From Octopus vulgaris (lineage: Eukaryota): a stretch of DNA of 64,000 nucleotides. The position numbers and the translations under genes are program-made. The stretch spans positions 12,710,001-12,774,000 of the forward strand of contig OX597838.1 in the NCBI GenBank assembly GCA_951406725.2, in the 5' to 3' direction. Of this stretch, positions 1 through 64,000 are shown piece after piece. The first letter of the stretch is position 1; each line of letters begins with the position of its first letter. The notes beneath the pieces are model-generated. The model saw nothing but the letters and a program-made list of their open reading frames with translations. It had not been told where the DNA came from and searched no databases.

Positions 1-229
1 CTTTTTAGATTCTTACAGTATGACTAAATAATTTCAGTTTTTTTTTTATTGTTACTTTTAATTTTATCCTAAAAATTTTTTTCTGCAAGTTTTGCAGGCA
101 TGTGTGTATGTTTGTTTGTTTAAAATATTAATTATGATGAGTAAATGAAAACAAATTTTAACATGATATTTTGGAGAGAAATATATCTTCACACATTAAC
201 GTAAATCTGCAAAGTTATCTTTCCACCAG

Positions 230-275
230 ACTGGAATTTGATGAAATTCAAAGAATATTTGAGAATGACATCTAA
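230..275 (+). CDS. Possible short terminal coding exon of an upstream gene (xLEFDEIQRIFENDI*)
   Basis: Pyrimidine tract plus CAG acceptor (atctttccaccag, ends 229), then 14 open codons to TAA at 273-275 in non-repetitive sequence. No homology recognised. Confidence 0.25.
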
Positions 276-405
276 CTGATAAGAGATATTTTGCAAGCAT
301 CAATGTCTGTCTGTGTGTATCTGCATGTTTGTGTATGTGCTTTCGCATGCAGTTTTAGACTATGACATTTTTTAGGCAGATTAAAAAAAATATTAACTGC
401 ATGTA

Positions 406-805
406 TCTTTTATCTTTTACTTGTTTCAGTCATTTGACTGTGGCCATGCTAGAGCACCGCCTTTAATCGAGCAACTCGACCCTGGGACTTACTCTTTGTA
501 AGCCTAGTACTTATTCTATCGGTCTCTTTTTGTCAAACCGCTAAGTGACAGGGACGTAAACACACCACCATCGGTTGTCAAGCAATGCTAGGGGGACAAA
601 CACAGACACACAAACACACACACACACACACACACATATATACAACGGGCTTCTTTCAGTTTCCATCTACCAAATCCACTCACAAGGCTTTGGTCGGCCC
701 GAGGCTATAGTAGAAGACACTTTCCCAAGGTGCCACGCAGTGGGACTGAACCCGGAACCATGTGGTTGGTAAGCAAGCTACTTACCACACAGCCACTCCT
801 TACGC
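406..805 (-). mobile_element. SINE family A: tRNA-derived head, CORE-like segment, internal (TA/TG)n, GTAAAAGA-type tail
   Basis: Minus strand has A-box-like TGGCTGTGTGG, B-box-like GGTTCAGTCCC and a CCTTGGG(A/C)AAGTG CORE-like motif. More than 10 near-identical dispersed copies in the window. Confidence 0.9.
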
Positions 806-1144
806 GTATATTTAATTTTTTTTTTTTTTGAAATCTCGCACATTTATAGAAATTTATATTATAAACAATATAAAAAAAAATTCTTGAAGTCTGTACCTTA
901 ATGAAATTAATTCTACGCCATACTGTGTCTGTCTACAAGCCAATTATGATTTGTGGCTGGCAAACTTCTTTTCTTGTCCAGTTGTGCCAAATAATATTTA
1001 AATTTCTCTATCTCTCTCTCTCACTCTCTCCTTCCCTACCTCACTCTCAGTAGAAACGGCAACAGCTGCTCAGGTAACTTGCAAGTAGTGTGTGTAAATA
1101 TTTGTATTTATTGTGGCCTTGTGCCTGAGATGAATGTATTCTGT

Positions 1145-1145
1145 A

Positions 1146-1180
<35 letters not shown>

Positions 1181-1320
1181 ACATACAATAATGCAGATTC
1201 AAATGCATACATTCACACACACACATAAATATAATAATACTTGCACTTACAATAATGCACATTCAAATACATATATGTATATATATACACATATATATAT
1301 ATATATACATATATATATAA

Positions 1321-1395
<75 letters not shown>

Positions 1396-1396
1396 C

Positions 1397-1428
<32 letters not shown>

Positions 1429-1526
1429 TTATATATACATATATATAAAATAATATATATACATATATATATAATATATTATATATATTTATATATACAT
1501 ATATATATACATATATATATATATAT

Positions 1527-1600
<74 letters not shown>

Positions 1601-1637
1601 CAACATATATATAATATATATACATACATATATATAT

Positions 1638-1672
<35 letters not shown>

Positions 1673-1787
1673 TATATACATATATATATACAATATATAT
1701 ATATACACATATATATAATAACATATATACATACACATATATATATATATATTACATATATATATAACACATATACATACACACACA

Positions 1788-1819
<32 letters not shown>

Positions 1820-1830
1820 CACACATATAT

Positions 1831-1887
<57 letters not shown>

Positions 1888-1890
1888 CAC

Positions 1891-1987
<97 letters not shown>

Positions 1988-2026
1988 CACACACACACAT
2001 ATATACACACACACACACACACACAT

Positions 2027-2103
<77 letters not shown>

Positions 2104-2265
2104 CACACACATATATATATATATATATACACACATATATATATACACACACATATATACACACATATATATATATATACACACATATATACATATATAT
2201 ATATATACACACATATATACACACACATATATATATATATATACATATATATAATGTATACACAC
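1145..2265. repeat. Large compound (TA)n/(CA)n microsatellite field
   Basis: Directly visible; produces the YI/CV pseudo-ORFs. Confidence 0.97.
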
Positions 2266-2822
2266 AATAATATGCTCATGCACGCAGGCCTACGCACGCA
2301 CAAATGTGTAGGTGTATGAATGTGTGTGTATATAAGCTGTTAGTCAAGATTAAGACATCCATGTTGGTGTAAGTAAGCCTAATTTTGTAATAGTCATCAT
2401 ACACGCAATGAGTCAGGAGTAAAGAGGGAGAGTTCGTATAATAAACAATGAGTAATAGCTGAGGCTTGAAAGAGAAATTCTTTTCGGATCAGATTCCATT
2501 TTTTTTAATTTCACACTTTACAAAAAATATTAACGGTTTTAAAAATATTTTTTAGGGGAAAAAATAAATTTTTCAAACTTTGAAAAAGAAATTAAATTAT
2601 CAAAACAAATCTGTAAAATTTTTTTTTTTTTTTTTTTGAAGAAAACCCCATTTGAATGTGATTTTATTTTATTTATTTTATTCTATTCTACACCCCCCCC
2701 CTCATACACATCCATGTACAATTTCCGTCCCTGGGGTGTTTTTGTTGTTATTGTTGGTGCGTTGGTGTTAAGAAATGTGTGGGAGTGATGCAGGCTCCCC
2801 TCCCCCGTTTAGCTTTAGACCT

Positions 2823-3018
2823 CTTACTCTCTCTTTTACTCTTATACTTGTTTCAGTCATTTGACTGCGACCATGCTGGAGCACCGCCTTTAGTCGAGCA
2901 AATCAACCCCGGGACTTATTCTTTTGTAAGCCCAGTACTTATTCTATCGGTCTCTTTTGCCGAACCGCTAAGTGATGGTGACGTAAACACACCAGCAATG
3001 CTAGGGGGACAAACACAG

Positions 3019-3051
<33 letters not shown>

Positions 3052-3226
3052 CACACATATATACGACAGGCTTCTTTCAGTTTCCGTCTACCAAATCCAC
3101 TCACAAGGCTTTGGTCAGCCCGAGGCTATAGCAGAAGACACTTGCCCAAGATGCCACGCAGTGGGACTGAACCCGGAACCATGTGGTTGGTAAGCAAGCT
3201 ACTTACCACACAGCCACCCCTGCGCC
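2823..3226 (-). mobile_element. SINE family A copy with small internal deletion
   Basis: Matches family A; lacks the atcggttgtcaagc segment near 2997. Confidence 0.9.
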
Positions 3227-3356
3227 TATGTGTATTCTGTTCTTTTTTTTTTTTTAATAGATTCACAGCTGTGGGGTTAAGCAGCTTCTTTCCTAACCAT
3301 GTGGTCTCAGGTTCTGTCCCACTGTGTGGCATCTTGGTGAATTGTCTTCTACTATA

Positions 3357-3592
3357 TATTCCTTTACTACCCACAAGGGGCGAAACACAGAGGGGACAAA
3401 CAAGGACAGATAAACGGATTAAGTCGATTACATCGACCCCAGTGCGTAACTGGTACTTAATTTATCAACTCCGAAAAGCTGAAAAGCAAAGTCAACCTCG
3501 GCGGAATTTGAACCCAGAACATAACGGCAGGCGAAATACGGCTACGCATTTCGCCTGGCGTGCTAACGTTTCTGCCAGCTTGCCGCTTTATT
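3357..3592 (-). mobile_element. SINE family B (Meta/MESC-like central domain) inserted in an older family A copy
   Basis: Family consensus GCCTTTCATCCTTTCGGGGTCGATAAATTAAGTACCAG domain; 15-bp TSD ttgtcttctactata at 3342-3356 and 3593-3607. Confidence 0.88.
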
Positions 3593-3878
3593 TTGTCTTC
3601 TACTATAGCTCCAGGTCAACCAAAGCCTTGTGAATGGATTTGGTTGTCGGAAACTGGAAGAAGCCTGTTATGTGTACATGTGTATCATCATCCTTTGATG
3701 TCCATTTTCCATGCTGGCATGGGTTGAACAGTTTGAGCTGAGCTGGCAAGCCAGAGAGCTGCATCAGGTTCCAGTTTGATTTGGCTTGGCTTCTATAGCT
3801 GGTTGCCCTTTGTAATGCCAACCACTCTACAGAGTGTGCTGGGTGCCTTTTAAGCAACACTCGCACATTTATGTATAT

Positions 3879-4085
3879 CACCTTCACCTTGACCGACCAG
3901 TCCGTCAGGCGTCCATTTGACACCGCTGGTCACAGCACGCTGTCCACTCCTCTCTGGATCACGCCTTTCTCATCCACGTGATCCCAATCTTCCTCCTGAA
4001 ATCATAACTCCACCATCGTGGAGGTCTTCCGGGTGGTCTTTTCTGCTCGCGCAGGTACCACCCGACAACTGCGTGCGTCCACCGA
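3879..4085 (-). mobile_element. 5'-truncated RTE-clade LINE 3' end
   Basis: Minus translation NRWTHAVVGWYLREQKRPPGRPPRWWSYDF...GITWMRKA matches the RTE ORF C-terminus (RW..W.PR..KR..GRP..RW); 10-bp TSD ttatgtatat at 3869-3878 and 4086-4095. Confidence 0.8.
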
Positions 4086-4184
4086 TTATGTATATGTGTG
4101 TATTTAGGTTTGCCTTTATCACCCTCATACAAGTGATGTTTTTTTGTTTCCAATCTTCCGTGGAAAACATGCCTGGCTACAGGG

Positions 4185-4417
4185 AAGGCGGCGTGCTGGC
4201 AGAAACGTTCGCACGCCGGGCGAAATGCGTAGCCGTATTTCGTCTGCCGTTACGTTCTGAGTTCAAATTCCGCCAAGGTCGACTTTACCTTTCATCCTCT
4301 CGGGGTCAATAAATTAAGTACCAGTTACGCACTGGGGACGATGCAATCGACTTAATTCCTTTGTCCGTCCTTGTTTGTCCTCTCTATGTTTAGCCCCTTG
4401 TGGGTAGTAAAGAAATA
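4185..4417 (+). mobile_element. SINE family B copy
   Basis: GGCGGCG.GCTGGCAGAAACG head, B-box-like GAGTTCAAATTCC, central domain, tail gtgggtagtaaagaaata. Confidence 0.88.
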
Positions 4418-5326
4418 TATTGGGAAGTAATACCTAGCCTGAAAATAGGTGAAGGTTGGTGACAGCAAGGACATCAAGCCATAGAAAATCTACCTCAACA
4501 GATTCTGTCTGGCTCAGTGTGTGTGTTTATTTGTATACCCTTGCCTTGAAATCATGTGATAAATATAAATGAGTATAACTTTCATACAAGCAATGTTGTT
4601 CATTTCCAGTCTTCCATGAAAGCATGTTTGGTTATAGGGAAATAATGCCTGGCCAGGAAACAGGTGAGGGTTGGTGGTAGTAAGGGCATTTGGCCATAGA
4701 AAACTCTGCTTCATCAAATTCCATCTGACCCATGCAGACATGGACAGGTGGACGTTAACTAGTGATGGTAGTGGTGATATGTGTTCCTGTGTGTCAGAAG
4801 TAACTAAAAGGGTTGGCAGCTGGAAGAGCATTTTGGCCGTGTGTGTGTATGTATGTGTTTGTCTAAGAATGTGTGAAGGTGCCGAATGGCTTGATCTTGA
4901 GTTCAGTTCTCAGACTAGGCAACAATGCATCATGTCCTTGAGCAAGGGCACCTCCTTTCGTTCCAGTCTGCTCAGCTGCAAATGAGTACCAACCAATAGC
5001 TGGTGCAATTCTCACATCTGTGATGCTCTACCAGATCAATGGTAGAATGTCCAAGAGAGTGTCTATGCCTGCTTGGTACTAAAAAAGGCACCTAAAACAA
5101 TTATTGAAAGCCTGGTACATGCCACCAGGTCATATTCACTTCTGATTGACAACTAAGCTTTTTCCTTAACAAAACACTCATTGCATCTGTATTTGTTCCT
5201 GACCATTGCTTGACAACCAGTGTTGGTGTGTTTACATCCCCGTAGCTTAGCACTTCAGCAGTGCCCCCAGTATGGCTGCAGTTTAATGACCGAAACAAGT
5301 GAAAGATAAAAATGATAAAGTATGAT

Positions 5327-5889
5327 TTAACCTTTAGCATTCAAATTGACCCTAAATGTTTTTAAGTTCAAGTTGGCCAAAATATGGCCTCTCACATCTA
5401 CTCTACAATGCTAGTGGAGGCGCAATGGCCCAGTGGTTAGGGCAGCGGACTCGCGGTCATAGGATCGCGGTTTCGATTCCCAGACCGGGCGTTGTGAGTG
5501 TTTATTGAGCGAAAACACCTAAAAGTTCCACGAGGCTCCGGCAGGGGATGGTGGTGATCCCTGCTGTACTCTTTCACCACAACTTTCTCTCACTCTTACT
5601 TCCTGTTTCTGTTGTACCTGTATTTCAAAGGGCCGGCCTTGTCACTTGTTAAGGGTACACGTGTCTGTGGAGTGCTCAGCCACTTACACGTTAATTTCAC
5701 GAGCAGGCTGTTTCGTTGATTCGGATCAACCGGAACCCTCGTCGTCGTAACCGACGGAGTGCTTCCATCCACAATGCTATTCTAAAAATAAACCATCATG
5801 TCACACTCTCAAAGCTACAAGATAATGCAGATTAAATCAAACCAATATGCATTACATTTGACAGAGTAATTTGAATGCTAAAGAGTTGA
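5327..5889 (+). mobile_element. Old TTAA-MITE family F interrupted by a family D SINE
   Basis: ttaacctttagcat...atgctaaagagttga ends; internal sequence resembles 6100-6325. Confidence 0.7.
5414..5770 (+). mobile_element. SINE family D (tRNA-derived)
   Basis: A box TGGCCCAGTGG (5426-5436), B box GGTTTCGATTCC (5469-5480); exact 9-bp TSD acaatgcta at 5405-5413 and 5771-5779. Confidence 0.9.
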
Positions 5890-6099
5890 GGGGGATTTGG
5901 TTGCTACTTCCAACATATCAACTGTTCCTGAGGAAATCTTTTCATTGGCTTGTGATGGTCTCCTGTACTGGTTTTCCACCTTTTTTCTTTTCTGTTGTTT
6001 TCTCTAAATAAACATTACTGAGTGAAAGAATGGTTAATCTCTGATGGTTAATAAACCTTTTCTTGGCAACATCTCTCCTGCTGAGTAATTTTACTGAAT

Positions 6100-6325
6100 T
6101 TAAACCTTAAGCATTTAAACCGGCCATATCCGGCCAAAAGTATTCTGCCTGTTTTACGTTCAAACTGGCCAGATCTGGTCTCTCACACCAACCCTACAAT
6201 ATCGTTTTAAAAATTAACAGCTACCTCATTAAAATCTAATTAAAAGATAATGCATGATTAGTTCAAAACAATGTAGATGAAGAAGCATTAATTTTGGCAG
6301 AATAATGTGAACACTAAAGGGTTAA
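6100..6325 (+). mobile_element. TTAA-MITE family F (piggyBac-type ends)
   Basis: TTAA at both ends, TIR close to CCCTTTAG/CTAAAGGG; related copies at 30458, 34340, 53777, 61240. Confidence 0.82.
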
Positions 6326-6450
6326 GGATGGTCGCACCCTTTTCATTTTTGGTTGGTTGATTTTTTTTTTTTTTTTCTTGTTGCCTCTAGCACCCCACTT
6401 TTCTTTTCTGGTTATTCCATCTGTGATAAGTGTATGGTTCCCAGCAGTTT

Positions 6451-6735
6451 AAGAACATCACAGTAAGAAGATTTAACCATCCTGTTAACAATTTATATGG
6501 CTGGGGCTAAGCTGAACTGCTGTAGGAAGTGTTGTCTGCTGTTCTTTATATCCCAAATAACCTCCTGATCAAGTAGGTTGATGATCAGACATTCCATTCA
6601 TGACTGTCTCTAAGAACATCACAGTCAGTAAGAAGATTTAACTATCATGTTAGCAATTTTTATGGTTGAGCTGAACTGCTGTACAATAGGAAGTGACACT
6701 CCTAAGCAGGCTGATGATCAGCTGTTCTATTTGTG
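6451..6735. repeat. Diverged ~160-bp local tandem duplication
   Basis: taagaacatcacagt..agaagatttaac..gctgaactgctgta..ggaagtg..tgatgatcag appears at 6451 and again at 6611. Confidence 0.75.
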
Positions 6736-6965
6736 ACTACTACATCTTATTTTTGACTATAATGACTATAATTGCATCAGTTCCTCAGAGCTGGTGAGTC
6801 TTGTACAGTCATCACTCCGGTACCCACCACCAATCCACTTTTCTCTCCCCCACCTTTTTCTTGATTCTCTCTCCATTGTTGCATCCAACGTCACCAGAGT
6901 CTGTGCATCAACCACTATGTCCCGTTTTTTCTCCCTTGCATGTGTTGACCTGCGACTGTTTAAAA

Positions 6966-7181
6966 CAGGGGTGGGCAAACTACGGCCCGCGGGCCGCATG
7001 CGGCCCGCCATAGGTTTTCATGCGGCCCGCTGAGAGCTTTTATGAATCCCAACTTCTATGCAGATACTTCGTAACTGTACGGTAATTCACAATATTTTCA
7101 CTTGATTTTTATAAATGAGGCCCGCCAAGATTCCATAGACACACTGTGCGGCCCGCGATCAAAAAAGTTTGCCCACCCCTG
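6966..7181. mobile_element. hAT (Charlie-like) MITE
   Basis: Perfect 16-bp TIR CAGGGGTGGGCAAACT/AGTTTGCCCACCCCTG, perfect 8-bp TSD gtttaaaa (6958-6965, 7182-7189), repeated subterminal GGCCCGC motifs. Confidence 0.93.
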
Positions 7182-7243
7182 GTTTAAAAAGAATGTGAAT
7201 AGCAACAAAACTGCCAGTTTTGGAGGGCTCGTAAAGGGTTTTG

Positions 7244-7607
7244 GGTGGAAGCACTCCGTCGGTTACGACGACGAGGGTTCCGGTTGATCCGAATCAACGG
7301 AACAGCCAGCTCGTGAAATTAACGTGTAAGTGGCTGAGCACTCCACAGACACGTGTACCCTTAACGTAGTTCTCGGGGATATTCAGCGTGACACAGAGAG
7401 TGACAAGGCCGGCCCTTTGAAATACAGGTACAACAGAAACAGGAAGTAAGAGTGAGAGAAAGTTGTGGTGAAAGAGTACAGCAGGGATCACCACCATCCC
7501 CTGCCGGAGCCTCGTGGAGCTTTAGGTGTTTTCGCTCAATAAACACTCACAACGCCCGGTCTGGGAATCGAAACCGCAAGTCCGCTGCCCTAACCACTGG
7601 GCCATTG
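7244..7607 (-). mobile_element. SINE family D copy, inverted relative to 5414-5770
   Basis: Near-identical reverse complement of the 5414 copy, with different small deletions. Confidence 0.9.
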
Positions 7608-8336
7608 GGTACTATTCTTTTCTCCTGACTCATCAAGAAAGAAAAAAATAATTCATTAAGGACTGTTCCTACCTAACCCTTTACATAACAGTTTGCCATA
7701 GACTTCCTCAGATTTCATGTTATAAACTTCTTGTCTTAAAGTAATCTAAATTGACCGTTGGTCAGGATTTCTTGTTTGACCACATTCAAATGGAGACTAT
7801 TTGATTTTGGCACAGCTTCTATCACCAACAGTCTTCAACCTTTAACTTGTATCCTCAGCAGTTTTTCTCTCTGTGTCTACTATATATAATAGTTTCTGCT
7901 GTTCTGAAGTACCTACCTTTCGCTCCAGGCTAACTCTATTCCTCCTATTTTGCCTCAGCCTCCAAAGACAGTCCCAACACCACAGGTCTGAAAAGGTCAA
8001 GGTCACTGGATATTTTATGGGGTGGGGAGAGCAGTCTACAACAGGACAAATTTGTTGTCCCATCCATCAGCTCAGAGCTGGATTTATACAAACATGCACA
8101 CACACGACTGTGTAGTTAAGAAGTTTGCTTCCCAACATATTGGTCCTGAGTTCAGTCCCACTGCGTGGCAGCTTGGGTAAGGTTTTCTGCTATAGCCCTA
8201 GGCCAACCAAAGCCTTGTGGGTTGAATTTGGTTGACAAAGCCAGTCATGTGTGTTTGTCCCCCCACCATCGCTTGATAGCTGGTGTTGGTTTGTTTATGT
8301 CCGTGTAACTTGACTTAACAAAAGAAACTGAAAGAT

Positions 8337-8505
8337 AGGATTGGCTGTGTGGTAAGTAGCTTGTTTACCAACCACATGGTTCTGGGTTCAGTCCCACTGC
8401 GTGGCACCTTGGGCAAGTGTCTTCTACTATAGCCTCAGGCCGACCAAAGCATTTTGAGTGGATTTGGTAGACAGAAACTGAAAGAAGCCCGTTGTATATA
8501 TGTGT

Positions 8506-8554
<49 letters not shown>

Positions 8555-8771
8555 TGTTTGTGTGTCTGTTTGTCCCCCTAGCATTGCTTGACATCCGATG
8601 CTGGTGTGTTTATGTCCCCGTTACCTAGCGGTTCAGCAAAAGAGACCGATAGAATAAGTACTGGGCTTACAAAAGAAAAAGTCCCGGTGGTCGAGTTGCT
8701 CGACTAAAAAAGGCGGTGCTCCAGCATGGCCGCAGTCAAATGACTGAAACAAGTAAAAGAGTAAAAAGAGT
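8337..8771 (+). mobile_element. SINE family A copy (preceded by an older A copy at ~8105-8335)
   Basis: Matches family A consensus. Confidence 0.9.
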
Positions 8772-8969
8772 ATAAACAACCAGCTTTTTAGAAAAGAACT
8801 GGGGCTCGTTTGTCTGACTAAACCCTGTAAGGCAGTAAGTAACCTCCAACTGGGCAGAGTCCAGTGATTGAGGCCAGTAAAACACACACAGACACCATTT
8901 TTTGAATCTATGCAAATATTGATTTCTTATATTGGCACAGCAGAGTCAGTCGATTTCCAGGAAATGGAG

Positions 8970-9590
8970 TCGTCATCATCATCATCATCATCATCATCAT
9001 CGTTTAGCGTCCGCTTTCCATGCTAGCATGGGTTGGACGGTTCGACCGGGGATCTGGGAAGCCAGAAGGCTGCACCAGGCTCCAGTCTGATCTGGCAATA
9101 TTTCTACAGCTGGATGCCCTTCCTAACGCCAACCACTCCGTGAGTGTAGTGGGTGCTTTTTACGTGCCACCTGCACAGGTGCCAGACGAGGCTGGCAACC
9201 GGCCATGATCGGATGGTGCTTTTTACGTGCCACCTGCACAGGTGCCAGACAAGGCTGGCAACCGGCCATGATCGGATGGTGCTTTTTACGTGCCACCTGC
9301 ACAGGTGCCAGGCGAGGCTGGCAACCGGCCATGATCGGATGGTGCTTTTTACGTGCCACCTGCACAGGTGCCAGGAGAAGGCTGGCACCCGGCCATGATC
9401 GGATGGTGCTTTTTACGTGCCACCTGCACAGGTGCCAGACGAGGCTGGCAACCGGCCATGATCGGATGGTGCTTTTTACGTGCCACCTGCACAGGTGCCA
9501 GGCGAGGCTGGCAACGGCTACGGTCGGATAGGTGCATTTCATGTGTCACCGGCACGGAAGCCAGTCGAGGCGGCACTGGCTTCGGCCAAA
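8970..9590 (-). mobile_element. Family C non-autonomous retroelement: (GAT)n tail, RTE-like 3' end, internal 63-bp VNTR
   Basis: Minus strand ends ...GGTTGGCGTTAGGAAGGGCATCCAGCTGTAGAAA...CATGGAAAGCGGACGCTAAAC(GAT)n; about 10 copies in the window. Confidence 0.85.
9152..9560. repeat. 63-bp minisatellite, 6 full units plus 1 degenerate
   Basis: Units start at 9152, 9215, 9278, 9341, 9405, 9468 and 9531. Confidence 0.95.
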
Positions 9591-9849
9591 ACGCATTAAA
9601 TCAAACCCGCGTATATAACTGGTATTTCTATATTTCAACTTCTACTCTTTCACTACCCCCACAATCTCCATAGTGATGAAAGGTAATGCTGACCTTTCCT
9701 TCTTTGGCAATAGGATTTTTCAGCTCCCAACATAAGGGAGATTAATTAAATACCAATATTTTCTAATTGCCCCAACTGATTATTGTTGTTGTTGTCGAGC
9801 TTTAAAGCATTCCAGCCATGAGCATCCACGTCTATTTTCAGGACTACAT

Positions 9850-10241
9850 TACTCTTTTACTTGTTTCAGTCATTTGACTGTGGCCATGCTGGAGCACCGC
9901 CTTTAGTCGAGCAAATCGACCCCGGGACTTATTCTTTATAAGCCCAGTACTTATTCTATCGGTCTCCTTTTGCCGAACCGCTAGGTTACGGGGACGTAAA
10001 CACACCAGCATCGGTTGTCAAGCAATGCTAGGGGGACAAACACACACACATATATATATATATATATGTACATATATACGACAGGCTTCTTTCAGTTTCC
10101 GTCTACCAAATCCAGTCACAAGGCATTGGTCGGCCCGGGGCTATAGCAGAAGACACTTGCCCAAGATGCCACGCAGTGGGACTGAACCCGGAAGCATGTG
10201 GTTGGTAAGCAAGCTACTTACCACACAGCCACTCCTGCGCC
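9850..10241 (-). mobile_element. SINE family A copy inserted in an old dispersed repeat (family G)
   Basis: Family A match; flanks continue the cattccagccatga...gactacatt...ctatttctagca repeat also seen near 26580, 33735, 46020 and 49545. Confidence 0.88.
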
Positions 10242-10689
10242 TATTCAATGTTTCTGTTTTTTTTTTCTAAAGATGGTAAGTTTCGGATAATGATTGGTTG
10301 TTATTTCTAGCAAATAAAATAACCATACAAAGTCCACCATGCTTTTTAGTCCCTATTATTATTATTATTATTATTACTACATCTTGCGTTTTCAGAATAA
10401 AATAGTTTAAGCCTTAATGAAAATAAACAAGATGACATAAACGAAGGCGAATTTTCTCTGACGAAAAATCCCTTCTCACCTCCCTACCCGGTTTCTCATA
10501 CAATATCGAGCTGTTCTCAGATACGTTTGTGTCACGAGATCCTAAGCTGGATACTCGGTTTATTACGTAGTCTTCGTACCAGTTCCTCAGTGCAGAGGTG
10601 TGTGATATCTCTTCTGCCTCTCTCTTCTGTTATATCTTCCCCCGTTTTCTCTCTCTCTTCTCCTTTCTATATTTTTACTTCCTCTCTTT

Positions 10690-10895
10690 GTCATCACCCC
10701 TCCTTCCACTTTAGTACCCCCGTTTTCTCTCTTGTATTTCTTGTCTCCCGTCTCTTCTCTCCTACCCTCCTCTTGCCTCTCTTCCCTTCTGTCTCTTCTC
10801 TCCTACCCTCCTCTTGTCTCTCTTTTCGCTTCTGTCTCTTCTCTCCTACCCTCCTCTTGTCTCTCTTCGCTTCTGTCTCTTCTCTCCTCTTGCCT
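10690..10895. repeat. CT-rich ~39-bp minisatellite
   Basis: tctcttctctcctaccctcctcttg(c/t)ctctctt..cttctg repeated about 4 times. Confidence 0.85.
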
Positions 10896-11638
10896 ATCTT
10901 CCACTCTATCTCCCCCTCTCTATTTCAGTCTTGTCTCCCTTTTCCTACTGACTCCAAGTCTTGTGTCTTCTCTTTCCTTCTTTGTATTTTCTCCTCCCCC
11001 TCCTCCTCTCTCACTCGACACAGGCAGAGGTGGCGGTAGAATGCTCAATGCAAAACACTATCAGTTTATATTAAACCATCATCCTTTTTAAACAATTCTC
11101 AGTTCAAATCCCTCAGCGAGGAGGAGAGGAACGGCGGCGGGGTGATTGCGGGGCGGAGAGAGATATCGTCTTTCTACGGAATTGTGTAATAAAAGAAAAA
11201 TGTCCTGTCGAGAGAAATAAAAAAAAAAACCCCAACATATATCAGTTATATATTAAGGGTTAATTAGAATAGAACCGAACCGAATCGATTCTACCCGTTT
11301 CACCACCAGCATCGCACACCAACCACCCACAAGAAAAAATAAAATATTAAAATGAAATCTGTGGCCTTTTGTACTTTCTCTACAGAAATCGATAACAGCA
11401 GCTAAAGTCCCTCTCCTTACGCAATTTCTGTTGAATAATGACTATAATTGCATCAGTTCCTCAGTGTGGCTGTAATCACACAAGTCTTATATTTATTTGT
11501 GTATAAATAAAATAAAATAGATAAATAAATGGCATTGGGTGTTCTAGCCGTGACCATCTTGTCGTATATATATATATATTTCAGAAGCACACTTCCTTGA
11601 ATATATATTTAAACGGTGTAGCGTGGTGTGGTTTTGGA

Positions 11639-11768
11639 TGCCTTTCATCCTTTCGGGGTCGATAAATTAAGTACAAGTTTCGCACTGGGGGGTCGATGTA
11701 GTCGACTTAATCCCTTTGTCTGTCCTTGTTTGTCCCCTCTGTGTTTAGCCCCTTGTGGGTAGTAAAGA
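11639..11768 (+). mobile_element. 5'-truncated SINE family B with a long flanking duplication
   Basis: 3' half of family B, flanked by a ~38-bp direct repeat (11600-11638, 11769-11808). Confidence 0.85.
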
Positions 11769-11940
11769 AATATATATTTTAAAACGGTGTAGCGTGGTGT
11801 GGTTTTGGGAGGATTTGACTGCTATTTCTGTTTTGCGCTCGTCGTAACGACAGTATTTACTGCTACTATATTTGTTGTTGTTCTTGTGGTTGATGTAGGA
11901 TGCAACGACAACGGCTGTTTTGATAACATTTACTACTACT

Positions 11941-12009
11941 ACGTGTGTCTATGTATGTGTATTTGTGCGTGCATGTATGTATAGTTAAACATTTGTGTGT
12001 GTGTGCATG

Positions 12010-12041
<32 letters not shown>

Positions 12042-12214
12042 TATATACATATATATATATGTTAGGAGTATTGGGGGTGATGTACAGATTTAATATATAT
12101 TTATATATAAAGGATATAGCTCAGTATATAAGGATGTGTTATATGTATATCATATATACACACGTGTGTCTATGTATGTGTATTTGTGCGTGCGTGTATG
12201 TGTAGTTAAAGATT

Positions 12215-12257
<43 letters not shown>

Positions 12258-12511
12258 TTATAAAGGATATAGCTCAGTATATAAGGATGTGTGTTTATAT
12301 GTATATCATATATATACACACGTGCGTCTATGTATGTGTATTTGTGAGTGCGTGTATGTATAAAGATTTGTGTGTGTATATATATATATATATATGTTTA
12401 TAAAGCATATACATCAGTATATAAGGATGTGTGTTATATATATATATATATCATATATACACACGTGTCTATATGTGTATTTGTGCGTGCATGTATGTAT
12501 AGTTAAAAATT

Positions 12512-12546
<35 letters not shown>

Positions 12547-12630
12547 GATATATATACCTCAGTATACAAGGATGTGTGTTATATGTATATCATATATATA
12601 TATATTTATATATATGCGCACGTGTATGAA
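11941..12630. repeat. Degenerate ~150-200-bp TA/TG-rich minisatellite, about 4 units
   Basis: acgtgtgtctatgtatgtgtatttgtgcgtgc...aaaggatatagctcagtatataaggatgtgt recurs near 11941, 12161, 12319 and 12462. Confidence 0.8.
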
Positions 12631-14318
12631 GATATGTCTTTGTGTAACGATGTGTGTGCGTTTGTATGCATATTTCTGTATATATAAACTGTTGCTGTGC
12701 TACTGTAATTACTGGTACCTCGGGCGCTGCTGCTGCTACTACACTGTAGCAACAAGAGTAACAGTGGTAGTAGTGGGTGGTAGCGACGACAGAATTTAGT
12801 ATCTCTACTAGTAGTAGTAGTAGTAGCAGCAGCAGCAGCAGTTACAAAGCTCGCTGTACAGGCTATGTATGTATGTATAGCGGAGAGAGTACCACCCCCT
12901 CCATCTTTCACAAAGAATGTGGCATAATTAGTATCTGTGTAGGTGAAGTTGAATTTTCTGGGTTTTTTTTTTTGTGTGTGTTCCCCCCCGCTTCTTTCTT
13001 TCTTCCTATCTGTCTATTTATCTATCTTTCTATCTATCTATCTATCCGTCGTTCATCGCCTCTACCCGTTCTTGTCTTTCATTTCTCACCGCCCAAGCGA
13101 GAGCTGCTCGCGTTACCCAGGCGCACAAACCGTTGCCTTCTTTTCAGTGGGACTTGGGGGACAGACACCAAACACACACACACACATATACATACACATA
13201 CTCACTCACACATACAGTCACTCGACATTTCTATCTCTGTCTTTCGTCTGACGTTGGTCACTGGTTTAAGTTGACCTGGCCTGGACTTGTTTCTTGGCTT
13301 GGTGTCGCTTTTACCACCAAGTCGCCCTTCCTCTCATCTTCTCACACACACACAAACACACACACGCCGCGGCCTAAACCTACCTACCTACCTACCTACC
13401 TACCTTACCTAGTCTTTGCCGCTGCCGCCCGCCCTCCCTCCTCTCTTCGCCCAAACTCTACCTTCCTCTAGTGGGAAAATTTTTACAGGTCTTCTTCTCT
13501 GGTTGTCCTTTTATTTGAGCGAACAAACAGAGAAGTCAAGTTGAGGTTTTTTTTTCCAGAGCGTTCTGATACAGGTTTGTGAAAAAAAATTATTACTATT
13601 CCTCTTTTTTTGTTTGTCACCATCTTTTTTTTCTCTCTCCTCCCCCCCTCCTTCCTTTTGATATTGTAGCAAACACAGCCGCATATACTAACACACACAC
13701 ACACACACACACATATACAAGTACTTAAAGTGCACGCGTACACACACACGCGCGCATACACATTTCTGTATGTATGTGTGTATGTGCGCCGTCGCTGCAC
13801 ACACACATACACACACACACACACTTCAATATTAAAACACGTACACCATTCCTTGACGTAAATACACACGCGCACACACATACACACACGCACACACACA
13901 TACACACACGCACACACACATACACACACACACACACACACACCACTCCCAATCCTATCATCATCAACTGTTGTTATCGGAGCCTCACCAGCTGTTCTAA
14001 TCATTCCTTGTTGACTTTCTGAAATTGCCATCTGGTCCTCCTGCTTTTCGAAGCCGTTGACACACACACACACGCATACACACACACACATATATATATA
14101 CACCCACTTCTTCTTCTGTGTGTGTGTGTGTATGTATGTCCTGTCCCTTTTGTAGGAAGGAATGTGTCTACCTCTTCGCGTTGTCACATTTTCTTATTTT
14201 TTCTTTTCTTTCTGATATCGATGTTTGAAATATATCTGGTCTAAATATTTTAATCCCACCCTCGCGAACTTCCATATCTTATTTAGCTGGAGACTACCAA
14301 CTTGAGTTTGACAAACAA

Positions 14319-14325
14319 ATGAAAG
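14319..14325 (+). CDS. Candidate start (ATG AAA G) in a first coding exon, phase-compatible with the 51135 exon
   Basis: caaATGAAAG|gtaatt; in-frame upstream TGA at 14226; splicing to 51135 gives M-K-D-V-N-K-K. Confidence 0.4.
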
Positions 14326-14789
14326 GTAATTTATTTGACTAACACATCTTTTGCTGCCGTTATTATTTTATTTTATTTCAACAACATATATATACGCGCA
14401 GTCAGACATTTCTTAAATACATACATGTACACACCACACACACACTTAAAACACGTTTCTAAACACTCCCACATACATTCTTAAACAGACATTTATACAT
14501 ACATACACACTTAAACATATTCACATGCATTCCTCGCATATATATATACATACATATATATATATCGGAGGCTGTCTTTCAAATATTGAGTTCTTTTTAC
14601 AGTGCGACTACTAAGGCTGAGGTTTCACTCTGTTAGCTACTCCGAGTTTTTGTTCTGTTCACATTGCTTATGCGACACCATAAATGAATTCGTTCTGTTC
14701 TCTTTGCCCATGATGGGCGGTACGCGCTCGCGTAATTATATACATGCATAGATACATATGCGCACATTCTAGTGTGTATGTGTGTGTAT

Positions 14790-14964
14790 ATATATATATA
14801 TATATACGCACAAGCATACATGAGCGTATGTATATATATATATATATACGCACAAGCATACATGAGCGTATGTATACATATATATATATATACACACACG
14901 CACAAGCATACATGAGCGTATGTATATATATATATATATATATACGCACAAGCATACATGAGCG

Positions 14965-14996
<32 letters not shown>

Positions 14997-15168
14997 CGCA
15001 CAAGCATACATGAGCGTATGTATACATATATATATATATATACATACACACGCACAAGCATACATGAGCGTATGTATATATATATATATACACACACGCA
15101 CAAGCATACATGAGCGTATGTATATATATATATATATACACACGCACAAGCATACATGAGCGTATGTG

Positions 15169-15200
<32 letters not shown>

Positions 15201-15320
15201 CACAAGCATACATGAGCGTATATGTATATATATATATACACACACGCACAAGCATACATGAGCGTATATGTATATATATATATATATACACGCGCACAAG
15301 CATACATGAGCGTATGTATA
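14790..15320. repeat. Minisatellite of 11 invariant 22-bp cores separated by variable (TA)n(CA)n
   Basis: Core cgcacaagcatacatgagcgta counted 11 times. Confidence 0.93.
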
Positions 15321-15639
15321 TTTTTTAGTGGCGTTATTCAATGTCGTCTTTATTTTATATATGCCAACACACGAAACTCTTGGGCCTTGAGTCACTCTGT
15401 TGTGCTAAATACTAATAAAAGTGTGTGTGTGTGTGTGTAAATGTATATACGCACAAATATATGTCTATTGAGATCTCCTGATCCTTGCTTTTTTTTCTAC
15501 GTATCCTCCTTGTTACGAGAGGAGTTTTTGCTTTCGCTGAGCAATATCGTTTTCTGTGTGTGGAAATAAATATCACGAATCAGTTGTCTATCGCCACAAC
15601 CTAATATGATACTGTCACATATACACACTCTGTGTGTGC

Positions 15640-15672
<33 letters not shown>

Positions 15673-15911
15673 GATATAGAGAGAGAGAGAGAGAGCGATA
15701 GTGTGTGTGTGTGAGATGTGTGCCACCCGCATTTATAGACGTATGTACTCGTACGGGTATATGTATGTACATATATATACGAACCGCTCTAACACATGTA
15801 TGCATACGGATGTATATATACACACATCCATGACTAACGGGAAGTAGAAACTAAAAAGTAGTGACGAGGTAAAAGCTCCGGCTTCAATTAAACAAGATCT
15901 GCTATATATAC

Positions 15912-15949
<38 letters not shown>

Positions 15950-16899
15950 TTATATATAGTACTTCTGCATTTATACTCGTACACACACGCACATGGTCAT
16001 ATATAGAGTACTTTTTCTTCTACGTTTATACTCATACGCACACACATGGGTTTTTTTAATATATATATATATATACACACATTCACATCTACCAACCATA
16101 TTTGTGACATACTGGGGTGGATAGACTTACAGCCATATATTATCTATTTTCATTGACATGTTAAACTATTATACTATGGTGATAGTGTGTAGTATATATA
16201 TATACTACACGCTATGTATGTATGTATGTATATAGCGTGTGTAATACTTTTTACCTGGTTGTCTTGAAATTACAAGTAATTTACTAGCTCTGTTCAGTGT
16301 GACTATAAACTCCTCCTCCTCACCAGTAAAAAAGTAGTCATTATTATAATTTAGTATGGGGTGGTGGATAACAGAAAGGTGGAGCGACGGGTTGAATAGC
16401 TTGGCCGTTTCAATTACGCCCCCTTTGTGCTCCGAGTTCAAATCCTGTCGGGAGTTTGCACTTTGCTTTTCTTTTTTTTTTATTGTTATTATTATTATTA
16501 TTTTTTGGCCTCCATTTTTGTTTTCGAAGTCGCTTAAACAAGGTACCGATTGCCGTTTAGCTTCTTCAATCCCCACCTTGACTGAGCAGCCCAAATAATA
16601 AGGATGTTGAAGAGAAGAGATTACTATTTTTTATTTTTCTTTCACGAGTCGCGTGTCTCTTCCCCCATCTCCCCAGTTTAAAGGTGATTTAGCTATTTCT
16701 AGGAGGTCAAGCGACTGCATAAAACAAAAGCTCCTTGTTGGTTTGTTCAATAAAATACTGAGGTAGATTAAATCCCTACATCTTCACACAAGCATTAAGA
16801 ACGTTGGTCTTGTGCCTGCGTTTTTAATTATCATAATTTTTAGATCTTACATAGGCACCAGGCCTCGATTTTAAGAGGATAACAAAGAAAGGGCAACTG

Positions 16900-17160
16900 A
16901 TTAAATCATTCTTAGCCATTTTTTTTACTTATGAACCCCCCTTGATTCCTCTTTTACCCAGGTGGGCTCTCACAGCCATCGTTGTTTTTAAAAAATTCTA
17001 TTATATTTTTATACTTAGCTGTTAGGAATTGCATAAAATATTAAAATATTTTGTGTATTGTAGAAGTATAAATAATTTATTGCTCATAAATTTGAACAAA
17101 AAAGATCTTATCTGAACCCACCAAGGGGTCATGTGAACCCAGGTTTAGGACTCACTGATC
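16900..17160. mobile_element. Degenerate hAT-like MITE
   Basis: gaaccccc...aggggtcatgtgaacccaggtttaggactcactg end resembles hAT-Charlie non-autonomous elements; left TIR is eroded. Confidence 0.35.
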
Positions 17161-17870
17161 TAAACGATGAACATAACGCATTTTTAGAGGAGTGGAGAGG
17201 GGTAGTTGAAGACTGACACCAGTTCGTAACTGGTACTTGGGAGAACAAAGGGTGAAGTTCATCTTGGTAGGGTTCAAAACCAGAACTTAGGACGAAACTA
17301 TTGAATTCTCAGCCAGTTTCATTGATCAAACAAACCGATGAATAAAGGCCATTTGCCCTTTCTTGTAAGCAGGAAACTCGAAGTCACATTAACTGAGATT
17401 TGGTTACTATTTCTAGCATGTCCAGCGACCACATACAAGCACTCTCGTCAGTTCACCCTCTTATAATTTGGGTGAGCCAGTGAAGGAGTTTAAGCATGGT
17501 CGGTTGAACTGCTAGAAATAGCAGCTATATTTCGTTAATGTGGTCTTGTAATTCTTGCTTATAGAAAAAGACAGGATGGTTGTGATTAGGTCTTTGATAT
17601 ATGCTTGTTCAAAACTGACCTGGGTTTAAACAGCAACAAGAGTTATAGGAGTAATACATGCAGCTGTTGTCTCTTGGTATTTTGTCTGCGGTTTATGTAC
17701 CTAGAATATTCTTGTATATTGTTCGTATTATAAATCATTATTGCAAAGAAAGATTGTTCTTGAAGTGGCAGTCATTACAAGATCGGTGAGGGGTGTCTCT
17801 ACAGTATTTTATTTCAAATCCTGCTGCAGTCAATCTTACTATTCATCCCTCTGGGGTTTTCAATATAATT

Positions 17871-18150
17871 ATCATCATCGTTTAACGTCCGCTTTCCATG
17901 CTAGCATGGGTTGGACGATTTTGACTGAGGGCTGGCGAACCAGATGGCTGCACCAGGCTCCAATCTTGATCTGGCAGAGTTTCTACAGCTGGATGCCCTT
18001 CCTAACGCCAACCACTCTGAGAGTGTAGTGGGTGCTTTTTACAGGCCACTGGCACGGGGGGGCCAGTCAGGCAGTACTGGCAACGACCTCGCTCGAATCT
18101 TTTTACACATGCCACCAGCACAGGTGCCAGTAAGGCGACGTTGGTAACGA
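17871..18150 (-). mobile_element. Family C copy
   Basis: catcatcgtttaacgtccgctttccatgctagc...ggatgcccttcctaacgccaacc. Confidence 0.85.
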
Positions 18151-20778
18151 TAATATTGGTCAAATACTCAGGTTGGTTTAATTAATTAACCCTTTCTCTC
18201 AAACTTCTGGCTTTGTTTCTGTCATCGCCATCAACCTTGAATGTTTTCTAAGCTGGCATGGGTTGGACAGCTTGACAGGAACTGGTAAAGCCAGGGCCTG
18301 CATCGGGTTCCATAGTCTATTTGGCTTGGCTTCTGTGGCTGGATACCCTTCCTGGTGTCAACCACTTTACAGTGTGTGCTTCTTACATGATACCAGCACC
18401 CACATCAATGCTTTGGTCTATCTTTAGAATGATGTTGCAGAGAAGACATGAGGCAAGATCTGGCTGATTCGTATACAAAACAGAATATTTGGTCTGGTTA
18501 TGGCTAATGGGCTAGTTTCTAGTTTTACTTTACATCACTATTTTTACAGTCAAATAGTGGGGCTGTTAACTCTGTGTTAAGGCCTGTATGCTTTTGTAAG
18601 AAAATATTACTGGCTTCAAATATTGTTGGGGTTAACTGTACCATTTGTCTTCTTGTGATTGACAAAATACATACTGGGTCTAATGTTTCTCACTCCCAAA
18701 TGTGTGATGTGTGCTAATGTCCAAGACCATACAGAACAACGAAACCTTTCTTCATGCAAACTTAACTTTTTACTTGTTTCATTCATTGGATTGTGGCCAT
18801 ACTAGAGCACTGCTTCGAAGGGTTTAGTCTGACAGATCAACCTCAGTGCTTGTTTTTTTAAAGCCTCGTACTTTGTGTCTTGGTGCGCAACACTCATGTG
18901 GATGTAACCAAACCAACACCACTTGTCAAGTGGGTGAGGGATACACACATGCATAAGTGTGCATGTATATATACACACACACACAATGGGCTTCTCTCAG
19001 TTTCCATCTACAAAATGCACTCACAAAGCTTTGGTTGACCTGGGGCTAGATTGGAAGACACTTGACCAAGGTACCACACAGTGGTACTGGACCTGGAATC
19101 CTGTTTGGGAAGCAAGCTTGGTACCGTACAATCATGTGAAACAACTGCTGTGTGTAGGATTGATTTAGCTATCAATCAAGCCCATCTTGAGAATTGCTAC
19201 AACTTTTGTCCTGGGAGGACTGGCAATTTTCTTCTGCTGAGTATAAGAGTGGGCATTTTGTTTTTCTTTTTTGATATGTTCATCTTTGGTCAGGTCCTTG
19301 TCAACTTCCAAGTTCCATTTGGCAAGACAGGGGTGTGGAGGGAGGGGAATTTCTTCAAAAGGTGAAAGAGCATAGTTAGAAGGCACTTGCTCTTGGCAGG
19401 CAGAGGAATCCTGGATCTGTGCGACTCCTTGGTTGACCCTAGGTAACTCTTTCCCATGTTGAGATTTCTCATTTGATACTTTTATAGTTTGGGCTTTCCT
19501 TACCTATTTTCTTACGAGAATCTCTCAAACATAGACTAAAATGTTTTGTAACATTTTACTGCTTTTTATATTCTGAGTTCCAATTCTGCCACGGTCATTG
19601 TTTCTCTCAGAAGTGGATGAATCTAAGTACCAGTCATGTACTGAGGTTGATGTGAATGACCAAGCTCTGGCCTTTGTGCCTATGCTGGAAACAGTACTAA
19701 TTAATTGGATGGTAGATTGACAGAATCGTTAATCTTGCAGTATTTCTTCCTGTTTATATTTTTGAGTTCAAATTTTGCCCAGGTCAACTCTGCTTTCCAT
19801 TTTTCCAATTCATTCTCATCAACTTTTTCTCGCCCCTCAAATATCTATCTGTCCCTGTGTTCATGTTAGAAACTTAATAATAGGTAGAAGGGCAGAACTG
19901 TTATGATGTTGGTCAAAAAAAAAATTTAAACAAAAAACACCATTGGGTATTTGTTCCAACTCTTTATGTTCCAGGTTCTAATCCTGCAAAGGTCAACTTT
20001 GATAGAGAGGTGGTGAAGCAGCTGAAAGAATGCTTTATGGCATGTAATTCTCCCCACCCACCTCCATCCAACCCATGCCCTTTTGTTCCTTAAAGGATCC
20101 CATAGAAGGATCAACAATCAAATGTTGAAGGTTGATCTGCTCAGCCATTCAAATGTGACCTTGGGTCACACTAAAAGAAATCATTCTTACTTGTATTTCT
20201 GTCTCTCTCTCTCTCTCTCTCTCTCCTCCTCTTCTCTTCCCCCCTCTATCCTTTTCCTTTCTCCCCATCCCCCTTCTTTCTCACTCTTTCCCTTCCTCCT
20301 TTTCCTAAACACCTTTCCCTTTTCCTCCTCAACCCTTCTCCCATTGGAATCACTATTCAAAATCTCTTTATTTAGTCACTGCACTGTTAGTTGTCGGACC
20401 CTTCCCACCTACTTAGCACATCATCATCATCACCATCATCATCATTACAGCCACTGCTACTTTGGTTCATTCCAAACTGTTTCATTTATCCTGGACCTCC
20501 AAGCAGTGTTATTATGCCTCTGACATTTAAGGGTCTGTGTCCTGTTTACACTAATTTAAGGCAGTGACATACATGTATGCAAGTATGTTATTGCTTCATG
20601 CCTACTTTCCATGCTGACATGGGCTTGGATGGGTCAACCTAGTTCAAGTCAATTTTTATTTAGTTAACTGCAATATATCTGTTGTATTATAATGTGTGAC
20701 ATAGAGGTTATATGTTGTATTTTATGTATGTGATATGTAGTATATACATTGATGTGATATATAAAAATATCAAATGCT

Positions 20779-21172
20779 ACAGGTGTAGCTGTGTGGTAAG
20801 TAGCTTGCTTCCTAACCACATTATTCCAGGTTCAGACGCACTGCATGGCACCTTGGATTAGTGTCTTCTACTGTAGCCTCATGCCAACCAAAGCCTTATG
20901 AGTGGATTTCGTAGACGGAAACTGAAAGAAATCCATTGTGTGTGTGTGTGTGTGTATTTGAGAGTCTGTATTTGCGCCGCCCCTGCCCTCCCACAATCGC
21001 TTGACAAACCAATGTTGGTGTGTTTATGTCCCCATAACTGTTCGACAAAAGAAACCAACAGAATAAGTACTAGGCTTACAAAGAATGTCCTGAGGTCGAT
21101 TTCTTTGATTAAAACCCTTCAACGCGGTACTCCAGCATGACCACCATCAAATGTCTGAGACAAGTAAAAGAA
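20779..21172 (+). mobile_element. Older SINE family A copy
   Basis: Diverged match to family A. Confidence 0.8.
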
Positions 21173-21196
21173 TCTATGTATACATTATCTAAATGA

Positions 21197-21244
<48 letters not shown>

Positions 21245-21294
21245 ATACTTTATTTAAATATGATGTGTATATGGTTTGAAGGGTTATTTATTAC

Positions 21295-22695
21295 TTGCTC
21301 GGGATTAAAATGGCATAGTTTGTATATAATATATTACAGTTATGTTGAAACAGGTGATTTGGGAAAGTGCAGCATTGACAACAAAGCATTTGTGGAGTAA
21401 ATGAGGGGCTAATTTGACTAAGCAACATGTTATGCATCCGTTTGGAGTATTTCAGGCCCTAACCTGTGGGAGTTATGTGATTTTTGAATGCACCGAGAAG
21501 CTGTTAGTGGATATACTCTCTTTTGCAGCAGTCAGCGCTGTGTCTAACACGACCCATCATCTGAAATATTGACACCTCATTCGGGTTTGTCGTCCTACAT
21601 TACTCGTAAAGTAAATTTGGAGGAACTGTGGTTGTTCATTTGTGGGTAACAGGGAAACAATGAGGTGATAGACTTACCCTTGAACTTTGACATCGTCGTA
21701 AATTCATGTTTATCTATCTTCTTAGATGCACCAAACGATGTCATTTGCAGAGTTGTATTGTCTGATATTGTTAAAAAAATCCTTTGACTGGATGGAAATG
21801 CCTTCTAGAAGATCCATAAGAGGTTGACAAAGAGCTGGTAGTGCTGGCAATGTTACCTGACCACCAGTGCAACACATACCATTTGTTTCATTTGAAAATT
21901 TTAAGGCTCTACAGAAAAGACAATTTGTGTTTAGTACACCAATTTGGACAGTTATTATTTTTATAAGAATGGGATGGATCATATCTGAAAACAGCTTTAG
22001 GAGTTGTGAAGAACGAATTTGTACATAGTCTGTTTCTGATTGGACCTCTGTCTAATCATTAAAACATTAATCCAGCATTAAGTGCTGCAATATGCATTTG
22101 CTGATGTTGAGAAAATCTCGTCTAGCTTCTCTCAGCAGATTCTTGCCTTCAGCTTTCTACAATCCTCCTTGCTCTATACTTGCTTCTTTGGTGGAATATT
22201 TTTCCCAATATTGTAAACAAAAAATAATGAACATAGAAAGAAATTATACATTAATCCTTATTTTTGCAGGCATTTTTATCCGTAAAAATTTCATTTGAAG
22301 AGAGCAGAAATTGAAAGAAGAGACGGCGAAAAGAACAGAAAGTGAAAGATGAAATGGATGTGTGTATGATGTATATGAATGTATATGAAATGGCTGCAGT
22401 GTGTGCGCCTACATGCGTGCTTGCACATGTGTATGTGAGAGAGAAAGAGGGTGAGAGATAGTGAGTGAAGGTGTGTCATGATGACTGACATCTTTTAAGG
22501 TACACACATGTAGAAAATGTGATGTCATCATATAAAATTTTTACAATAGTTGATCTATGGAAAAGATTGTTTAATTTTTGAAATGCAAATATGTGAATGG
22601 AAATTAGCCATTCAACTACACTCTTCAACTGAAAGGAATGAGGGGGGAAAATGGAGAGAAAAAATACAGTGTAGAGTTCAGCAGTCCAATATAGA
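21295..22695 (-). mobile_element. Internally deleted Helitron with decayed RepHel N-terminal coding remnant
   Basis: Minus translation VQIG..NCLFCRALKFSNETNGMCCTGGQVTLP...SKDFFNNIRQYNSA/MTSFGA/KVQG*VYHLI.SLLP...QFLQIYF (~21990-21600) is the Helitron N-terminal signature; 5' A|TC at 22695; 21295-21320 matches the Helitron 3' subterminus at 59444-59470. Confidence 0.85.
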
Positions 22696-22718
22696 TATTA
22701 TTATTATTACCATCATTA

Positions 22719-22842
22719 TTTAAAACAGTTTGATCTGGTCCCATGCAACAAAGTTTTGTAGGCATCTTACAGAAACCTGGCTTGTTGGGGGTCAGCTAGG
22801 TTTCTGTAAGATTGCATGGGGCCCAAATCAAACTCTTTTAAA
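22719..22842. repeat. ~50-bp-arm imperfect palindrome
   Basis: tttaaaacagtttgat...atcttacagaaacctggct pairs with agctaggtttctgtaagattgcatggggcccaaatcaaactcttttaaa; left arm carries an extra segment. Confidence 0.85.
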
Positions 22843-23639
22843 CATGTAACTCCCACTAAATGTGTTGAATGTCTCTTTCTTTCATTGGTCCACACATCTT
22901 TGTGTGTGTATATATACATATGCCTATGTATATAAGTGCAGACGTGGCCGTGTGATTAAGCTTGCTTCCTAACCGTGTTGCCATGAGTTCATTCCACTGT
23001 ATGGTGACTTGGGCACAATCATGTGTTGATTGTAAACAAGCTTCATCGTCATACAAGAGGTGTTGTTAATTTCCGGTCTTCCACAAACATCATGTCTGGG
23101 CCATGCTCTGAAACAGGTTAGGGGTTGGCAACACAACAGACATCCAAATACCTCAACAAATTCCATCTAACCCATGCAAGCATAAAAAAGAAGACATTTG
23201 CCCAAGGCGGTTTGTAGCAAAAGTGAACCCCAAACCAAATATTTGGGAAACAAACTTTTCAATCACACAACCATACACCTCTCTGTGATAGCACAGGCCT
23301 GGTTGTGTGGACTTGGAATTCACTTTGTAACCATGTGGTTTTGTGTTCAATCTCACTTTTTAAGGAAATGTTTTTATCTATGACCTTTAACTAATTAATT
23401 TCTTGTGAGTGGATCAGACTTCTGTGCAGATAGGAACTACATGGAAGCCTCTCATCTGTCTGTATGCGACTGTTTGAATATAATTATTATGTATGGCCAT
23501 TGCTAATGTCATGTGGATGGCACTTGTGAAATTGTAATCGTGGCCCTTTCCAGTAGTGTGATCTTTGAATGTCGGGCCTCACAGACCTTTTACAATGTGC
23601 TGTGCTTGAAAAGACTCAAGTGAAATCGTAGTTGTGGCT

Positions 23640-23843
23640 GTTGCCAGTGGCATGTAAATGGCACATGTGCCAGTGGCATGTAAAAAGCACCCATTACACT
23701 CTGAGTGGTTGGTGTTAGGAAGGGCATCCAGCCGTAGAAACACTGCCAGATCAGACTGGAACCTGGTGCAACCCTCTGGTTTATCAGTTCCAGTCAAACT
23801 GTCTAACCCATGCCAGCATGGAAAGTGGACGTTAGATGAATGA
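23640..23843 (+). mobile_element. Older family C copy
   Basis: gtggttggtgttaggaagggcatccagccgtagaaa...catggaaagtggacgttagatg. Confidence 0.8.
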
Positions 23844-24111
23844 TAAATTATATATACATTGCACCTGTATATTATAGGGGCTGTGTTATAAGAAGTTTGC
23901 TTCCTAACTACATGGTTCTGGGTTCAGTCCCACTGCATGGCACCCTAGTAGCCTTGGGCAAACTAAAACTCTGATTGGATTTGGTAGGCAGAAACCAAAA
24001 GAAGCCTGCTGTGTGTGTGTCTGTCTGTCTGTCCATCCCACACACCATGCACTGCTCAGTCTAAAAATCAATCCTATGACCTAATAATCATATATATAAA
24101 TATATATATAT

Positions 24112-24362
24112 ACCAGAGTAAACACATAAATGTGAAACAAGGTGGAAAAAAGAGTACTCAATTACCAGGGGTAGAGTAATATGCTTTATTTAAAAGCAGC
24201 AGAAATTCAACAAAACCTGTTACTCGGAGTTTCATGTTCCTGTTCGTCGGACAATTTTTCTTAAAAAAATTTTTTTTTTTAAACAAAAACTGTCCGAACG
24301 GGAATGTGAAACTCAGAGTAACAGGTTTTGTTGAATTTCTGCTGCTTTTAAATAAAGTATAT
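24112..24362. mobile_element. Penelope-like inverted pseudo-LTR remnant with a hammerhead-like motif on each arm
   Basis: ~80-bp inverted arms (24179-24259, 24285-24362). Each reads stem I-CCGA(CGA)-stem II-GAAA-CTCnGAG-TA-stem I, then AATAAA. Flanked by (TA)n; homolog at 61540-61770. Confidence 0.65.
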
Positions 24363-25003
24363 ATATATATAAATATATATATCACATAAAAAGCTCCCAG
24401 TACACATTGTAGGACAGGAAAAACAGCCAGCTGTAGAAACTGTGTCAAAGCAGACAGAGCTTGGCACAGTCCCCTGGCTTGCCAGTTCCTGTGAAACCAT
24501 CCATTCCATGCCAGCATGGATGGTGGGCATTAAATGATGGTTATAAGTGTGTGTGTGTGTGTGTGTGCATGTATGTAATTATCATTTAACATCCACTTTT
24601 CCATTATTTTTGGATGGAAATTGGTTGAGATACGTTTTTCTACTTCTGGATGTTCCTATAATAATAATGTAAAGCTTGCTGCATACGTATTTTGAAAAAC
24701 CTTGTATCCACTTATCTGTTCTTCCAGTACATGAAACTAATGGTGACCGGCTTGCAGTTGATGTTCCTTACTAGTGTAACTGTCTCCTCACTTAGTTCAC
24801 ACTCTTCAGCTCCGTTCACTCTTCTTTTTTTTTTTTTTTTTGTTTACATCTCTCCCTCTCTCTCTACCACTATGCTTGTCTCACTTTTTCTTACTCTCTA
24901 TCTCTTCATGTTTCTTTCTGCTACCCTCCACATCTCTCTCTCTCTCTCCAGGCCTTCGTCTCTTTGTTTTCATATCTCCTCTTTCTCTTTCCTCCCTACT
25001 TCC

Positions 25004-25039
<36 letters not shown>

Positions 25040-25758
25040 CCTTTCACATTTTTCTCTGTGCTGTTCACCCCCCTCTCATTTTGTACATGTCCTTATACTC
25101 CTCCCACTCTCATCCACTAGTTGTCTGACTGGCTGTGCTTGTGTGTGTGTGTGTGTGTGTATGTATTTCTACTGTCAGGTAAAATGTGACATGCCATTGT
25201 TACTGAGAAAATATACAGCTGTTGTCTGTGTGTGTGTGTGTGTGCGTGTGTGCGTGTATGTATGTTAAATTACAAACAAGGACTTTGAGGCTTTCCAAAA
25301 AAAAATTCTGTAATTAAGCTGATTATATAAAACGAGTTAGACTACATAATATAATAGACAGTATATTTAGCAGCACACCTACACATGCATTTAACAAACA
25401 GTCACACACACAGAATTATAATGACTAAAACTGAACTCTATTATATCAAGTAATTTATATTGTGTATTGCACTGGCAGAACCATTAGAGTGTCTGGAGAA
25501 AATACGTTGGACTTTATGTCCAGAGTTCAAATTGTGTCGTCATCTTGTACGTTTTGCTTTGTAGAGCTGGTGATATAAAAAAAATAGCAGTTTGGGTATT
25601 GCGATCAGTGTAATCACTAATTCCTTTGTCCCAAGAATCTGGCTTTTTGCCTGTTGAGAAACTGGTGCCGGTAGAGTGTTCTTGTGAGCTGGCATTCTGA
25701 GGAGTTAGGACGGGGCAAAATGGGTTTTGTGCCAGTTCTTGTAGAGAAGATGGCCCCA

Positions 25759-26010
25759 ATCATCATCATCATCATCATCGTTTAGCGTCCGCTTTCCATG
25801 CTGGCATGGGTTGGACGGTTCAGCTGGGGTCTGGGAAGCCAGAAGGCTGCACCAGGCCCAGTCTCATCTGGCAATGTTTCTTACGGCTGGATGCCCTTCT
25901 TAACACACCAACCACTCCATGAGTGTAGTGGGTGCTTTTTACGTGCCACCGGCACAGGTGCCAGACGAGGCTGGCAAACGGCCACGATCGGATGGTGCTT
26001 TTGACGTGCC
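25759..26010 (-). mobile_element. Family C copy
   Basis: (CAT)n plus family C consensus. Confidence 0.87.
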
Positions 26011-27470
26011 TGGGTAAATGATTTCAGTAGGCCTGTGGGAGTGAGAAACTTGAAATTTGTCAGCTTCCGGATGCAGAAACTACAGTGATGGTGGTGGTGG
26101 TGGTGGTGGTAATAGTAGTAGTAGTAATAGTGTAAGAGAAACTGATAGGATAGGTCTTCTCAGTCAGGCTTGACCTGGGGCTAAATAACTACTACAACAG
26201 CAACCATCCAGCAGATGTCATCAGCTTGCATTGTGTGTTCTTACTAATGCAGCTGCCTCTTTTTGTTGCACATCAGCTTCTGCCTTGAATGTGCAGCTTC
26301 TGTCTTTTGTGTAAATCTTTACAACACGTCCAATGGAACATTCCTCTCCAGACCTCCCCCTTACTCTCCTGCACTCTTTCGTGCACGCACACACACACAC
26401 ACTTTTGGTCATACATCACATATTATTTCATATTGTCTTCATACAGATTTTTTCCTTTTTTTTTAAGCCCCTAATTTAGCCTTGATTGAGCAGGAGAGAC
26501 CTCTGTTGAAGGTCATTCCAATTATAGCCTTCGTGTCTTGCTTTATCTCCAATTACATAAGCAGTAGGATGTGATGTGAGGAAGATTTGGCTGCTATTTC
26601 TAGCAGGCAACTGCTGCCTCCCCCAAAAAACACCCCCATCCTGTGATTTTAAGTTAAAACCATCTTCCCTTGCCTCCAACAAATGTACAAACCTCAAAAT
26701 TTGAAACATGTCCCACGGCTCAATGCTGACACTGTAGTAGCAATGGCTGTACATCATCCTTTTTATCTCCTCCTCCTACCTCTCTCCTTTCTCACTATCC
26801 CTCTCTCGTGTTAACCCCCTCTCTTTCTCTTTTCACATCCTCTTTCATGCACTTTCTCTCTATCCAACTCCCCCCTCTCCAGTACTAATCCACAAATATA
26901 TCAAGGGGAAACTGGGACAGTTACCATCCTTCACTGATGTAACATCTGTTTTTTTCCAAGGCCATCATCATCATCATCACCACAATCACTCTTTACATGC
27001 AGTCTGTTACCATTATTAACTGTGCATCTGCACCTGCCGAGGTGCATGTCAGTGGAACCATGTGCACTCTTGTATTTCTACCTGTAGACTAGCCAGGGAG
27101 GAAAGGTCATTGCTTATGACCTTTAAAGGTCACACTGCCGAGCAGTGAGGTTGATGTGGCCAACACCCAGCTGAACATGTGCAGTATAAATGCCTGTAGT
27201 CACCAGATGGATGCACACACAAGAAGGCCAAGAATGCTTCAAATGTGCACAGCAGGGACCCCCGCAAAAGACATCTAAAATGTGTGCTGTGCTGTTAATC
27301 TGGGAGGCACACCATTAGGCATACTATTCTAAACAGTGTGCCAACCACAAACCGTACAGTGGCATTTAACAAATGGGAACATACGTGCAGACGTGGCTGT
27401 GTGGTTAAGAAGCTCTCTTTACAACCACATGATGTTGGGTTAGGTCCCACTGCGCAGTACCTTGGGGAAG

Positions 27471-27688
27471 TCATCATCATCGTCATCGTTTAACGTCTGC
27501 TTTCCATGCTAGCATGGGTTGGACGGTTCAACTGGGGTCTTGGAAGCCAGAAGGCTGCACCAGGCCCAGTCAGACCTGGCGGAGTTTCTACAGCTGGATG
27601 CCCTTCCTAACGCCAACCACTCCGTGAGTGTAGTGGGTGCTTTTTATGTGCCACCAACACAGGTGCCAGACGAGGCTGGCGAACGGCA
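27471..27688 (-). mobile_element. Family C copy inserted in an older SINE A
   Basis: Family A head at 27385-27470 resumes at ~27690 (ctgaccaatgccttgtgagtg). Confidence 0.85.
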
Positions 27689-28236
27689 GCTGACCAATGC
27701 CTTGTGAGTGAATTTGGTTAATGGAAACTGCGTGGAAGCCATCGTGTGCGTGTATAGCTGTCGGCCTTGCAATGTGTTTGTTGTAGTTTTAGAACAATAC
27801 CACTCCACCGGCTGAGTGGACTGGAGCAATATGGAATGAAGTGTTTTTCTCAAGAACACAACACACCGCTGGTCCGGCAATTGAAACCACAATCTTATGA
27901 TCATGAGCATAACACCCTAACCACCAAGCCACGCATATTTACACACACACACACATACATATGTATGTGTGTCTTTGTCCCCATCGCTGTTTGACAGCCA
28001 GTGTTTACATGGAAAAACAAGTCTGTCTGTGTATTGCGCTGCTCATAGTTCAGTTATGACAACAGTAAGAGCAAAACTTTAAAACAAATGAATGTACTAG
28101 GATCAAAATGACTAAAAATCCTTCAAACCAGTAACTCCAGCATGGCCACTGTCTTCTGACTGACATGTAAAAGAAAATTCTAAGCAATAGACTTAGAATC
28201 AGTAGAGCATTGATCAAAATGATTTGCAGTATCTAT

Positions 28237-28451
28237 TTAACCCTTTCGTTACTGTATTTATTTTGAGATGCTCTGTGTTTCTTTCAATTATTTTAAATAT
28301 AACAAAGAATTTAGTTATCATTCAGCTAGTGTTAGAAACATAAATTGTGACTAAGGTTTGGTGGAAGATTTTAATTCAAAACTTATGAAAACAGGACATT
28401 TGTACTCAGAACCAGAGCCGGTTTCAGCCGGGTTTGTAACGAAATGGTTAA
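28237..28451 (+). mobile_element. TTAA-MITE family E (piggyBac-type ends)
   Basis: TTAA-CCCTTTCGTTAC...GTAACGAAATGG-TTAA; copies at 48073, 50775 and 57441. Confidence 0.87.
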
Positions 28452-29210
28452 GGCAGTAAGTTGACAGGATTCTTAGTATGCCAGGCAAAATGTTTAGCAG
28501 CAGTCCATCTGTTTTACCATTCTGAGTTCAGTCCTGTCACGGTCAACTTTACCTTTCATCCTTTTGGGTTGATAAAAGTACCAGACAAGTACTGGGGTTG
28601 ATACAATCAACTGTCTCCTCTAAATTTCAGGTCTTTTGTGTCTGTTAGAAACCATTATTATCCTAGTTGTAAAGGCAGTGAGCTGGTGGAATTGGTAGCA
28701 TGCCAGACAGAATGTTTAGCAGCATTCTGTCCATCTTTACATTCTGAGTTCAAATTCTGCTGAGGTCAACTTCACCTTTCATCTTTTCAGGGTCTTTAAA
28801 ATGAGTATCAGTTGAGCACTGGGGTTAACGTAATCAACCTGCACTCCCTTCAAAATTGCTGGCCTGGTGCCAAAATTTGCAACCAGTATTTGTTTACAGC
28901 CCTTTATATTGTGAGTTCAAATCTTAAGTGGGTCGGCTTTGATTTGCTTTCATCCTTCCAAGCTTCTTCATCTTAACATTCACTTTCTCATGCCCTCATG
29001 GGTCGGATAAATTTGTTGATGCAGATTTTTTACAGCTGGATGCCCATCCTGTTGCCAACCCTCACTTGTTTCCAAGCAAGGTAATATTTCCCCATGACTG
29101 AATGTGTTTATCACAGAAGGTAGGAAATGGACACTGCTTGCAATGACAGGGACACTTGTTTACAGCTCTCATACAATGTCAAAGCAAGGAGACACAATAC
29201 AAGACGATAC

Positions 29211-29424
29211 CTATTTCTTTACTACCCACAAGGGGATAAACACAGAGAGGACAGACAAACGGACTAAGTCAATTATATCGAACCCAGTGCGTAACTGGTA
29301 CTTATTTAATCGACCTCGAAAGGATGAAAGGCAAAGTCGACCTCGGCGGAATTTGAACTCAGAACGTAACGGCAGACGAAATACAGCTAAGCATTTCACC
29401 CGTTGTGTTAACATTTCTGCCAGA
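29211..29424 (-). mobile_element. SINE family B copy
   Basis: Reverse complement of family B; older B copies also at ~28452-28660 and ~28672-28890. Confidence 0.87.
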
Positions 29425-29946
29425 ACTGAAAGGGAGTGGGTGTAGGTTTGTTTTGCTCCCTTAATTTTCTCTGAATCTGTGGAATTGTGCCTCAGAAATC
29501 AATATTATTGAGGGTGAATGAAATGGTCGGCCGTTTGAATGGGTTAAATATCCTACATTCCAAGCGGATGCTGTCCTCTGCACCTCTCATCTTTAATGTC
29601 TTGGCCAGATGGAGACTTTAAGTTGATGAAATTCCTCAGAATGAACTTTGGACTGTGAAATACAGTGTATCCACCCTCACTCACACACATTCATTTACTC
29701 TCTCTTTCTCACACACACACTCTCTCTCCCTCTTGCGTTCTGGTACTCTCACAATCTCCCTTCCTCTCTCTCAGGCACACTCACACAGTCAGGCTTGCAC
29801 ACATACAGACACACATTGGTTTATTTATGTTAACCAGCTGTAGGTAGTCTGTCGGTAAATAAACCTTTCTTGTCTTCTGTAATATCATCACTGACAATGA
29901 GGGCCAGCTGATTCTTGAGCAGTCAGCCAGTTTTCTGTTATATATA

Positions 29947-29992
<46 letters not shown>

Positions 29993-30457
29993 TATATAAA
30001 CAGAAAACTAGCTAACTACTCAAATGTGTGCCTATGTCCATGAATGTGCATGTGTAAGTACATATATATATATATATATGCCAAATAACATGATCATGAT
30101 AAACTATAAATATTTGGGGGAAAGTATCACTCAAGTACAATATCTTCTGGCTGATCTTTAATTCATGCTAATTCCATAACTTACAAAGAAGGACCAGCAC
30201 TATCTGAAACGCATGAAGCAAATCAAATAGAGCAGTCTCAACGTAAACACATTTATCACGAGTGGAGAATTACCCTTCATCGGTCACCAGTTGAATCCCA
30301 TTGTTGTTTAAACACCTCAAGGCAGGGTTTACTTGTGATGGTGCCAAACAAGCATTAAAGAAAAATGCAGTTTAACACTGTTTGGTAATAAATATACAAA
30401 AATTTGTCCTTGGAATATATCATCATATGTATATATCATCACTATCATCATCGTTGT

Positions 30458-30684
30458 TTAACCCTTTAGTGTTCAGATTATTCTATCAAACATAATGCTT
30501 ATTGATTCACATTGATTTGAATTAATCATGCATTATTTCATATCTTCAAGATCTTGATGGTGTAATTACTTTATGTAGAATAACATTGTAGGGTAGGTGT
30601 GAGGGCCTGGATCTGGTCAGTTTGAACATAAAACAGATTAAATATTTTAGCCGGATATGGCTGGTTTAAATACTAAAGGGTTAA
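30458..30684 (-). mobile_element. TTAA-MITE family F
   Basis: TTAACCCTTTAGT...ACTAAAGGGTTAA perfect 13-bp inverted ends including TTAA. Confidence 0.87.
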
Positions 30685-30720
30685 CATTAGCATGGGCTGG
30701 CATGAGTTGGATGGTTTGAC

Positions 30721-30951
30721 GGGCATGTGGTGTAGTGGTTAAGAGCGTGGGCTACTAACCCCAAGATTCAGAGTTCGATTCCTGCCAGTGACCTGACTAG
30801 TAATAAAAACAACATTGAAAAATACATTAGGAATGAGAACCTATGTTCGAAATTTCCCCAAGGCACTTGATGAAGGCTGAAGGGTATATCAGCTGAAACT
30901 TGTTAACAACAAACAAGATAAGGACAACTATCCGTCACATGTAAATAATGT
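30721..30951 (+). mobile_element. tRNA-headed SINE with a degenerate hammerhead-like 3' region
   Basis: A box TGGTGTAGTGG (30728-30738), anticodon-like arm tggg-ctactaa-ccc, B box GAGTTCGATTCC (30771-30782); TTGATGA-a-GGCTGA..TCAGCT-GAAAC at 30867-30899. Confidence 0.7.
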
Positions 30952-31625
30952 TCCAATTGTCCTCTAAGCTATATGTCTCCAACTCTTCCTGCTTTTCGTC
31001 AGAAGCTCTGTTAGGAAATCTCTGAATTTCTGTCTGTCTGCTGGGTCTTTGAGCTTCCATAGTCTTCTTTTCCAGATTGGTTTATTCCTCCGGGTCTTTC
31101 TGGCTAACTAGTAACCTATGTAGGGCTGTACACTCTTCATCTAGCAAAGACTTTGCATTTGCCAGTATCTGTCTGTCTTGTTGCCTGGTGAGGAGGTAGT
31201 TAGTTAGTTAGTTAATTTTGGCTCAAAAAGCAAAAAGCAAGGCCATGTAGGGGGACATGGAGTTATGTACAGGGTGGTGTTCATGTAAAGAGTTCAGGCC
31301 ACTTGTGGTCAAGGGAGACTTTGAACCAAGCGGTCGTCGGCATCTTCACCATCTCATCTGGCAGCTTATTCCACGGATCTGCAACCCGGACGGAGAAAGC
31401 CCCTCTCCTTCGATTGAGATGAAATCGTCGCAGATAGAGCTTTTCGGAATGACCCCGCAGCCGACGCTCTGGAGCATTGCAGTCCCCCACCTTGTCTGAT
31501 AAGGGATTAGGTGGGTGGCTGGTTTTCTGAAGTTAGTATTGCAGATCATGGGATCATTTGCATCACAGAACTCCAGTAGCCTGGTTCCCTCCTCATTCCT
31601 GGAGCCAAAACCAAATACGCAAACA
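30952..31625 (-). mobile_element. RTE-clade LINE fragment (AP-endonuclease C-terminal half and linker), split by a CR1 insertion
   Basis: Minus translation GFGSRNEEGTRLLEFCDANDPMICNTNFRKPATHLIPYQ // YLLTRQQDR...EECTALHRLLVS // KRRLWKLKDP. Confidence 0.88.
31199..31490 (-). mobile_element. CR1-clade LINE 3' end with (TAAC)n tail
   Basis: LRGHSEKL...RRGAFSVRVADPWNKLPDEMV...FKVSLD matches the CR1 ORF2 C-terminus; short 3' UTR and tandem tail. Confidence 0.88.
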
Positions 31626-31987
31626 TGAAGAAACAGCATTAACTATCAAAGTCTAGCATGAACTTGGCAAGTGTGTAAGTACAGGGCTGACCATTTCAGC
31701 ACTAATTCACATGAAACTATTCCTGTTAAGATATTCAAATTCAGCTCATTATCTGAAATTTCTTTAAAGATATCACTAAACTATTAGTATAATTCTTTGT
31801 TTTAACAATTAAAAGAGTAATTATAATCTTGTTGCGTAAAAATTGGGGTCATGTAAGAGTTAAGTGTCGTGTAGGGGTATCTATATTTTGAAGAATTTGT
31901 TTCTTTGAGGGCAACAAATTTGGAAAAAGCAACAGGACATTTATGCCTTTTTTGATGCAAACCCACTTGAGACTGCCTTTGCTTCTA

Positions 31988-32152
31988 GGTGCAGGAGTGA
32001 CTGTGTGGTAAGTAGCTTGTTTACCAACCACATGGTTCCGGGTTCAGTCCCACTGCGTGGCACTTTGGGCAAGTGTCTTCTACTCTAGCCTCGGGCCGAC
32101 CAAAGCCTTGTGAGTGGATTTGGTAGACGGAAACTGAAAGAAGCCCGTCGTA

Positions 32153-32194
<42 letters not shown>

Positions 32195-32405
32195 TGTATG
32201 TGTGTCTGTGTTTGTCCCCCTAGCATTGCTTGACAACCGATGCTGGTGTGTCTATGTCCCCGTCACTTAGCGGTTCGGCAAAAGAGACCGATAGAATAAG
32301 TACTGGGCTTACAAAGAATAAGTCCCGGGGTCAAGTAGCTCGACTAAAGGCGGTGCTCCAGCATGGCCGCAGTCAAATGACTGAAACAAGTAAAATAAAA
32401 AGAAA
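31988..32405 (+). mobile_element. SINE family A copy
   Basis: Full-length match. Confidence 0.92.
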
Positions 32406-33196
32406 AAAAAAGCTGTTTGTTTTAAATTGTTTTCAGTTTACATTAAAAACCCTTCGTTATAAATTAATGTAGGAGTCTCTTCCTGTTTAATTGTATTGAA
32501 ACTTATCAATGTTGTAATCCGTCATGGATTAAGGGAGAAACATTACAATTAATAAAACCGATTTCTGTAGTGTGGTCAGATAATCCACAACTGAAGCTGG
32601 TGGCCAAAGAGGCTTAGGGATTAACAAACTAAAGAAACATTGATGTTTGAGGATTAAATTTTTCCATTAGAAATTAGAACTCTTTGGTGCAATTTTGATA
32701 GGAAACCCTGTATATATGCGTTTGTAATACTTTTTTACGTTTGGCTTAACAGCCCTTCTTGTCTTGTTATTTTCCTTGCCCTGTCTTTTACTGCTTATGT
32801 TTTGTACTGTTGTTACTGTCCTGTTTTTGTTACCATTTTTACCCCTCTGCAAAAAGATCTCAAATTTTATTTGATTTGCTTTTCGCACGAAGGAAAGTTT
32901 CTTATCGAAGATACGTCTCGCCTTCACCTTCGAAACGTAGAGTAGATGAAACCATGGCGACTGAAGAAGGGGTGTTTTCCTTGTGTTATTTGTCCTGTAC
33001 TCTATTTTTTTGTTGTTTAAGAAAAATGTCCAGTTCCTTGGGTTTGTGTCTGTTTTCGTTTCTCATTGTGTTCAACGTTTTTTTGGTGTCCTGTACTCAT
33101 ATATGCGTGTATATATACATGTAGAGGTAGGTACGTACATATATGTATATATATATATGCATATGTTTTGTTTTTTAATATATATATATATATATA

Positions 33197-33488
33197 ACAC
33201 CATCCGAGCGTGGCCGTCTGCCAGCCTCGTCTGGCACCTGTGTCGGTGGCACATAAAAACACCATCCAAGCGTGGCCGTCTGCCAGCCTCGTCTGGCACC
33301 TGTATCGGTGGCACATAAAATCACCCACTACACTCTCGGAGTGGTTGGCGTTAGGAAGGGCATCCAGCTGTAGAAACACTGCCAGATCTGACTGGCCTGG
33401 TGCAGCCTTCTGGCTTCCCAGACCCCAGTTGAACCGTCCAACCCATGCTAGCATGGAAAGCGGACGTTAAACGATGATGATGATGATG
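33197..33488 (+). mobile_element. Family C copy with two VNTR units
   Basis: Two caccatcc.agcgtggccgtctgccagcctcgtctggcacctgt units, then the 3' consensus and (GAT)n. Confidence 0.87.
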
Positions 33489-33893
33489 AACTTGGCAAAA
33501 AGCTTTATGGAAATAAACTGCATTTTGTTTTCTCGTTAATAACAAGGCAGAAAGACAAAACAAAAAAAAAACCTTGTACTGATATTTGTTAGGGTACTGG
33601 TATTTATGAATTTAAGCCCTAAATCAATCTTGATTGAGCAGATTTATGACTAAAAGTGTCCCCCATGGCCCTCTTATCTTTCGTTCTTCTGCCATCCAAT
33701 GTACCCATTTTTTAACAGAAGGCTATTGTTTGGAAGATTGGGCTGTTATTTCTAGCTAGTAAGGACGATCAAGGTTTTCAATGACCCACTTTGTTGTGTA
33801 TTTGTGGTCATTGGTGCTTGTTGTAGAAAGTATTTCCTACAGTGCTTGATATATTCGACCTATAGGTTTGCATGTTTCATTTTAATATATTTA

Positions 33894-34278
33894 AGTGGCT
33901 GTGTGGTAAGTAGCTTGCTAACCAACCACATGGTTCCGGGTTCAGTTCAGTCCCACTGCGTGGCATCTTGGGCAAGTGTCTTCTGCTATAGCCCCGGGCC
34001 GACCAATGCCTTGTGAGTGGATTTGGTAGACGGAAACTGAAAGAAGCCTGTCGTATATATGTATGTATATATAAGTGCGTGTCTGTGTTTGTACCCCTAG
34101 CATTGCTTGACAACCGATGCTGGTGTGTTTACGTCCCCTGTCACTTAGCGGTTCGGCAAAAGAGACCGATAGAATAAGTACTGGGCTTACAAAGAATAAG
34201 TCCCGGGGTCAATTTGCTCAACTAAAGACGGTGCTCCAGCATAGCCGCAGTCAAATGACTGAAACAAGTAAAAGAGTA
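33894..34278 (+). mobile_element. SINE family A copy
   Basis: Near full-length match. Confidence 0.92.
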
Positions 34279-36029
34279 ACTCTGCGTTAAGTGTAAGGAT
34301 CTGAAGTTTTGCTCCAAATCCATTTTAATTTTAGTGCTATTTAAACCATCCATATCCAACCAAAATTATTCTACCTGTTTTATGTGCAAACTGGCCAGAT
34401 CTAGCCTCTCACACCTACCTTCCAATGTCATTCTAAAAATAAACTATCACATCTTCAAAATCTTGAAGCTGTGAGATAATGCATGATTAATTCAAAACTG
34501 TGAATAAACATTACATTCAACAGAGTAATCTGAATGCTAAAGGATTAAATTTCATCTGGAAAGGGTTATGTTCCTCTATTTAGATGACATTTTCTGCATA
34601 CTTTGCAGTGTAGAGCCTCGGGTTGTTGTTACTTGTGCACTTGGTTACCAAGGATCATATTTCAGACATGACTAGATGGATTACCAGACAACCAACCAAG
34701 ACGCTTAACCCTTTAACATTCAGATGACTCAGCCAAATGTAATTCTTATTTGTTCATTGTTTTGAATTGGTCATACGTTATATAACTTGATGTGTAATTT
34801 TTTTGGCAACGGCCTGGTCTGTCCATCTTGCTGTGAACAAGTATTTCCAGGTGGAATGAGTCACTACAAGTAAGAAACAGTAGCACTATGAAACTGGAGT
34901 GTTTTTTTTTAAGCTTGTGGGACTGAGTTCTTATGTTCATGTTGGAACTGGGCCACGACTGGAGGCCACAATGTGCCTCCCACCCCCACCCCCCAACACT
35001 GTGTTGTGTTTTGAGGGAGCTTTTACATGGTTGCTCAGTTGGCTAGAATTGTCATCTTTGAAACCACACCCTATTGTCTTAAGGGATCTGTTGTATAATG
35101 TGGTGCTGTTCTCAGTGAGTTTTTGGTGGGTAAAAAAAATAGGATGGTCTGAACTAGAATATTTTTAATCATCAACCTCCAGCATGTCAAGGCTAGCTTG
35201 TAACCAAACGGGTGGGCGGAGGAGAACACTGTTCATTGAGTTCTCAATCATATCTGTTGTTTATTTCTTTTTGGTTCTCCCTTCCTCATATATGTTTATA
35301 TATTGAGGCACCTTATGCTTTAGCCCTGAGACAATGAAAGCCTTGTGAATGGATGTGGTCGTTAGAAACTGAAAGAAGCCTGTTGTATGTATGTGTTTGC
35401 ATTACCCTATCCTTGACCCCTCGTGATGGTTGTAATTGAGCCAGTCTTCCATAAAAACATCTTTGGCCATAGGGAAATATCACCTTGGTTAGCAACAGGA
35501 AGGGCATCCAACTGTAAAAAAAATCTGCCTCAACAAATTCCATCTGACCCATACAAGATGACGATGGTATGTGCTACCAAGTCACTTTCACTTGCAAATG
35601 ATGGCTGTGGATGTGTATTTCTCTTCTTTTTACACTTTCTTGTAGCAAAATTTTATCATGAAATATTTATTAATTTGATTTTTTATGTCTATTTTACCAT
35701 GCCGGCATGGGTTAGACTCTTGCATTATTGCAACGTTGTTTTACAGTCAATGTCATTTCTGTCAATGACCTTTACCATTCAAGTAAAAGATCTTTCGTTT
35801 TGCACATCTTCAAAAGCACGAAGCCAGATGCTTTGTTCACTGAGGAAATGACATTGTTTCCTCTTCTAAGGTTCCATCTACCAAATTCTATTACAAGACA
35901 TTCACCATGGGGTTCTAGTGAACTTCTCACCCATACAGCCATGCCTGCACTTATAGCTTTCAAAATATTCATGTCCTTAAAAATATCCTGATTTCTGTAC
36001 TTCTATATCTTCCCAGCCTTTTAAAGGCT

Positions 36030-36404
36030 GGCTCTCTCTCACTCTCTCTCTCTCTCTCTCACACACACACTCACACACATACACTCACACAAACACACAT
36101 ACACTCACACACATACACTCACACACATACACTCACACACATACACTCACACACATACACTCACACACATACACTCACACAAATACACTCACACAAATAC
36201 ACTCACACAAACACACTCACACAAACACACAAACAAACACACTCACACACACTCACACACACACACACTCACACACACACTCACTCACACACACACACTC
36301 ACACAAACACACACACACACTCACACACTCACACACACACACTCACACACTCACACAAACACACACATACACTCACACACACACTCACACACACACACAC
36401 ACAC
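36030..36404. repeat. Compound (CT)n/(CA)-rich satellite with cacacatacact units
   Basis: Directly visible. Confidence 0.95.
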
Positions 36405-36842
36405 TGTCTGAATTGTATGTCTATTGTTTCTGTCTGTATCTGCAGTCTTGTATGTATGCCTGTGTATTATTAGTTCATTTTCAGTAAAATCATTGTGATG
36501 AGTTTAAGTAGAACACTGTTTATTTGTTATCGTAATTTTAAACATTTGTCTGATAAGAATCTCTTGACTTTTCAGTTGTAACAAAGTCTAGTTTTGTCGT
36601 TGCTGTTGTTTTAAAGAAAATCCGGTTGTTTGTTACACTTTTCAACATCTTTAAATGGTTGTTTAATAGATTTTTTTTTTTTGGTGTTGTTTTTAGTTAT
36701 ACATTTAAAAAAAAAAGTTTTTTTTTTCTTCTATATACAAATGTTTGTGGGTGTGGGTGTGTGGTTGAGAATTGTGCTTCCCAACCACATTGTTTCAGGT
36801 TCAGTCCTATTGCATGGCACCTTGGGCAAGTGTCTTCTATAG

Positions 36843-37105
36843 GGTAGAAAGGGCTCCTTAGCCGTAGTGAAGGCAATCTGTCTCGGGAGATAACCTTACA
36901 ATAAATCACTGGGTCCGTAGCTTAGAAATACTGGGTTGACGTCCAGCGGGAACAGCTTTGTTTCATGGAGGAGGAAAGATCTTCTTTAGTACTTGGTTGT
37001 ACAATGCTTTCCAATGTGTGTAGTAGTGGCGCGCGCACACATTATTAGCTATTTGAAAAGACTATGGAAGTCTCGACCACGGTCGAACAATGATGATGAT
37101 GATGA
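36843..37105 (+). mobile_element. Short (GAT)n-tailed non-autonomous retroelement, probably RTE-derived, inside an older SINE A
   Basis: Exact 12-bp TSD tgtcttctatag (36831-36842, 37106-37117); 3' (GAT)n tail; 5' part resembles RTE 5'UTR/Ceph-like sequence (recalled, not aligned). Confidence 0.75.
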
Positions 37106-37606
37106 TGTCTTCTATAGCCCCGGGCTGACCAGAGTCATGTAAGTGGATTTGGTAGACAGAAATTGAAAGAAGCCCATATGTGTGTGCATATGTGTATCTG
37201 TTTGTGTCTCCTTGTCTTGACAACTTATGGTTGTTGTAAATGGGTGTCATTCATTTCTTTCCAATATTCTATGAAAACATGCTTGGCTATGAAGAGCATC
37301 TGACTGTAGAAAATTTGCTTTAGCAAAGGAATGTATCCAGGACTGCATTATTCAAAGTGTCTTTCCTTTTTCAAAAGCTAGTAAGGTGTGGTGTCAGTGG
37401 AATTTTGTTGCTATTTCCAGCTGTTCAAGAGAGCATACAGGAGCTCTGCCATTGGCTTTTCAATGTCTATATGTGTGTATAGATATGCATGCCAGCACAT
37501 AACATAAATATGCATAAAGGTTAAATGGAGATAGTGCAGAAGCCAACCGTAACATGCATGCATGTATGCATACATACACAGATGTGGGTGTGTTGTCTTT
37601 ACACTA

Positions 37607-37900
37607 TCATCATCATCATCGTTTAACTTCCGCTTTCCATGCTAGCATGGGTTGGACGGTTCAACTGGGGTCTGGGAAGCCAGAAGGCTGCACCAGGCCC
37701 AGTCTGATCTGGCAGTGTTTCTACAGCTGGATGCCCTTCCTAATGCCAACCACTCTGTGAGTGTAGTGGGTGCTTTTTACGTACCACCGGCACAGGTGCC
37801 AGACGAGGCTGACAAACGGCCACGATCGGATGGTGCTTTTTACGTGCCTGTGGCACGGAGGCCAGTCGGGGCGGCGCTGGCAACAGCCATGTTCGGATGG
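37607..37900 (-). mobile_element. Family C copy
   Basis: (CAT)n plus consensus and about two VNTR units. Confidence 0.87.
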
Positions 37901-38588
37901 TTCTCTTTTAAAAAAAATCCAGTGTTTGTTTTTTCAACAAATAAAGGCTGGTAAAATAAATACTGAAGTCAATATGACTTATGAGTAAACCTTTGACAGC
38001 AGTATCCCAGTATATCTGCTGTCCAGTGGCTGAAAACAGTTAACCCTTTTATCATCATATTTTTTCTTGAAATACACTGCCTTTGTTTCAGTGAATGTTG
38101 TGAAACAGAATTTTGATAAATGGCTTTAATTTAGATCCCTTTAAAATAGGAAGATTATATCATAGATCCATGGTGATCTTGAGCAGCTGAGTATTAAGAT
38201 TAACCTTTTAAAAATTTAAACCGGTTATATGTGACCCAAATATTCTATCCATTGACAGGTGGACAGTTGGTTGGTAACTTTTACATATTTTTCCAGTAAG
38301 GGATCTGGGAATTTAGTACTCCTCATGACTTCAAAAGATGCAGGGCCAGTAGATGGTTTGACAAAGGAAATGGCAATACCTCCTCTTGTATGTCAATGAT
38401 TTTTGTAGCAACACAAATGTAAAACACGCACACCATGTTTCTTCCAGTTTGTCTATTAAAATCTACTCGCAAAGCTTCGGTTAGCCTTGAGCTATAATGA
38501 AAGATATTTGTTCCCATGGTGCTCTACAGTAGAATTGAACTCAAAACCACATGGTTGGGAAGTGAATTTAAAGTTCCCAGCCATGTCT

Positions 38589-38980
38589 GGGCGCAGGAGT
38601 GGCTGTGTGGTAAGTAGCTTGCTAACCAACCACATGGTTGCAGGTTCAGTCCCACTGCGTGGCATCTTGGGTAAGTGTCTTCTGCTATAGCCCCGGGCCG
38701 ACCAATGCCTTGTGAGTGGATTTGGTAGACGGAAACTGAAAGAAGCCTGTCGTATATATGTATATATATATGTGTGTGTCTGTGTTTGTCCCCCTAGCAT
38801 TGCTTGACAACCGATGCTGGTGTGTTTACGTCCCCGTCACTTAGCGGTTCGGCAAAAGAGACCGATAGAATAAGTACTGGGCTTCCAAAGAACAAGTCCC
38901 GGGGTCGATTTGATCGACTAAAGGCTTTGCTCCAGCATGGCTGCAGTCAAATGACTGAAACGAGTAAAAGAGTAAGAGAG
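38589..38980 (+). mobile_element. SINE family A copy
   Basis: Full-length match starting ggcgcaggagtggctgtgtgg. Confidence 0.92.
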
Positions 38981-39382
38981 AGAGTCTGCAATCTATGTTC
39001 TTAATTGCAAAAATGCAGACATCAATCAGAAGGCTGCAAAATCCTCCTCTCCTATCATAACCATAATGACTGGGTGATAGTACAATAATTACGGCTGAGT
39101 CTCTGGTGGTAATGCTGATAATATGCATGACTACTTGGGAAGCATGTTGGAAATGTCTTTAATTGGTTTTGAGGCTTATCTAACTATTGGCCTTGACCAC
39201 TTGACTGCTTCTTGTGATAATAGCGGTGATGTGGGGTGATGATCTTTGCTTTCTGCAGCTCACACATCTTATCTAGTTTGTTAATTATTTTTCCTTATTT
39301 GTAGTGATGACATCGCTGAAAATTTAGATATTACAGATGAACTTTTGTGCTTGTGCTTTTCCCCACCCCCCTCCACTAAACC

Positions 39383-39811
39383 TCTTTTCTCTTTCTCTTT
39401 TACTCGTTTCAGTCATTTGACTGCGGCCATGCTGGAGCACCGCCTTTAGTCGAGCAAATCGACCCCGGGACTTATTCTTTTGTAAGCCCAGTACTTATTC
39501 TATCGGTCTCTTTTGCCGAACCGCTAAGTGACGGGGACGTAAACACACAAGCATCGGTTGTCAAGCAATGCTAGGGGGACAAACACAGACACACAAACAC
39601 ACACACACATACATACATATATATATATATATATACACATACATATATACGACATGCTTCTTTCAGTTTCCGTCTACCAAATCCACTCGCAAGGCATTGG
39701 TCGGCCCGGGGCTATAGCAGAAGACACTTGCCCAAGATGCCACGCAGTGGGACTGAACCCGCAACCATGTGGTTGGTTAGCAAGCTACTTACCACACAGC
39801 CACTCCTGCGC
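39383..39811 (-). mobile_element. SINE family A copy
   Basis: Full-length reverse-complement match. Confidence 0.92.
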
Positions 39812-40784
39812 CTATGACTATAAAACCTAAAACATAAGAAAACTGTCGTTCATAGTCTTGGCTCTGCTTGTCTGTGGTGTGTGCAGTGGACCCTTGTTAT
39901 GCTAGTCCAGATAAAAAAAATTTTTACGTGGCTTCCCGACCATGTGGTCTTGGGGTTCCATCTCACTGTGCAGTGCCATGATTTTGCAATCAAGCCACTG
40001 TCATGCACTTTCTCTCACACACATGCACACACACACATACACACACACATTGAAATCAATAAAAAGAGTTCAGTGGTGCAGAGTGGAAAATTCAACGTTT
40101 CAAACAATCCTTCCTCAGTTGGGGGAAAAGCTGAAAGGAGAGAAATTGAGAGACAGGCAGAGTTTGACATGCTCTAAGTTTGTTGTGATAATTTCTTCAA
40201 AAGAAGAGACCTGTCCGAAGAAGCATTGACATTCGTGCCCTGCGACCACATGCAGATAGATTCAGATTTGGAAAAAACTCTTCAGCCCTGCTTGTCTAGT
40301 TGATAACAGACTCATGTCCTACTTAACCGGGAAGAAAGTTAGTGGCAGGAAAGACAACCAGTCATGAAAACAATTGCTCCATCAGCATGCACCATTTTTT
40401 CTTTTCCTTTTTCTTTTCTCTCTATAAACCACCCATCCTAGCTACCCTTCCTACCCAGACATGGAACATGTATGGGAAAACAGTTTAGCAAGAGGAATAT
40501 ATATAAAACAAATATATTTGGTTTATTTTTCATTCCTTAACCAAATGCGGCTTATTTGTTTTACAGTTGTTGTCTCTTGTGTGTGGCAAGTGTTTTTGTG
40601 TGTGTGAATATCCATTGACTGAAAACTTCTCCATTTCTCTCTGTTACTGTCCCCTAATAAATACCTCTGTCCCCACTCTTACTCCTCAGCTTATATATAC
40701 AAGCCAAAGTGGTGCATTCTCCCTTTGTTTGTCATTAGATTGTGGCATTTTATGGAAATTTTTGGTCAAATGAATTGACTACAT

Positions 40785-40816
<32 letters not shown>

Positions 40817-40817
40817 A

Positions 40818-40989
40818 AGGTGCAGGAGTGGCTGTGTGGTAGGTTGCTTGTTTACCAACCACATGGTTCCGGGTTCAGTCCCACTGCGTGGCATCTTGGG
40901 CAAGTGCCTTCTGCTATAGCCTCGGGCCGACCAAAGCCTTGTGAGTGGATTTGGTAGACAGAAACTGAAAGAAGCCCGTCGTATATATG

Positions 40990-41020
<31 letters not shown>

Positions 41021-41237
41021 ATGTTTGTGTTTGTCTCCCTAGCATTGCTTGACAACCGATGCTGGTGTGTTTACGTCCCCGTCACTTAGCGGTTCGGCAA
41101 AAGAGACCGATAGAATAAGTACTGGGCTTACAAAAGAATAAGTTCCAGGGTCGAGTTGCTCAATCGACTGAAGGCGGTGCTCCAGCATGGCCGCAATCAA
41201 ATGACTGAAACAAGTAAAAGAGTATAGAGTAAAAGAG

Positions 41238-41240
<3 letters not shown>
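40818..41240 (+). mobile_element. SINE family A copy
   Basis: Full-length match. Confidence 0.92.
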
Positions 41241-41277
<37 letters not shown>

Positions 41278-41520
41278 AGAAAACATGTCTAGGTAATGTA
41301 TGTGATGTAACTCTGCACTACTCTTCCCCAGTAAACTCAGGCTTCGGCAGGAACGTCTGTAAATGTTACCCTGCTATATTACTACTGATTTCTTTGCCCT
41401 ACATATATATATATCTTATTTTAATTATTTATATTTACTATATTCTTGATACCTCAATGGATGGGTAAGTTCTCTAGAAAGCAAGTCAAACAACCCAGTC
41501 TTATTTGCCATTGCACACAC

Positions 41521-41553
<33 letters not shown>

Positions 41554-42200
41554 CTCACTCACACATCACTCGGAAAGGCATAAACATTGACTGCTCACTC
41601 ACAACATCAGTTCCCCTCCGACCCTTCCTATCTATGAATCCGGGGTTTTTGAAACCATGTAAAACAAAATGAACCAAAAACCAAAAAAAAAAAGACAAAA
41701 AAATAGTATCCAGATTTCTTTCGTGTGTGTGTGTGTGTGTGTGTGGTAGTAGGGGATGCAGAATGAAGCTGTGGGAAATTCTGTCTGATGTAAGTAAAGG
41801 AAATGGTTCCAGCTGGGAATCCAAATGGGGGCCATAGTTTTCAGCAGGCTGAGAACTAAGTGCCATTCTATGATGTAAAAGTTTCTACTGACACCATTGT
41901 CAGTGACAGAGTAACCTTGTAAATAATATTAATAATGGTTTAGTTATTGTCTAATACAGTACTGTTGTCATTTTTTAGAAATTATTTTATCTCACATACA
42001 CGCATATCTATATATATATATACATATATATATATATAATATTTTTTTAATTTTCCATACACCCATTTTTATTAAAATTTACCTTCAATTTAGCATTCTG
42101 CCTTTTTTAATTTTTCCTCGTCTATATATACTGTCCTTCTCGCCATGATAGGTTGTTAGCTTCTACACGCATTTTTTTCTCTCCTTGTTTTTTCTGTGTA

Positions 42201-42238
42201 TCTTTCTGTCGAAGAGCATAGGCTCGAAACATAAAAGA
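42201..42238 (+). ncRNA. Minimal type-I hammerhead-like motif within a Penelope-like remnant (~42110-42336)
   Basis: TCTTT-CTGTCGA-a-GAGC-atag-GCTC-GAAAC-ATA-AAAGA: perfect 5-bp stem I and 4-bp stem II; core differs at A6 and in stem III. Confidence 0.55.
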
Positions 42239-42334
42239 CTTGTTCTATTTCTATTCCTGAGCGCCATACTAATACATTTGTTTGTTTGTACTCCATCTGC
42301 CTTCGTCTTTTGTTTATTTTCGTAAACCTTCCCG

Positions 42335-42375
<41 letters not shown>

Positions 42376-42419
42376 CGGTGCCCCAGCATGGCCACAGCTC
42401 GTGAGCTGAAACTAGATAA

Positions 42420-42454
<35 letters not shown>

Positions 42455-42499
42455 AAAGTAAGATAGGGGTTATGAGGGTAACCCACTATGGGATATCAG

Positions 42500-42544
<45 letters not shown>

Positions 42545-42560
42545 CATACATACAAACAAT

Positions 42561-42673
42561 AATATGTTACTTTACTCGGTAGTCAAGATAAAACTCTGAG
42601 TTTCAGATGCCGAAGTGGAAATCCACAACACCATCTCTTCAGTTATCTTGACTATCGAGTAATGTAACATATT
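42561..42673 (-). ncRNA. Hammerhead-like motif closed by a 31-bp stem I
   Basis: Minus strand: 31-nt arm-CTGAAGA-GATG..GTGG attt CCAC..CATC-T-GAAA-CTCAGAG-TT-31-nt complementary arm (29/31 Watson-Crick). Confidence 0.65.
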
Positions 42674-42763
42674 ACATTTACAGATAAATTTCCTCTATTT
42701 ACATAATATTGAGGTCTCTTTCTTTCTTTTGTTATCTTACCGTTTTTACCATTATATATATAT

Positions 42764-43166
42764 ATTTTACTCATTTACTTGTTTCAGTCATTTGACTGCG
42801 GCCATGCTGGAGCACCGCCTTTAGTCGAGCAACTCGACCCCGGGACTTATTCTTTTTGTAAGCCCAGTACTTATTCTGTCGGTCTCTTATGCCGAACCGC
42901 TAAGTAACGGGGACGTAAACACACCAGCATCGGTTGTCAAGCAATGCTAGGGGAACAAACACAGACACACAAACACACATATATATATATATATACATAT
43001 ATACGACAGGCTTCTTTCAGTTTCCGTCTACCAAATCCACTCACAAGGCATTGGTCGGCCCGGGGCTATAGTAGAAGACACTTGCCCAAGATGCCACGCA
43101 GTGGGACTGAACCCGGAACCATGTGGTTGGTTAGCAAGCTACTTACCACACAGCCACTCCTGCGCC
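42764..43166 (-). mobile_element. SINE family A copy
   Basis: Full-length reverse-complement match. Confidence 0.92.
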
Positions 43167-43610
43167 TATATATATATATATAAATGTTTATGAATTTGTT
43201 TTGCAAGATTCCTGATGTGAAATCGTGTGTTTGATACTGATATTCTTTGGGGTGGTCATTTTGTTTTTTCTTGCCAAATAAACATTGCACACTATATAAT
43301 TCATCTTTCACTTGTTTGTTATCGTTCTCATTTTATCTTATGTCCATTGTCTGGAAATCTTCCATCACACAACACATCTGTGACCACTTGAGTAACTCTT
43401 CCATCCATGTGTTTCCTCCCATTCTGATTAGTCCATTCTATCTCTATGACGTGTATCCTTTATCTGTATGTGCGTGCATGTGCATGCGCATCTGTTTTTT
43501 ATGTATTTTGTGTGTGTGTGTGTGTGTGTATTTGGTTTTGCTTACTATATTATTTGTATCTGTGCCCTTTTTATAGTTTGTTTTTCATTTATTTACTTAT
43601 TTCTATTATA

Positions 43611-44011
43611 CTAGCAGTATCACCCGGCGTTGCTCAGGTTTGTAAGGGAAATAACTATATAAGCATTTTTAGAGATGTAAAGTATAATAGCCATCTCAAT
43701 ATGGCTAACCACAAAGGGGGGGCGGTGTTACTGTATAGCTTTTTACGTTCTGAGATTTAATAATAAATTTTAGAGAGTTACTTTCCTTATATATGCCAAA
43801 AATGCATTAAAAATGGGGAAAATTGATGGTAAATTTTTTTTTTAAATAATAGACTCATCGTAGACGCACGCTAATACCCAGAAGGGCTCGATATGAATCA
43901 CGACTATAAGATACCCGGTTTTGGTTAGACTGCACCGCAAAATGTGGGAGTAGTTAGGAATCTAAATCGTAGGAGACAGACAGCACACAACCTCACTTTT
44001 ATATATAAAGA
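43611..44011 (-). mobile_element. Complete non-autonomous Helitron (~400 bp)
   Basis: Minus strand starts A|TCTTTATATAT and ends with a GC-rich hairpin (acctgagcaacgccgggt) then CTAG|T; no TSD. Confidence 0.85.
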
Positions 44012-44038
44012 TTTCATCATAAGTATGTGCATGTCTCT

Positions 44039-44078
<40 letters not shown>

Positions 44079-46424
44079 CATGGGTTTATGTATTATACTG
44101 TTTGTATCTGTGTCTTTTGTTTTGTTCTCTTTCGTCATGTGTTATCAATGTGATGTTCTCGTTTTTAAGTTTATCAAAATAGATCTTCTTTAGAATTCCG
44201 AGCCAGTACTGCATGTTACAACGTTTCATGTATGAATACACCTCTATATAAGCAATGCAATTGTCATATATACGAGACACAACTTGCAGTGCTGGCTCTG
44301 GATTCCTGGGAAAATATCCCAACAAAAGGGTTATTGTATTTGACGATACTGTAGGTGTGCTCTAATTTTAACGGTACATATTCAAGAACATTTTTTGCTT
44401 TGTGTATTAAAGCATGCAATATTTAAAGCAATCTAGCTGTAACATTGCAAAGCATTCACAAAAGTATCTTGACTGAGGCATAAAATGACTCTCATCATTT
44501 AACATCCATCTTCCATGCTGGCATGGGTTAGGTGGTTTGACAGGAGCTAGCAGGCCAGAAGACTGCACCAGGCTTCACCGTCTCTTTTGGCATGGTTTTA
44601 GTTTGAAATTAGGGTGTAGTAGTGTCAGGGTTAAAATCAGCTTATGGGAGGCCCAACTTCGTGTATACAGGGTGATTTAAAAAAAAGATTTAATTTTTAT
44701 CTGGCATGTATTTTGACATGAAAAATAATCAAGCAAAATGTGGGGGTTGAACTGTTGTCCATTCTATGGAGCTCTACAGGGATGCCTGTTAAATGCATTG
44801 TAAAGTTCCAAACTTAGGGTTTACTTTTTTACCCCATAGCAATGTATCTGTGTTTGTCTCCCTGCCATAACTTGACAACGAATACCGGTGTGTTTCTGTC
44901 CCTGTAACTTAGCAGTTCAGCAAAAGAGGCTGATAGAATAAGTACTAGGCTTACAAATAATAAGTCTTGGGGTAAATTTCTTCAACTAACACTCTTTAGG
45001 GTGGTGCTCCAGCATGGCTGCAGTCAAATGACTGAAATGAGTAAAAAAATAAAAGGACCCCTATCCCATGAACACTATTAATTTATGTAATTTGAAGACG
45101 ATTATCACATCATTTTCTAAGATATGATGCAAATGTGGCTAATTATTCATTTAGGCCTAATTAGGAAAGATTTCAACCAATTCGCTGACTATTCAATGTG
45201 TCATATTTCCTAAAATATTCATCCAAATTTCACAAATGAAGTATCAAAATGTTTCTTTTTGGATGCTCTCCAAGAAAAAGTACAGTAGAAGCTAGATTTA
45301 AATATTTTCAAAATTTCATAGTGTTACCTACTGTTGTTGAGAATAACAATCCCATGAGCTGTTCCTATCTTCCTTCCCTTTTAGCATTGTTATCACTTTA
45401 ACCCTTTCATACCTACCACATGACATCATCCCTAGGTCTATGATGCAAACTTCTTATCTAGATTATGACTTTCCATTAGAATTCCTTGTGAATTTGTGTT
45501 CCAATACCAGCATTAACCACAGTTATTTTACTAAATTTTAAAAAATCAGTCTATTTCGATAGAAATATTGGTAATGAATGAGTTAAAAGGCATCAGGGGT
45601 TACATGGAAAGTGCTGTGAGTTCTACTAGTTAGGCTGATAAAACTAAGCAATAACAGCATTTTAAAACTTTTAATGTATTTTCCAATTGTATTTGTAAAA
45701 ATTTCTGATGCTTTATTAATCGCTGCCAAAATTATTATTTGATCAAACATACACTGACAGTATTGGACCTACAGATATATAGATTTTATATAGGCAAACA
45801 AACCATTTTTGACTTGATTTTGTATCAAGAGGAAACTGTTGTTTTTTGCCCATAAGTCAGTTGACCTTGATCAATCAAACCTTTGATTAAACAATTCTAG
45901 CAGTGACCTTCCAGCTATTTCTCCCCTGAGTATAATGTACCTGGACTACATTATCCAGTGTCCTTTTTTTTTTTCTTTTTCTTTTTAATTTTATGTAAGA
46001 TGATAGGTTGGTATGCACTGGAGATGTGGCTGCTGTTTCTAGCTGGTGAGTGATTGCTTAGAGGCTTTCCTAGTTAGCTTGTATTGTAGAATGTTCTTGA
46101 AATGAGAAATCTTTCAAGAATGTCTGCATTATTCATCAGACATATTAATATCATCTCTCGTAAATAAAAGCAGTTGAACAGCAGACAAAATGCTTTGCTG
46201 TATTTAGTTACATACTTTTGTGTCTGAGTTTAAACAATTTCAAAGTGGTTGGCATTGTCTTTTGTCCTTCCAAGGTCAATAACATAACTCCAGCCAAGTT
46301 CAGGGATCAATTGTAAGTAACTGAAGCCCTGTTCCCTACCTTCCTCCAAAATTTATGCCCTTGTACTTTTATGGTACCTTTAAAGCTTCTGATCAAACTA
46401 AAGAAGTTTTTTTGTTTTGTTGTT

Positions 46425-46674
46425 TTGTTTTACTTGTTTCAGTCATTTGACTGCAGCCATGCTGGAGCACCGCCTTTAGTCGAGCAAATCGACCCCGGGA
46501 CTTATTCTTTGTAAGCCCAGTACTTATTCTACCGGTCCCTTTTGCCGAACCGCTAAGTGACGGAGGCATAAACACACCAGCATCGGTTGTCAAGCAATGC
46601 TAGGGGGACAAACACAAACACACACACACATATATATATATATATACGACAGGCTTCTTTGAGTTTCCGTCTAC
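46425..46674 (-). mobile_element. 5'-truncated SINE family A
   Basis: 3' half only. Confidence 0.88.
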
Positions 46675-48072
46675 CTGCTTTTAAAGTTCTCTCTATATAT
46701 AAACAGCAAAATGTCTGTGTGTGTGTGTATCCTTTATACAAATCTACAATTTTTCAGTTAGAGTGCTCGCACTTTCTATGGTCATTCAAAACCGTCCAAG
46801 GGTGGTCGTGCACATCTTTACATTTCCCCAGTCACCCCACAAAGCCATTTAAAAATCAATAGAAGTGACTTCTTTGTGAATTTTCTATCCAAAACCCAAT
46901 CAAAATGCCTGAAACTTGATATGCCAATTGAATGCCAGCTAGCTGTATGTGATTGGTCGGAGATTTGGACAGTACTCGTGTGTATGTGTGCACACACACA
47001 CGCAGCTGTATATGCATGCACTAGCACTACGACCCAGTGTTGCCAGGTCATAGTGCTAGTCTAAATTAAGACCTTCAATCAAAATTTCTTGTGAATTTAT
47101 GTTCCAAATATGAAATCAATAATGAGTCACTGTACTAAATTGATCATCATTATTGTTTAACGTCCGTTTTCAATGTTTCTGTAGTGGCATGGTTTCTACA
47201 GCTGGATGCCCTTCCTGACACCAACCACTTGTGTGCGCTGGGTGCTTTTTACATGCCACCAAGCATGGATGTTTATATAGCACTGGCACGTGTGCTTTTT
47301 ATGTGGCACCCACACCTGAAAAGACAATCCTGTACGTATGGAAAGCAATGATTTTACTTAGCTTGATGTGTCTTCTCAAGTACAGCAAGGTCCAGCATCC
47401 AAAGATCCTTCCTGGGTCAACCCATTTAAGGGTGAAAACTGCATATTCAACTGGTTTATTATGCTAAAGCCACTACAGACATTCTTCTTTGGTGTGAGGT
47501 GGGCATGTTGGGCATGCTGGAGTATTCTAAATTTTAACCTCATTCAACAAAAGGAAATTCGACCTTGTTTTTTGTAGCCCTGGATCAGATCAGATCAGAT
47601 CAGATCAAGTAGCTTTGGCTTGAACCAATGAAGGAACTTCTATGCTGTAGCCTGACCTGCTAAAATGGACAACAACTAAGCCTTAGAATTATTACCATCT
47701 CAAAAGTAAATGAATATACTGAGTGATGTAGTCATAAATGGGGTTTTTTTTTTAAATATGGAATAGGCATTTGATTGCAAGTTCCATTCACTGAAACACA
47801 TTCCAACTTCAGTCTTGTCTTGTGTGTGTGTGTTAGGAATCTATTGGGAAATAAGCTGGTGGCATTGTTTAATGGGAGGTTGGAGGAGGTTGGAGGTGGT
47901 GGTAATGGTGGCTGTTTGCCATCCTATTAATAGTAGAACTGACTGCTGCACTCTTACAGGTCTTTTTGACACAGCAGTGAGCTAATGAGGCAGCTTCTAT
48001 GTGGCCACTCAATCTGCTGGAAATAATAGTAAAATTTTTTCTAAAACCAACACCTTATCTTAAACACACACA

Positions 48073-48298
48073 TTAACCCTTTCATTACCAACCTGGCCAA
48101 AACCGGCTCTGGCTCTGTAGTATAAATGTCTTGTTTTCATTAGTTTTTCAATTAAGATATACCACCAAACATTAGTCACAATTTATGTTCCTAACACTAG
48201 CTTAATGATAAGTTATTTTACTAAATTCATTGTTATATTTCAAATAATTGAAAGAAACACAGAGCATCTCAAAATAAATACAGTAACAAAAGGGTTAA
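48073..48298 (-). mobile_element. TTAA-MITE family E
   Basis: TTAACCCTTTCATTAC...GTAACAAAAGGGTTAA. Confidence 0.87.
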
Positions 48299-48597
48299 AG
48301 TAATTTAGAGTAGCCTATACCCAGAACAGGGAAAAACAGGATGGTCAGGACAAAAATTTCTTTTTGTCATAAGTCTGCTTGATGGTGGCTGACCTAGGGC
48401 TACATGACAAGAGAAATTAAATGTTCATGCAGTAACGTGATAGTTTGTGTATAAGCAACAGGTGTTAACTGCTAGTTGTGTAAACACTACTTGAGAATGT
48501 TTTAATTCTCCCTCCTGTCCTTTGAGGTAATTCTGTTTTTGACTGCTCTGTGTGATTTTTGGTAGCAGTGCCTGTCAGTATAACTTATTTAGATTAG

Positions 48598-48642
<45 letters not shown>

Positions 48643-50311
48643 GTGCCTTTTTTCATAGCCTGGTTGACAGTTCTTAATGTTGACCATGTCAAAGGGCATC
48701 CTGATGCCAACCACTTCAGAGTATACTGGGTACTTTTTTTCTTAACACCAACACCAGTGAGGTCACCAAGTACCCACAACAACAAAAAACCCTCAACTGC
48801 ATTGAGGAATATGAAGGTATGATAAAGGGATGAGATAGCAGCTATCTTGAAGAAGATAGAAAGAGAGAGGTGTGAGGTCAAGCTGTAAGGTGACTATGAT
48901 AGGGAGAATACAATAGAGGTGGGTGTGTGGTCGAAAAGTTTGCCTCCCAACTGTACCTTCAGCTTCAGTCACACTGTGGTACCTCTGATGTCTACTACTG
49001 TAGCCTGGGCCAACCAGGCTTTGTGAACAGATTTAATGGGCAGAGACTAGAAGACTGTTGTTTGTGTATGTGTGGTTGTGTGTTTTTACATCTGCTGCTT
49101 GTATGAAAAATGCTGCAGGTGGCATTCTTGTTTGTCCTGTCAACAAATCGTCTGGACATTTTGTGACTTTGAACCATGTAGAATAAGTGATCCCTTGATC
49201 CTTTCTTGAGAATCAAGGTGAAGGTTAGTATCAGGAAGGGTATCTGGCTGAAAAGTGATGCCTCAAATAACATAGCTGTCCAGTCCGTGCAAACAAGGAA
49301 AAATGGGCATAGAACAAATGGACAAACATAATGTGTGTGTGTGTAAATGGTTGATCGTTTCTCTTGCTTTTAAAGAAGGTGATGGGGAAACGTGCAATTG
49401 GGATATTGATTATCCAGGGCAGTAACAGAAGTGAACTAGATGCATCTGGGAGTGGACACTAGGTCATAGGAACTATTTACCAAACACTGAATTTGCTAAT
49501 TAATATCATTCATTTGAAGACCAGATTGATGTGACTTAAGAGAAATTCAGCTGCTATTTCTTGCTGGTCAACCGGCCACTTGTTCAGTTGGCTGCTTGGA
49601 GGCTTCCTTCAGTATTTGCCAGGTTTGAGCTTACAAAGGGAGATTACTTCAACCAATGAAAGATTTTTGTTTTATTGATTTCATGTTTCAATGTATTGAT
49701 TCCTTTGCAGTAAATTCCTCTTTCTGTTAGTTCTGGAAATCTCTCACATTTGCGAACAATAATTTCACATTAATCATGCTACTTACAAAACTGCAGTTTT
49801 CATAGGGGGGGATTTTTGAGGTTTTTGTTATTCTTTCTAATAAGGTTTCAAGTCATGGCTTAAACGAGATTTAAAAAAAATTTACTTGAGCTTATACTGA
49901 TATACAGGGAGATCAGTGTAAAGGGTTTTATTTTGTTTTTATACACACACACACGCACACACACAGCTTGGCTGTGTGGTTAAAAAGTTTGCTTTTTAAC
50001 TGTGTGGCTTCAGGTTCTGATCTCCTTGCAAGGCTCCTTGGCAAGTGTCTTCTACTGTAACTCTGGGTCAACATTGTGAGTGAATTTGGTAGAAGGAAAC
50101 TGCAATGGAACCCATTCATATATGTGTGTGTGTTTGTCCCACCACCACTGCTTGGCAACTTGTATTGGTTCGTTTATGGCCTTGTAACTTTGCAATTCAG
50201 CAAAGGAGTTCAATAGAATAAGTACCAGTTTTAAAGGAAAAAAAATGTACTTGATTTATTTGATTAAATTCAAGGTGGTGCTCCAGCATGGTCGCAGTCT
50301 AATGGCTGGTT

Positions 50312-50521
50312 ACTTTCATCTCAATCGAAGGAGAGGGGCTTTCTCCGTCCGGGTTGCGGATCCATGGAATAAGATGCCGAATACCGCTCGGTTCAAAGTC
50401 TCCCTTGACCACAAATGGCCTGAACTCTTTACATGAACACCACCCTGTACATAACTCCATGTCCCCCTACATGGCCTTGCTTTTTTGCAATTTGAGCCAA
50501 AAAATTAACTAACTAACTAAC
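50312..50521 (+). mobile_element. CR1-clade LINE 3' end, same family as 31199-31490
   Basis: FHLNRRRGAFSVRVADPWNK/MP...FKVSLDHKWPELFT* with a 21-bp internal deletion; (TAAC)n tail. Confidence 0.88.
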
Positions 50522-50660
50522 CACTTTGTTGTGTCCAACTTCCCAGGCCCAGCACCATCCAATGTATCGAGTCCGTTCTCCACAGTACATCAGTTTTCTG
50601 GAATTCCTTCCCTGCTCGTGTCCTCATGGACATTGACTTTCAATGTTTCGATTGTTTGTT
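50522..50660 (+). mobile_element. Old LINE (CR1/Jockey group) ORF2 C-terminal remnant
   Basis: CVQLPRPSTIQCIESVLHSTSVFWNSFPARVLMDIDFQCF resembles the RT..Y..SF..RTS.LWNSLP..F...LQ.F pattern. Confidence 0.45.
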
Positions 50661-50774
50661 TGGATAATACTGTTCCACATATACTCATTACATTGGTTTG
50701 GGAGGATTTGACAGGGACTTGGCTGAGGGAACCTAAAAGCAGTTGCTTATTGGCTCCCTCATCAACTTGCAGTT

Positions 50775-51003
50775 TTAACCCTTTCGATACCAACCCGGCT
50801 GAAACCGCCTCTGGCTCTGTAGTATAAATGTCTTGTTTTCATAAGTTTTGAATTAAAATCTTCCACCAAACCTTAGTCACAATTTATGTTCCTTACACCA
50901 GCTGAATGATAACTAAGATATTTTACTAAATTCTTAGTTAATTTAAAATTAATTGAAAGAAACACAAAGCATCTCAAAATAAATACAGTAACGAAAGGGT
51001 TAT
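50775..51003 (-). mobile_element. TTAA-MITE family E, ~130 bp upstream of the exon acceptor
   Basis: TTAACCCTTTCGATAC...GTAACGAAAGGGTTAT. Confidence 0.87.
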
Positions 51004-51134
51004 TCTGTTGTACATTTTAGTGTATGGTTGTGTTGATGGACTTTTTTTATTTTTTATTTTTTCCCCAGTACAGTTACTCTTTCTCAAAATCCTTAATTAT
51101 GCGAATGCTAATTTTTTTTTCTTTTTTGTTGCAG

Positions 51135-53588
51135 ATGTGAACAAAAAATCGACAACTGACTCTGCATCAGAAAAAGAGGATTTAAACGGTAACTCATTGG
51201 TCATCAGCAAGATACAATCAAACACAACTACTGATGCTGGACGAAATCAAGAGTTACAAACAGAGGGAATGGGGAAAGAACTGGACCAGAAGAGCTGCAA
51301 GCCAGCTGATTCGCAAGACTCTGCACAGAAGTCTCGCAAGGGCCGCAAAGGTCCTATAGTCTATGCTGAAGATATTCCAGATTATAGAGGAAAAGAGAAG
51401 ATAGAGGATCTCTTGAACTTCATTGGGAAAAGCCCAAACAATGACACTTTGAGCAAGGACAAAAAAAAGAAAAGTAAGAAAAAAGGCCTCCAAGGCCGTT
51501 CTTGCCGTTCGAGTGCAGAAAATAAGGATGAAAAAATCGAATTGTTGGAGTCTGATTCAACAGATCTTTATCCAGCCAAATCTTCCTCTTTGGATAAAGT
51601 ATGTTGCAACTGCAATAACTCTGAGATTGATGACTGCCTCGGTGATGACAATGGTCAGGCTGATAATAGCATTGTTCTGAATCCGGAATATTCCTCTCCT
51701 AATTCTGCTGAGCCCTTTATTCTTGTGGAGAAGAAAAACAAGAAACGGTTGAATGCAAACCTGAACCGACCGAATAAATTTGCGCCCAAGTCCCCCTACC
51801 GAAACCGAAAGCTAAGCTCGTCAGTCATGCATCCCCACCAGCCTCACTGTAATGAAAAAACTGAGTTAGACTCTTCATATTCTGATTTAGAAGGTTCCTA
51901 TAAAGCACGTCGCAACTCAACTGGCAACGTCCACATGCAGATGTCTACGGTGCAAAGTATAACTACAGAGGATAGTGATAATGAAAGTTGGACATCTTTA
52001 CCGATTTCTCAGGTTTCTCAGGGAATCCAATTAATTAATGAAAATAGTTACCCAATTTCCTATGCGAAGATAGCTGCTTTGAGCTTGCCTTTGTCAAACT
52101 CTCAGTCATTGAATCGTAATGTCCCATGTTCTGTGTCTAAAACTGGAGAAAATGTTCCTGGGTGCAAAGAGACTAGTGCTGTTGTTAAAACCAACAGCAT
52201 CAGTGTAATTAAAGACAATCAAGTTAGGCGTACCTCAAATGGCAATGAGCAGAGTTGTTGTGGAAGTGACATAAGCACTGAGAATAGTGATAATAGTGCT
52301 AATTATTTATTGAAAGACAATGATAATTATTTAGATAGGAGGCATTCGGTTGGGGAGTGCATAGCTGACGGTACTTCAGTGAAAGAGCCCAAGGCTACTA
52401 CCTCCACTCCAAAGAACCTACATCATGACAAGGGCCAAAAAGAGAATAAAAATGAGACCAAGGAACAAGATATTTCATTTTGTGATCATAAAACATCATC
52501 TATATATAAAAATATAGTTTCTGGTCTGTGTCTTAGCTCAACAGAAAACGGGGAGGAGAATTTTAATTTGTCACTTAATAATCTAAATAAAGCCAAGAAC
52601 TTTAATAAAAGCAAACTAGTTTCTCATCACTCCCTTGTACAACAACAACAGCACCAACAACAACAGCAGCAGCAGTGTAATATTTACGTTAATAACAGTA
52701 ATACAAAATGTAATATGACAGATATTCTTGCTGTGAAATTTATCAATCCAAGAGATAAGAAGCACAATGACAAACAATATAAGATAACTTTTGGTTTTTT
52801 CTATGATCCAGACAATAAAAATGGTAGAAATACGACTGGAAGTGACACCATTATTGATGGTAGCAGCTGTCCTCTCTCTTCAGAACTTCCTACTTCATTG
52901 CCTGCCGAGCCCTTTTTGCCCAAGCAGGTATCAAACAATAAAGATGAAGACCACAAGAAGTTAGAGGACAGAGCTGCAAAACCTGGGTGTAAAGAAGGCA
53001 ACGGTGTTTTGAAATCATCTCATATTAATAATAATAATAATAATAATAAAACAAATCCTGGTGACGAGGTTACGGGCAAAACCCCTCAACTTCCCGACGC
53101 AAACTGTGATTCAACTGAGAAGACTGTAAAAAATACTGAAGCTGTCAAATGTGTTAGCAAATTAAATGGAGTTGTTGTTCCCACCAACAAAAATTCTTTA
53201 GAAACCCATTCACTTCGAACAAATGAAACACCCGAGAGTGCCGCCATTTCAACTAGCTCCTCTCTACCAAACACAAGCAATTCCAAAACTGTGAGTCCCA
53301 CTGCAGTCGATGACGAAAGACCCCACGGTTTGTCCAACATTCAGGGAAACAACAACAACCTCCACCACCATCACACAAGCAATAAAAAAACAATCCCCGA
53401 CAGTAAATGCGGGGGAAATAACGGGGACAGTACAGTAAGGTCCTTGCAGGATAGCTTACAATTCATAGCCCTTTCGTATGGGGATAAAATCGAAAAGGAC
53501 AATAAACAAAAGGTGATACATTTCCGGAGTGATGTGGCTGATACCCAGCTCTTCAACCAACAGGAAATTTTATCCTATCTTAGCAATG
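51135..53588 (+). CDS. Large internal coding exon (818 codons) of an uncharacterised S/N/K-rich, mostly disordered protein
   Basis: Stop-free 2.6-kb ORF in unique sequence; branch-like gctaat, T-tract and GCAG acceptor ending at 51134; donor G|GTAAAT at 53589; phase 1 at both ends; poly-Q and poly-N runs. Confidence 0.88.
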
Positions 53589-53776
53589 GTAAATATAGGT
53601 TTTTTTCTTTTTTTTTAAACTTTTTTGTCTCTGTTTCTCATAAATAACCAAATTATTTTACTATTCAGATTGTCAGAATAAATGTTACCTTGATTAACCC
53701 TTTTCGTATATTAACCTGCCTCCCAGACTGCTTCTAGTTCTAAGGCAGAAAAACATCTGCTTTAAATTTTCAGCAT

Positions 53777-54005
53777 TTATCCCTTTAGTGTTCGCATTAT
53801 TCTACCAAAATTAATCCTTTTTCATCCACTTTGTTTTGAACTAATCATGCATTATCTTGTAGCTTTGAGATTTCGATGAGGTAGCTGTTAATTTTTAAAA
53901 CGATATTGTAGGGTTGGTGTGAGAGACCAGATCTGGCCAGTTTGAACATAAAACAGGCAGAATACTTCTGGCCGGATATGGCCGGTTTAAATGCTAAAGG
54001 GTTAA
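53777..54005 (-). mobile_element. TTAA-MITE family F nested in an older family F copy (53762-54150)
   Basis: ttatCCCTTTAG...CTAAAGGGttaa; flanks rejoin as cagcat-TTAA-accagccaaatctggcc, the start of family F. Confidence 0.82.
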
Positions 54006-54272
54006 ACCAGCCAAATCTGGCCAAAGTAATCTGTTTTATGTTAAACTGGTCAGATCTAGCTTCTCACACCTACCCTATAATGTCATTCTAATCATAAACA
54101 ATCACATCGTCAAAGCTATGAAATAATGCATGATTAATTCAAACTGTAAAAGATCAGGTAAAAATTTCAAATGGGTGAATGTCTTCCACTCAATCTTTGA
54201 ATTCTTTTTTTTTTTCAGTGGAAGTTCATTTTGTTGCGAACGTTCAGATCAGATCAGGTCAAATCCTTCCAT

Positions 54273-54309
<37 letters not shown>

Positions 54310-55050
54310 TAGATGTTTGGATAATGCATCAATCCTGTCACTCTCACTCACCTGTTTGAGTGAAGACAAATTACTCAGTTATTTAAAAAAAAAAAAAACC
54401 TAATTCTGATTTATCTTTGCCCACCACTGGTTCAATGAAATATATTTTAGTGTTTTGCTTTGTTTTTTGTTTTTTTGCCCTTCTCATTGTTATCACCTGT
54501 TAACGAGCTTATACAATTTTGTGTGTGTGTGTTTATATATAAAATGCACACATGTGTGCATATACACATATTCTTGCAGGTGTAGCTGTGTGATTAAGCT
54601 TATTTCCCAACCATGTGGTCTTGGGTTCAATCCTACTGCACAGTACCTTGATGAAGTGTCTTCTTCTATAGCCCCAATCCAGCCAAAACCTTGTGAGTGG
54701 ATTTGGTTGGTGGAAACTGAAAGAAGCCTGTCACGTGTGTTTGGGTGTACACCCTTGTGAAGACATGTGATGCTGGTAAATGAGCATCATCATCATCATA
54801 CAAGCAAGGTTGTTTGTTTCCAATCTTCTGTGAAAATCGATCTGGTCATGGTGAAATATCCTAGTTGGAAACAAACCTATTGACAAAAGTCTATAACAAA
54901 TGGAATGACAAACCTTTTATGGAGAACATTTTTGTAGCCAGAAGTGTAAGCACTTTCATTATACAGTATGAAAACTTCCTTCCAAAAAGTTCATGTCAAT
55001 CTCTTTTGTAAGATATTTTTCAAGAAAATCCTTTAAATATTGTAACAACA

Positions 55051-55259
55051 TCTCTTTACTCTCTACTCTTTTTCTTGTTTCAGTCATTTGACTGCGGCCA
55101 TGCTGGAGCACCGCCTTTAGTCGAGCAACTCGACCCCGGGACTTATTCTTTTGTAAGCCCAGTACTTATTCTATCGGTCTCTTTTGCCGAACCGCTAAGT
55201 GACGGGGACGTAAACACTCCAGCATCGGTTGTCAAGCAATGCTAGGGGGACAAACACAT

Positions 55260-55291
<32 letters not shown>

Positions 55292-55473
55292 TTATATATA
55301 CACATATATATGACAGGCTTCTTTCAGTTTCCGTCTACCAAATCCACTCACAAGGCATTGGTTGGCCCGGGGCTATAGTAGAAGACACTTGCCCAAGGTG
55401 CCACGCAGTGGGACTGAACCCGGAATCATGTGGTTGGTTAGCAAGCTACTTACCACACATCCACTCCTGCGCC
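55051..55473 (-). mobile_element. SINE family A copy
   Basis: Full-length reverse-complement match. Confidence 0.92.
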
Positions 55474-56266
55474 TATTATTTTTTTACAAAAACTTAAAAT
55501 GAGTGTGTGTGTGTAAATACACACAAATACAGCTCTGCATACCTATCAGCAAATGTGGTCAGTTGCCAGAGTCATTAAGGCATCAGATAGAATGTGTAAA
55601 TATTTTCCTGAGGTTCACTTAGCCTTTCATCGTTTCAAGGTTGATAAAAAAAGAAAAAAAACAGTACCAACCTACTACAGGTGTAGTCCTCTCCCTCTGG
55701 CCATCATAGCCTGAATATTTCACTAAACAGTAGGTAGAATGGCCAAGACAGAGCATCAGTGTCTACTCACAGTTACATCCATGGATATTTATAGCCATTA
55801 GTAGAAGCATGGTACATGCTACTAAGTCTTGCTACGGGTTCAGTCCCACTATGTGGCACCTTTGGCAAGTGTCTACTATTATAGATCTGGGCTAACCAAA
55901 ACTTTGTGGGCGGATTTGATACACAGAAAGTGAAAGAAACCCATGGTGTGTGTGTGTGTGTGTGTACATTTTCTATGTTGGCTTATGTTTAGACGGGTTG
56001 ACATATTCTGGTGAGCCATGGGACTACATTATGTTCCATGTCAGCTTTGACGTGGTTTCTACAGCTGGATGCATTTCTTAATGCCAACCACTTTTGCACT
56101 GGGTGCTTTTTTTTTTTCATGCCAACAGCACTGGTGAGGTTGCTGAGCAACTCGCAAAACAAGAAAAAAGCCCTCGACTAAGTGGAAGGACTATTTGAAA
56201 TGTAGAGCGAGATGGTTTTTATGCCAGGGACAAATATAGGTGTCTTCCTATAGAGAAGATATGTGA

Positions 56267-56463
56267 CTATCTATCTATCTATCCGCTCAGTCGAAGTCGA
56301 CTCTTGGTTACTCGATGGATCAGTGTCCTCCAGTCAGTTCTATCCTGGGCCGCTTCTTTCAGATTGGCTATGTCCATTCCGGTATCACTCTTGATGGTGT
56401 CAAGCCAGCGGGTTCTTGGTCGGCCTCTTCCTCTCTTGCCACTGACCATTCCAAGCATGATGT
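56267..56463 (-). mobile_element. RTE-BovB-like LINE 3' end with (ATAG)n tail
   Basis: Minus translation IMLGMVSGKRGRGRPRTRWLDTIKSDTGMDIANLKEAAQDRTDWRTLIHRVTKSRLRLSG* follows the BovB-type C-terminus. Confidence 0.87.
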
Positions 56464-56545
56464 GTAGCTATCCTGCATTATATAAGGGTGAGAGTAGCTG
56501 GAAAGTGTGTCTCCTTGTTTCAAAGTGTCACTTATTCAAGGAGCA

Positions 56546-56745
56546 TCATTCATCGTTTAGCGTCCGCTTTCCATGCTGGCAGGGGTTAGACGGTTCAACT
56601 GGGGTCTGGGAAGCCAGAAGGCTGCACCAGGCCCAGTCCGATCTGGCAATGTTTCTACGGCTGGATGCCCTTCCTAACGCCAACCACTCCGTGAGTGTAG
56701 TGGGTGCTTTTTACGTGCCACCAGCACAGGTGCCAAACGAGGCTG
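56546..56745 (-). mobile_element. Family C copy
   Basis: Consensus match. Confidence 0.85.
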
Positions 56746-57440
56746 CATTAATTTTCAATATTCTGGCCATCAGGAAATATTACCTTGTTTGGAAACGGGT
56801 ATGAGTTGTTGACAGGAAGTGCATCCAGCTGTAGAAAATATGCAACAATAAATTCTGTCCAATTCGTGCAAACAGAAAAATGAACATTAAACCAATGGTG
56901 ATGATGATGATGATGATGGTGATATAATCAGTTGAAATTATAGTGTGCAGCAATCACCGCAGAGTGGTGATTCAGTCAGTATTATCATCATCATATTTGA
57001 CATTCCTTTCGCAGTACTACTATGGAATGAAAAAAAAAAAACCTGCATAACTGCACCAACACACCTCATGTATCCCTATTATTTGTGTAGCTTTCTGTGC
57101 AGTTTGTTAAGTCCCAGGTCAGTTCTTACTGGCTTGACCTGTAATAAAAGGAAAGTGTTCTAGACGTGACAAGCTGGGTTATTGTTTGTTTTGAGACATT
57201 GTATATCTAGCACTGTATTATTATCTAAGGTGTCCTTCCTTCCTGTAAAGAGAGTAGTAATGTGATTTGGCATTTTGTGCTATTTCTAGAAGTAAATTTT
57301 TATGATTGAAGTGGACTGCTTGCTTGTTTCAATCATTGGATTGCAGCCATGCTGAGATACTGCTTTGAAGAATTTATTCAAATAAATCGACCCCAAGAAT
57401 AAGTAGACTTTACAATAAGTCCATTTATTCTAGACTTGTC

Positions 57441-57656
57441 TTAACCCTTTCGTTACCAACCTGGCTGAAACCGGCTCTGGCTCTGAGTACAAAAGTCTTG
57501 TTTGAATAAGTTTTGAATTAAAATCTTCCACCAAACCTTAGTCACAATTTATGTTCCAAACACTAGCTTAATGATAACTAAGATATTTTACTAAATTCTT
57601 TGTTGTATCTAAAATAATTGAGAGAAACACAGCATCTCAAAATAAATACAGTAACA
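57441..57656 (-). mobile_element. TTAA-MITE family E with right end clipped
   Basis: TTAACCCTTTCGTTACC start; ends at gtaaca. Confidence 0.83.
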
Positions 57657-57970
57657 GTCTAGAATATTCTTTCTTAAAATATTTTAGACTTTAAGTCTAA
57701 TAATTCCCATCTTTGGCAAAGATAAAATAATTATGCCAAAGTGTTATTCTATCAACTCTTTTGCTAAACCTGCAGGGTTGTAAATAAACCAGTACCAGGT
57801 GTCACTGGACATGGACACACACACACACACACATACATTGTGACTTATCTAGATCACATGCTGGTTTAATGAGTCATGCTCATATCCATATTGTTTTTGG
57901 CGGCTTGAGGAGTCACCAGGTGAAGTAAATGAATTATAAACATTGGTGAATGGTAGTAATAGTAGTTTAA

Positions 57971-58204
57971 GGCGGCAAGCTGGCGGAAACGTTATCACGC
58001 CGGGCGAAATGCTTAGCTGTATTACGCCTGCCGTTACGTTCTGAGTTCGAATTTTGCCGAGGTCGGCTTTGCCTTTCATCCTTTCGTGCGCGATAAATTA
58101 AGTACCAGTTACGCACTGGGGTCGACATAATCGACTTAATCCGTTTGTCGGTCCTTGTTTGTCCTCTCTCTGTTTAGCCCCTTGTGGGTAGTAAAGAAAT
58201 AGGT
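57971..58204 (+). mobile_element. SINE family B copy
   Basis: Full-length match. Confidence 0.88.
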
Positions 58205-59246
58205 ATAAGGATGTTGTTGGTTATCTATTTGGTTGGAGCTTTTTTTTTTTTTTGTCTGTCTTCTAACTCAACACTCATATGTACACACATATATACACAC
58301 AACAGGCCTTGGTCAGCCCAGAGTTATAGAAGACGTTTGCCCAAGATGCCAACTGTGATGGCAATCTATTGTTGTGAGGGTGTTGAAGAATTTTGCTTAG
58401 AAGTCTGAAAATAGATGATGGATTCTCAGTGTTATATAATAATGTAATGTTAAAACTGCAAAATTATCTGGTCACCAGCTTTAGCACAAAGACTGCAGTG
58501 CTACTGTTTTTGTTTCAGTATATTTTGGTATTATTTTTTACGTTGATGTTTGAAATATATTAACATGAAATTTTGCTGGAAGGAAGGTTCTACTTTGTGA
58601 TTTTAAAACAGTTTGTATCATAAATCAGGGGTAGCTTCAGACAGCTTTTGAATAAGGACTCAATGAGTGAGATAAGGAAAAAACAGTTTTTTTTCAATGT
58701 TGTCAATGTGAAAATTTAACTTTATTTATTTATTTTTTTTTTTTTTTTTTTTTTTTCTGAAAGAAAGATTTAATGCTTCAGGAAGGGTGATTCTTCACCA
58801 TTAAAAAAGCTAATACATGAATTACAAGCGTGGAGGTGGGGGGGGGGGATAGATATATATATATGTGAGAAATAGCGGACACCTGATCATCACTGTCCAT
58901 CTCCTTGGGAATACCTTTAATTCATTCTCGCTCTCTCTTAAACGTAGGTAGGTATGTAACCCCACTACCCCAACCTTTTCCCCCTCATACTTTAGCCAGC
59001 ATCTAACATATGAACACTGCATCCTCCTTCTCTGGGTTTGTTAACTTGCAAGCTACACAGGGACCGCATTAGTGTCAGTGGTCCAAAAATAGCACCCAAT
59101 ACGCACTATAGTGGTTGGCATTAGGAAGGGTATCCAGCTATAGAAATCCTGACAAAACAGACATTTGAATATGATGCAGTCTTTCATTCATTGGATCCTT
59201 GTCAAATCATCCAACCTATGCCAGCATGGAATACAGACATTAAATG

Positions 59247-59282
<36 letters not shown>

Positions 59283-59425
59283 CACTTTTGGAATGGTTAG
59301 CGTTAGGAAGGGCATCAAGCTGTAGAAACATTGCTAGATCAGATTGGAGCTTGGTGCAGTGCCCAGTCAAACTGTCCAACCCATGCCAGCATGGAAAGCG
59401 GACATTGAATGATGATGATGATATA

Positions 59426-59470
59426 CTAGAAGAGATACCTGTCCTTGCTCGGGATTAAAATGGCATAGTT
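59426..59470 (-). mobile_element. Isolated Helitron 3' terminus
   Basis: Minus strand: hairpin tcccgagcaaggacaggt then CTAG|T; shares cttgctcgggattaaaatggcatagttt with 21295-21320. Confidence 0.6.
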
Positions 59471-59989
59471 TTTTTTTTAGTTTTAATTGTTTCAATTGTG
59501 ACTGTGGCCATTCTGGAGCACCGCCTTTGGTCAAAAAAATCGACTACAGTATTTATTTTTTGTAAGCCTAATACTTATTCTATCAGTGTCTTTTGTTGAA
59601 ACGCTGTTATGGGAACATAAACACAGCAACATCAGTTGTCAAGCAATGGTTGGGTACAAACACACACACACATTATACAAACATAAATACATATTGAAAG
59701 TAATAGAAATGAAACTAATATATTCAGATACATAATGAAAGTGAAATTGAAACCACATAATAGTGAAAGTATTAATAGAGATGCTATTGTTTCACTTTTG
59801 ACATGTGATACTGAAACAGTGTAAGAGATAAGAGATTGCTCTGGGCTTGCATTAGGTGTGAAGTCAAAGATTTTTTTGGCCCATGCCACTGCATGGACCC
59901 TAAATAAGGCATATGTAAAATTTGAATGGAATCTGTTGGGTAGTTCTCAAGTTTTAGTGATGCTCGACACATTCTCAGTTTTATATATA

Positions 59990-60470
59990 TCTACTACATA
60001 TGTGGAAACTCGGTGTGTTTGTTTGTGGCATTATTAGCTAACTCCTACATCGTTTTATTGATTTTGATGAAACTTGACACATGAGTAGAACTCGTGTCTG
60101 GAAACCTCGTGATGTATTTAGATTGTTGAAAAAAATCAATAATACGGCCCCTGGAAGGGACCTTTATATCTACCTCATATAACTATTTTTTTTTAAACAC
60201 CCAAGGGAAATAACTCATAGCACCTGTACAATATTTTTTTTTAAACACGGGAAATGACCCATTTCATTGTTTATGTTTGATTACTTTGAATATTGATTTT
60301 TTTTTTTGTGTGTCCTATTTCTAATTTTTGCAAACAATATCACTTTTATACTTTATTTAACATGTGAGTAGAATTCATGTCTGGAAATCTCATGACATAC
60401 TTAGATTGTTGAAAAAAATCGATAATAGGGCCCTTCTGATGGATCCTATCTATTTTACATGTTATTAATA
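59990..60470 (+). mobile_element. Possible non-autonomous Helitron-like element with internal ~70-bp direct repeat
   Basis: A|TCTACTACATA start; tgagtagaa.tc.tgtctggaaa..tagattgttgaaaaaaatc.ataat repeated at ~60080 and ~60362. Confidence 0.4.
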
Positions 60471-60559
60471 TTTTATTTAACCCTTTAGTGTTTAGATTTA
60501 CTCTGTTAAATGTAATACTTTTTCACTCAAATTGTTTTGAATTAATCATGCATTATCTA

Positions 60560-60600
<41 letters not shown>

Positions 60601-61239
60601 TAAAACAACCAGCACTGTCCACAAGTTTCAGTTGCTTAAAAGCTAAAGCTAGAATCTCTTTATAAGGTACCTCAAACTGCTAGAAATAGCAGCCTAATTT
60701 TCCTAAAAATCACACTGCCATTTTGAAGAAGAAACGTTTTGAATGCGATCTTAGATGTACTGTCTGAAACTAAGATGGAATTGTCATAGTTGGAATGCTG
60801 TTGGTCCTACTAGGTCTACTGGATCAGAGATGATAGGAAGCTGAATAACAACTGCTCTTTTCAAGACAAATTGTCTCTACGTTGATGAACAACTTGCTTG
60901 AAATAGAATCCAAATCATACAACACTAACTTAAAAAGGAAAGATATAAATATATATAAACATTTCTCTGTGTCATATAGATGTATAGATTTCTTATAAAT
61001 AGACAGGTGTGTGTGTGTGTACATATATATATATATATATTTACTCCTCCAGCTCTGCCACATGCCACTTTTAACTTAATACTGGTTTCAATATTTGGCA
61101 CAAGGGCAGCCGTTTTGGTAGACAAAAACTGAAAGAGGCCTGTCATGAGTGTTTGTCCCTTGACAATTGGTGATGGTTTGTTTGCATTCCCCGATACCTA
61201 GTAGTTTGACAAAAGAAACTGATAGAATAAGTACCAGGT

Positions 61240-61456
61240 TTAACCCTTAACTATTCAAACCATCCACATGCAGCCAAAATATTCTGTTTTATGTTCAAAG
61301 CAGTCAGATCCAGCCCCTTACAACTACCTTACGATGTCTGACCAAAAATAAACAACCACATTATGAAAATCTCCAAGCTACTAACGTATTAATTCAAAGC
61401 AATGTGAATAAATAAGCATTACATTTGACAGAATAATCTGAACGCTAAAGGGTTAG
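61240..61456 (+). mobile_element. TTAA-MITE family F
   Basis: ttaaccctt...gctaaagggttag. Confidence 0.78.
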
Positions 61457-61539
61457 AAAAAGTATATATACTGGGATCGATTCATTTGACTAGTCCAATG
61501 ACTGAAGCAAGTGAATGAGACACGCACACACACACACAA

Positions 61540-61770
61540 GTGAGCACATAAGTGCAAAATAAGGTGGAAGAAAAATAGTACTCAAATACCAAAGGTAGAG
61601 CAATGTACTTTTTATTAAAGCTGCAAAATTATCGCAGAGCTGTTACTCAGTTTCATATTCCCATTCATTGGACTGTTGTGTTAAACCTACAACTGTTCGA
61701 CGAACTGGAATTTGAAATTCTAAGTAACAGTTCTGTGATAATTTTGCAGCTTTAATAAAAAGTATATATA
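61540..61770. mobile_element. Second, more decayed Penelope-like inverted pseudo-LTR remnant with hammerhead-like arms
   Basis: Homologous to 24112-24362; plus arm AACTGT-TCGACGA-actggaattt-GAAA-ttctaag-TA-ACAGTT then AATAAA. Confidence 0.6.
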
Positions 61771-61964
61771 TATTTCTTTACTGCCCACAAGGGGCTAAAC
61801 ATAGAGAGGACAGACAAAGGGATTAAGTCGATTACATCGACCCCAGTGCGAAACTGGTATTTTATTTAATCGATTCCAAAAGGATGAAAGGGAAAGTCGA
61901 CCTCGGCGGAATTTGAACTCGGGGCGTAACAACAGACAAAATACCGCTAAGCATTTCGCCGCCT
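61771..61964 (-). mobile_element. SINE family B copy
   Basis: 15-bp TSD taaaaagtatatata (61756-61770, 61965-61979); deletion in the head. Confidence 0.87.
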
Positions 61965-61979
61965 TAAAAAGTATATATA

Positions 61980-62220
61980 CAGTGGTTGGACAAAATAATG
62001 GAAACACCTTAAAATATTAAATTTATTTTAATATGAGATAGAACCACCTTTGGCAGTAATTACAGCTTGAATTCTACAAGATATGGACTTGTACAAAGTT
62101 TGAATTGTTTCCAAAGGAATTTTTGTCCATTCTTCAGCTAAAACAGTCTCCAGTTCATGTGGTGATGACGATGGAGAATATTGACTCCTTACTTGTTTTT
62201 CTAAAATGCACCATAAATCC
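61980..62220 (-). mobile_element. Tc1-family transposon 3' remnant (TIR plus transposase C-terminus)
   Basis: TA|CAGTGGTTGGACAAAATAATGGAAACACC terminus; LWCILEKQVR...LAEEWTKIPLETIQTLYKSISCRIQAVITAKGGSISY* is the Tc1 C-terminal motif. Confidence 0.87.
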
Positions 62221-62283
62221 ACAGACACGTGCTCTTCAACAGCATGACATAGAATATGACAAGGTTGGTCCTTTGAAATGCAA

Positions 62284-62590
62284 ATCATCATCATCATCAT
62301 CATCGTTTAGCGTCCGTTTTCCATGCTAGCATGGGTTGGACGGTTCTACTGGGGTCTGTGAAGCCAGAAGGCTTCATCAGGCCCAGTCAAATCTGGCAGT
62401 GTTTCTACGGCTGGATGCCCTTCCTAACGCCAACCACTCCGTGAGTGTAGTGGGTGCTTTTTACGTGCCACCCGCACAGGTGCCAGACAGAGCTGGCAAA
62501 CGGCCACGAACGGATGGTGCTTTTTATGTGCCACCGGCACGAGGGCCAGGCGAGGCTGGCAACGGACACGAACGGATGGTGCTTTTTACG
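62284..62590 (-). mobile_element. Family C copy with 2-3 VNTR units
   Basis: (CAT)n plus consensus. Confidence 0.87.
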
Positions 62591-62830
62591 TATCAGCTGA
62601 GTGGACTGGAGCAACGTGAAATAAAGTGTCTTGCTCAAGGACACAACATGCCACTTGGTATTGAACTCATGACCATATGTTCTTGAACCCACTACCCTAA
62701 TCACTAAATCAAGCCACTTGCTAATCAGTTTTAAGGATAAGCCAATAATAGAGCTTGCCCTGTTTGTTTATATTTTGAAAATGTACACATAGGCACAGGG
62801 GTAGCTGTGTGGTAAGCAGTTTGTTTCCCA

Positions 62831-63035
62831 AGGCAGTGAGCTGGCAGAATCGTTAGCACGCCGGACAAAATGCTTAGTGCCATTTCATCTGTTTTTACGT
62901 TCTGAGTTCAAATTCCGCCGAGGTCAACTTTGCCTTTCATCCTTTCAGGGTCGTTTAAATAAGTACCAATTATGCACTGGGGCCGATGTAATTGACTTAA
63001 TCCCTTTGTCTGTCCTTGTTTGTCCCCTCTATGTG
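62831..63035 (+). mobile_element. SINE family B copy
   Basis: Consensus match, 3' clipped. Confidence 0.83.
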
Positions 63036-63234
63036 TAATGAAAAAATAGTTTCACCCTTCCACAGCAAAACCTACACTTTTTCAATTTTTCATATCTTGG
63101 CATCTGAAGCAGCTGGGGATAGGATAATTTGACAAAAAAGAATCGGTTATTGCAATCAAAAATAAATATTGGTAAAAAAAATTTTTCAAAACCCGTGTTT
63201 GGACATACGACAGTTTAACATAATAGCAATGATA

Positions 63235-63290
<56 letters not shown>

Positions 63291-63687
63291 AGTATGGCTG
63301 TGTTAAGAAGTTTGCTTCTCAACCACTTCCTTTTGGATTCAGTCCCACTGCATGGCACCTTGAGCAAGTATTTTCTATAGCCCAGGCCAACCAAACACTT
63401 GAGTGGATCTGGTAGATGAAAACTGTAAGAAGCCTATTGTATATATGTGCATGTATTTGTTATTGTCTCCTTGCCATGACGTGTGATAATCATGAACAAG
63501 TGTCATACAAGCAGTTTTTTCATTTCCAGTGTTCTGTGGAAATATGTCTAGCCATGGAAAATTATTTTACTTGGCAACAGGAAGGGGCATCCTGCTGTTG
63601 GAAATCTGCCCCTACAAGTCCAATCTGATTTTATGCAAACATGTAACAGTGAATGTTGAAATAATTTTATATATATATATATATATA

Positions 63688-63920
63688 AGGTGGTGATCTG
63701 GCAGAAACGTTAGCACGCCGGGCGAAATGCGTAGCCGTATTTTGTCTGTCGTTACGTTCTGAGTTCAAATTCCACCGAGGTTGACTTTGCCTTTCGTCCT
63801 TTCGGGGTCGATAAATTAAGTACCAGTTGCGCACTGGGGTCGATGTAATCGACTTAATCCCATTATATGTCCTTGTTTGTTCCCTCTGTGTTTAGCCCCT
63901 TGTGGGTAGTAAAGAAATAT
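63688..63920 (+). mobile_element. SINE family B copy
   Basis: Full-length match. Confidence 0.88.
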
Positions 63921-64000
63921 ATAATATATATATATAATCATTTAAACATTATACACACTTAAATTTCAATGTGGTTTGTCTTTGATCCATTCTTTCAGTT

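Follow-up and report, generated by a model that had tools for sequence, protein, structure and literature searches.

Hammerhead-like motifs in a 64,000-nucleotide stretch of the Octopus vulgaris genome probably belong to truncated 3' ends of Penelope-like elements

Introduction

Seven short motifs resembling hammerhead ribozymes are scattered over a 64,000-nucleotide stretch of the Octopus vulgaris genome (the window, i.e. the whole stretch analysed), which raises the question whether they belong to small elements mobilised in trans, as an earlier note had proposed, or to larger elements encoding their own proteins. On the strength of sequence comparisons we consider it very probable that the five elements carrying them are 5'-truncated 3' ends of four common coding families of Penelope-like elements (PLEs), each with its own minimal type-I hammerhead, and that they likely arose when RT stopped after 80-250 bases.

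Elements and motifs in the window

All seven motifs were found where the earlier note had placed them, with refined bounds for four (30862-30904, 42587-42647, 61640-61675 and 61693-61730); in the case of the motif originally given as 42561-42673(-), the hammerhead itself spans 42587-42647, the remainder being a fold-back arm with which stem I becomes longer. The description of their carriers as four unrelated non-coding elements stands as regards the number of families, but the insertions are five, two of them are related, and the families are coding elsewhere. The first element (E1, 24112-24357), a putative Hydra-clade end, consists of an inverted copy with a 70-nt tail (24112-24183, minus strand) and a direct copy, with (TA)n on both sides; its inverted-arm hammerhead (24217-24254, minus strand) has the core CCGACGA (U4C, the family consensus) and a stem II mismatch, and the core of its direct-arm hammerhead (24290-24324, plus strand) has a 3-nt deletion. 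An older, diverged relative of E1 (E5, 61539-61762; 69% identity over 257 nt) shares its tail and likewise consists of an inverted and a direct arm, with decayed hammerheads at 61640-61675 (minus strand) and 61693-61730 (plus strand). The Penelope/Poseidon-like E2 (30719-30951, plus strand) starts at a degenerate tRNA-like segment (30721-30795, plus strand), and its hammerhead (30862-30904, plus strand; family core CUGAUGA) shows C3U together with a loss of 3 nt at the cleavage triplet. In the Neptune-like E3 (42141-42335, plus strand), whose T-rich tail runs up to (TA)n, the hammerhead (42201-42238, plus strand) has the core CUGUCGA (A6U, the family consensus) and a CG to CA change in stem III. 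Finally, E4 (42558-42751, minus strand), the end of a second putative Hydra-clade family, has an inverted arm with tail joined at stem I (42643-42751) and a hammerhead (42587-42647, minus strand) with the core CUGAAGA. The proximity to (TA)n runs previously reported for most motifs applies to the Hydra and Neptune-like ends, but not to E2 (30.7-30.9 kb), which has no adjoining (TA)n.

Three of the window elements (E1, E4 and E5) display the combination of inverted truncated copy and tail that is typical of PLEs (PMC8557442), and none of the five stands in a tandem arrangement. Since six of the seven motifs carry lesions of their own, and since the palindromic copies are predicted to trap the motif inside long hairpins (free folds of -105 kcal/mol for E1, -62 for E4 and -100 for E5), the window copies are likely dead. 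With five ends in 64 kb, as compared to 24 in a 600-kb genome sample (18 contigs; P = 0.12), the density of the window matches that of the sample.

Conservation of the hammerheads

Taken one by one, the window motifs are weak. Only that of E4 (42587-42647) passed a type-I descriptor, and the Rfam scan that had been suggested gave 208 matches in the window, of which the 150 listed include no hammerhead; five loci with well-preserved copies gave 17 matches, again with none. The descriptor yielded no match in any of 20 shuffled windows (strict core; mean 0.35 with one core mismatch allowed), and in the 600-kb sample it gave 18 matches (10 of them from two arrays), against 2 in one shuffle and 1 in another. 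It is conservation at the level of the family that establishes the motifs: all their parts recur in 30 to 60 genomic copies per family, in agreement with the hammerhead identity first proposed, and the family consensus contains stems I and II, GAAA, a palindromic stem III and UH, with hardly any variation of the stems within families. At this level the motifs are minimal type-I hammerheads, i.e. predicted ribozymes.

The expected CUGANGA/GAAA consensus was recovered in part: GAAA is kept, and CUGANGA characterizes E2 and young E1 copies (20/25), but older E1 copies (41/51) and the E4 motifs linked to ORFs (16/20, CCGAAGA) have a U4C core, and E3 has U at position 6 in 30/30 copies (counted in the alignment; the E3 search patterns were loose). 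The proposal that CpG decay explains the core substitutions holds for some lesions of individual copies, but not for U4C and A6U, which are family consensus; moreover, such decay would shift a U4C core towards the canonical sequence.

Parent elements

No Penelope ORF is visible in the window, as noted earlier (fragments of five PLE proteins gave no tblastn match at E 1e-3). Elsewhere in the genome, the suspected Penelope link was borne out, since the end of every family occurs directly downstream of a PLE coding region, and continuous sequence from the RT/GIY-YIG coding region into the end was found for each. The E1 end lies downstream of the endonuclease in 24/30 loci, and at one locus (L295) two intact 726-codon frames are separated and flanked by three E1-type ends with a period of 3430 nt; pseudo-LTRs from tandem copies were seen for E1 at this locus and at L299, in both of which the tail comes after the end and runs into the following unit. 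The E4 motif is downstream of the endonuclease in 16/20 loci (717-codon frame), and one locus (L255) shows, besides the tail and the inverted arm, a direct copy long enough to extend into the endonuclease. Among long copies of E3, 29/30 have the end and 12/30 a same-strand RT or endonuclease upstream, and the tRNA-like segment of E2 follows the endonuclease in 29/30 loci. An RT with C-terminal GIY-YIG was recovered as full frames for E1 and E4, as RT and endonuclease for E3, and as thumb and endonuclease for E2; no intact full-length parent of E2 or E3 was seen, nor was the RT core of the E2 parent recovered. Of 6136 Pfam GIY-YIG candidates 150 were scored, and the first 30 loci belonged to other PLE families, with only separately inserted E1-like or E3-like copies. 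Inverted truncated copies with a one-sided tail occur in E1, E2 and E4, and inverted copies of E3 in two loci (L052 and L169).

This linkage refutes the reading of the motifs as chance resemblances within palindromic MITE-like DNA elements. The failure of six motifs to pass the descriptor, the missing Rfam match and the position of the E1, E4 and E5 palindromes between TA runs would fit it, yet all four families place the motif at the 3' end of PLE frames, published Hydra hammerheads match, and the descriptor matches in the 600-kb sample exceed those in the shuffles; we regard it as scarcely credible.

Clades were assigned by motif and not by an RT tree. The E1 and E4 parents appear to be two Hydra-clade families: in common with Hydra-1_Obim and Hydra-2_aMil (PMC8557442) they have a single frame with RT and C-terminal GIY-YIG, RWK, DKT, a CxH near the C terminus, no CC inside GIY-YIG and (TA)n targets. 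They also lack CCHH, and a CxCX5C linker is present in E4, its second C being replaced in the young E1 frame (CNF where CxC). Nematis, initially considered for both, was dropped given the Hydra marks in PMC8557442. The Hydra hammerheads of that study (File S2) have the same 4-bp-plus-1 palindromic stem III, often with an extra base before GAA, and stem I of Hydra-2_aMil is identical to that of E1. On the other hand, both families differ by eye from Hydra-1_Obim, the Hydra rows of File S2 contain no U4C cores, and tails described as 30-40 nt (PMC8557442) are about 70 nt here. The E3 parent seems Neptune-like (Nematis being the alternative): it shares with Neptune PLEs the CX4CxxC linker, CxxC within GIY-YIG, the (TA)n flank and a 3' minimal hammerhead with a 2-bp palindromic stem III, though not the A6U core. 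The E2 parent resembles Penelope/Poseidon PLEs with minimal hammerheads (PMC4209133) in having no linker finger, a CxC within the endonuclease, a canonical core, an extra base before stem II, G10.1-C11.1, a palindromic stem III, inverted copies and a tail; what sets it apart is that its stop codon and hammerhead are separated by the tRNA-like segment and an (AAT)n run.

Origin of the short copies

Longer copies, in which every element continues upstream into PLE coding sequence, largely refute the proposal of separate families mobilised in trans. Four independent non-autonomous retrozyme families, self-cleaving and circularising, might have been suspected from the great excess of short over long copies, from the presence in the O. 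vulgaris genome of genuine tandem arrays of hammerheads of about 359 nt (L351 and L373) and from the derivation of animal retrozymes from PLE ends (bioRxiv 10.64898/2026.07.22.740005). The published non-LTR retrozymes (PMC7229834; bioRxiv 10.64898/2026.07.22.740005), likewise have a type I hammerhead, a length of 150-450 nt and PLE kinship, but they are tandem and non-coding, whereas the window elements are single truncated ends of coding elements. As each family's end is joined to a PLE coding region, none of the five window elements forms an array, junctions vary between copies and the units of the two arrays have no match in the window, we judge such families to be most improbable.

Fold-back junctions that vary from copy to copy are what would be expected of independent truncated insertions. 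By analogy with published PLE biology, the endonuclease would nick the target, RT would copy the RNA from its 3' end and mostly abort, and a second copy would go in inverted; in the parent element, the hammerhead would likely cut long tandem transcripts into units, acting as a dimer via the palindromic stem III. It speaks against this picture that the 5' ends of E1 and E2 heap at fixed points and are not evenly spread. In E1, 88/144 fall within 15 nt (partly query-biased; 4/6 in an unbiased sample plus the window), and this pile-up has no promoter. A footprint of cleavage was not found in the short copies of E1 (1/144 starting at the predicted site), E2 (0/124) and E3 (0/76), and in E4 (9/148) it is confounded by microhomology in stem I, which yields the same junction.

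Changes at U4 and A6 reduce hammerhead activity (PMC3088659), and in the young E1 subfamily stem II is predicted not to fold on its own; for these reasons the ribozymes of some families may be weak or inactive. It is conceivable, albeit not our favoured view, that the variant-core motifs (E3, E4 and older E1) have lost cleavage and persist as a structural signal, either bound by the PLE protein or setting the point at which copying stops, a reading that concerns ribozyme function and is compatible with truncated PLE ends. The fixation of the variant cores across copies, ORF-linked ones included (16/20 E4 motifs, 30/30 E3), the clustering of E1 and E4 5' ends just upstream of stem I and the success of PLE clades without hammerheads (PMC8557442) are consistent with it; against it, G5, G8, A9 and GAAA persist, as do the UH triplet and every stem, and a viroid with a U4C hammerhead remains infectious (PMC3088659).

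The head of E2

E2 is the only element for which a non-autonomous, SINE-like reading is possible. Its tRNA-like 3' UTR segment contains what we take to be A-box-like (30728-30738) and B-box-like (30771-30781) motifs, both conserved in E2 copies, and might act as an internal Pol III promoter for an RNA of about 230-280 nt (head, (AAT)n, hammerhead, PLE end), retrotransposed by the parent protein, i.e. a SINE-like unit inside its autonomous partner. We hold this view tentatively and think it somewhat doubtful. Among 94 non-redundant E2 copies selected independently of ORFs, the head is reached in 49, of which 28 start within -9 to +8 of its 5' edge and 5 extend further, and this cluster lies at neither query boundary; moreover, TTTT runs are missing from the last 240 nt of the E2 reference copy, while the other three ends, each judged from one copy, have 7, 4 and 4. 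In four runs guessed to be RNA, summed contig depth rises at the head, a weak sign given that such depth cannot rank parts. Conversely, 45/94 copies have no head at all, ARAGORN called no tRNA in the window (on other E2 copies it made a few low-threshold calls), and the E1 pile-up is equally sharp; with a small hairpin at the 5' edge of the head, RT stalling or fold-back there would suffice, so that RT stall accounts for the start cluster about as well as a Pol III unit does. Two further candidates were discarded: E2 as an independent SINE, because the head immediately follows a PLE frame, and a short E2 subfamily marked by the 3-nt loss at the cleavage triplet, because the arms of one insertion often differ in it (L012, L019, L020, L025, L026 and L028).

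The SINE-like Sm-alpha and Sj-alpha elements of Schistosoma (PMC6765202) are likewise short repeats in which a hammerhead follows a promoter; the E2 promoter is putative, and, in distinction to them, the E2 head is part of the 3' UTR of a coding PLE. A search confined to the literature found no report of octopus PLE hammerheads or of a SINE tied to PLEs. U4C or A6U cores may already have been listed in an RNA Biology paper of 2016/2017 on variants of PLE hammerheads or in its supplements.

Conclusions

The situation in the window appears ordinary, except that the tRNA-like segment of E2 may launch short copies of its own. As it stands, the finding is an annotation result: extrapolated from the 600-kb sample, some 100,000 short repeats of the genome (95% range about 72,000-167,000) would be PLE ends with hammerheads undetected by Rfam, and the palindromic ones could be mistaken for MITEs or microRNA hairpins. 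Furthermore, with canonical and variant cores in sister subfamilies and young tandem copies, these families offer a ready test of the role of the PLE hammerhead. The boldest reading, which we put forward as a speculative possibility, is that an autonomous Poseidon-like PLE with a tRNA-derived Pol III promoter in its own pseudo-LTR emits a built-in hammerhead SINE served by a Penelope protein and not by a LINE, and that PLE families active until recently, their frames intact, rely on U4C/A6U hammerheads. If the E2 head were a working Pol III promoter, it would represent one route by which a SINE is born within its autonomous partner, and if active PLEs do have U4C/A6U cores, they would be a natural experiment on whether cutting by PLE ribozymes is needed at all.

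Hammerhead-like motifs in the window

The window (G000:C25:12710001-12774000, in a genome of 2.8 Gb and 227 contigs) is composed mainly of microsatellites and short repeats. Its single long host frame, an 896-codon Ser/Asn/Gln-rich open frame at 50957-53647 (+) that matches no Pfam family at E 0.01, is probably a large host exon. All seven hammerhead-like motifs described in the earlier note were found, while its four unrelated elements became five insertions: E1 (24112-24357, with two motifs on opposite strands), E2 (30719-30951), E3 (42141-42335), E4 (42558-42751) and E5 (61539-61762, also with two motifs on opposite strands), the last being kin to E1 (69% identical). Taken one by one the motifs are weak, as only E4 passes a type-I descriptor (each of 20 shuffles gave 0 matches with the strict core, and the average was 0.35 when one mismatch was tolerated). 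Six of the seven carry lesions of their own (a deletion in the core at 24290, a mismatch in stem II at 24217, a lost cleavage triplet in E2, a broken stem III palindrome in E3, and general decay on both E5 arms). Rfam gave no hammerhead among the 150 listed of 208 window matches, nor among the 17 it gave for five other loci. A single patch rich in (TA)n contains E3, E4 and a common 420-nt repeat (42765-43190) one after the other, and single TA runs shared by different ends of Penelope-like elements (PLEs) also occur at loci L219, L319 and L208. Elsewhere in the window (9152-9575, 33196-33325 and 62453-62591) a 62-63-nt tandem unit is joined to a common short repeat; a similar unit forms a long array at L257.

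The motifs were also considered as families (first-look genome candidates: E2 4841, E3 1932, E1 3508, E4 1146; 40 scored per family). Alignments of 30 copies each displayed, in every family, stem I, core, stem II, GAAA, a palindromic stem III and the UH triplet. The E2 core is canonical (23/31 and 13/18 pattern matches), and in 30/30 E3 copies position 6 is a U. Among ORF-linked motifs, E1 reads CUGAUGA in 20/25 and E4 CCGAAGA in 16/20; the window's E1 subfamily reads CCGACGA (41/51 and 37/39 motifs) and another E4 subfamily CUGAAGA (25/33). The departures from the canonical core, previously described as consistent with CpG decay, are consensus states of their families rather than decay. According to the accessible text of PMC3088659, A6C confers low activity, and U4C reduces activity in vitro while still supporting viroid infectivity.

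Coding parents of the insertions

The proposed link to Penelope was confirmed by walking along longer copies, which reached a PLE coding region upstream of each family's end. For E1 an endonuclease lies upstream in L251, and a search with it (150 of 15512 candidates scored) returned several matches within open frames of 726-735 codons, with the E1 end downstream of the endonuclease in 24/30 loci. Locus L295 holds two 726-codon frames and three E1-type ends at a period of 3430 nt, and E1's 70-nt unique piece is there the sequence that links an end to the unit following it. The parents of E4, traced from L255 and L257 (149 of 25400 endonuclease candidates scored; motif downstream in 16/20 loci), have a 717-codon frame whose protein is 44% identical to that of E1. 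Both proteins possess RWK, DKT and CxH and lack cysteines inside GIY-YIG, which are the marks of Hydra elements in the available portion of PMC8557442; compared by eye, they resemble Hydra-1_Obim. Both families also share a 4-plus-1 stem III with the Hydra hammerheads seen in File S2 of that paper, where Hydra-2_aMil has a stem I identical to that of E1. Among clustered E4-type endonuclease matches, nine on contig C31 have identical 541-codon frames, which suggests a recent local expansion or a duplicated block. At L155:1823-3600 another Hydra-like endonuclease contains an insert rich in Asn and Ser, and its hammerhead-like end has a stem II of great length.

Four of 29 other E3 copies continue for at least 300 nt into shared sequence (not counting L049/L050, which are duplicates). 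Of the 30 loci retrieved with this extension, 29 contain the E3 end and 12 have a same-strand RT or endonuclease upstream. The parent, with a CX4CxxC linker and CxxC within GIY-YIG, is Neptune-like by the description in the part of PMC8557442 consulted. Separately, a young Neptune-like family (L151:406-4087, L152, L153) has many intact 781-codon frames, an overlapping upstream frame of 330-380 codons and a long repetitive 3' UTR. In a related PLE subfamily (L130, L131, L139 and L145), the sequence 3' of GIY-YIG has a terminal hammerhead-like motif with a U3-A8 core, directly followed by (TA)n.

For E2, locus L003 leads to an endonuclease that lacks a linker finger (of 2843 candidates, 150 were scored), and a tRNA-like segment lies downstream of it in 29/30 loci. 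Since the longest open frame among the matches listed has 378 codons, the family looks older and inactive. The order in this Poseidon-like element is stop codon, ~30 nt, degenerate tRNA-like segment, (AAT)n and hammerhead, and the segment contains motifs that we take to be A- and B-box-like. This head may belong to a Pol III unit, although that is less likely than not. In a tally of 94 copies (30 ORF-picked loci and three duplicates removed), 49 reach the head; 28 of them have their 5' end at -9..+8 relative to its edge, 16 begin inside it and 5 further upstream. These starts fit a Pol III unit, as does the absence of T runs from the unit in the reference copy, but E1 exhibits a similar 5' pile-up without any promoter, and a small hairpin sits at the edge of the head. 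Among the papers listed by our literature search, none reports that a PLE serves a SINE or that a PLE end includes a tRNA-like segment, and neither is described in the accessible parts of PMC13282606, PMC6962438, PMC7229834 and PMC5786205; the portion seen of the octopus repeat paper does not mention hammerheads, and 235 Rfam hits are given in that of the squid paper.

Insertion anatomy, retrozymes and ribozyme activity

Across the families, longer copies are continuous with coding regions, 5' truncation varies, and an inverted copy bears a one-sided tail; (TA)n flanks accompany E1, E3, E4 and E5. Such anatomy is described for PLE insertions (PMC8557442). It probably reflects nicking of the target, copying that begins at the RNA 3' end and aborts early, and a second copy inserted inverted and joined via short complementarity. 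The E4 junction falls exactly at stem I in 5 of 70 distinct motifs, the window copy among them.

In a genome sample (60 stretches of 10 kb at round coordinates, contigs C1-C18) a hand count gave 24 ends that belong to these families or to sequences closely related to them; the five ends in the 64 kb of the window are within chance (P = 0.12). Two real tandem hammerhead arrays occur in the same sample. At L351:2097-4926 a 359-nt unit (copies 98% identical, with an inverted block) carries a canonical CUGACGA type-I hammerhead per unit, and fits the definition of a non-LTR retrozyme, whereas the window elements do not. At L373:8466-9671 a short tandem and inverted array of about 360-nt units (relatives at L139, L391, L408 and L085) bears a hammerhead with a U3-A8 core covariant. 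Both units are unrelated to the window elements, and therefore the retrozyme reading, not borne out here, applies to repeats elsewhere in the genome.

PLE hammerheads are proposed to cut precursor RNA as dimers, with low in vitro activity reported (PMC4209133, accessible text). The predicted energy of a stem III self-duplex is about -7.5 kcal/mol in E1 and E4, against -1.7 in E2 and E3, and long hairpin folds are predicted for the window copies of E1, E4 and E5. As the paired motifs of E1 and E5 lie on opposite strands, one transcript holds only one of them. The window motifs are likely inert as ribozymes. The window elements are real hammerhead motifs on truncated Hydra-, Neptune- and Poseidon-type PLE ends, which is known biology; the variant cores and the tRNA-like segment are the parts that deserve a bench test.

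What the first reader, a model, noticed from the sequence alone, without database searches (positions are those of the whole stretch)
42561..42673. Hammerhead core clamped inside a 31-bp near-perfect stem
Seen on the minus strand: AATATGTTACATTACTCGATAGTCAAGATAA-CTGAAGA-[GATG...GTGGatttCCAC...CATC]-T-GAAA-CTCAGAG-TT-TTATCTTGACTACCGAGTAAAGTAACATATT. The canonical CUGANGA, GAAA and UH (GUU) sit exactly at the junction of the long stem. Stem III is ACTC-a-GAGT with a 1-nt loop, the same motif as in the 24-kb element, which suggests dimeric folding. One extra U precedes GAAA. Inference: the best-preserved ribozyme candidate here; a stem I this long is atypical for minimal hammerheads and could also be a Dicer or ADAR substrate.
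Basis: partly seen in the sequence, partly recalled or inferred. Interest (0 to 1): 0.72.

Follow-up and report, generated by a model that had tools for sequence, protein, structure and literature searches.

The report
Penelope retroelement stub with hammerhead relic
The hairpin is two head-to-head end pieces of a Penelope-like jumping gene sitting in a TA repeat, and its hammerhead motif is the known small ribozyme motif of such elements, which in this copy likely does not cut as a single molecule, so the finding is ordinary.

Summary
The sequence is exactly as described: a 31-bp stem with 29 of 31 positions paired, CUGAAGA, an extra U, GAAA, ACUC-A-GAGU and GUU. It is not a free-standing ribozyme. 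It consists of two 5'-truncated 3' ends of a roughly 2.58-kb Penelope-like element (PLE). The PLE carries the diagnostic motifs of the published 'Hydra' clade, and the insertion sits head to head in a (TA)n microsatellite. The long "stem I" is therefore an inverted duplication of the element's last 31 nt. The native helix I is only 6 bp (AGAUAA/UUAUCU).

The hammerhead motif has the architecture published for Hydra-clade PLE hammerheads, including the 1-nt "loop III" and a pyrimidine before GAA. Genome-wide, 3017 of 3087 exact 34-mers read CCGAAGA (U4 replaced by C). The window copy is the only one of 5 same-junction hairpins with CUGAAGA, probably through CpG decay. A second PLE family, present in the window at 24.2 kb, also has C at this position (3151 against 331).

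Rfam finds no hammerhead. A monomer cannot close helix III. I found no fossil sign of cutting at the predicted site. Verdict: a new member of a known kind, of low interest. The recurrent U4C core is the only mildly novel point.

The parts
42561..42673 (-). The reported 113-nt hairpin, made of two PLE 3' ends joined head to head
   Evidence: Nine loci in the genome match all 113 nt at 89-100% identity.
42561..42648 (-). Copy A: the last 88 nt of the PLE 3' region (query 26-113). It holds the native 6-bp helix I, the hammerhead-like core and the 3' terminus.
   Evidence: Most genome matches cover exactly query 26-113 at 97-99% identity. In them this stretch is preceded by native PLE 3' UTR.
42643..42673 (+). 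Copy B: an inverted copy of the last 31 nt of the same PLE 3' end. It overlaps copy A in the 6-nt AGATAA/TTATCT microhomology, so it is 25-31 nt long. It forms the 5' arm of the stem.
   Evidence: Arm identity to the reverse complement of 42561-42591 is 29 of 31.
42636..42642 (-). The CUGAAGA box. The U at 42641 is C in most family copies.
   Evidence: 3087 exact 34-mers; 70 of them have T; the window is the only T among 5 same-junction hairpins.
42606..42635 (-). Imperfect helix II (GAUGGUGUUGUGG-AUUU-CCACUUCGGCAUC)
   Evidence: Folds
42601..42605 (-). The extra U (42605) followed by GAAA (42604-42601)
   Evidence: 'tgaa' or 'cgaa' is the second core box in 19 of the 30 hammerhead rows shown.
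42592..42601 (-). Helix III word A-CUC-A-GAG-U plus U17. The predicted cut lies after 42592.
   Evidence: The same 'actc a gagt t' is listed for Penelope-3_HM. A 1-nt loop cannot close in a monomer.
42553..42560 (-). ATTGTTTG, the element's terminal ATTGTATA-type end (the proximal end class) abutting (TG/TA)n
42674..42682 (+). Linker ACATTTACA, an older-subfamily form of the ATTGTATA terminal word, belonging to copy B
   Evidence: The same word occurs in L025 and L057.
42683..42752 (+). PLE 'tail' of about 70 nt (GATAAATTTCC...CCGTTTTTACCA). It is the start of the 5' UTR of the next tandem unit and is attached to copy B.
   Evidence: It is the same sequence that follows the 3' end in the tandem array L065. 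It is present after 11 of 21 family ends. One search shows the shared flank stops here and excludes the SINE beyond it.
42501..42552 (.). (TA)n/(TG)n microsatellite, the target on the copy A side
42753..42766 (.). Short (TA)n, the target on the tail side, between the insertion and a tRNA-like SINE

Best explanation
The hairpin is a dead, doubly 5'-truncated, head-to-head insertion of the 3' end of a Penelope-like retroelement (PLE) into a (TA)n microsatellite, and its hammerhead-like motif is inherited from that element. By its protein motifs the element likely belongs to the published Hydra clade.

**Shown by sequence**
- Copy A is the last 88 nt of the element and ends ATTGT-(TA)n.
- Copy B is the inverted last 31 nt plus a 9-nt linker and a roughly 70-nt 'tail'. 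The tail is the beginning of the next tandem unit.
- The two copies meet in the 6-nt AGATAA/TTATCT complement, which is the native helix I.

**Inferred, by analogy with the published in vitro work on the Anolis PLE**
- The element's RT/GIY-YIG protein nicked both strands of the TA repeat.
- It primed reverse transcription on each strand from one of two internal start sites, one with the tail and one without.
- The two short cDNAs were joined at the helix I microhomology.

**Predicted**
- The 113-nt RNA, if transcribed, folds as a plain long hairpin.
- It would not self-cleave as a monomer, because helix III cannot close on a 1-nt loop and CUGA pairs with UCAG.
- Any cutting would need two molecules pairing through ACUCAGAGU, and probably the element's protein, as reported for other PLE hammerheads.
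For: **Family membership of the repeat**
- Most genome matches cover only query 26-113, and upstream they continue into shared PLE 3' UTR.
- L034 shows a GIY-YIG-like ORF end, then the 3' UTR, then the motif, with an inverted truncated copy upstream.
- The tandem array L065/L066 has a period of about 2.58 kb and open 717-aa frames.

**Hydra-clade features**
- The translation shows RWK, DKT, YKDD, CxCX5C (CSCRNKELC), CxxC and CxH. These match the description of the Hydra clade.
- The N-terminus visibly resembles Hydra-1_Obim in the paper's supplement.
- Pfam GIY-YIG matches below threshold: E = 0.014, 16.1 bits against a cutoff of 22.6.
- 840 homologs of about 700 aa were found, most of the 120 listed lying on contigs of about 2.3-3 kb.

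**Target and ends**
- All units are flanked by (TA)n. Hydra elements are reported to insert in (TA)n.
- There are two end classes, with and without the tail (11 of 21 with). This fits the two internal RT start sites that define the PLE tail.

**Inverted pairs**
- Variable head-to-head pairs are common, as published for PLEs.
- Both DNA strands are cleaved and extended in vitro.

**Motif**
- It has the same build as the published Hydra hammerheads.
Against: - No phylogeny was made, so clade placement rests on motifs read by eye and on a sub-threshold Pfam hit. Pfam gave no RT family at E<=10.
- The joining mechanism is inferred from one in vitro study of a different PLE clade.
- At least 5 loci share exactly the same 31/88 junction. 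The major subfamily gave no 31-nt inverted arm: 0 of the 8 hits, which listed only copies with a non-native base 17 nt upstream of the arm word. The hairpin may therefore have been copied as a unit rather than formed de novo at this locus.
- Nothing here shows whether the locus is transcribed.
Confidence: 0.85

Rival explanations
1. The locus encodes a working self-cleaving hammerhead whose long stem I is part of its design, cutting as monomer or dimer after GUU.
For: - The canonical CUGANGA, GAAA and UH are all present at the junction.
- The motif is related to PLE hammerheads, some of which cut weakly as dimers or with protein help.
- ACUCAGAGU can pair with itself over 8 bp with one A-A mismatch (read from the sequence).
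Against: - The stem is an inverted duplication seen at only about 5-9 of several thousand copies.
- The U4 is private to this copy among the same-junction hairpins.
- A monomer cannot close helix III. The conformation with the core single-stranded is 7.3 kcal/mol above the MFE.
- Rfam gives no hit at E<=10.
- Published PLE minimal hammerheads show no detectable monomer activity.
Confidence: 0.05
2. The roughly 215-nt unit (inverted tail, 31-nt arm, core, 31-nt arm) is itself a small non-autonomous derivative that the PLE machinery has copied several times as a unit. On this reading the window locus is a copy of a hairpin template rather than a de novo double insertion.
For: - Five loci share the exact 26-nt junction.
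- Nine loci match all 113 nt.
- Each lies in a different (TA)n tract with the same outer ends.
- They share minor-subfamily letters (ACATTAC/GTAATGT), and L003, L006 and L010 share further paired changes in both arms.
- The major subfamily gave no 31-nt inverted arm: 0 of the 8 hits, which lists only copies with a non-native base 17 nt upstream.
- Non-autonomous PLE derivatives (retrozymes) are proposed in print (abstract).
Against: - Other hairpins have different junctions, with arms of 19, 21, 22 and 35 nt in L005, L007, L004 and L008, so such structures also form anew.
- The core lies in either orientation relative to the tail (L003 against L006), which simple unit copying does not explain.
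- The window's two arms carry letters of two different subfamilies.
Confidence: 0.3
3. It is a MITE, a short DNA-transposon hairpin with terminal inverted repeats that happens to contain hammerhead-like words.
For: - Palindromic shape, AT-rich target and multiple dispersed copies.
Against: - The arms are letter for letter the 3' end of an RT/endonuclease-coding element with 5'-truncated copies and tandem arrays.
- The inverted-pair spacing varies from 10 to over 1000 nt.
- The tail is asymmetric.
Confidence: 0.02
4. The hairpin has been co-opted as a double-stranded RNA substrate: a microRNA or siRNA precursor, or an ADAR editing target.
For: - A 31-bp near-perfect stem.
- A weak hairpin-shaped match to mir-221 at 30.7 bits.
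Against: - The match is below the gathering score of 46.6, and many unrelated miRNA models hit the neighbouring TA repeats equally.
- There is no evidence of transcription.
- The paralogs are scattered neutral-looking insertions.
Confidence: 0.05

Closest known systems
Hammerheads of Hydra-clade Penelope-like elements (Craig, Yushenova, Rodriguez and Arkhipova 2021, PMC8557442; section 11, passages and supplementary files S1/S2 searched)
   Same: - The order is stem I, CUGANGA plus one letter, stem II, one pyrimidine plus GAA, a 4-bp stem III word with a 1-nt 'loop', one cleavage-site letter, then stem I.
- Penelope-3_HM is listed with 'actc a gagt t', and Hydra-1_oBim with 'ctgaagag ... gaa acca a tggt t'.
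- The motif lies near the 3' end of a <3-kb element with a single RT/GIY-YIG ORF that inserts in (TA)n.
   Different: - Most copies here read CCGAAGA rather than CUGAAGA.
- Helix II is longer (13 positions a side) and imperfect.
- The unpaired letter lies on the 3' side of helix II (GAUG/CAUC plus U).
- By eye the protein is related to Hydra-1_Obim but clearly not identical. I did not align them, since the paper's sequence was not typed into a tool.
Minimal hammerheads in PLE pseudo-LTRs (Cervera and De la Pena 2014, PMC4209133; parts 1-2 of 4 read)
   Same: - Short open helix I, large helix II with an unpaired letter, and a tiny near-palindromic helix III that implies dimers.
- Thousands of dispersed copies, with pairs on opposite strands 100-700 bp apart.
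- Low or no activity as monomers.
   Different: - Their unpaired letter lies between positions 9 and 10.1.
- Their descriptor required canonical boxes, so a CCGANGA family would have been missed.
PLE insertion architecture: inverted 5'-truncated copy plus 'tail' (Craig et al. 2021; Frangieh et al. 2024, PMC11167929, main text read)
   Same: - Head-to-head truncated copies and an optional extension at one end only.
- An AT-rich target.
- Two adjacent end classes, consistent with two internal RT start sites.
   Different: - The tail here is about 70 nt rather than 30-40.
- Both copies are extremely short (31 and 88 nt), which turns the insertion into a single hairpin.
U4C natural hammerhead variant of a viroid (cited in Perreault et al. 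2011, PMC3088659; discussion passage read)
   Same: - The same core position is changed to C.
- It is reported to lower activity in vitro considerably yet to suffice in vivo.
   Different: - That is a viroid type III ribozyme with tertiary contacts. Here it is the majority state of two retroelement families, and activity is untested.

Membership tests
Hammerhead ribozyme (canonical, as modelled in Rfam) | CUGANGA box | tested here: met
   Present in the window copy. It is absent from 4 of the 5 same-junction paralogs, and 3017 of 3087 exact 34-mers read CCGAAGA.
Hammerhead ribozyme (canonical, as modelled in Rfam) | GAAA box directly after the closing pair of helix II | tested here: not met
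   One extra U (42605) lies between CAUC and GAAA. This departure is itself usual in Hydra-clade PLE hammerheads, which read 'tgaa' or 'cgaa'.
Hammerhead ribozyme (canonical, as modelled in Rfam) | Three helices that can form in one molecule | tested here: not met
   Helix III would be ACUC/GAGU around a 1-nt loop. No fold forms it. The MFE instead pairs CUGA with UCAG.
Hammerhead ribozyme (canonical, as modelled in Rfam) | UH at the cleavage site | tested here: met
   GUU, with U16.1 at 42593 and U17 at 42592.
Hammerhead ribozyme (canonical, as modelled in Rfam) | Covariance-model score at or above gathering | tested here: not met
   There is no hammerhead family among 0 gathering hits in the window or among 41 hits at E<=10 in 42300-42900. 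Older canonical-core copies in L025 also gave none, so the models are blind to this subtype.
Hammerhead ribozyme (canonical, as modelled in Rfam) | Site-specific self-cleavage | not testable with these tools
   This needs in vitro transcription, or mapping of 5'-OH and 2',3'-cyclic phosphate ends.
PLE minimal hammerhead (Cervera and De la Pena 2014) | Lies in the repeat region of a PLE, next to an RT/GIY-YIG ORF | tested here: met
   In the family's longer copies the motif begins about 240 nt after the stop codon and ends about 40 nt before the unit end. The window copy is a fragment without an ORF.
PLE minimal hammerhead (Cervera and De la Pena 2014) | Short open helix I, large helix II with an unpaired letter, near-palindromic helix III | tested here: met
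   The native helix I is 6 bp. Helix II has 13 positions a side, imperfect, with an unpaired U. ACUCAGAGU is self-complementary except for its central A. The side of the unpaired letter differs from the paper's description.
PLE minimal hammerhead (Cervera and De la Pena 2014) | Compensatory changes in the helices across consensus families | not tested
   Copies are 97-99% alike within the young subfamily. I compared only three subfamily forms by eye and saw no clear compensatory pair.
Hydra clade of Penelope-like elements (Craig et al. 2021) | Short (<3 kb) element with one ORF ending in a GIY-YIG endonuclease | tested here: met
   Tandem period of about 2.58 kb and a 717-aa open frame. The GIY-YIG Pfam hit is below threshold at E = 0.014.
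Hydra clade of Penelope-like elements (Craig et al. 2021) | RWK motif, DKT in place of DKG, CxCX5C linker, CxxC and CxH around the endonuclease | tested here: met
   Read by eye in the translation (KRMRWKAFF, FSDKTKN, CSCRNKELC, CGLCDME, SCPHV) against the text. The absence of CCHH was not examined rigorously.
Hydra clade of Penelope-like elements (Craig et al. 2021) | Insertion into (TA)n | tested here: met
Hydra clade of Penelope-like elements (Craig et al. 2021) | Placement inside the clade on an RT tree | not tested
MITE (DNA-transposon hairpin) | Terminal inverted repeats of a DNA transposon with target-site duplication | tested here: not met
   The arms equal the 3' end of a retroelement. 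The unit is asymmetric, with a tail on one side only. No duplication can be discerned in (TA)n.
microRNA precursor | Score at or above a family's gathering threshold | tested here: not met
   The best hit is mir-221 at 30.7 bits against 46.6.

The most novel reading that the evidence does not exclude
The C at core position 4 (CCGANGA) is not decay. It is the selected state of the hammerhead in two separate, recently prolific Penelope-like families of this genome. On this reading the element keeps an attenuated or protein-dependent ribozyme, or has switched it off, and amplifies all the better for it. The window copy's 'perfect' CUGAAGA would then be a CpG-decay reversion in a dead fragment.
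Probability: 0.3. Interest if true: 0.55.

Novelty: new member of a known kind. Interest (0 to 1): 0.25.

Why it matters
The locus itself does not matter much. It is junk left by a known type of retroelement, and its striking stem is an insertion artefact. It is still a useful caution for ribozyme hunting, because the most canonical-looking hammerhead in a window can be a decayed copy of a family whose working members are non-canonical.

The family-level pattern is of some value to people who study Penelope-like elements:
- Two families have C at core position 4. One of them has thousands of near-identical copies and open reading frames.
- This adds genomic weight to the published in vitro result that hammerhead catalysis is not needed for PLE insertion.
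- It offers natural U4/C4 pairs for testing what these motifs do.

Tried and rejected
**RNA family searches**
- Rfam at gathering gave 0 hits on the whole window.
- Rfam at E<=10 around the locus and on older canonical-core copies gave only hairpin-shaped miRNA and snoRNA chance matches, driven by the palindromes and TA repeats, and no hammerhead.

**Protein searches on the 717-aa ORF**
- Pfam gave 0 families at E<=0.01 and only a sub-threshold GIY-YIG at E<=10.
- PDB sequence search gave one chance hit at E = 0.12.
- The large protein search gave 840 unnamed homologs and only one source name ('hypothetical protein'), so it did not name the family.

**Expression**
- No RNA holder was listed. 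All runs are Logan contigs whose 'RNA?' label is a guess.
- Laying four of them showed contigs over the whole unit, but that says nothing about transcription, ends or cleavage.

**Fossil of cutting**
- I asked whether inverted arms or truncated copies begin at the predicted cut site (query 83).
- In the major subfamily, only 8 copies carry a non-native letter 17 nt upstream of the 87-104 word, and none of them breaks at 83.
- The 30 U4 loci show junctions at many positions.
- The 31-nt arm's coincidence with the cut site is confounded by the helix I microhomology. I therefore rejected it as evidence of cleavage.

**Other**
- Covariation analysis was not attempted formally, because copies are too alike.
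- Earlier-findings look-ups by place and by sequence returned nothing.
- The dimer fold was not interpretable as printed and is not used.
- The MITE and miRNA readings were rejected, as set out under rivals.

Full report
**1.

- The two 31-nt arms pair at 29 of 31 positions.
- CUGAAGA, an imperfect helix II, one extra U, GAAA, ACUC-A-GAGU and a UU lie between the arms. The predicted cut falls between 42592 and 42591.
- The composite pattern occurs once in the window and in none of 100 shuffles.
- The fold is -53.1 kcal/mol, z = -10.6.

**2. It is a copy of a high-copy repeat, and the long stem is not part of that repeat**

A search of the window's own 2.8-Gb genome gave 967 first-look candidates.
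- Only 9 loci match all 113 nt.
- The rest match query 26-113, which is the 6-bp helix I, the core and the 3' arm, at 97-99% identity.
- In these copies the 88 nt are preceded by a shared non-palindromic sequence.
- Many loci hold two such ends head to head, with 10 to more than 1000 nt between them.

**3. The repeat is the 3' end of a Penelope-like element**

- L034 shows the end of a GIY-YIG-like reading frame, a 3' UTR and then the motif, with an inverted truncated copy upstream.
- On contig C1 the motif recurs every 2.58 kb or so. That array holds open frames of 717 aa.
- Read by eye against the published description, the translation carries RWK, DKT, YKDD, a CxCX5C linker, and CxxC and CxH around a GIY-YIG-like core. 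The unit is under 3 kb and all insertions lie in (TA)n. These are the marks given for the 'Hydra' clade of PLEs.
- That paper's supplement lists a 2507-bp Hydra-1_Obim from an octopus with a (TA)n preference and a visibly similar protein N-terminus.
- Tool support for the protein is thin.
  - Pfam gives only a sub-threshold GIY-YIG: E = 0.014, 16.1 bits against a cutoff of 22.6.
  - The 840 homologs of about 700 aa are unnamed.
  - No tree was made.

**4. Anatomy of the window locus**

- What looked like a shared 'SINE flank' next to the hairpin stops about 70 nt out.
- In the tandem array the same 70 nt follow the unit's end as the start of the next unit's 5' UTR. This is therefore the PLE 'tail'.
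- Of 21 family ends examined, 11 carry the tail and the rest run straight into (TA)n or other DNA.
- The window thus holds two copies.
  - Copy A (minus strand, 42561-42648) ends ATTGT-(TG/TA)n.
  - Copy B (plus strand, 42643-42673) carries a 9-nt linker and the tail up to about 42752, followed by a short (TA)n.
- The true tRNA-like SINE lies beyond that.
- The two copies overlap in AGATAA/TTATCT.

This matches two published accounts:
- the PLE architecture of an inverted 5'-truncated copy plus a one-sided tail;
- the in vitro finding that an Anolis PLE protein cleaves and extends both DNA strands and starts reverse transcription at two internal sites that delimit the tail.

That the window insertion arose in this way is inference.

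**5. The motif compared with known hammerheads**

- Rfam finds no hammerhead at gathering or at E<=10.
- It also finds none in older family copies with a canonical core, so this negative says little about PLE-type motifs.
- The table of Hydra-clade hammerheads in the 2021 supplement shows the same build: CUGANGA plus one letter, stem II, usually T or C before GAA, a 4-bp stem III word around a single letter, one cleavage-site letter, then stem I.
  - 'actc a gagt t' is listed for Penelope-3_HM.
  - 'ctgaagag' is listed for Hydra-1_oBim.
- Such minimal motifs are thought to act as dimers, and they showed no detectable activity as single motifs in vitro. The Anolis one cut only with protein present, and its catalytic mutants did not affect insertion.
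- In the window RNA the MFE pairs CUGA with UCAG. The conformation with the core unpaired is 7.3 kcal/mol less stable.

**6. The core letter**

| Word searched | Total | With C (CCGA...) | With T (CTGA...) |
|---|---|---|---|
| Family 1, exact 34-mer around the first box | 3087 | 3017 | 70 |
| Family 1, 16-mer (tolerates divergence elsewhere) | 6857 | 4136 | 2721 |
| Hairpin-specific 26-nt junction | 5 | 4 | 1 (the window) |
| Family 2, 15-mer | 3482 | 3151 | 331 |

- The T copies of family 1 mostly belong to more diverged subfamilies with other diagnostic letters. Of 30 T loci, 18 have C before GAAA, 10 have T and 2 are otherwise altered.
- An older canonical-core lineage thus appears to have given rise to a young, very uniform CCGAAGA lineage. 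The young lineage includes the array with open frames.
- The window's other letters are of the young type, so CpG decay of CCG to CTG is the likeliest source of its U4. Copies that combine T with the window's own T before GAAA exist (10 of the 30), so an ancestral T is not excluded.
- The second palindrome in the window (24170-24350) belongs to another PLE family. Its motif reads stem I CUGU, CCGACGA, ACG-GGAA-CGU, GAA, ACUC-C-GAGU, A, ACAG in 27 of 30 sampled copies.
- A U4C viroid hammerhead is reported to lose much activity in vitro yet to suffice in vivo. I saw no statement on PLEs with this core in the sections, passages and supplement files I read or searched, and the one literature search for the term U4C returned a single paper.

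**7. No fossil sign of cutting**

- The 31-nt arm starts exactly at the predicted 3' cleavage product. But that point is also the edge of the only 6-nt complement between the two cDNAs.
- In the major subfamily, only 8 copies have a non-native letter 17 nt upstream of the arm's inner word, and none of them breaks at that site.
- Other hairpins have arms of 19, 21, 22 and 35 nt.
- Junctions in the U4 sample are scattered.
- What does recur is a 5' end just upstream of helix I. In the first 100 of 2163 rows:
  - 6 loci show the perfect palindrome joined at GGCC;
  - 3 clear and 2 likely copies abut (TA)n at positions 19-27.
- This agrees with earlier notes of this scan on other genomes, which held that PLE stubs run from the transcript start to the internal RT start site. 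I did not test the transcript start.

**8. De novo or copied?**

- For copying of a small unit:
  - the same-junction hairpins share minor-subfamily letters;
  - three of them share further paired changes in both arms;
  - the major subfamily yields no such hairpin.
- Against simple copying:
  - the core lies in either orientation relative to the tail (L003 against L006);
  - the window's arms carry letters of two subfamilies.
- I leave this open at about 0.3 for unit copying.

**9. Verdict**

It is wrong about the stem and about this copy being a preserved ribozyme.
- It is a dead fragment of a known kind of retroelement carrying a known kind of motif.
- The only point beyond the literature I could read is the recurrent C at core position 4 in two abundant families. 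This may mean that catalysis is attenuated, or dispensable, in currently successful elements.

Noticed in passing
window 24170-24350: A second palindrome in (TA)n, formed by two head-to-head ends of a different PLE family (1919 first-look candidates). Its hammerhead-like motif reads CUGU / CCGACGA / ACG-GGAA-CGU / GAA / ACUC-C-GAGU / A / ACAG in the family. C at core position 4 outnumbers T by 3151 to 331.
   Followed up: partly
L003 (C7) against L006 (C8), hairpin units: Two hairpin units share the same diagnostic changes in both arms and linkers, but their central 51 nt lie in opposite orientation relative to the tail. This is a flip/flop pattern that simple copying does not explain.
   Followed up: partly
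genome-wide, first 100 rows (contig C1): Family copies often end or are joined 0-7 nt upstream of helix I. Six loci carry the perfect palindrome ...GGTTATCTGGCCAGATAACC..., and several stubs abut (TA)n at positions 19-27. This hints at a common RNA 5' end there.
   Followed up: partly
window 42768-43100 (minus) and 41000-41224 (plus): Two copies of a tRNA-like SINE in inverted orientation (arms 89-95% complementary). The PLE insertion sits in the TA tract that follows one of them.
   Followed up: no
G000:C1:57208700-57222800 (L065, L066): A tandem and inverted array of at least six units of the PLE with a period of about 2.58 kb. Two 717-aa frames are open and a third is split, so the family looks recently active.
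   Followed up: partly
G000:C2:206285912-206303475: Three same-strand copies of the motif spaced 8.5 and 9.0 kb apart. This is a larger repeat unit containing the PLE end, and ORFs were listed but not analysed.
   Followed up: no
one search run table: Near-identical words of the element (share about 0.8) are held by runs under four different coded organism labels. This could reflect related species or mixed samples and was not pursued.
   Followed up: no
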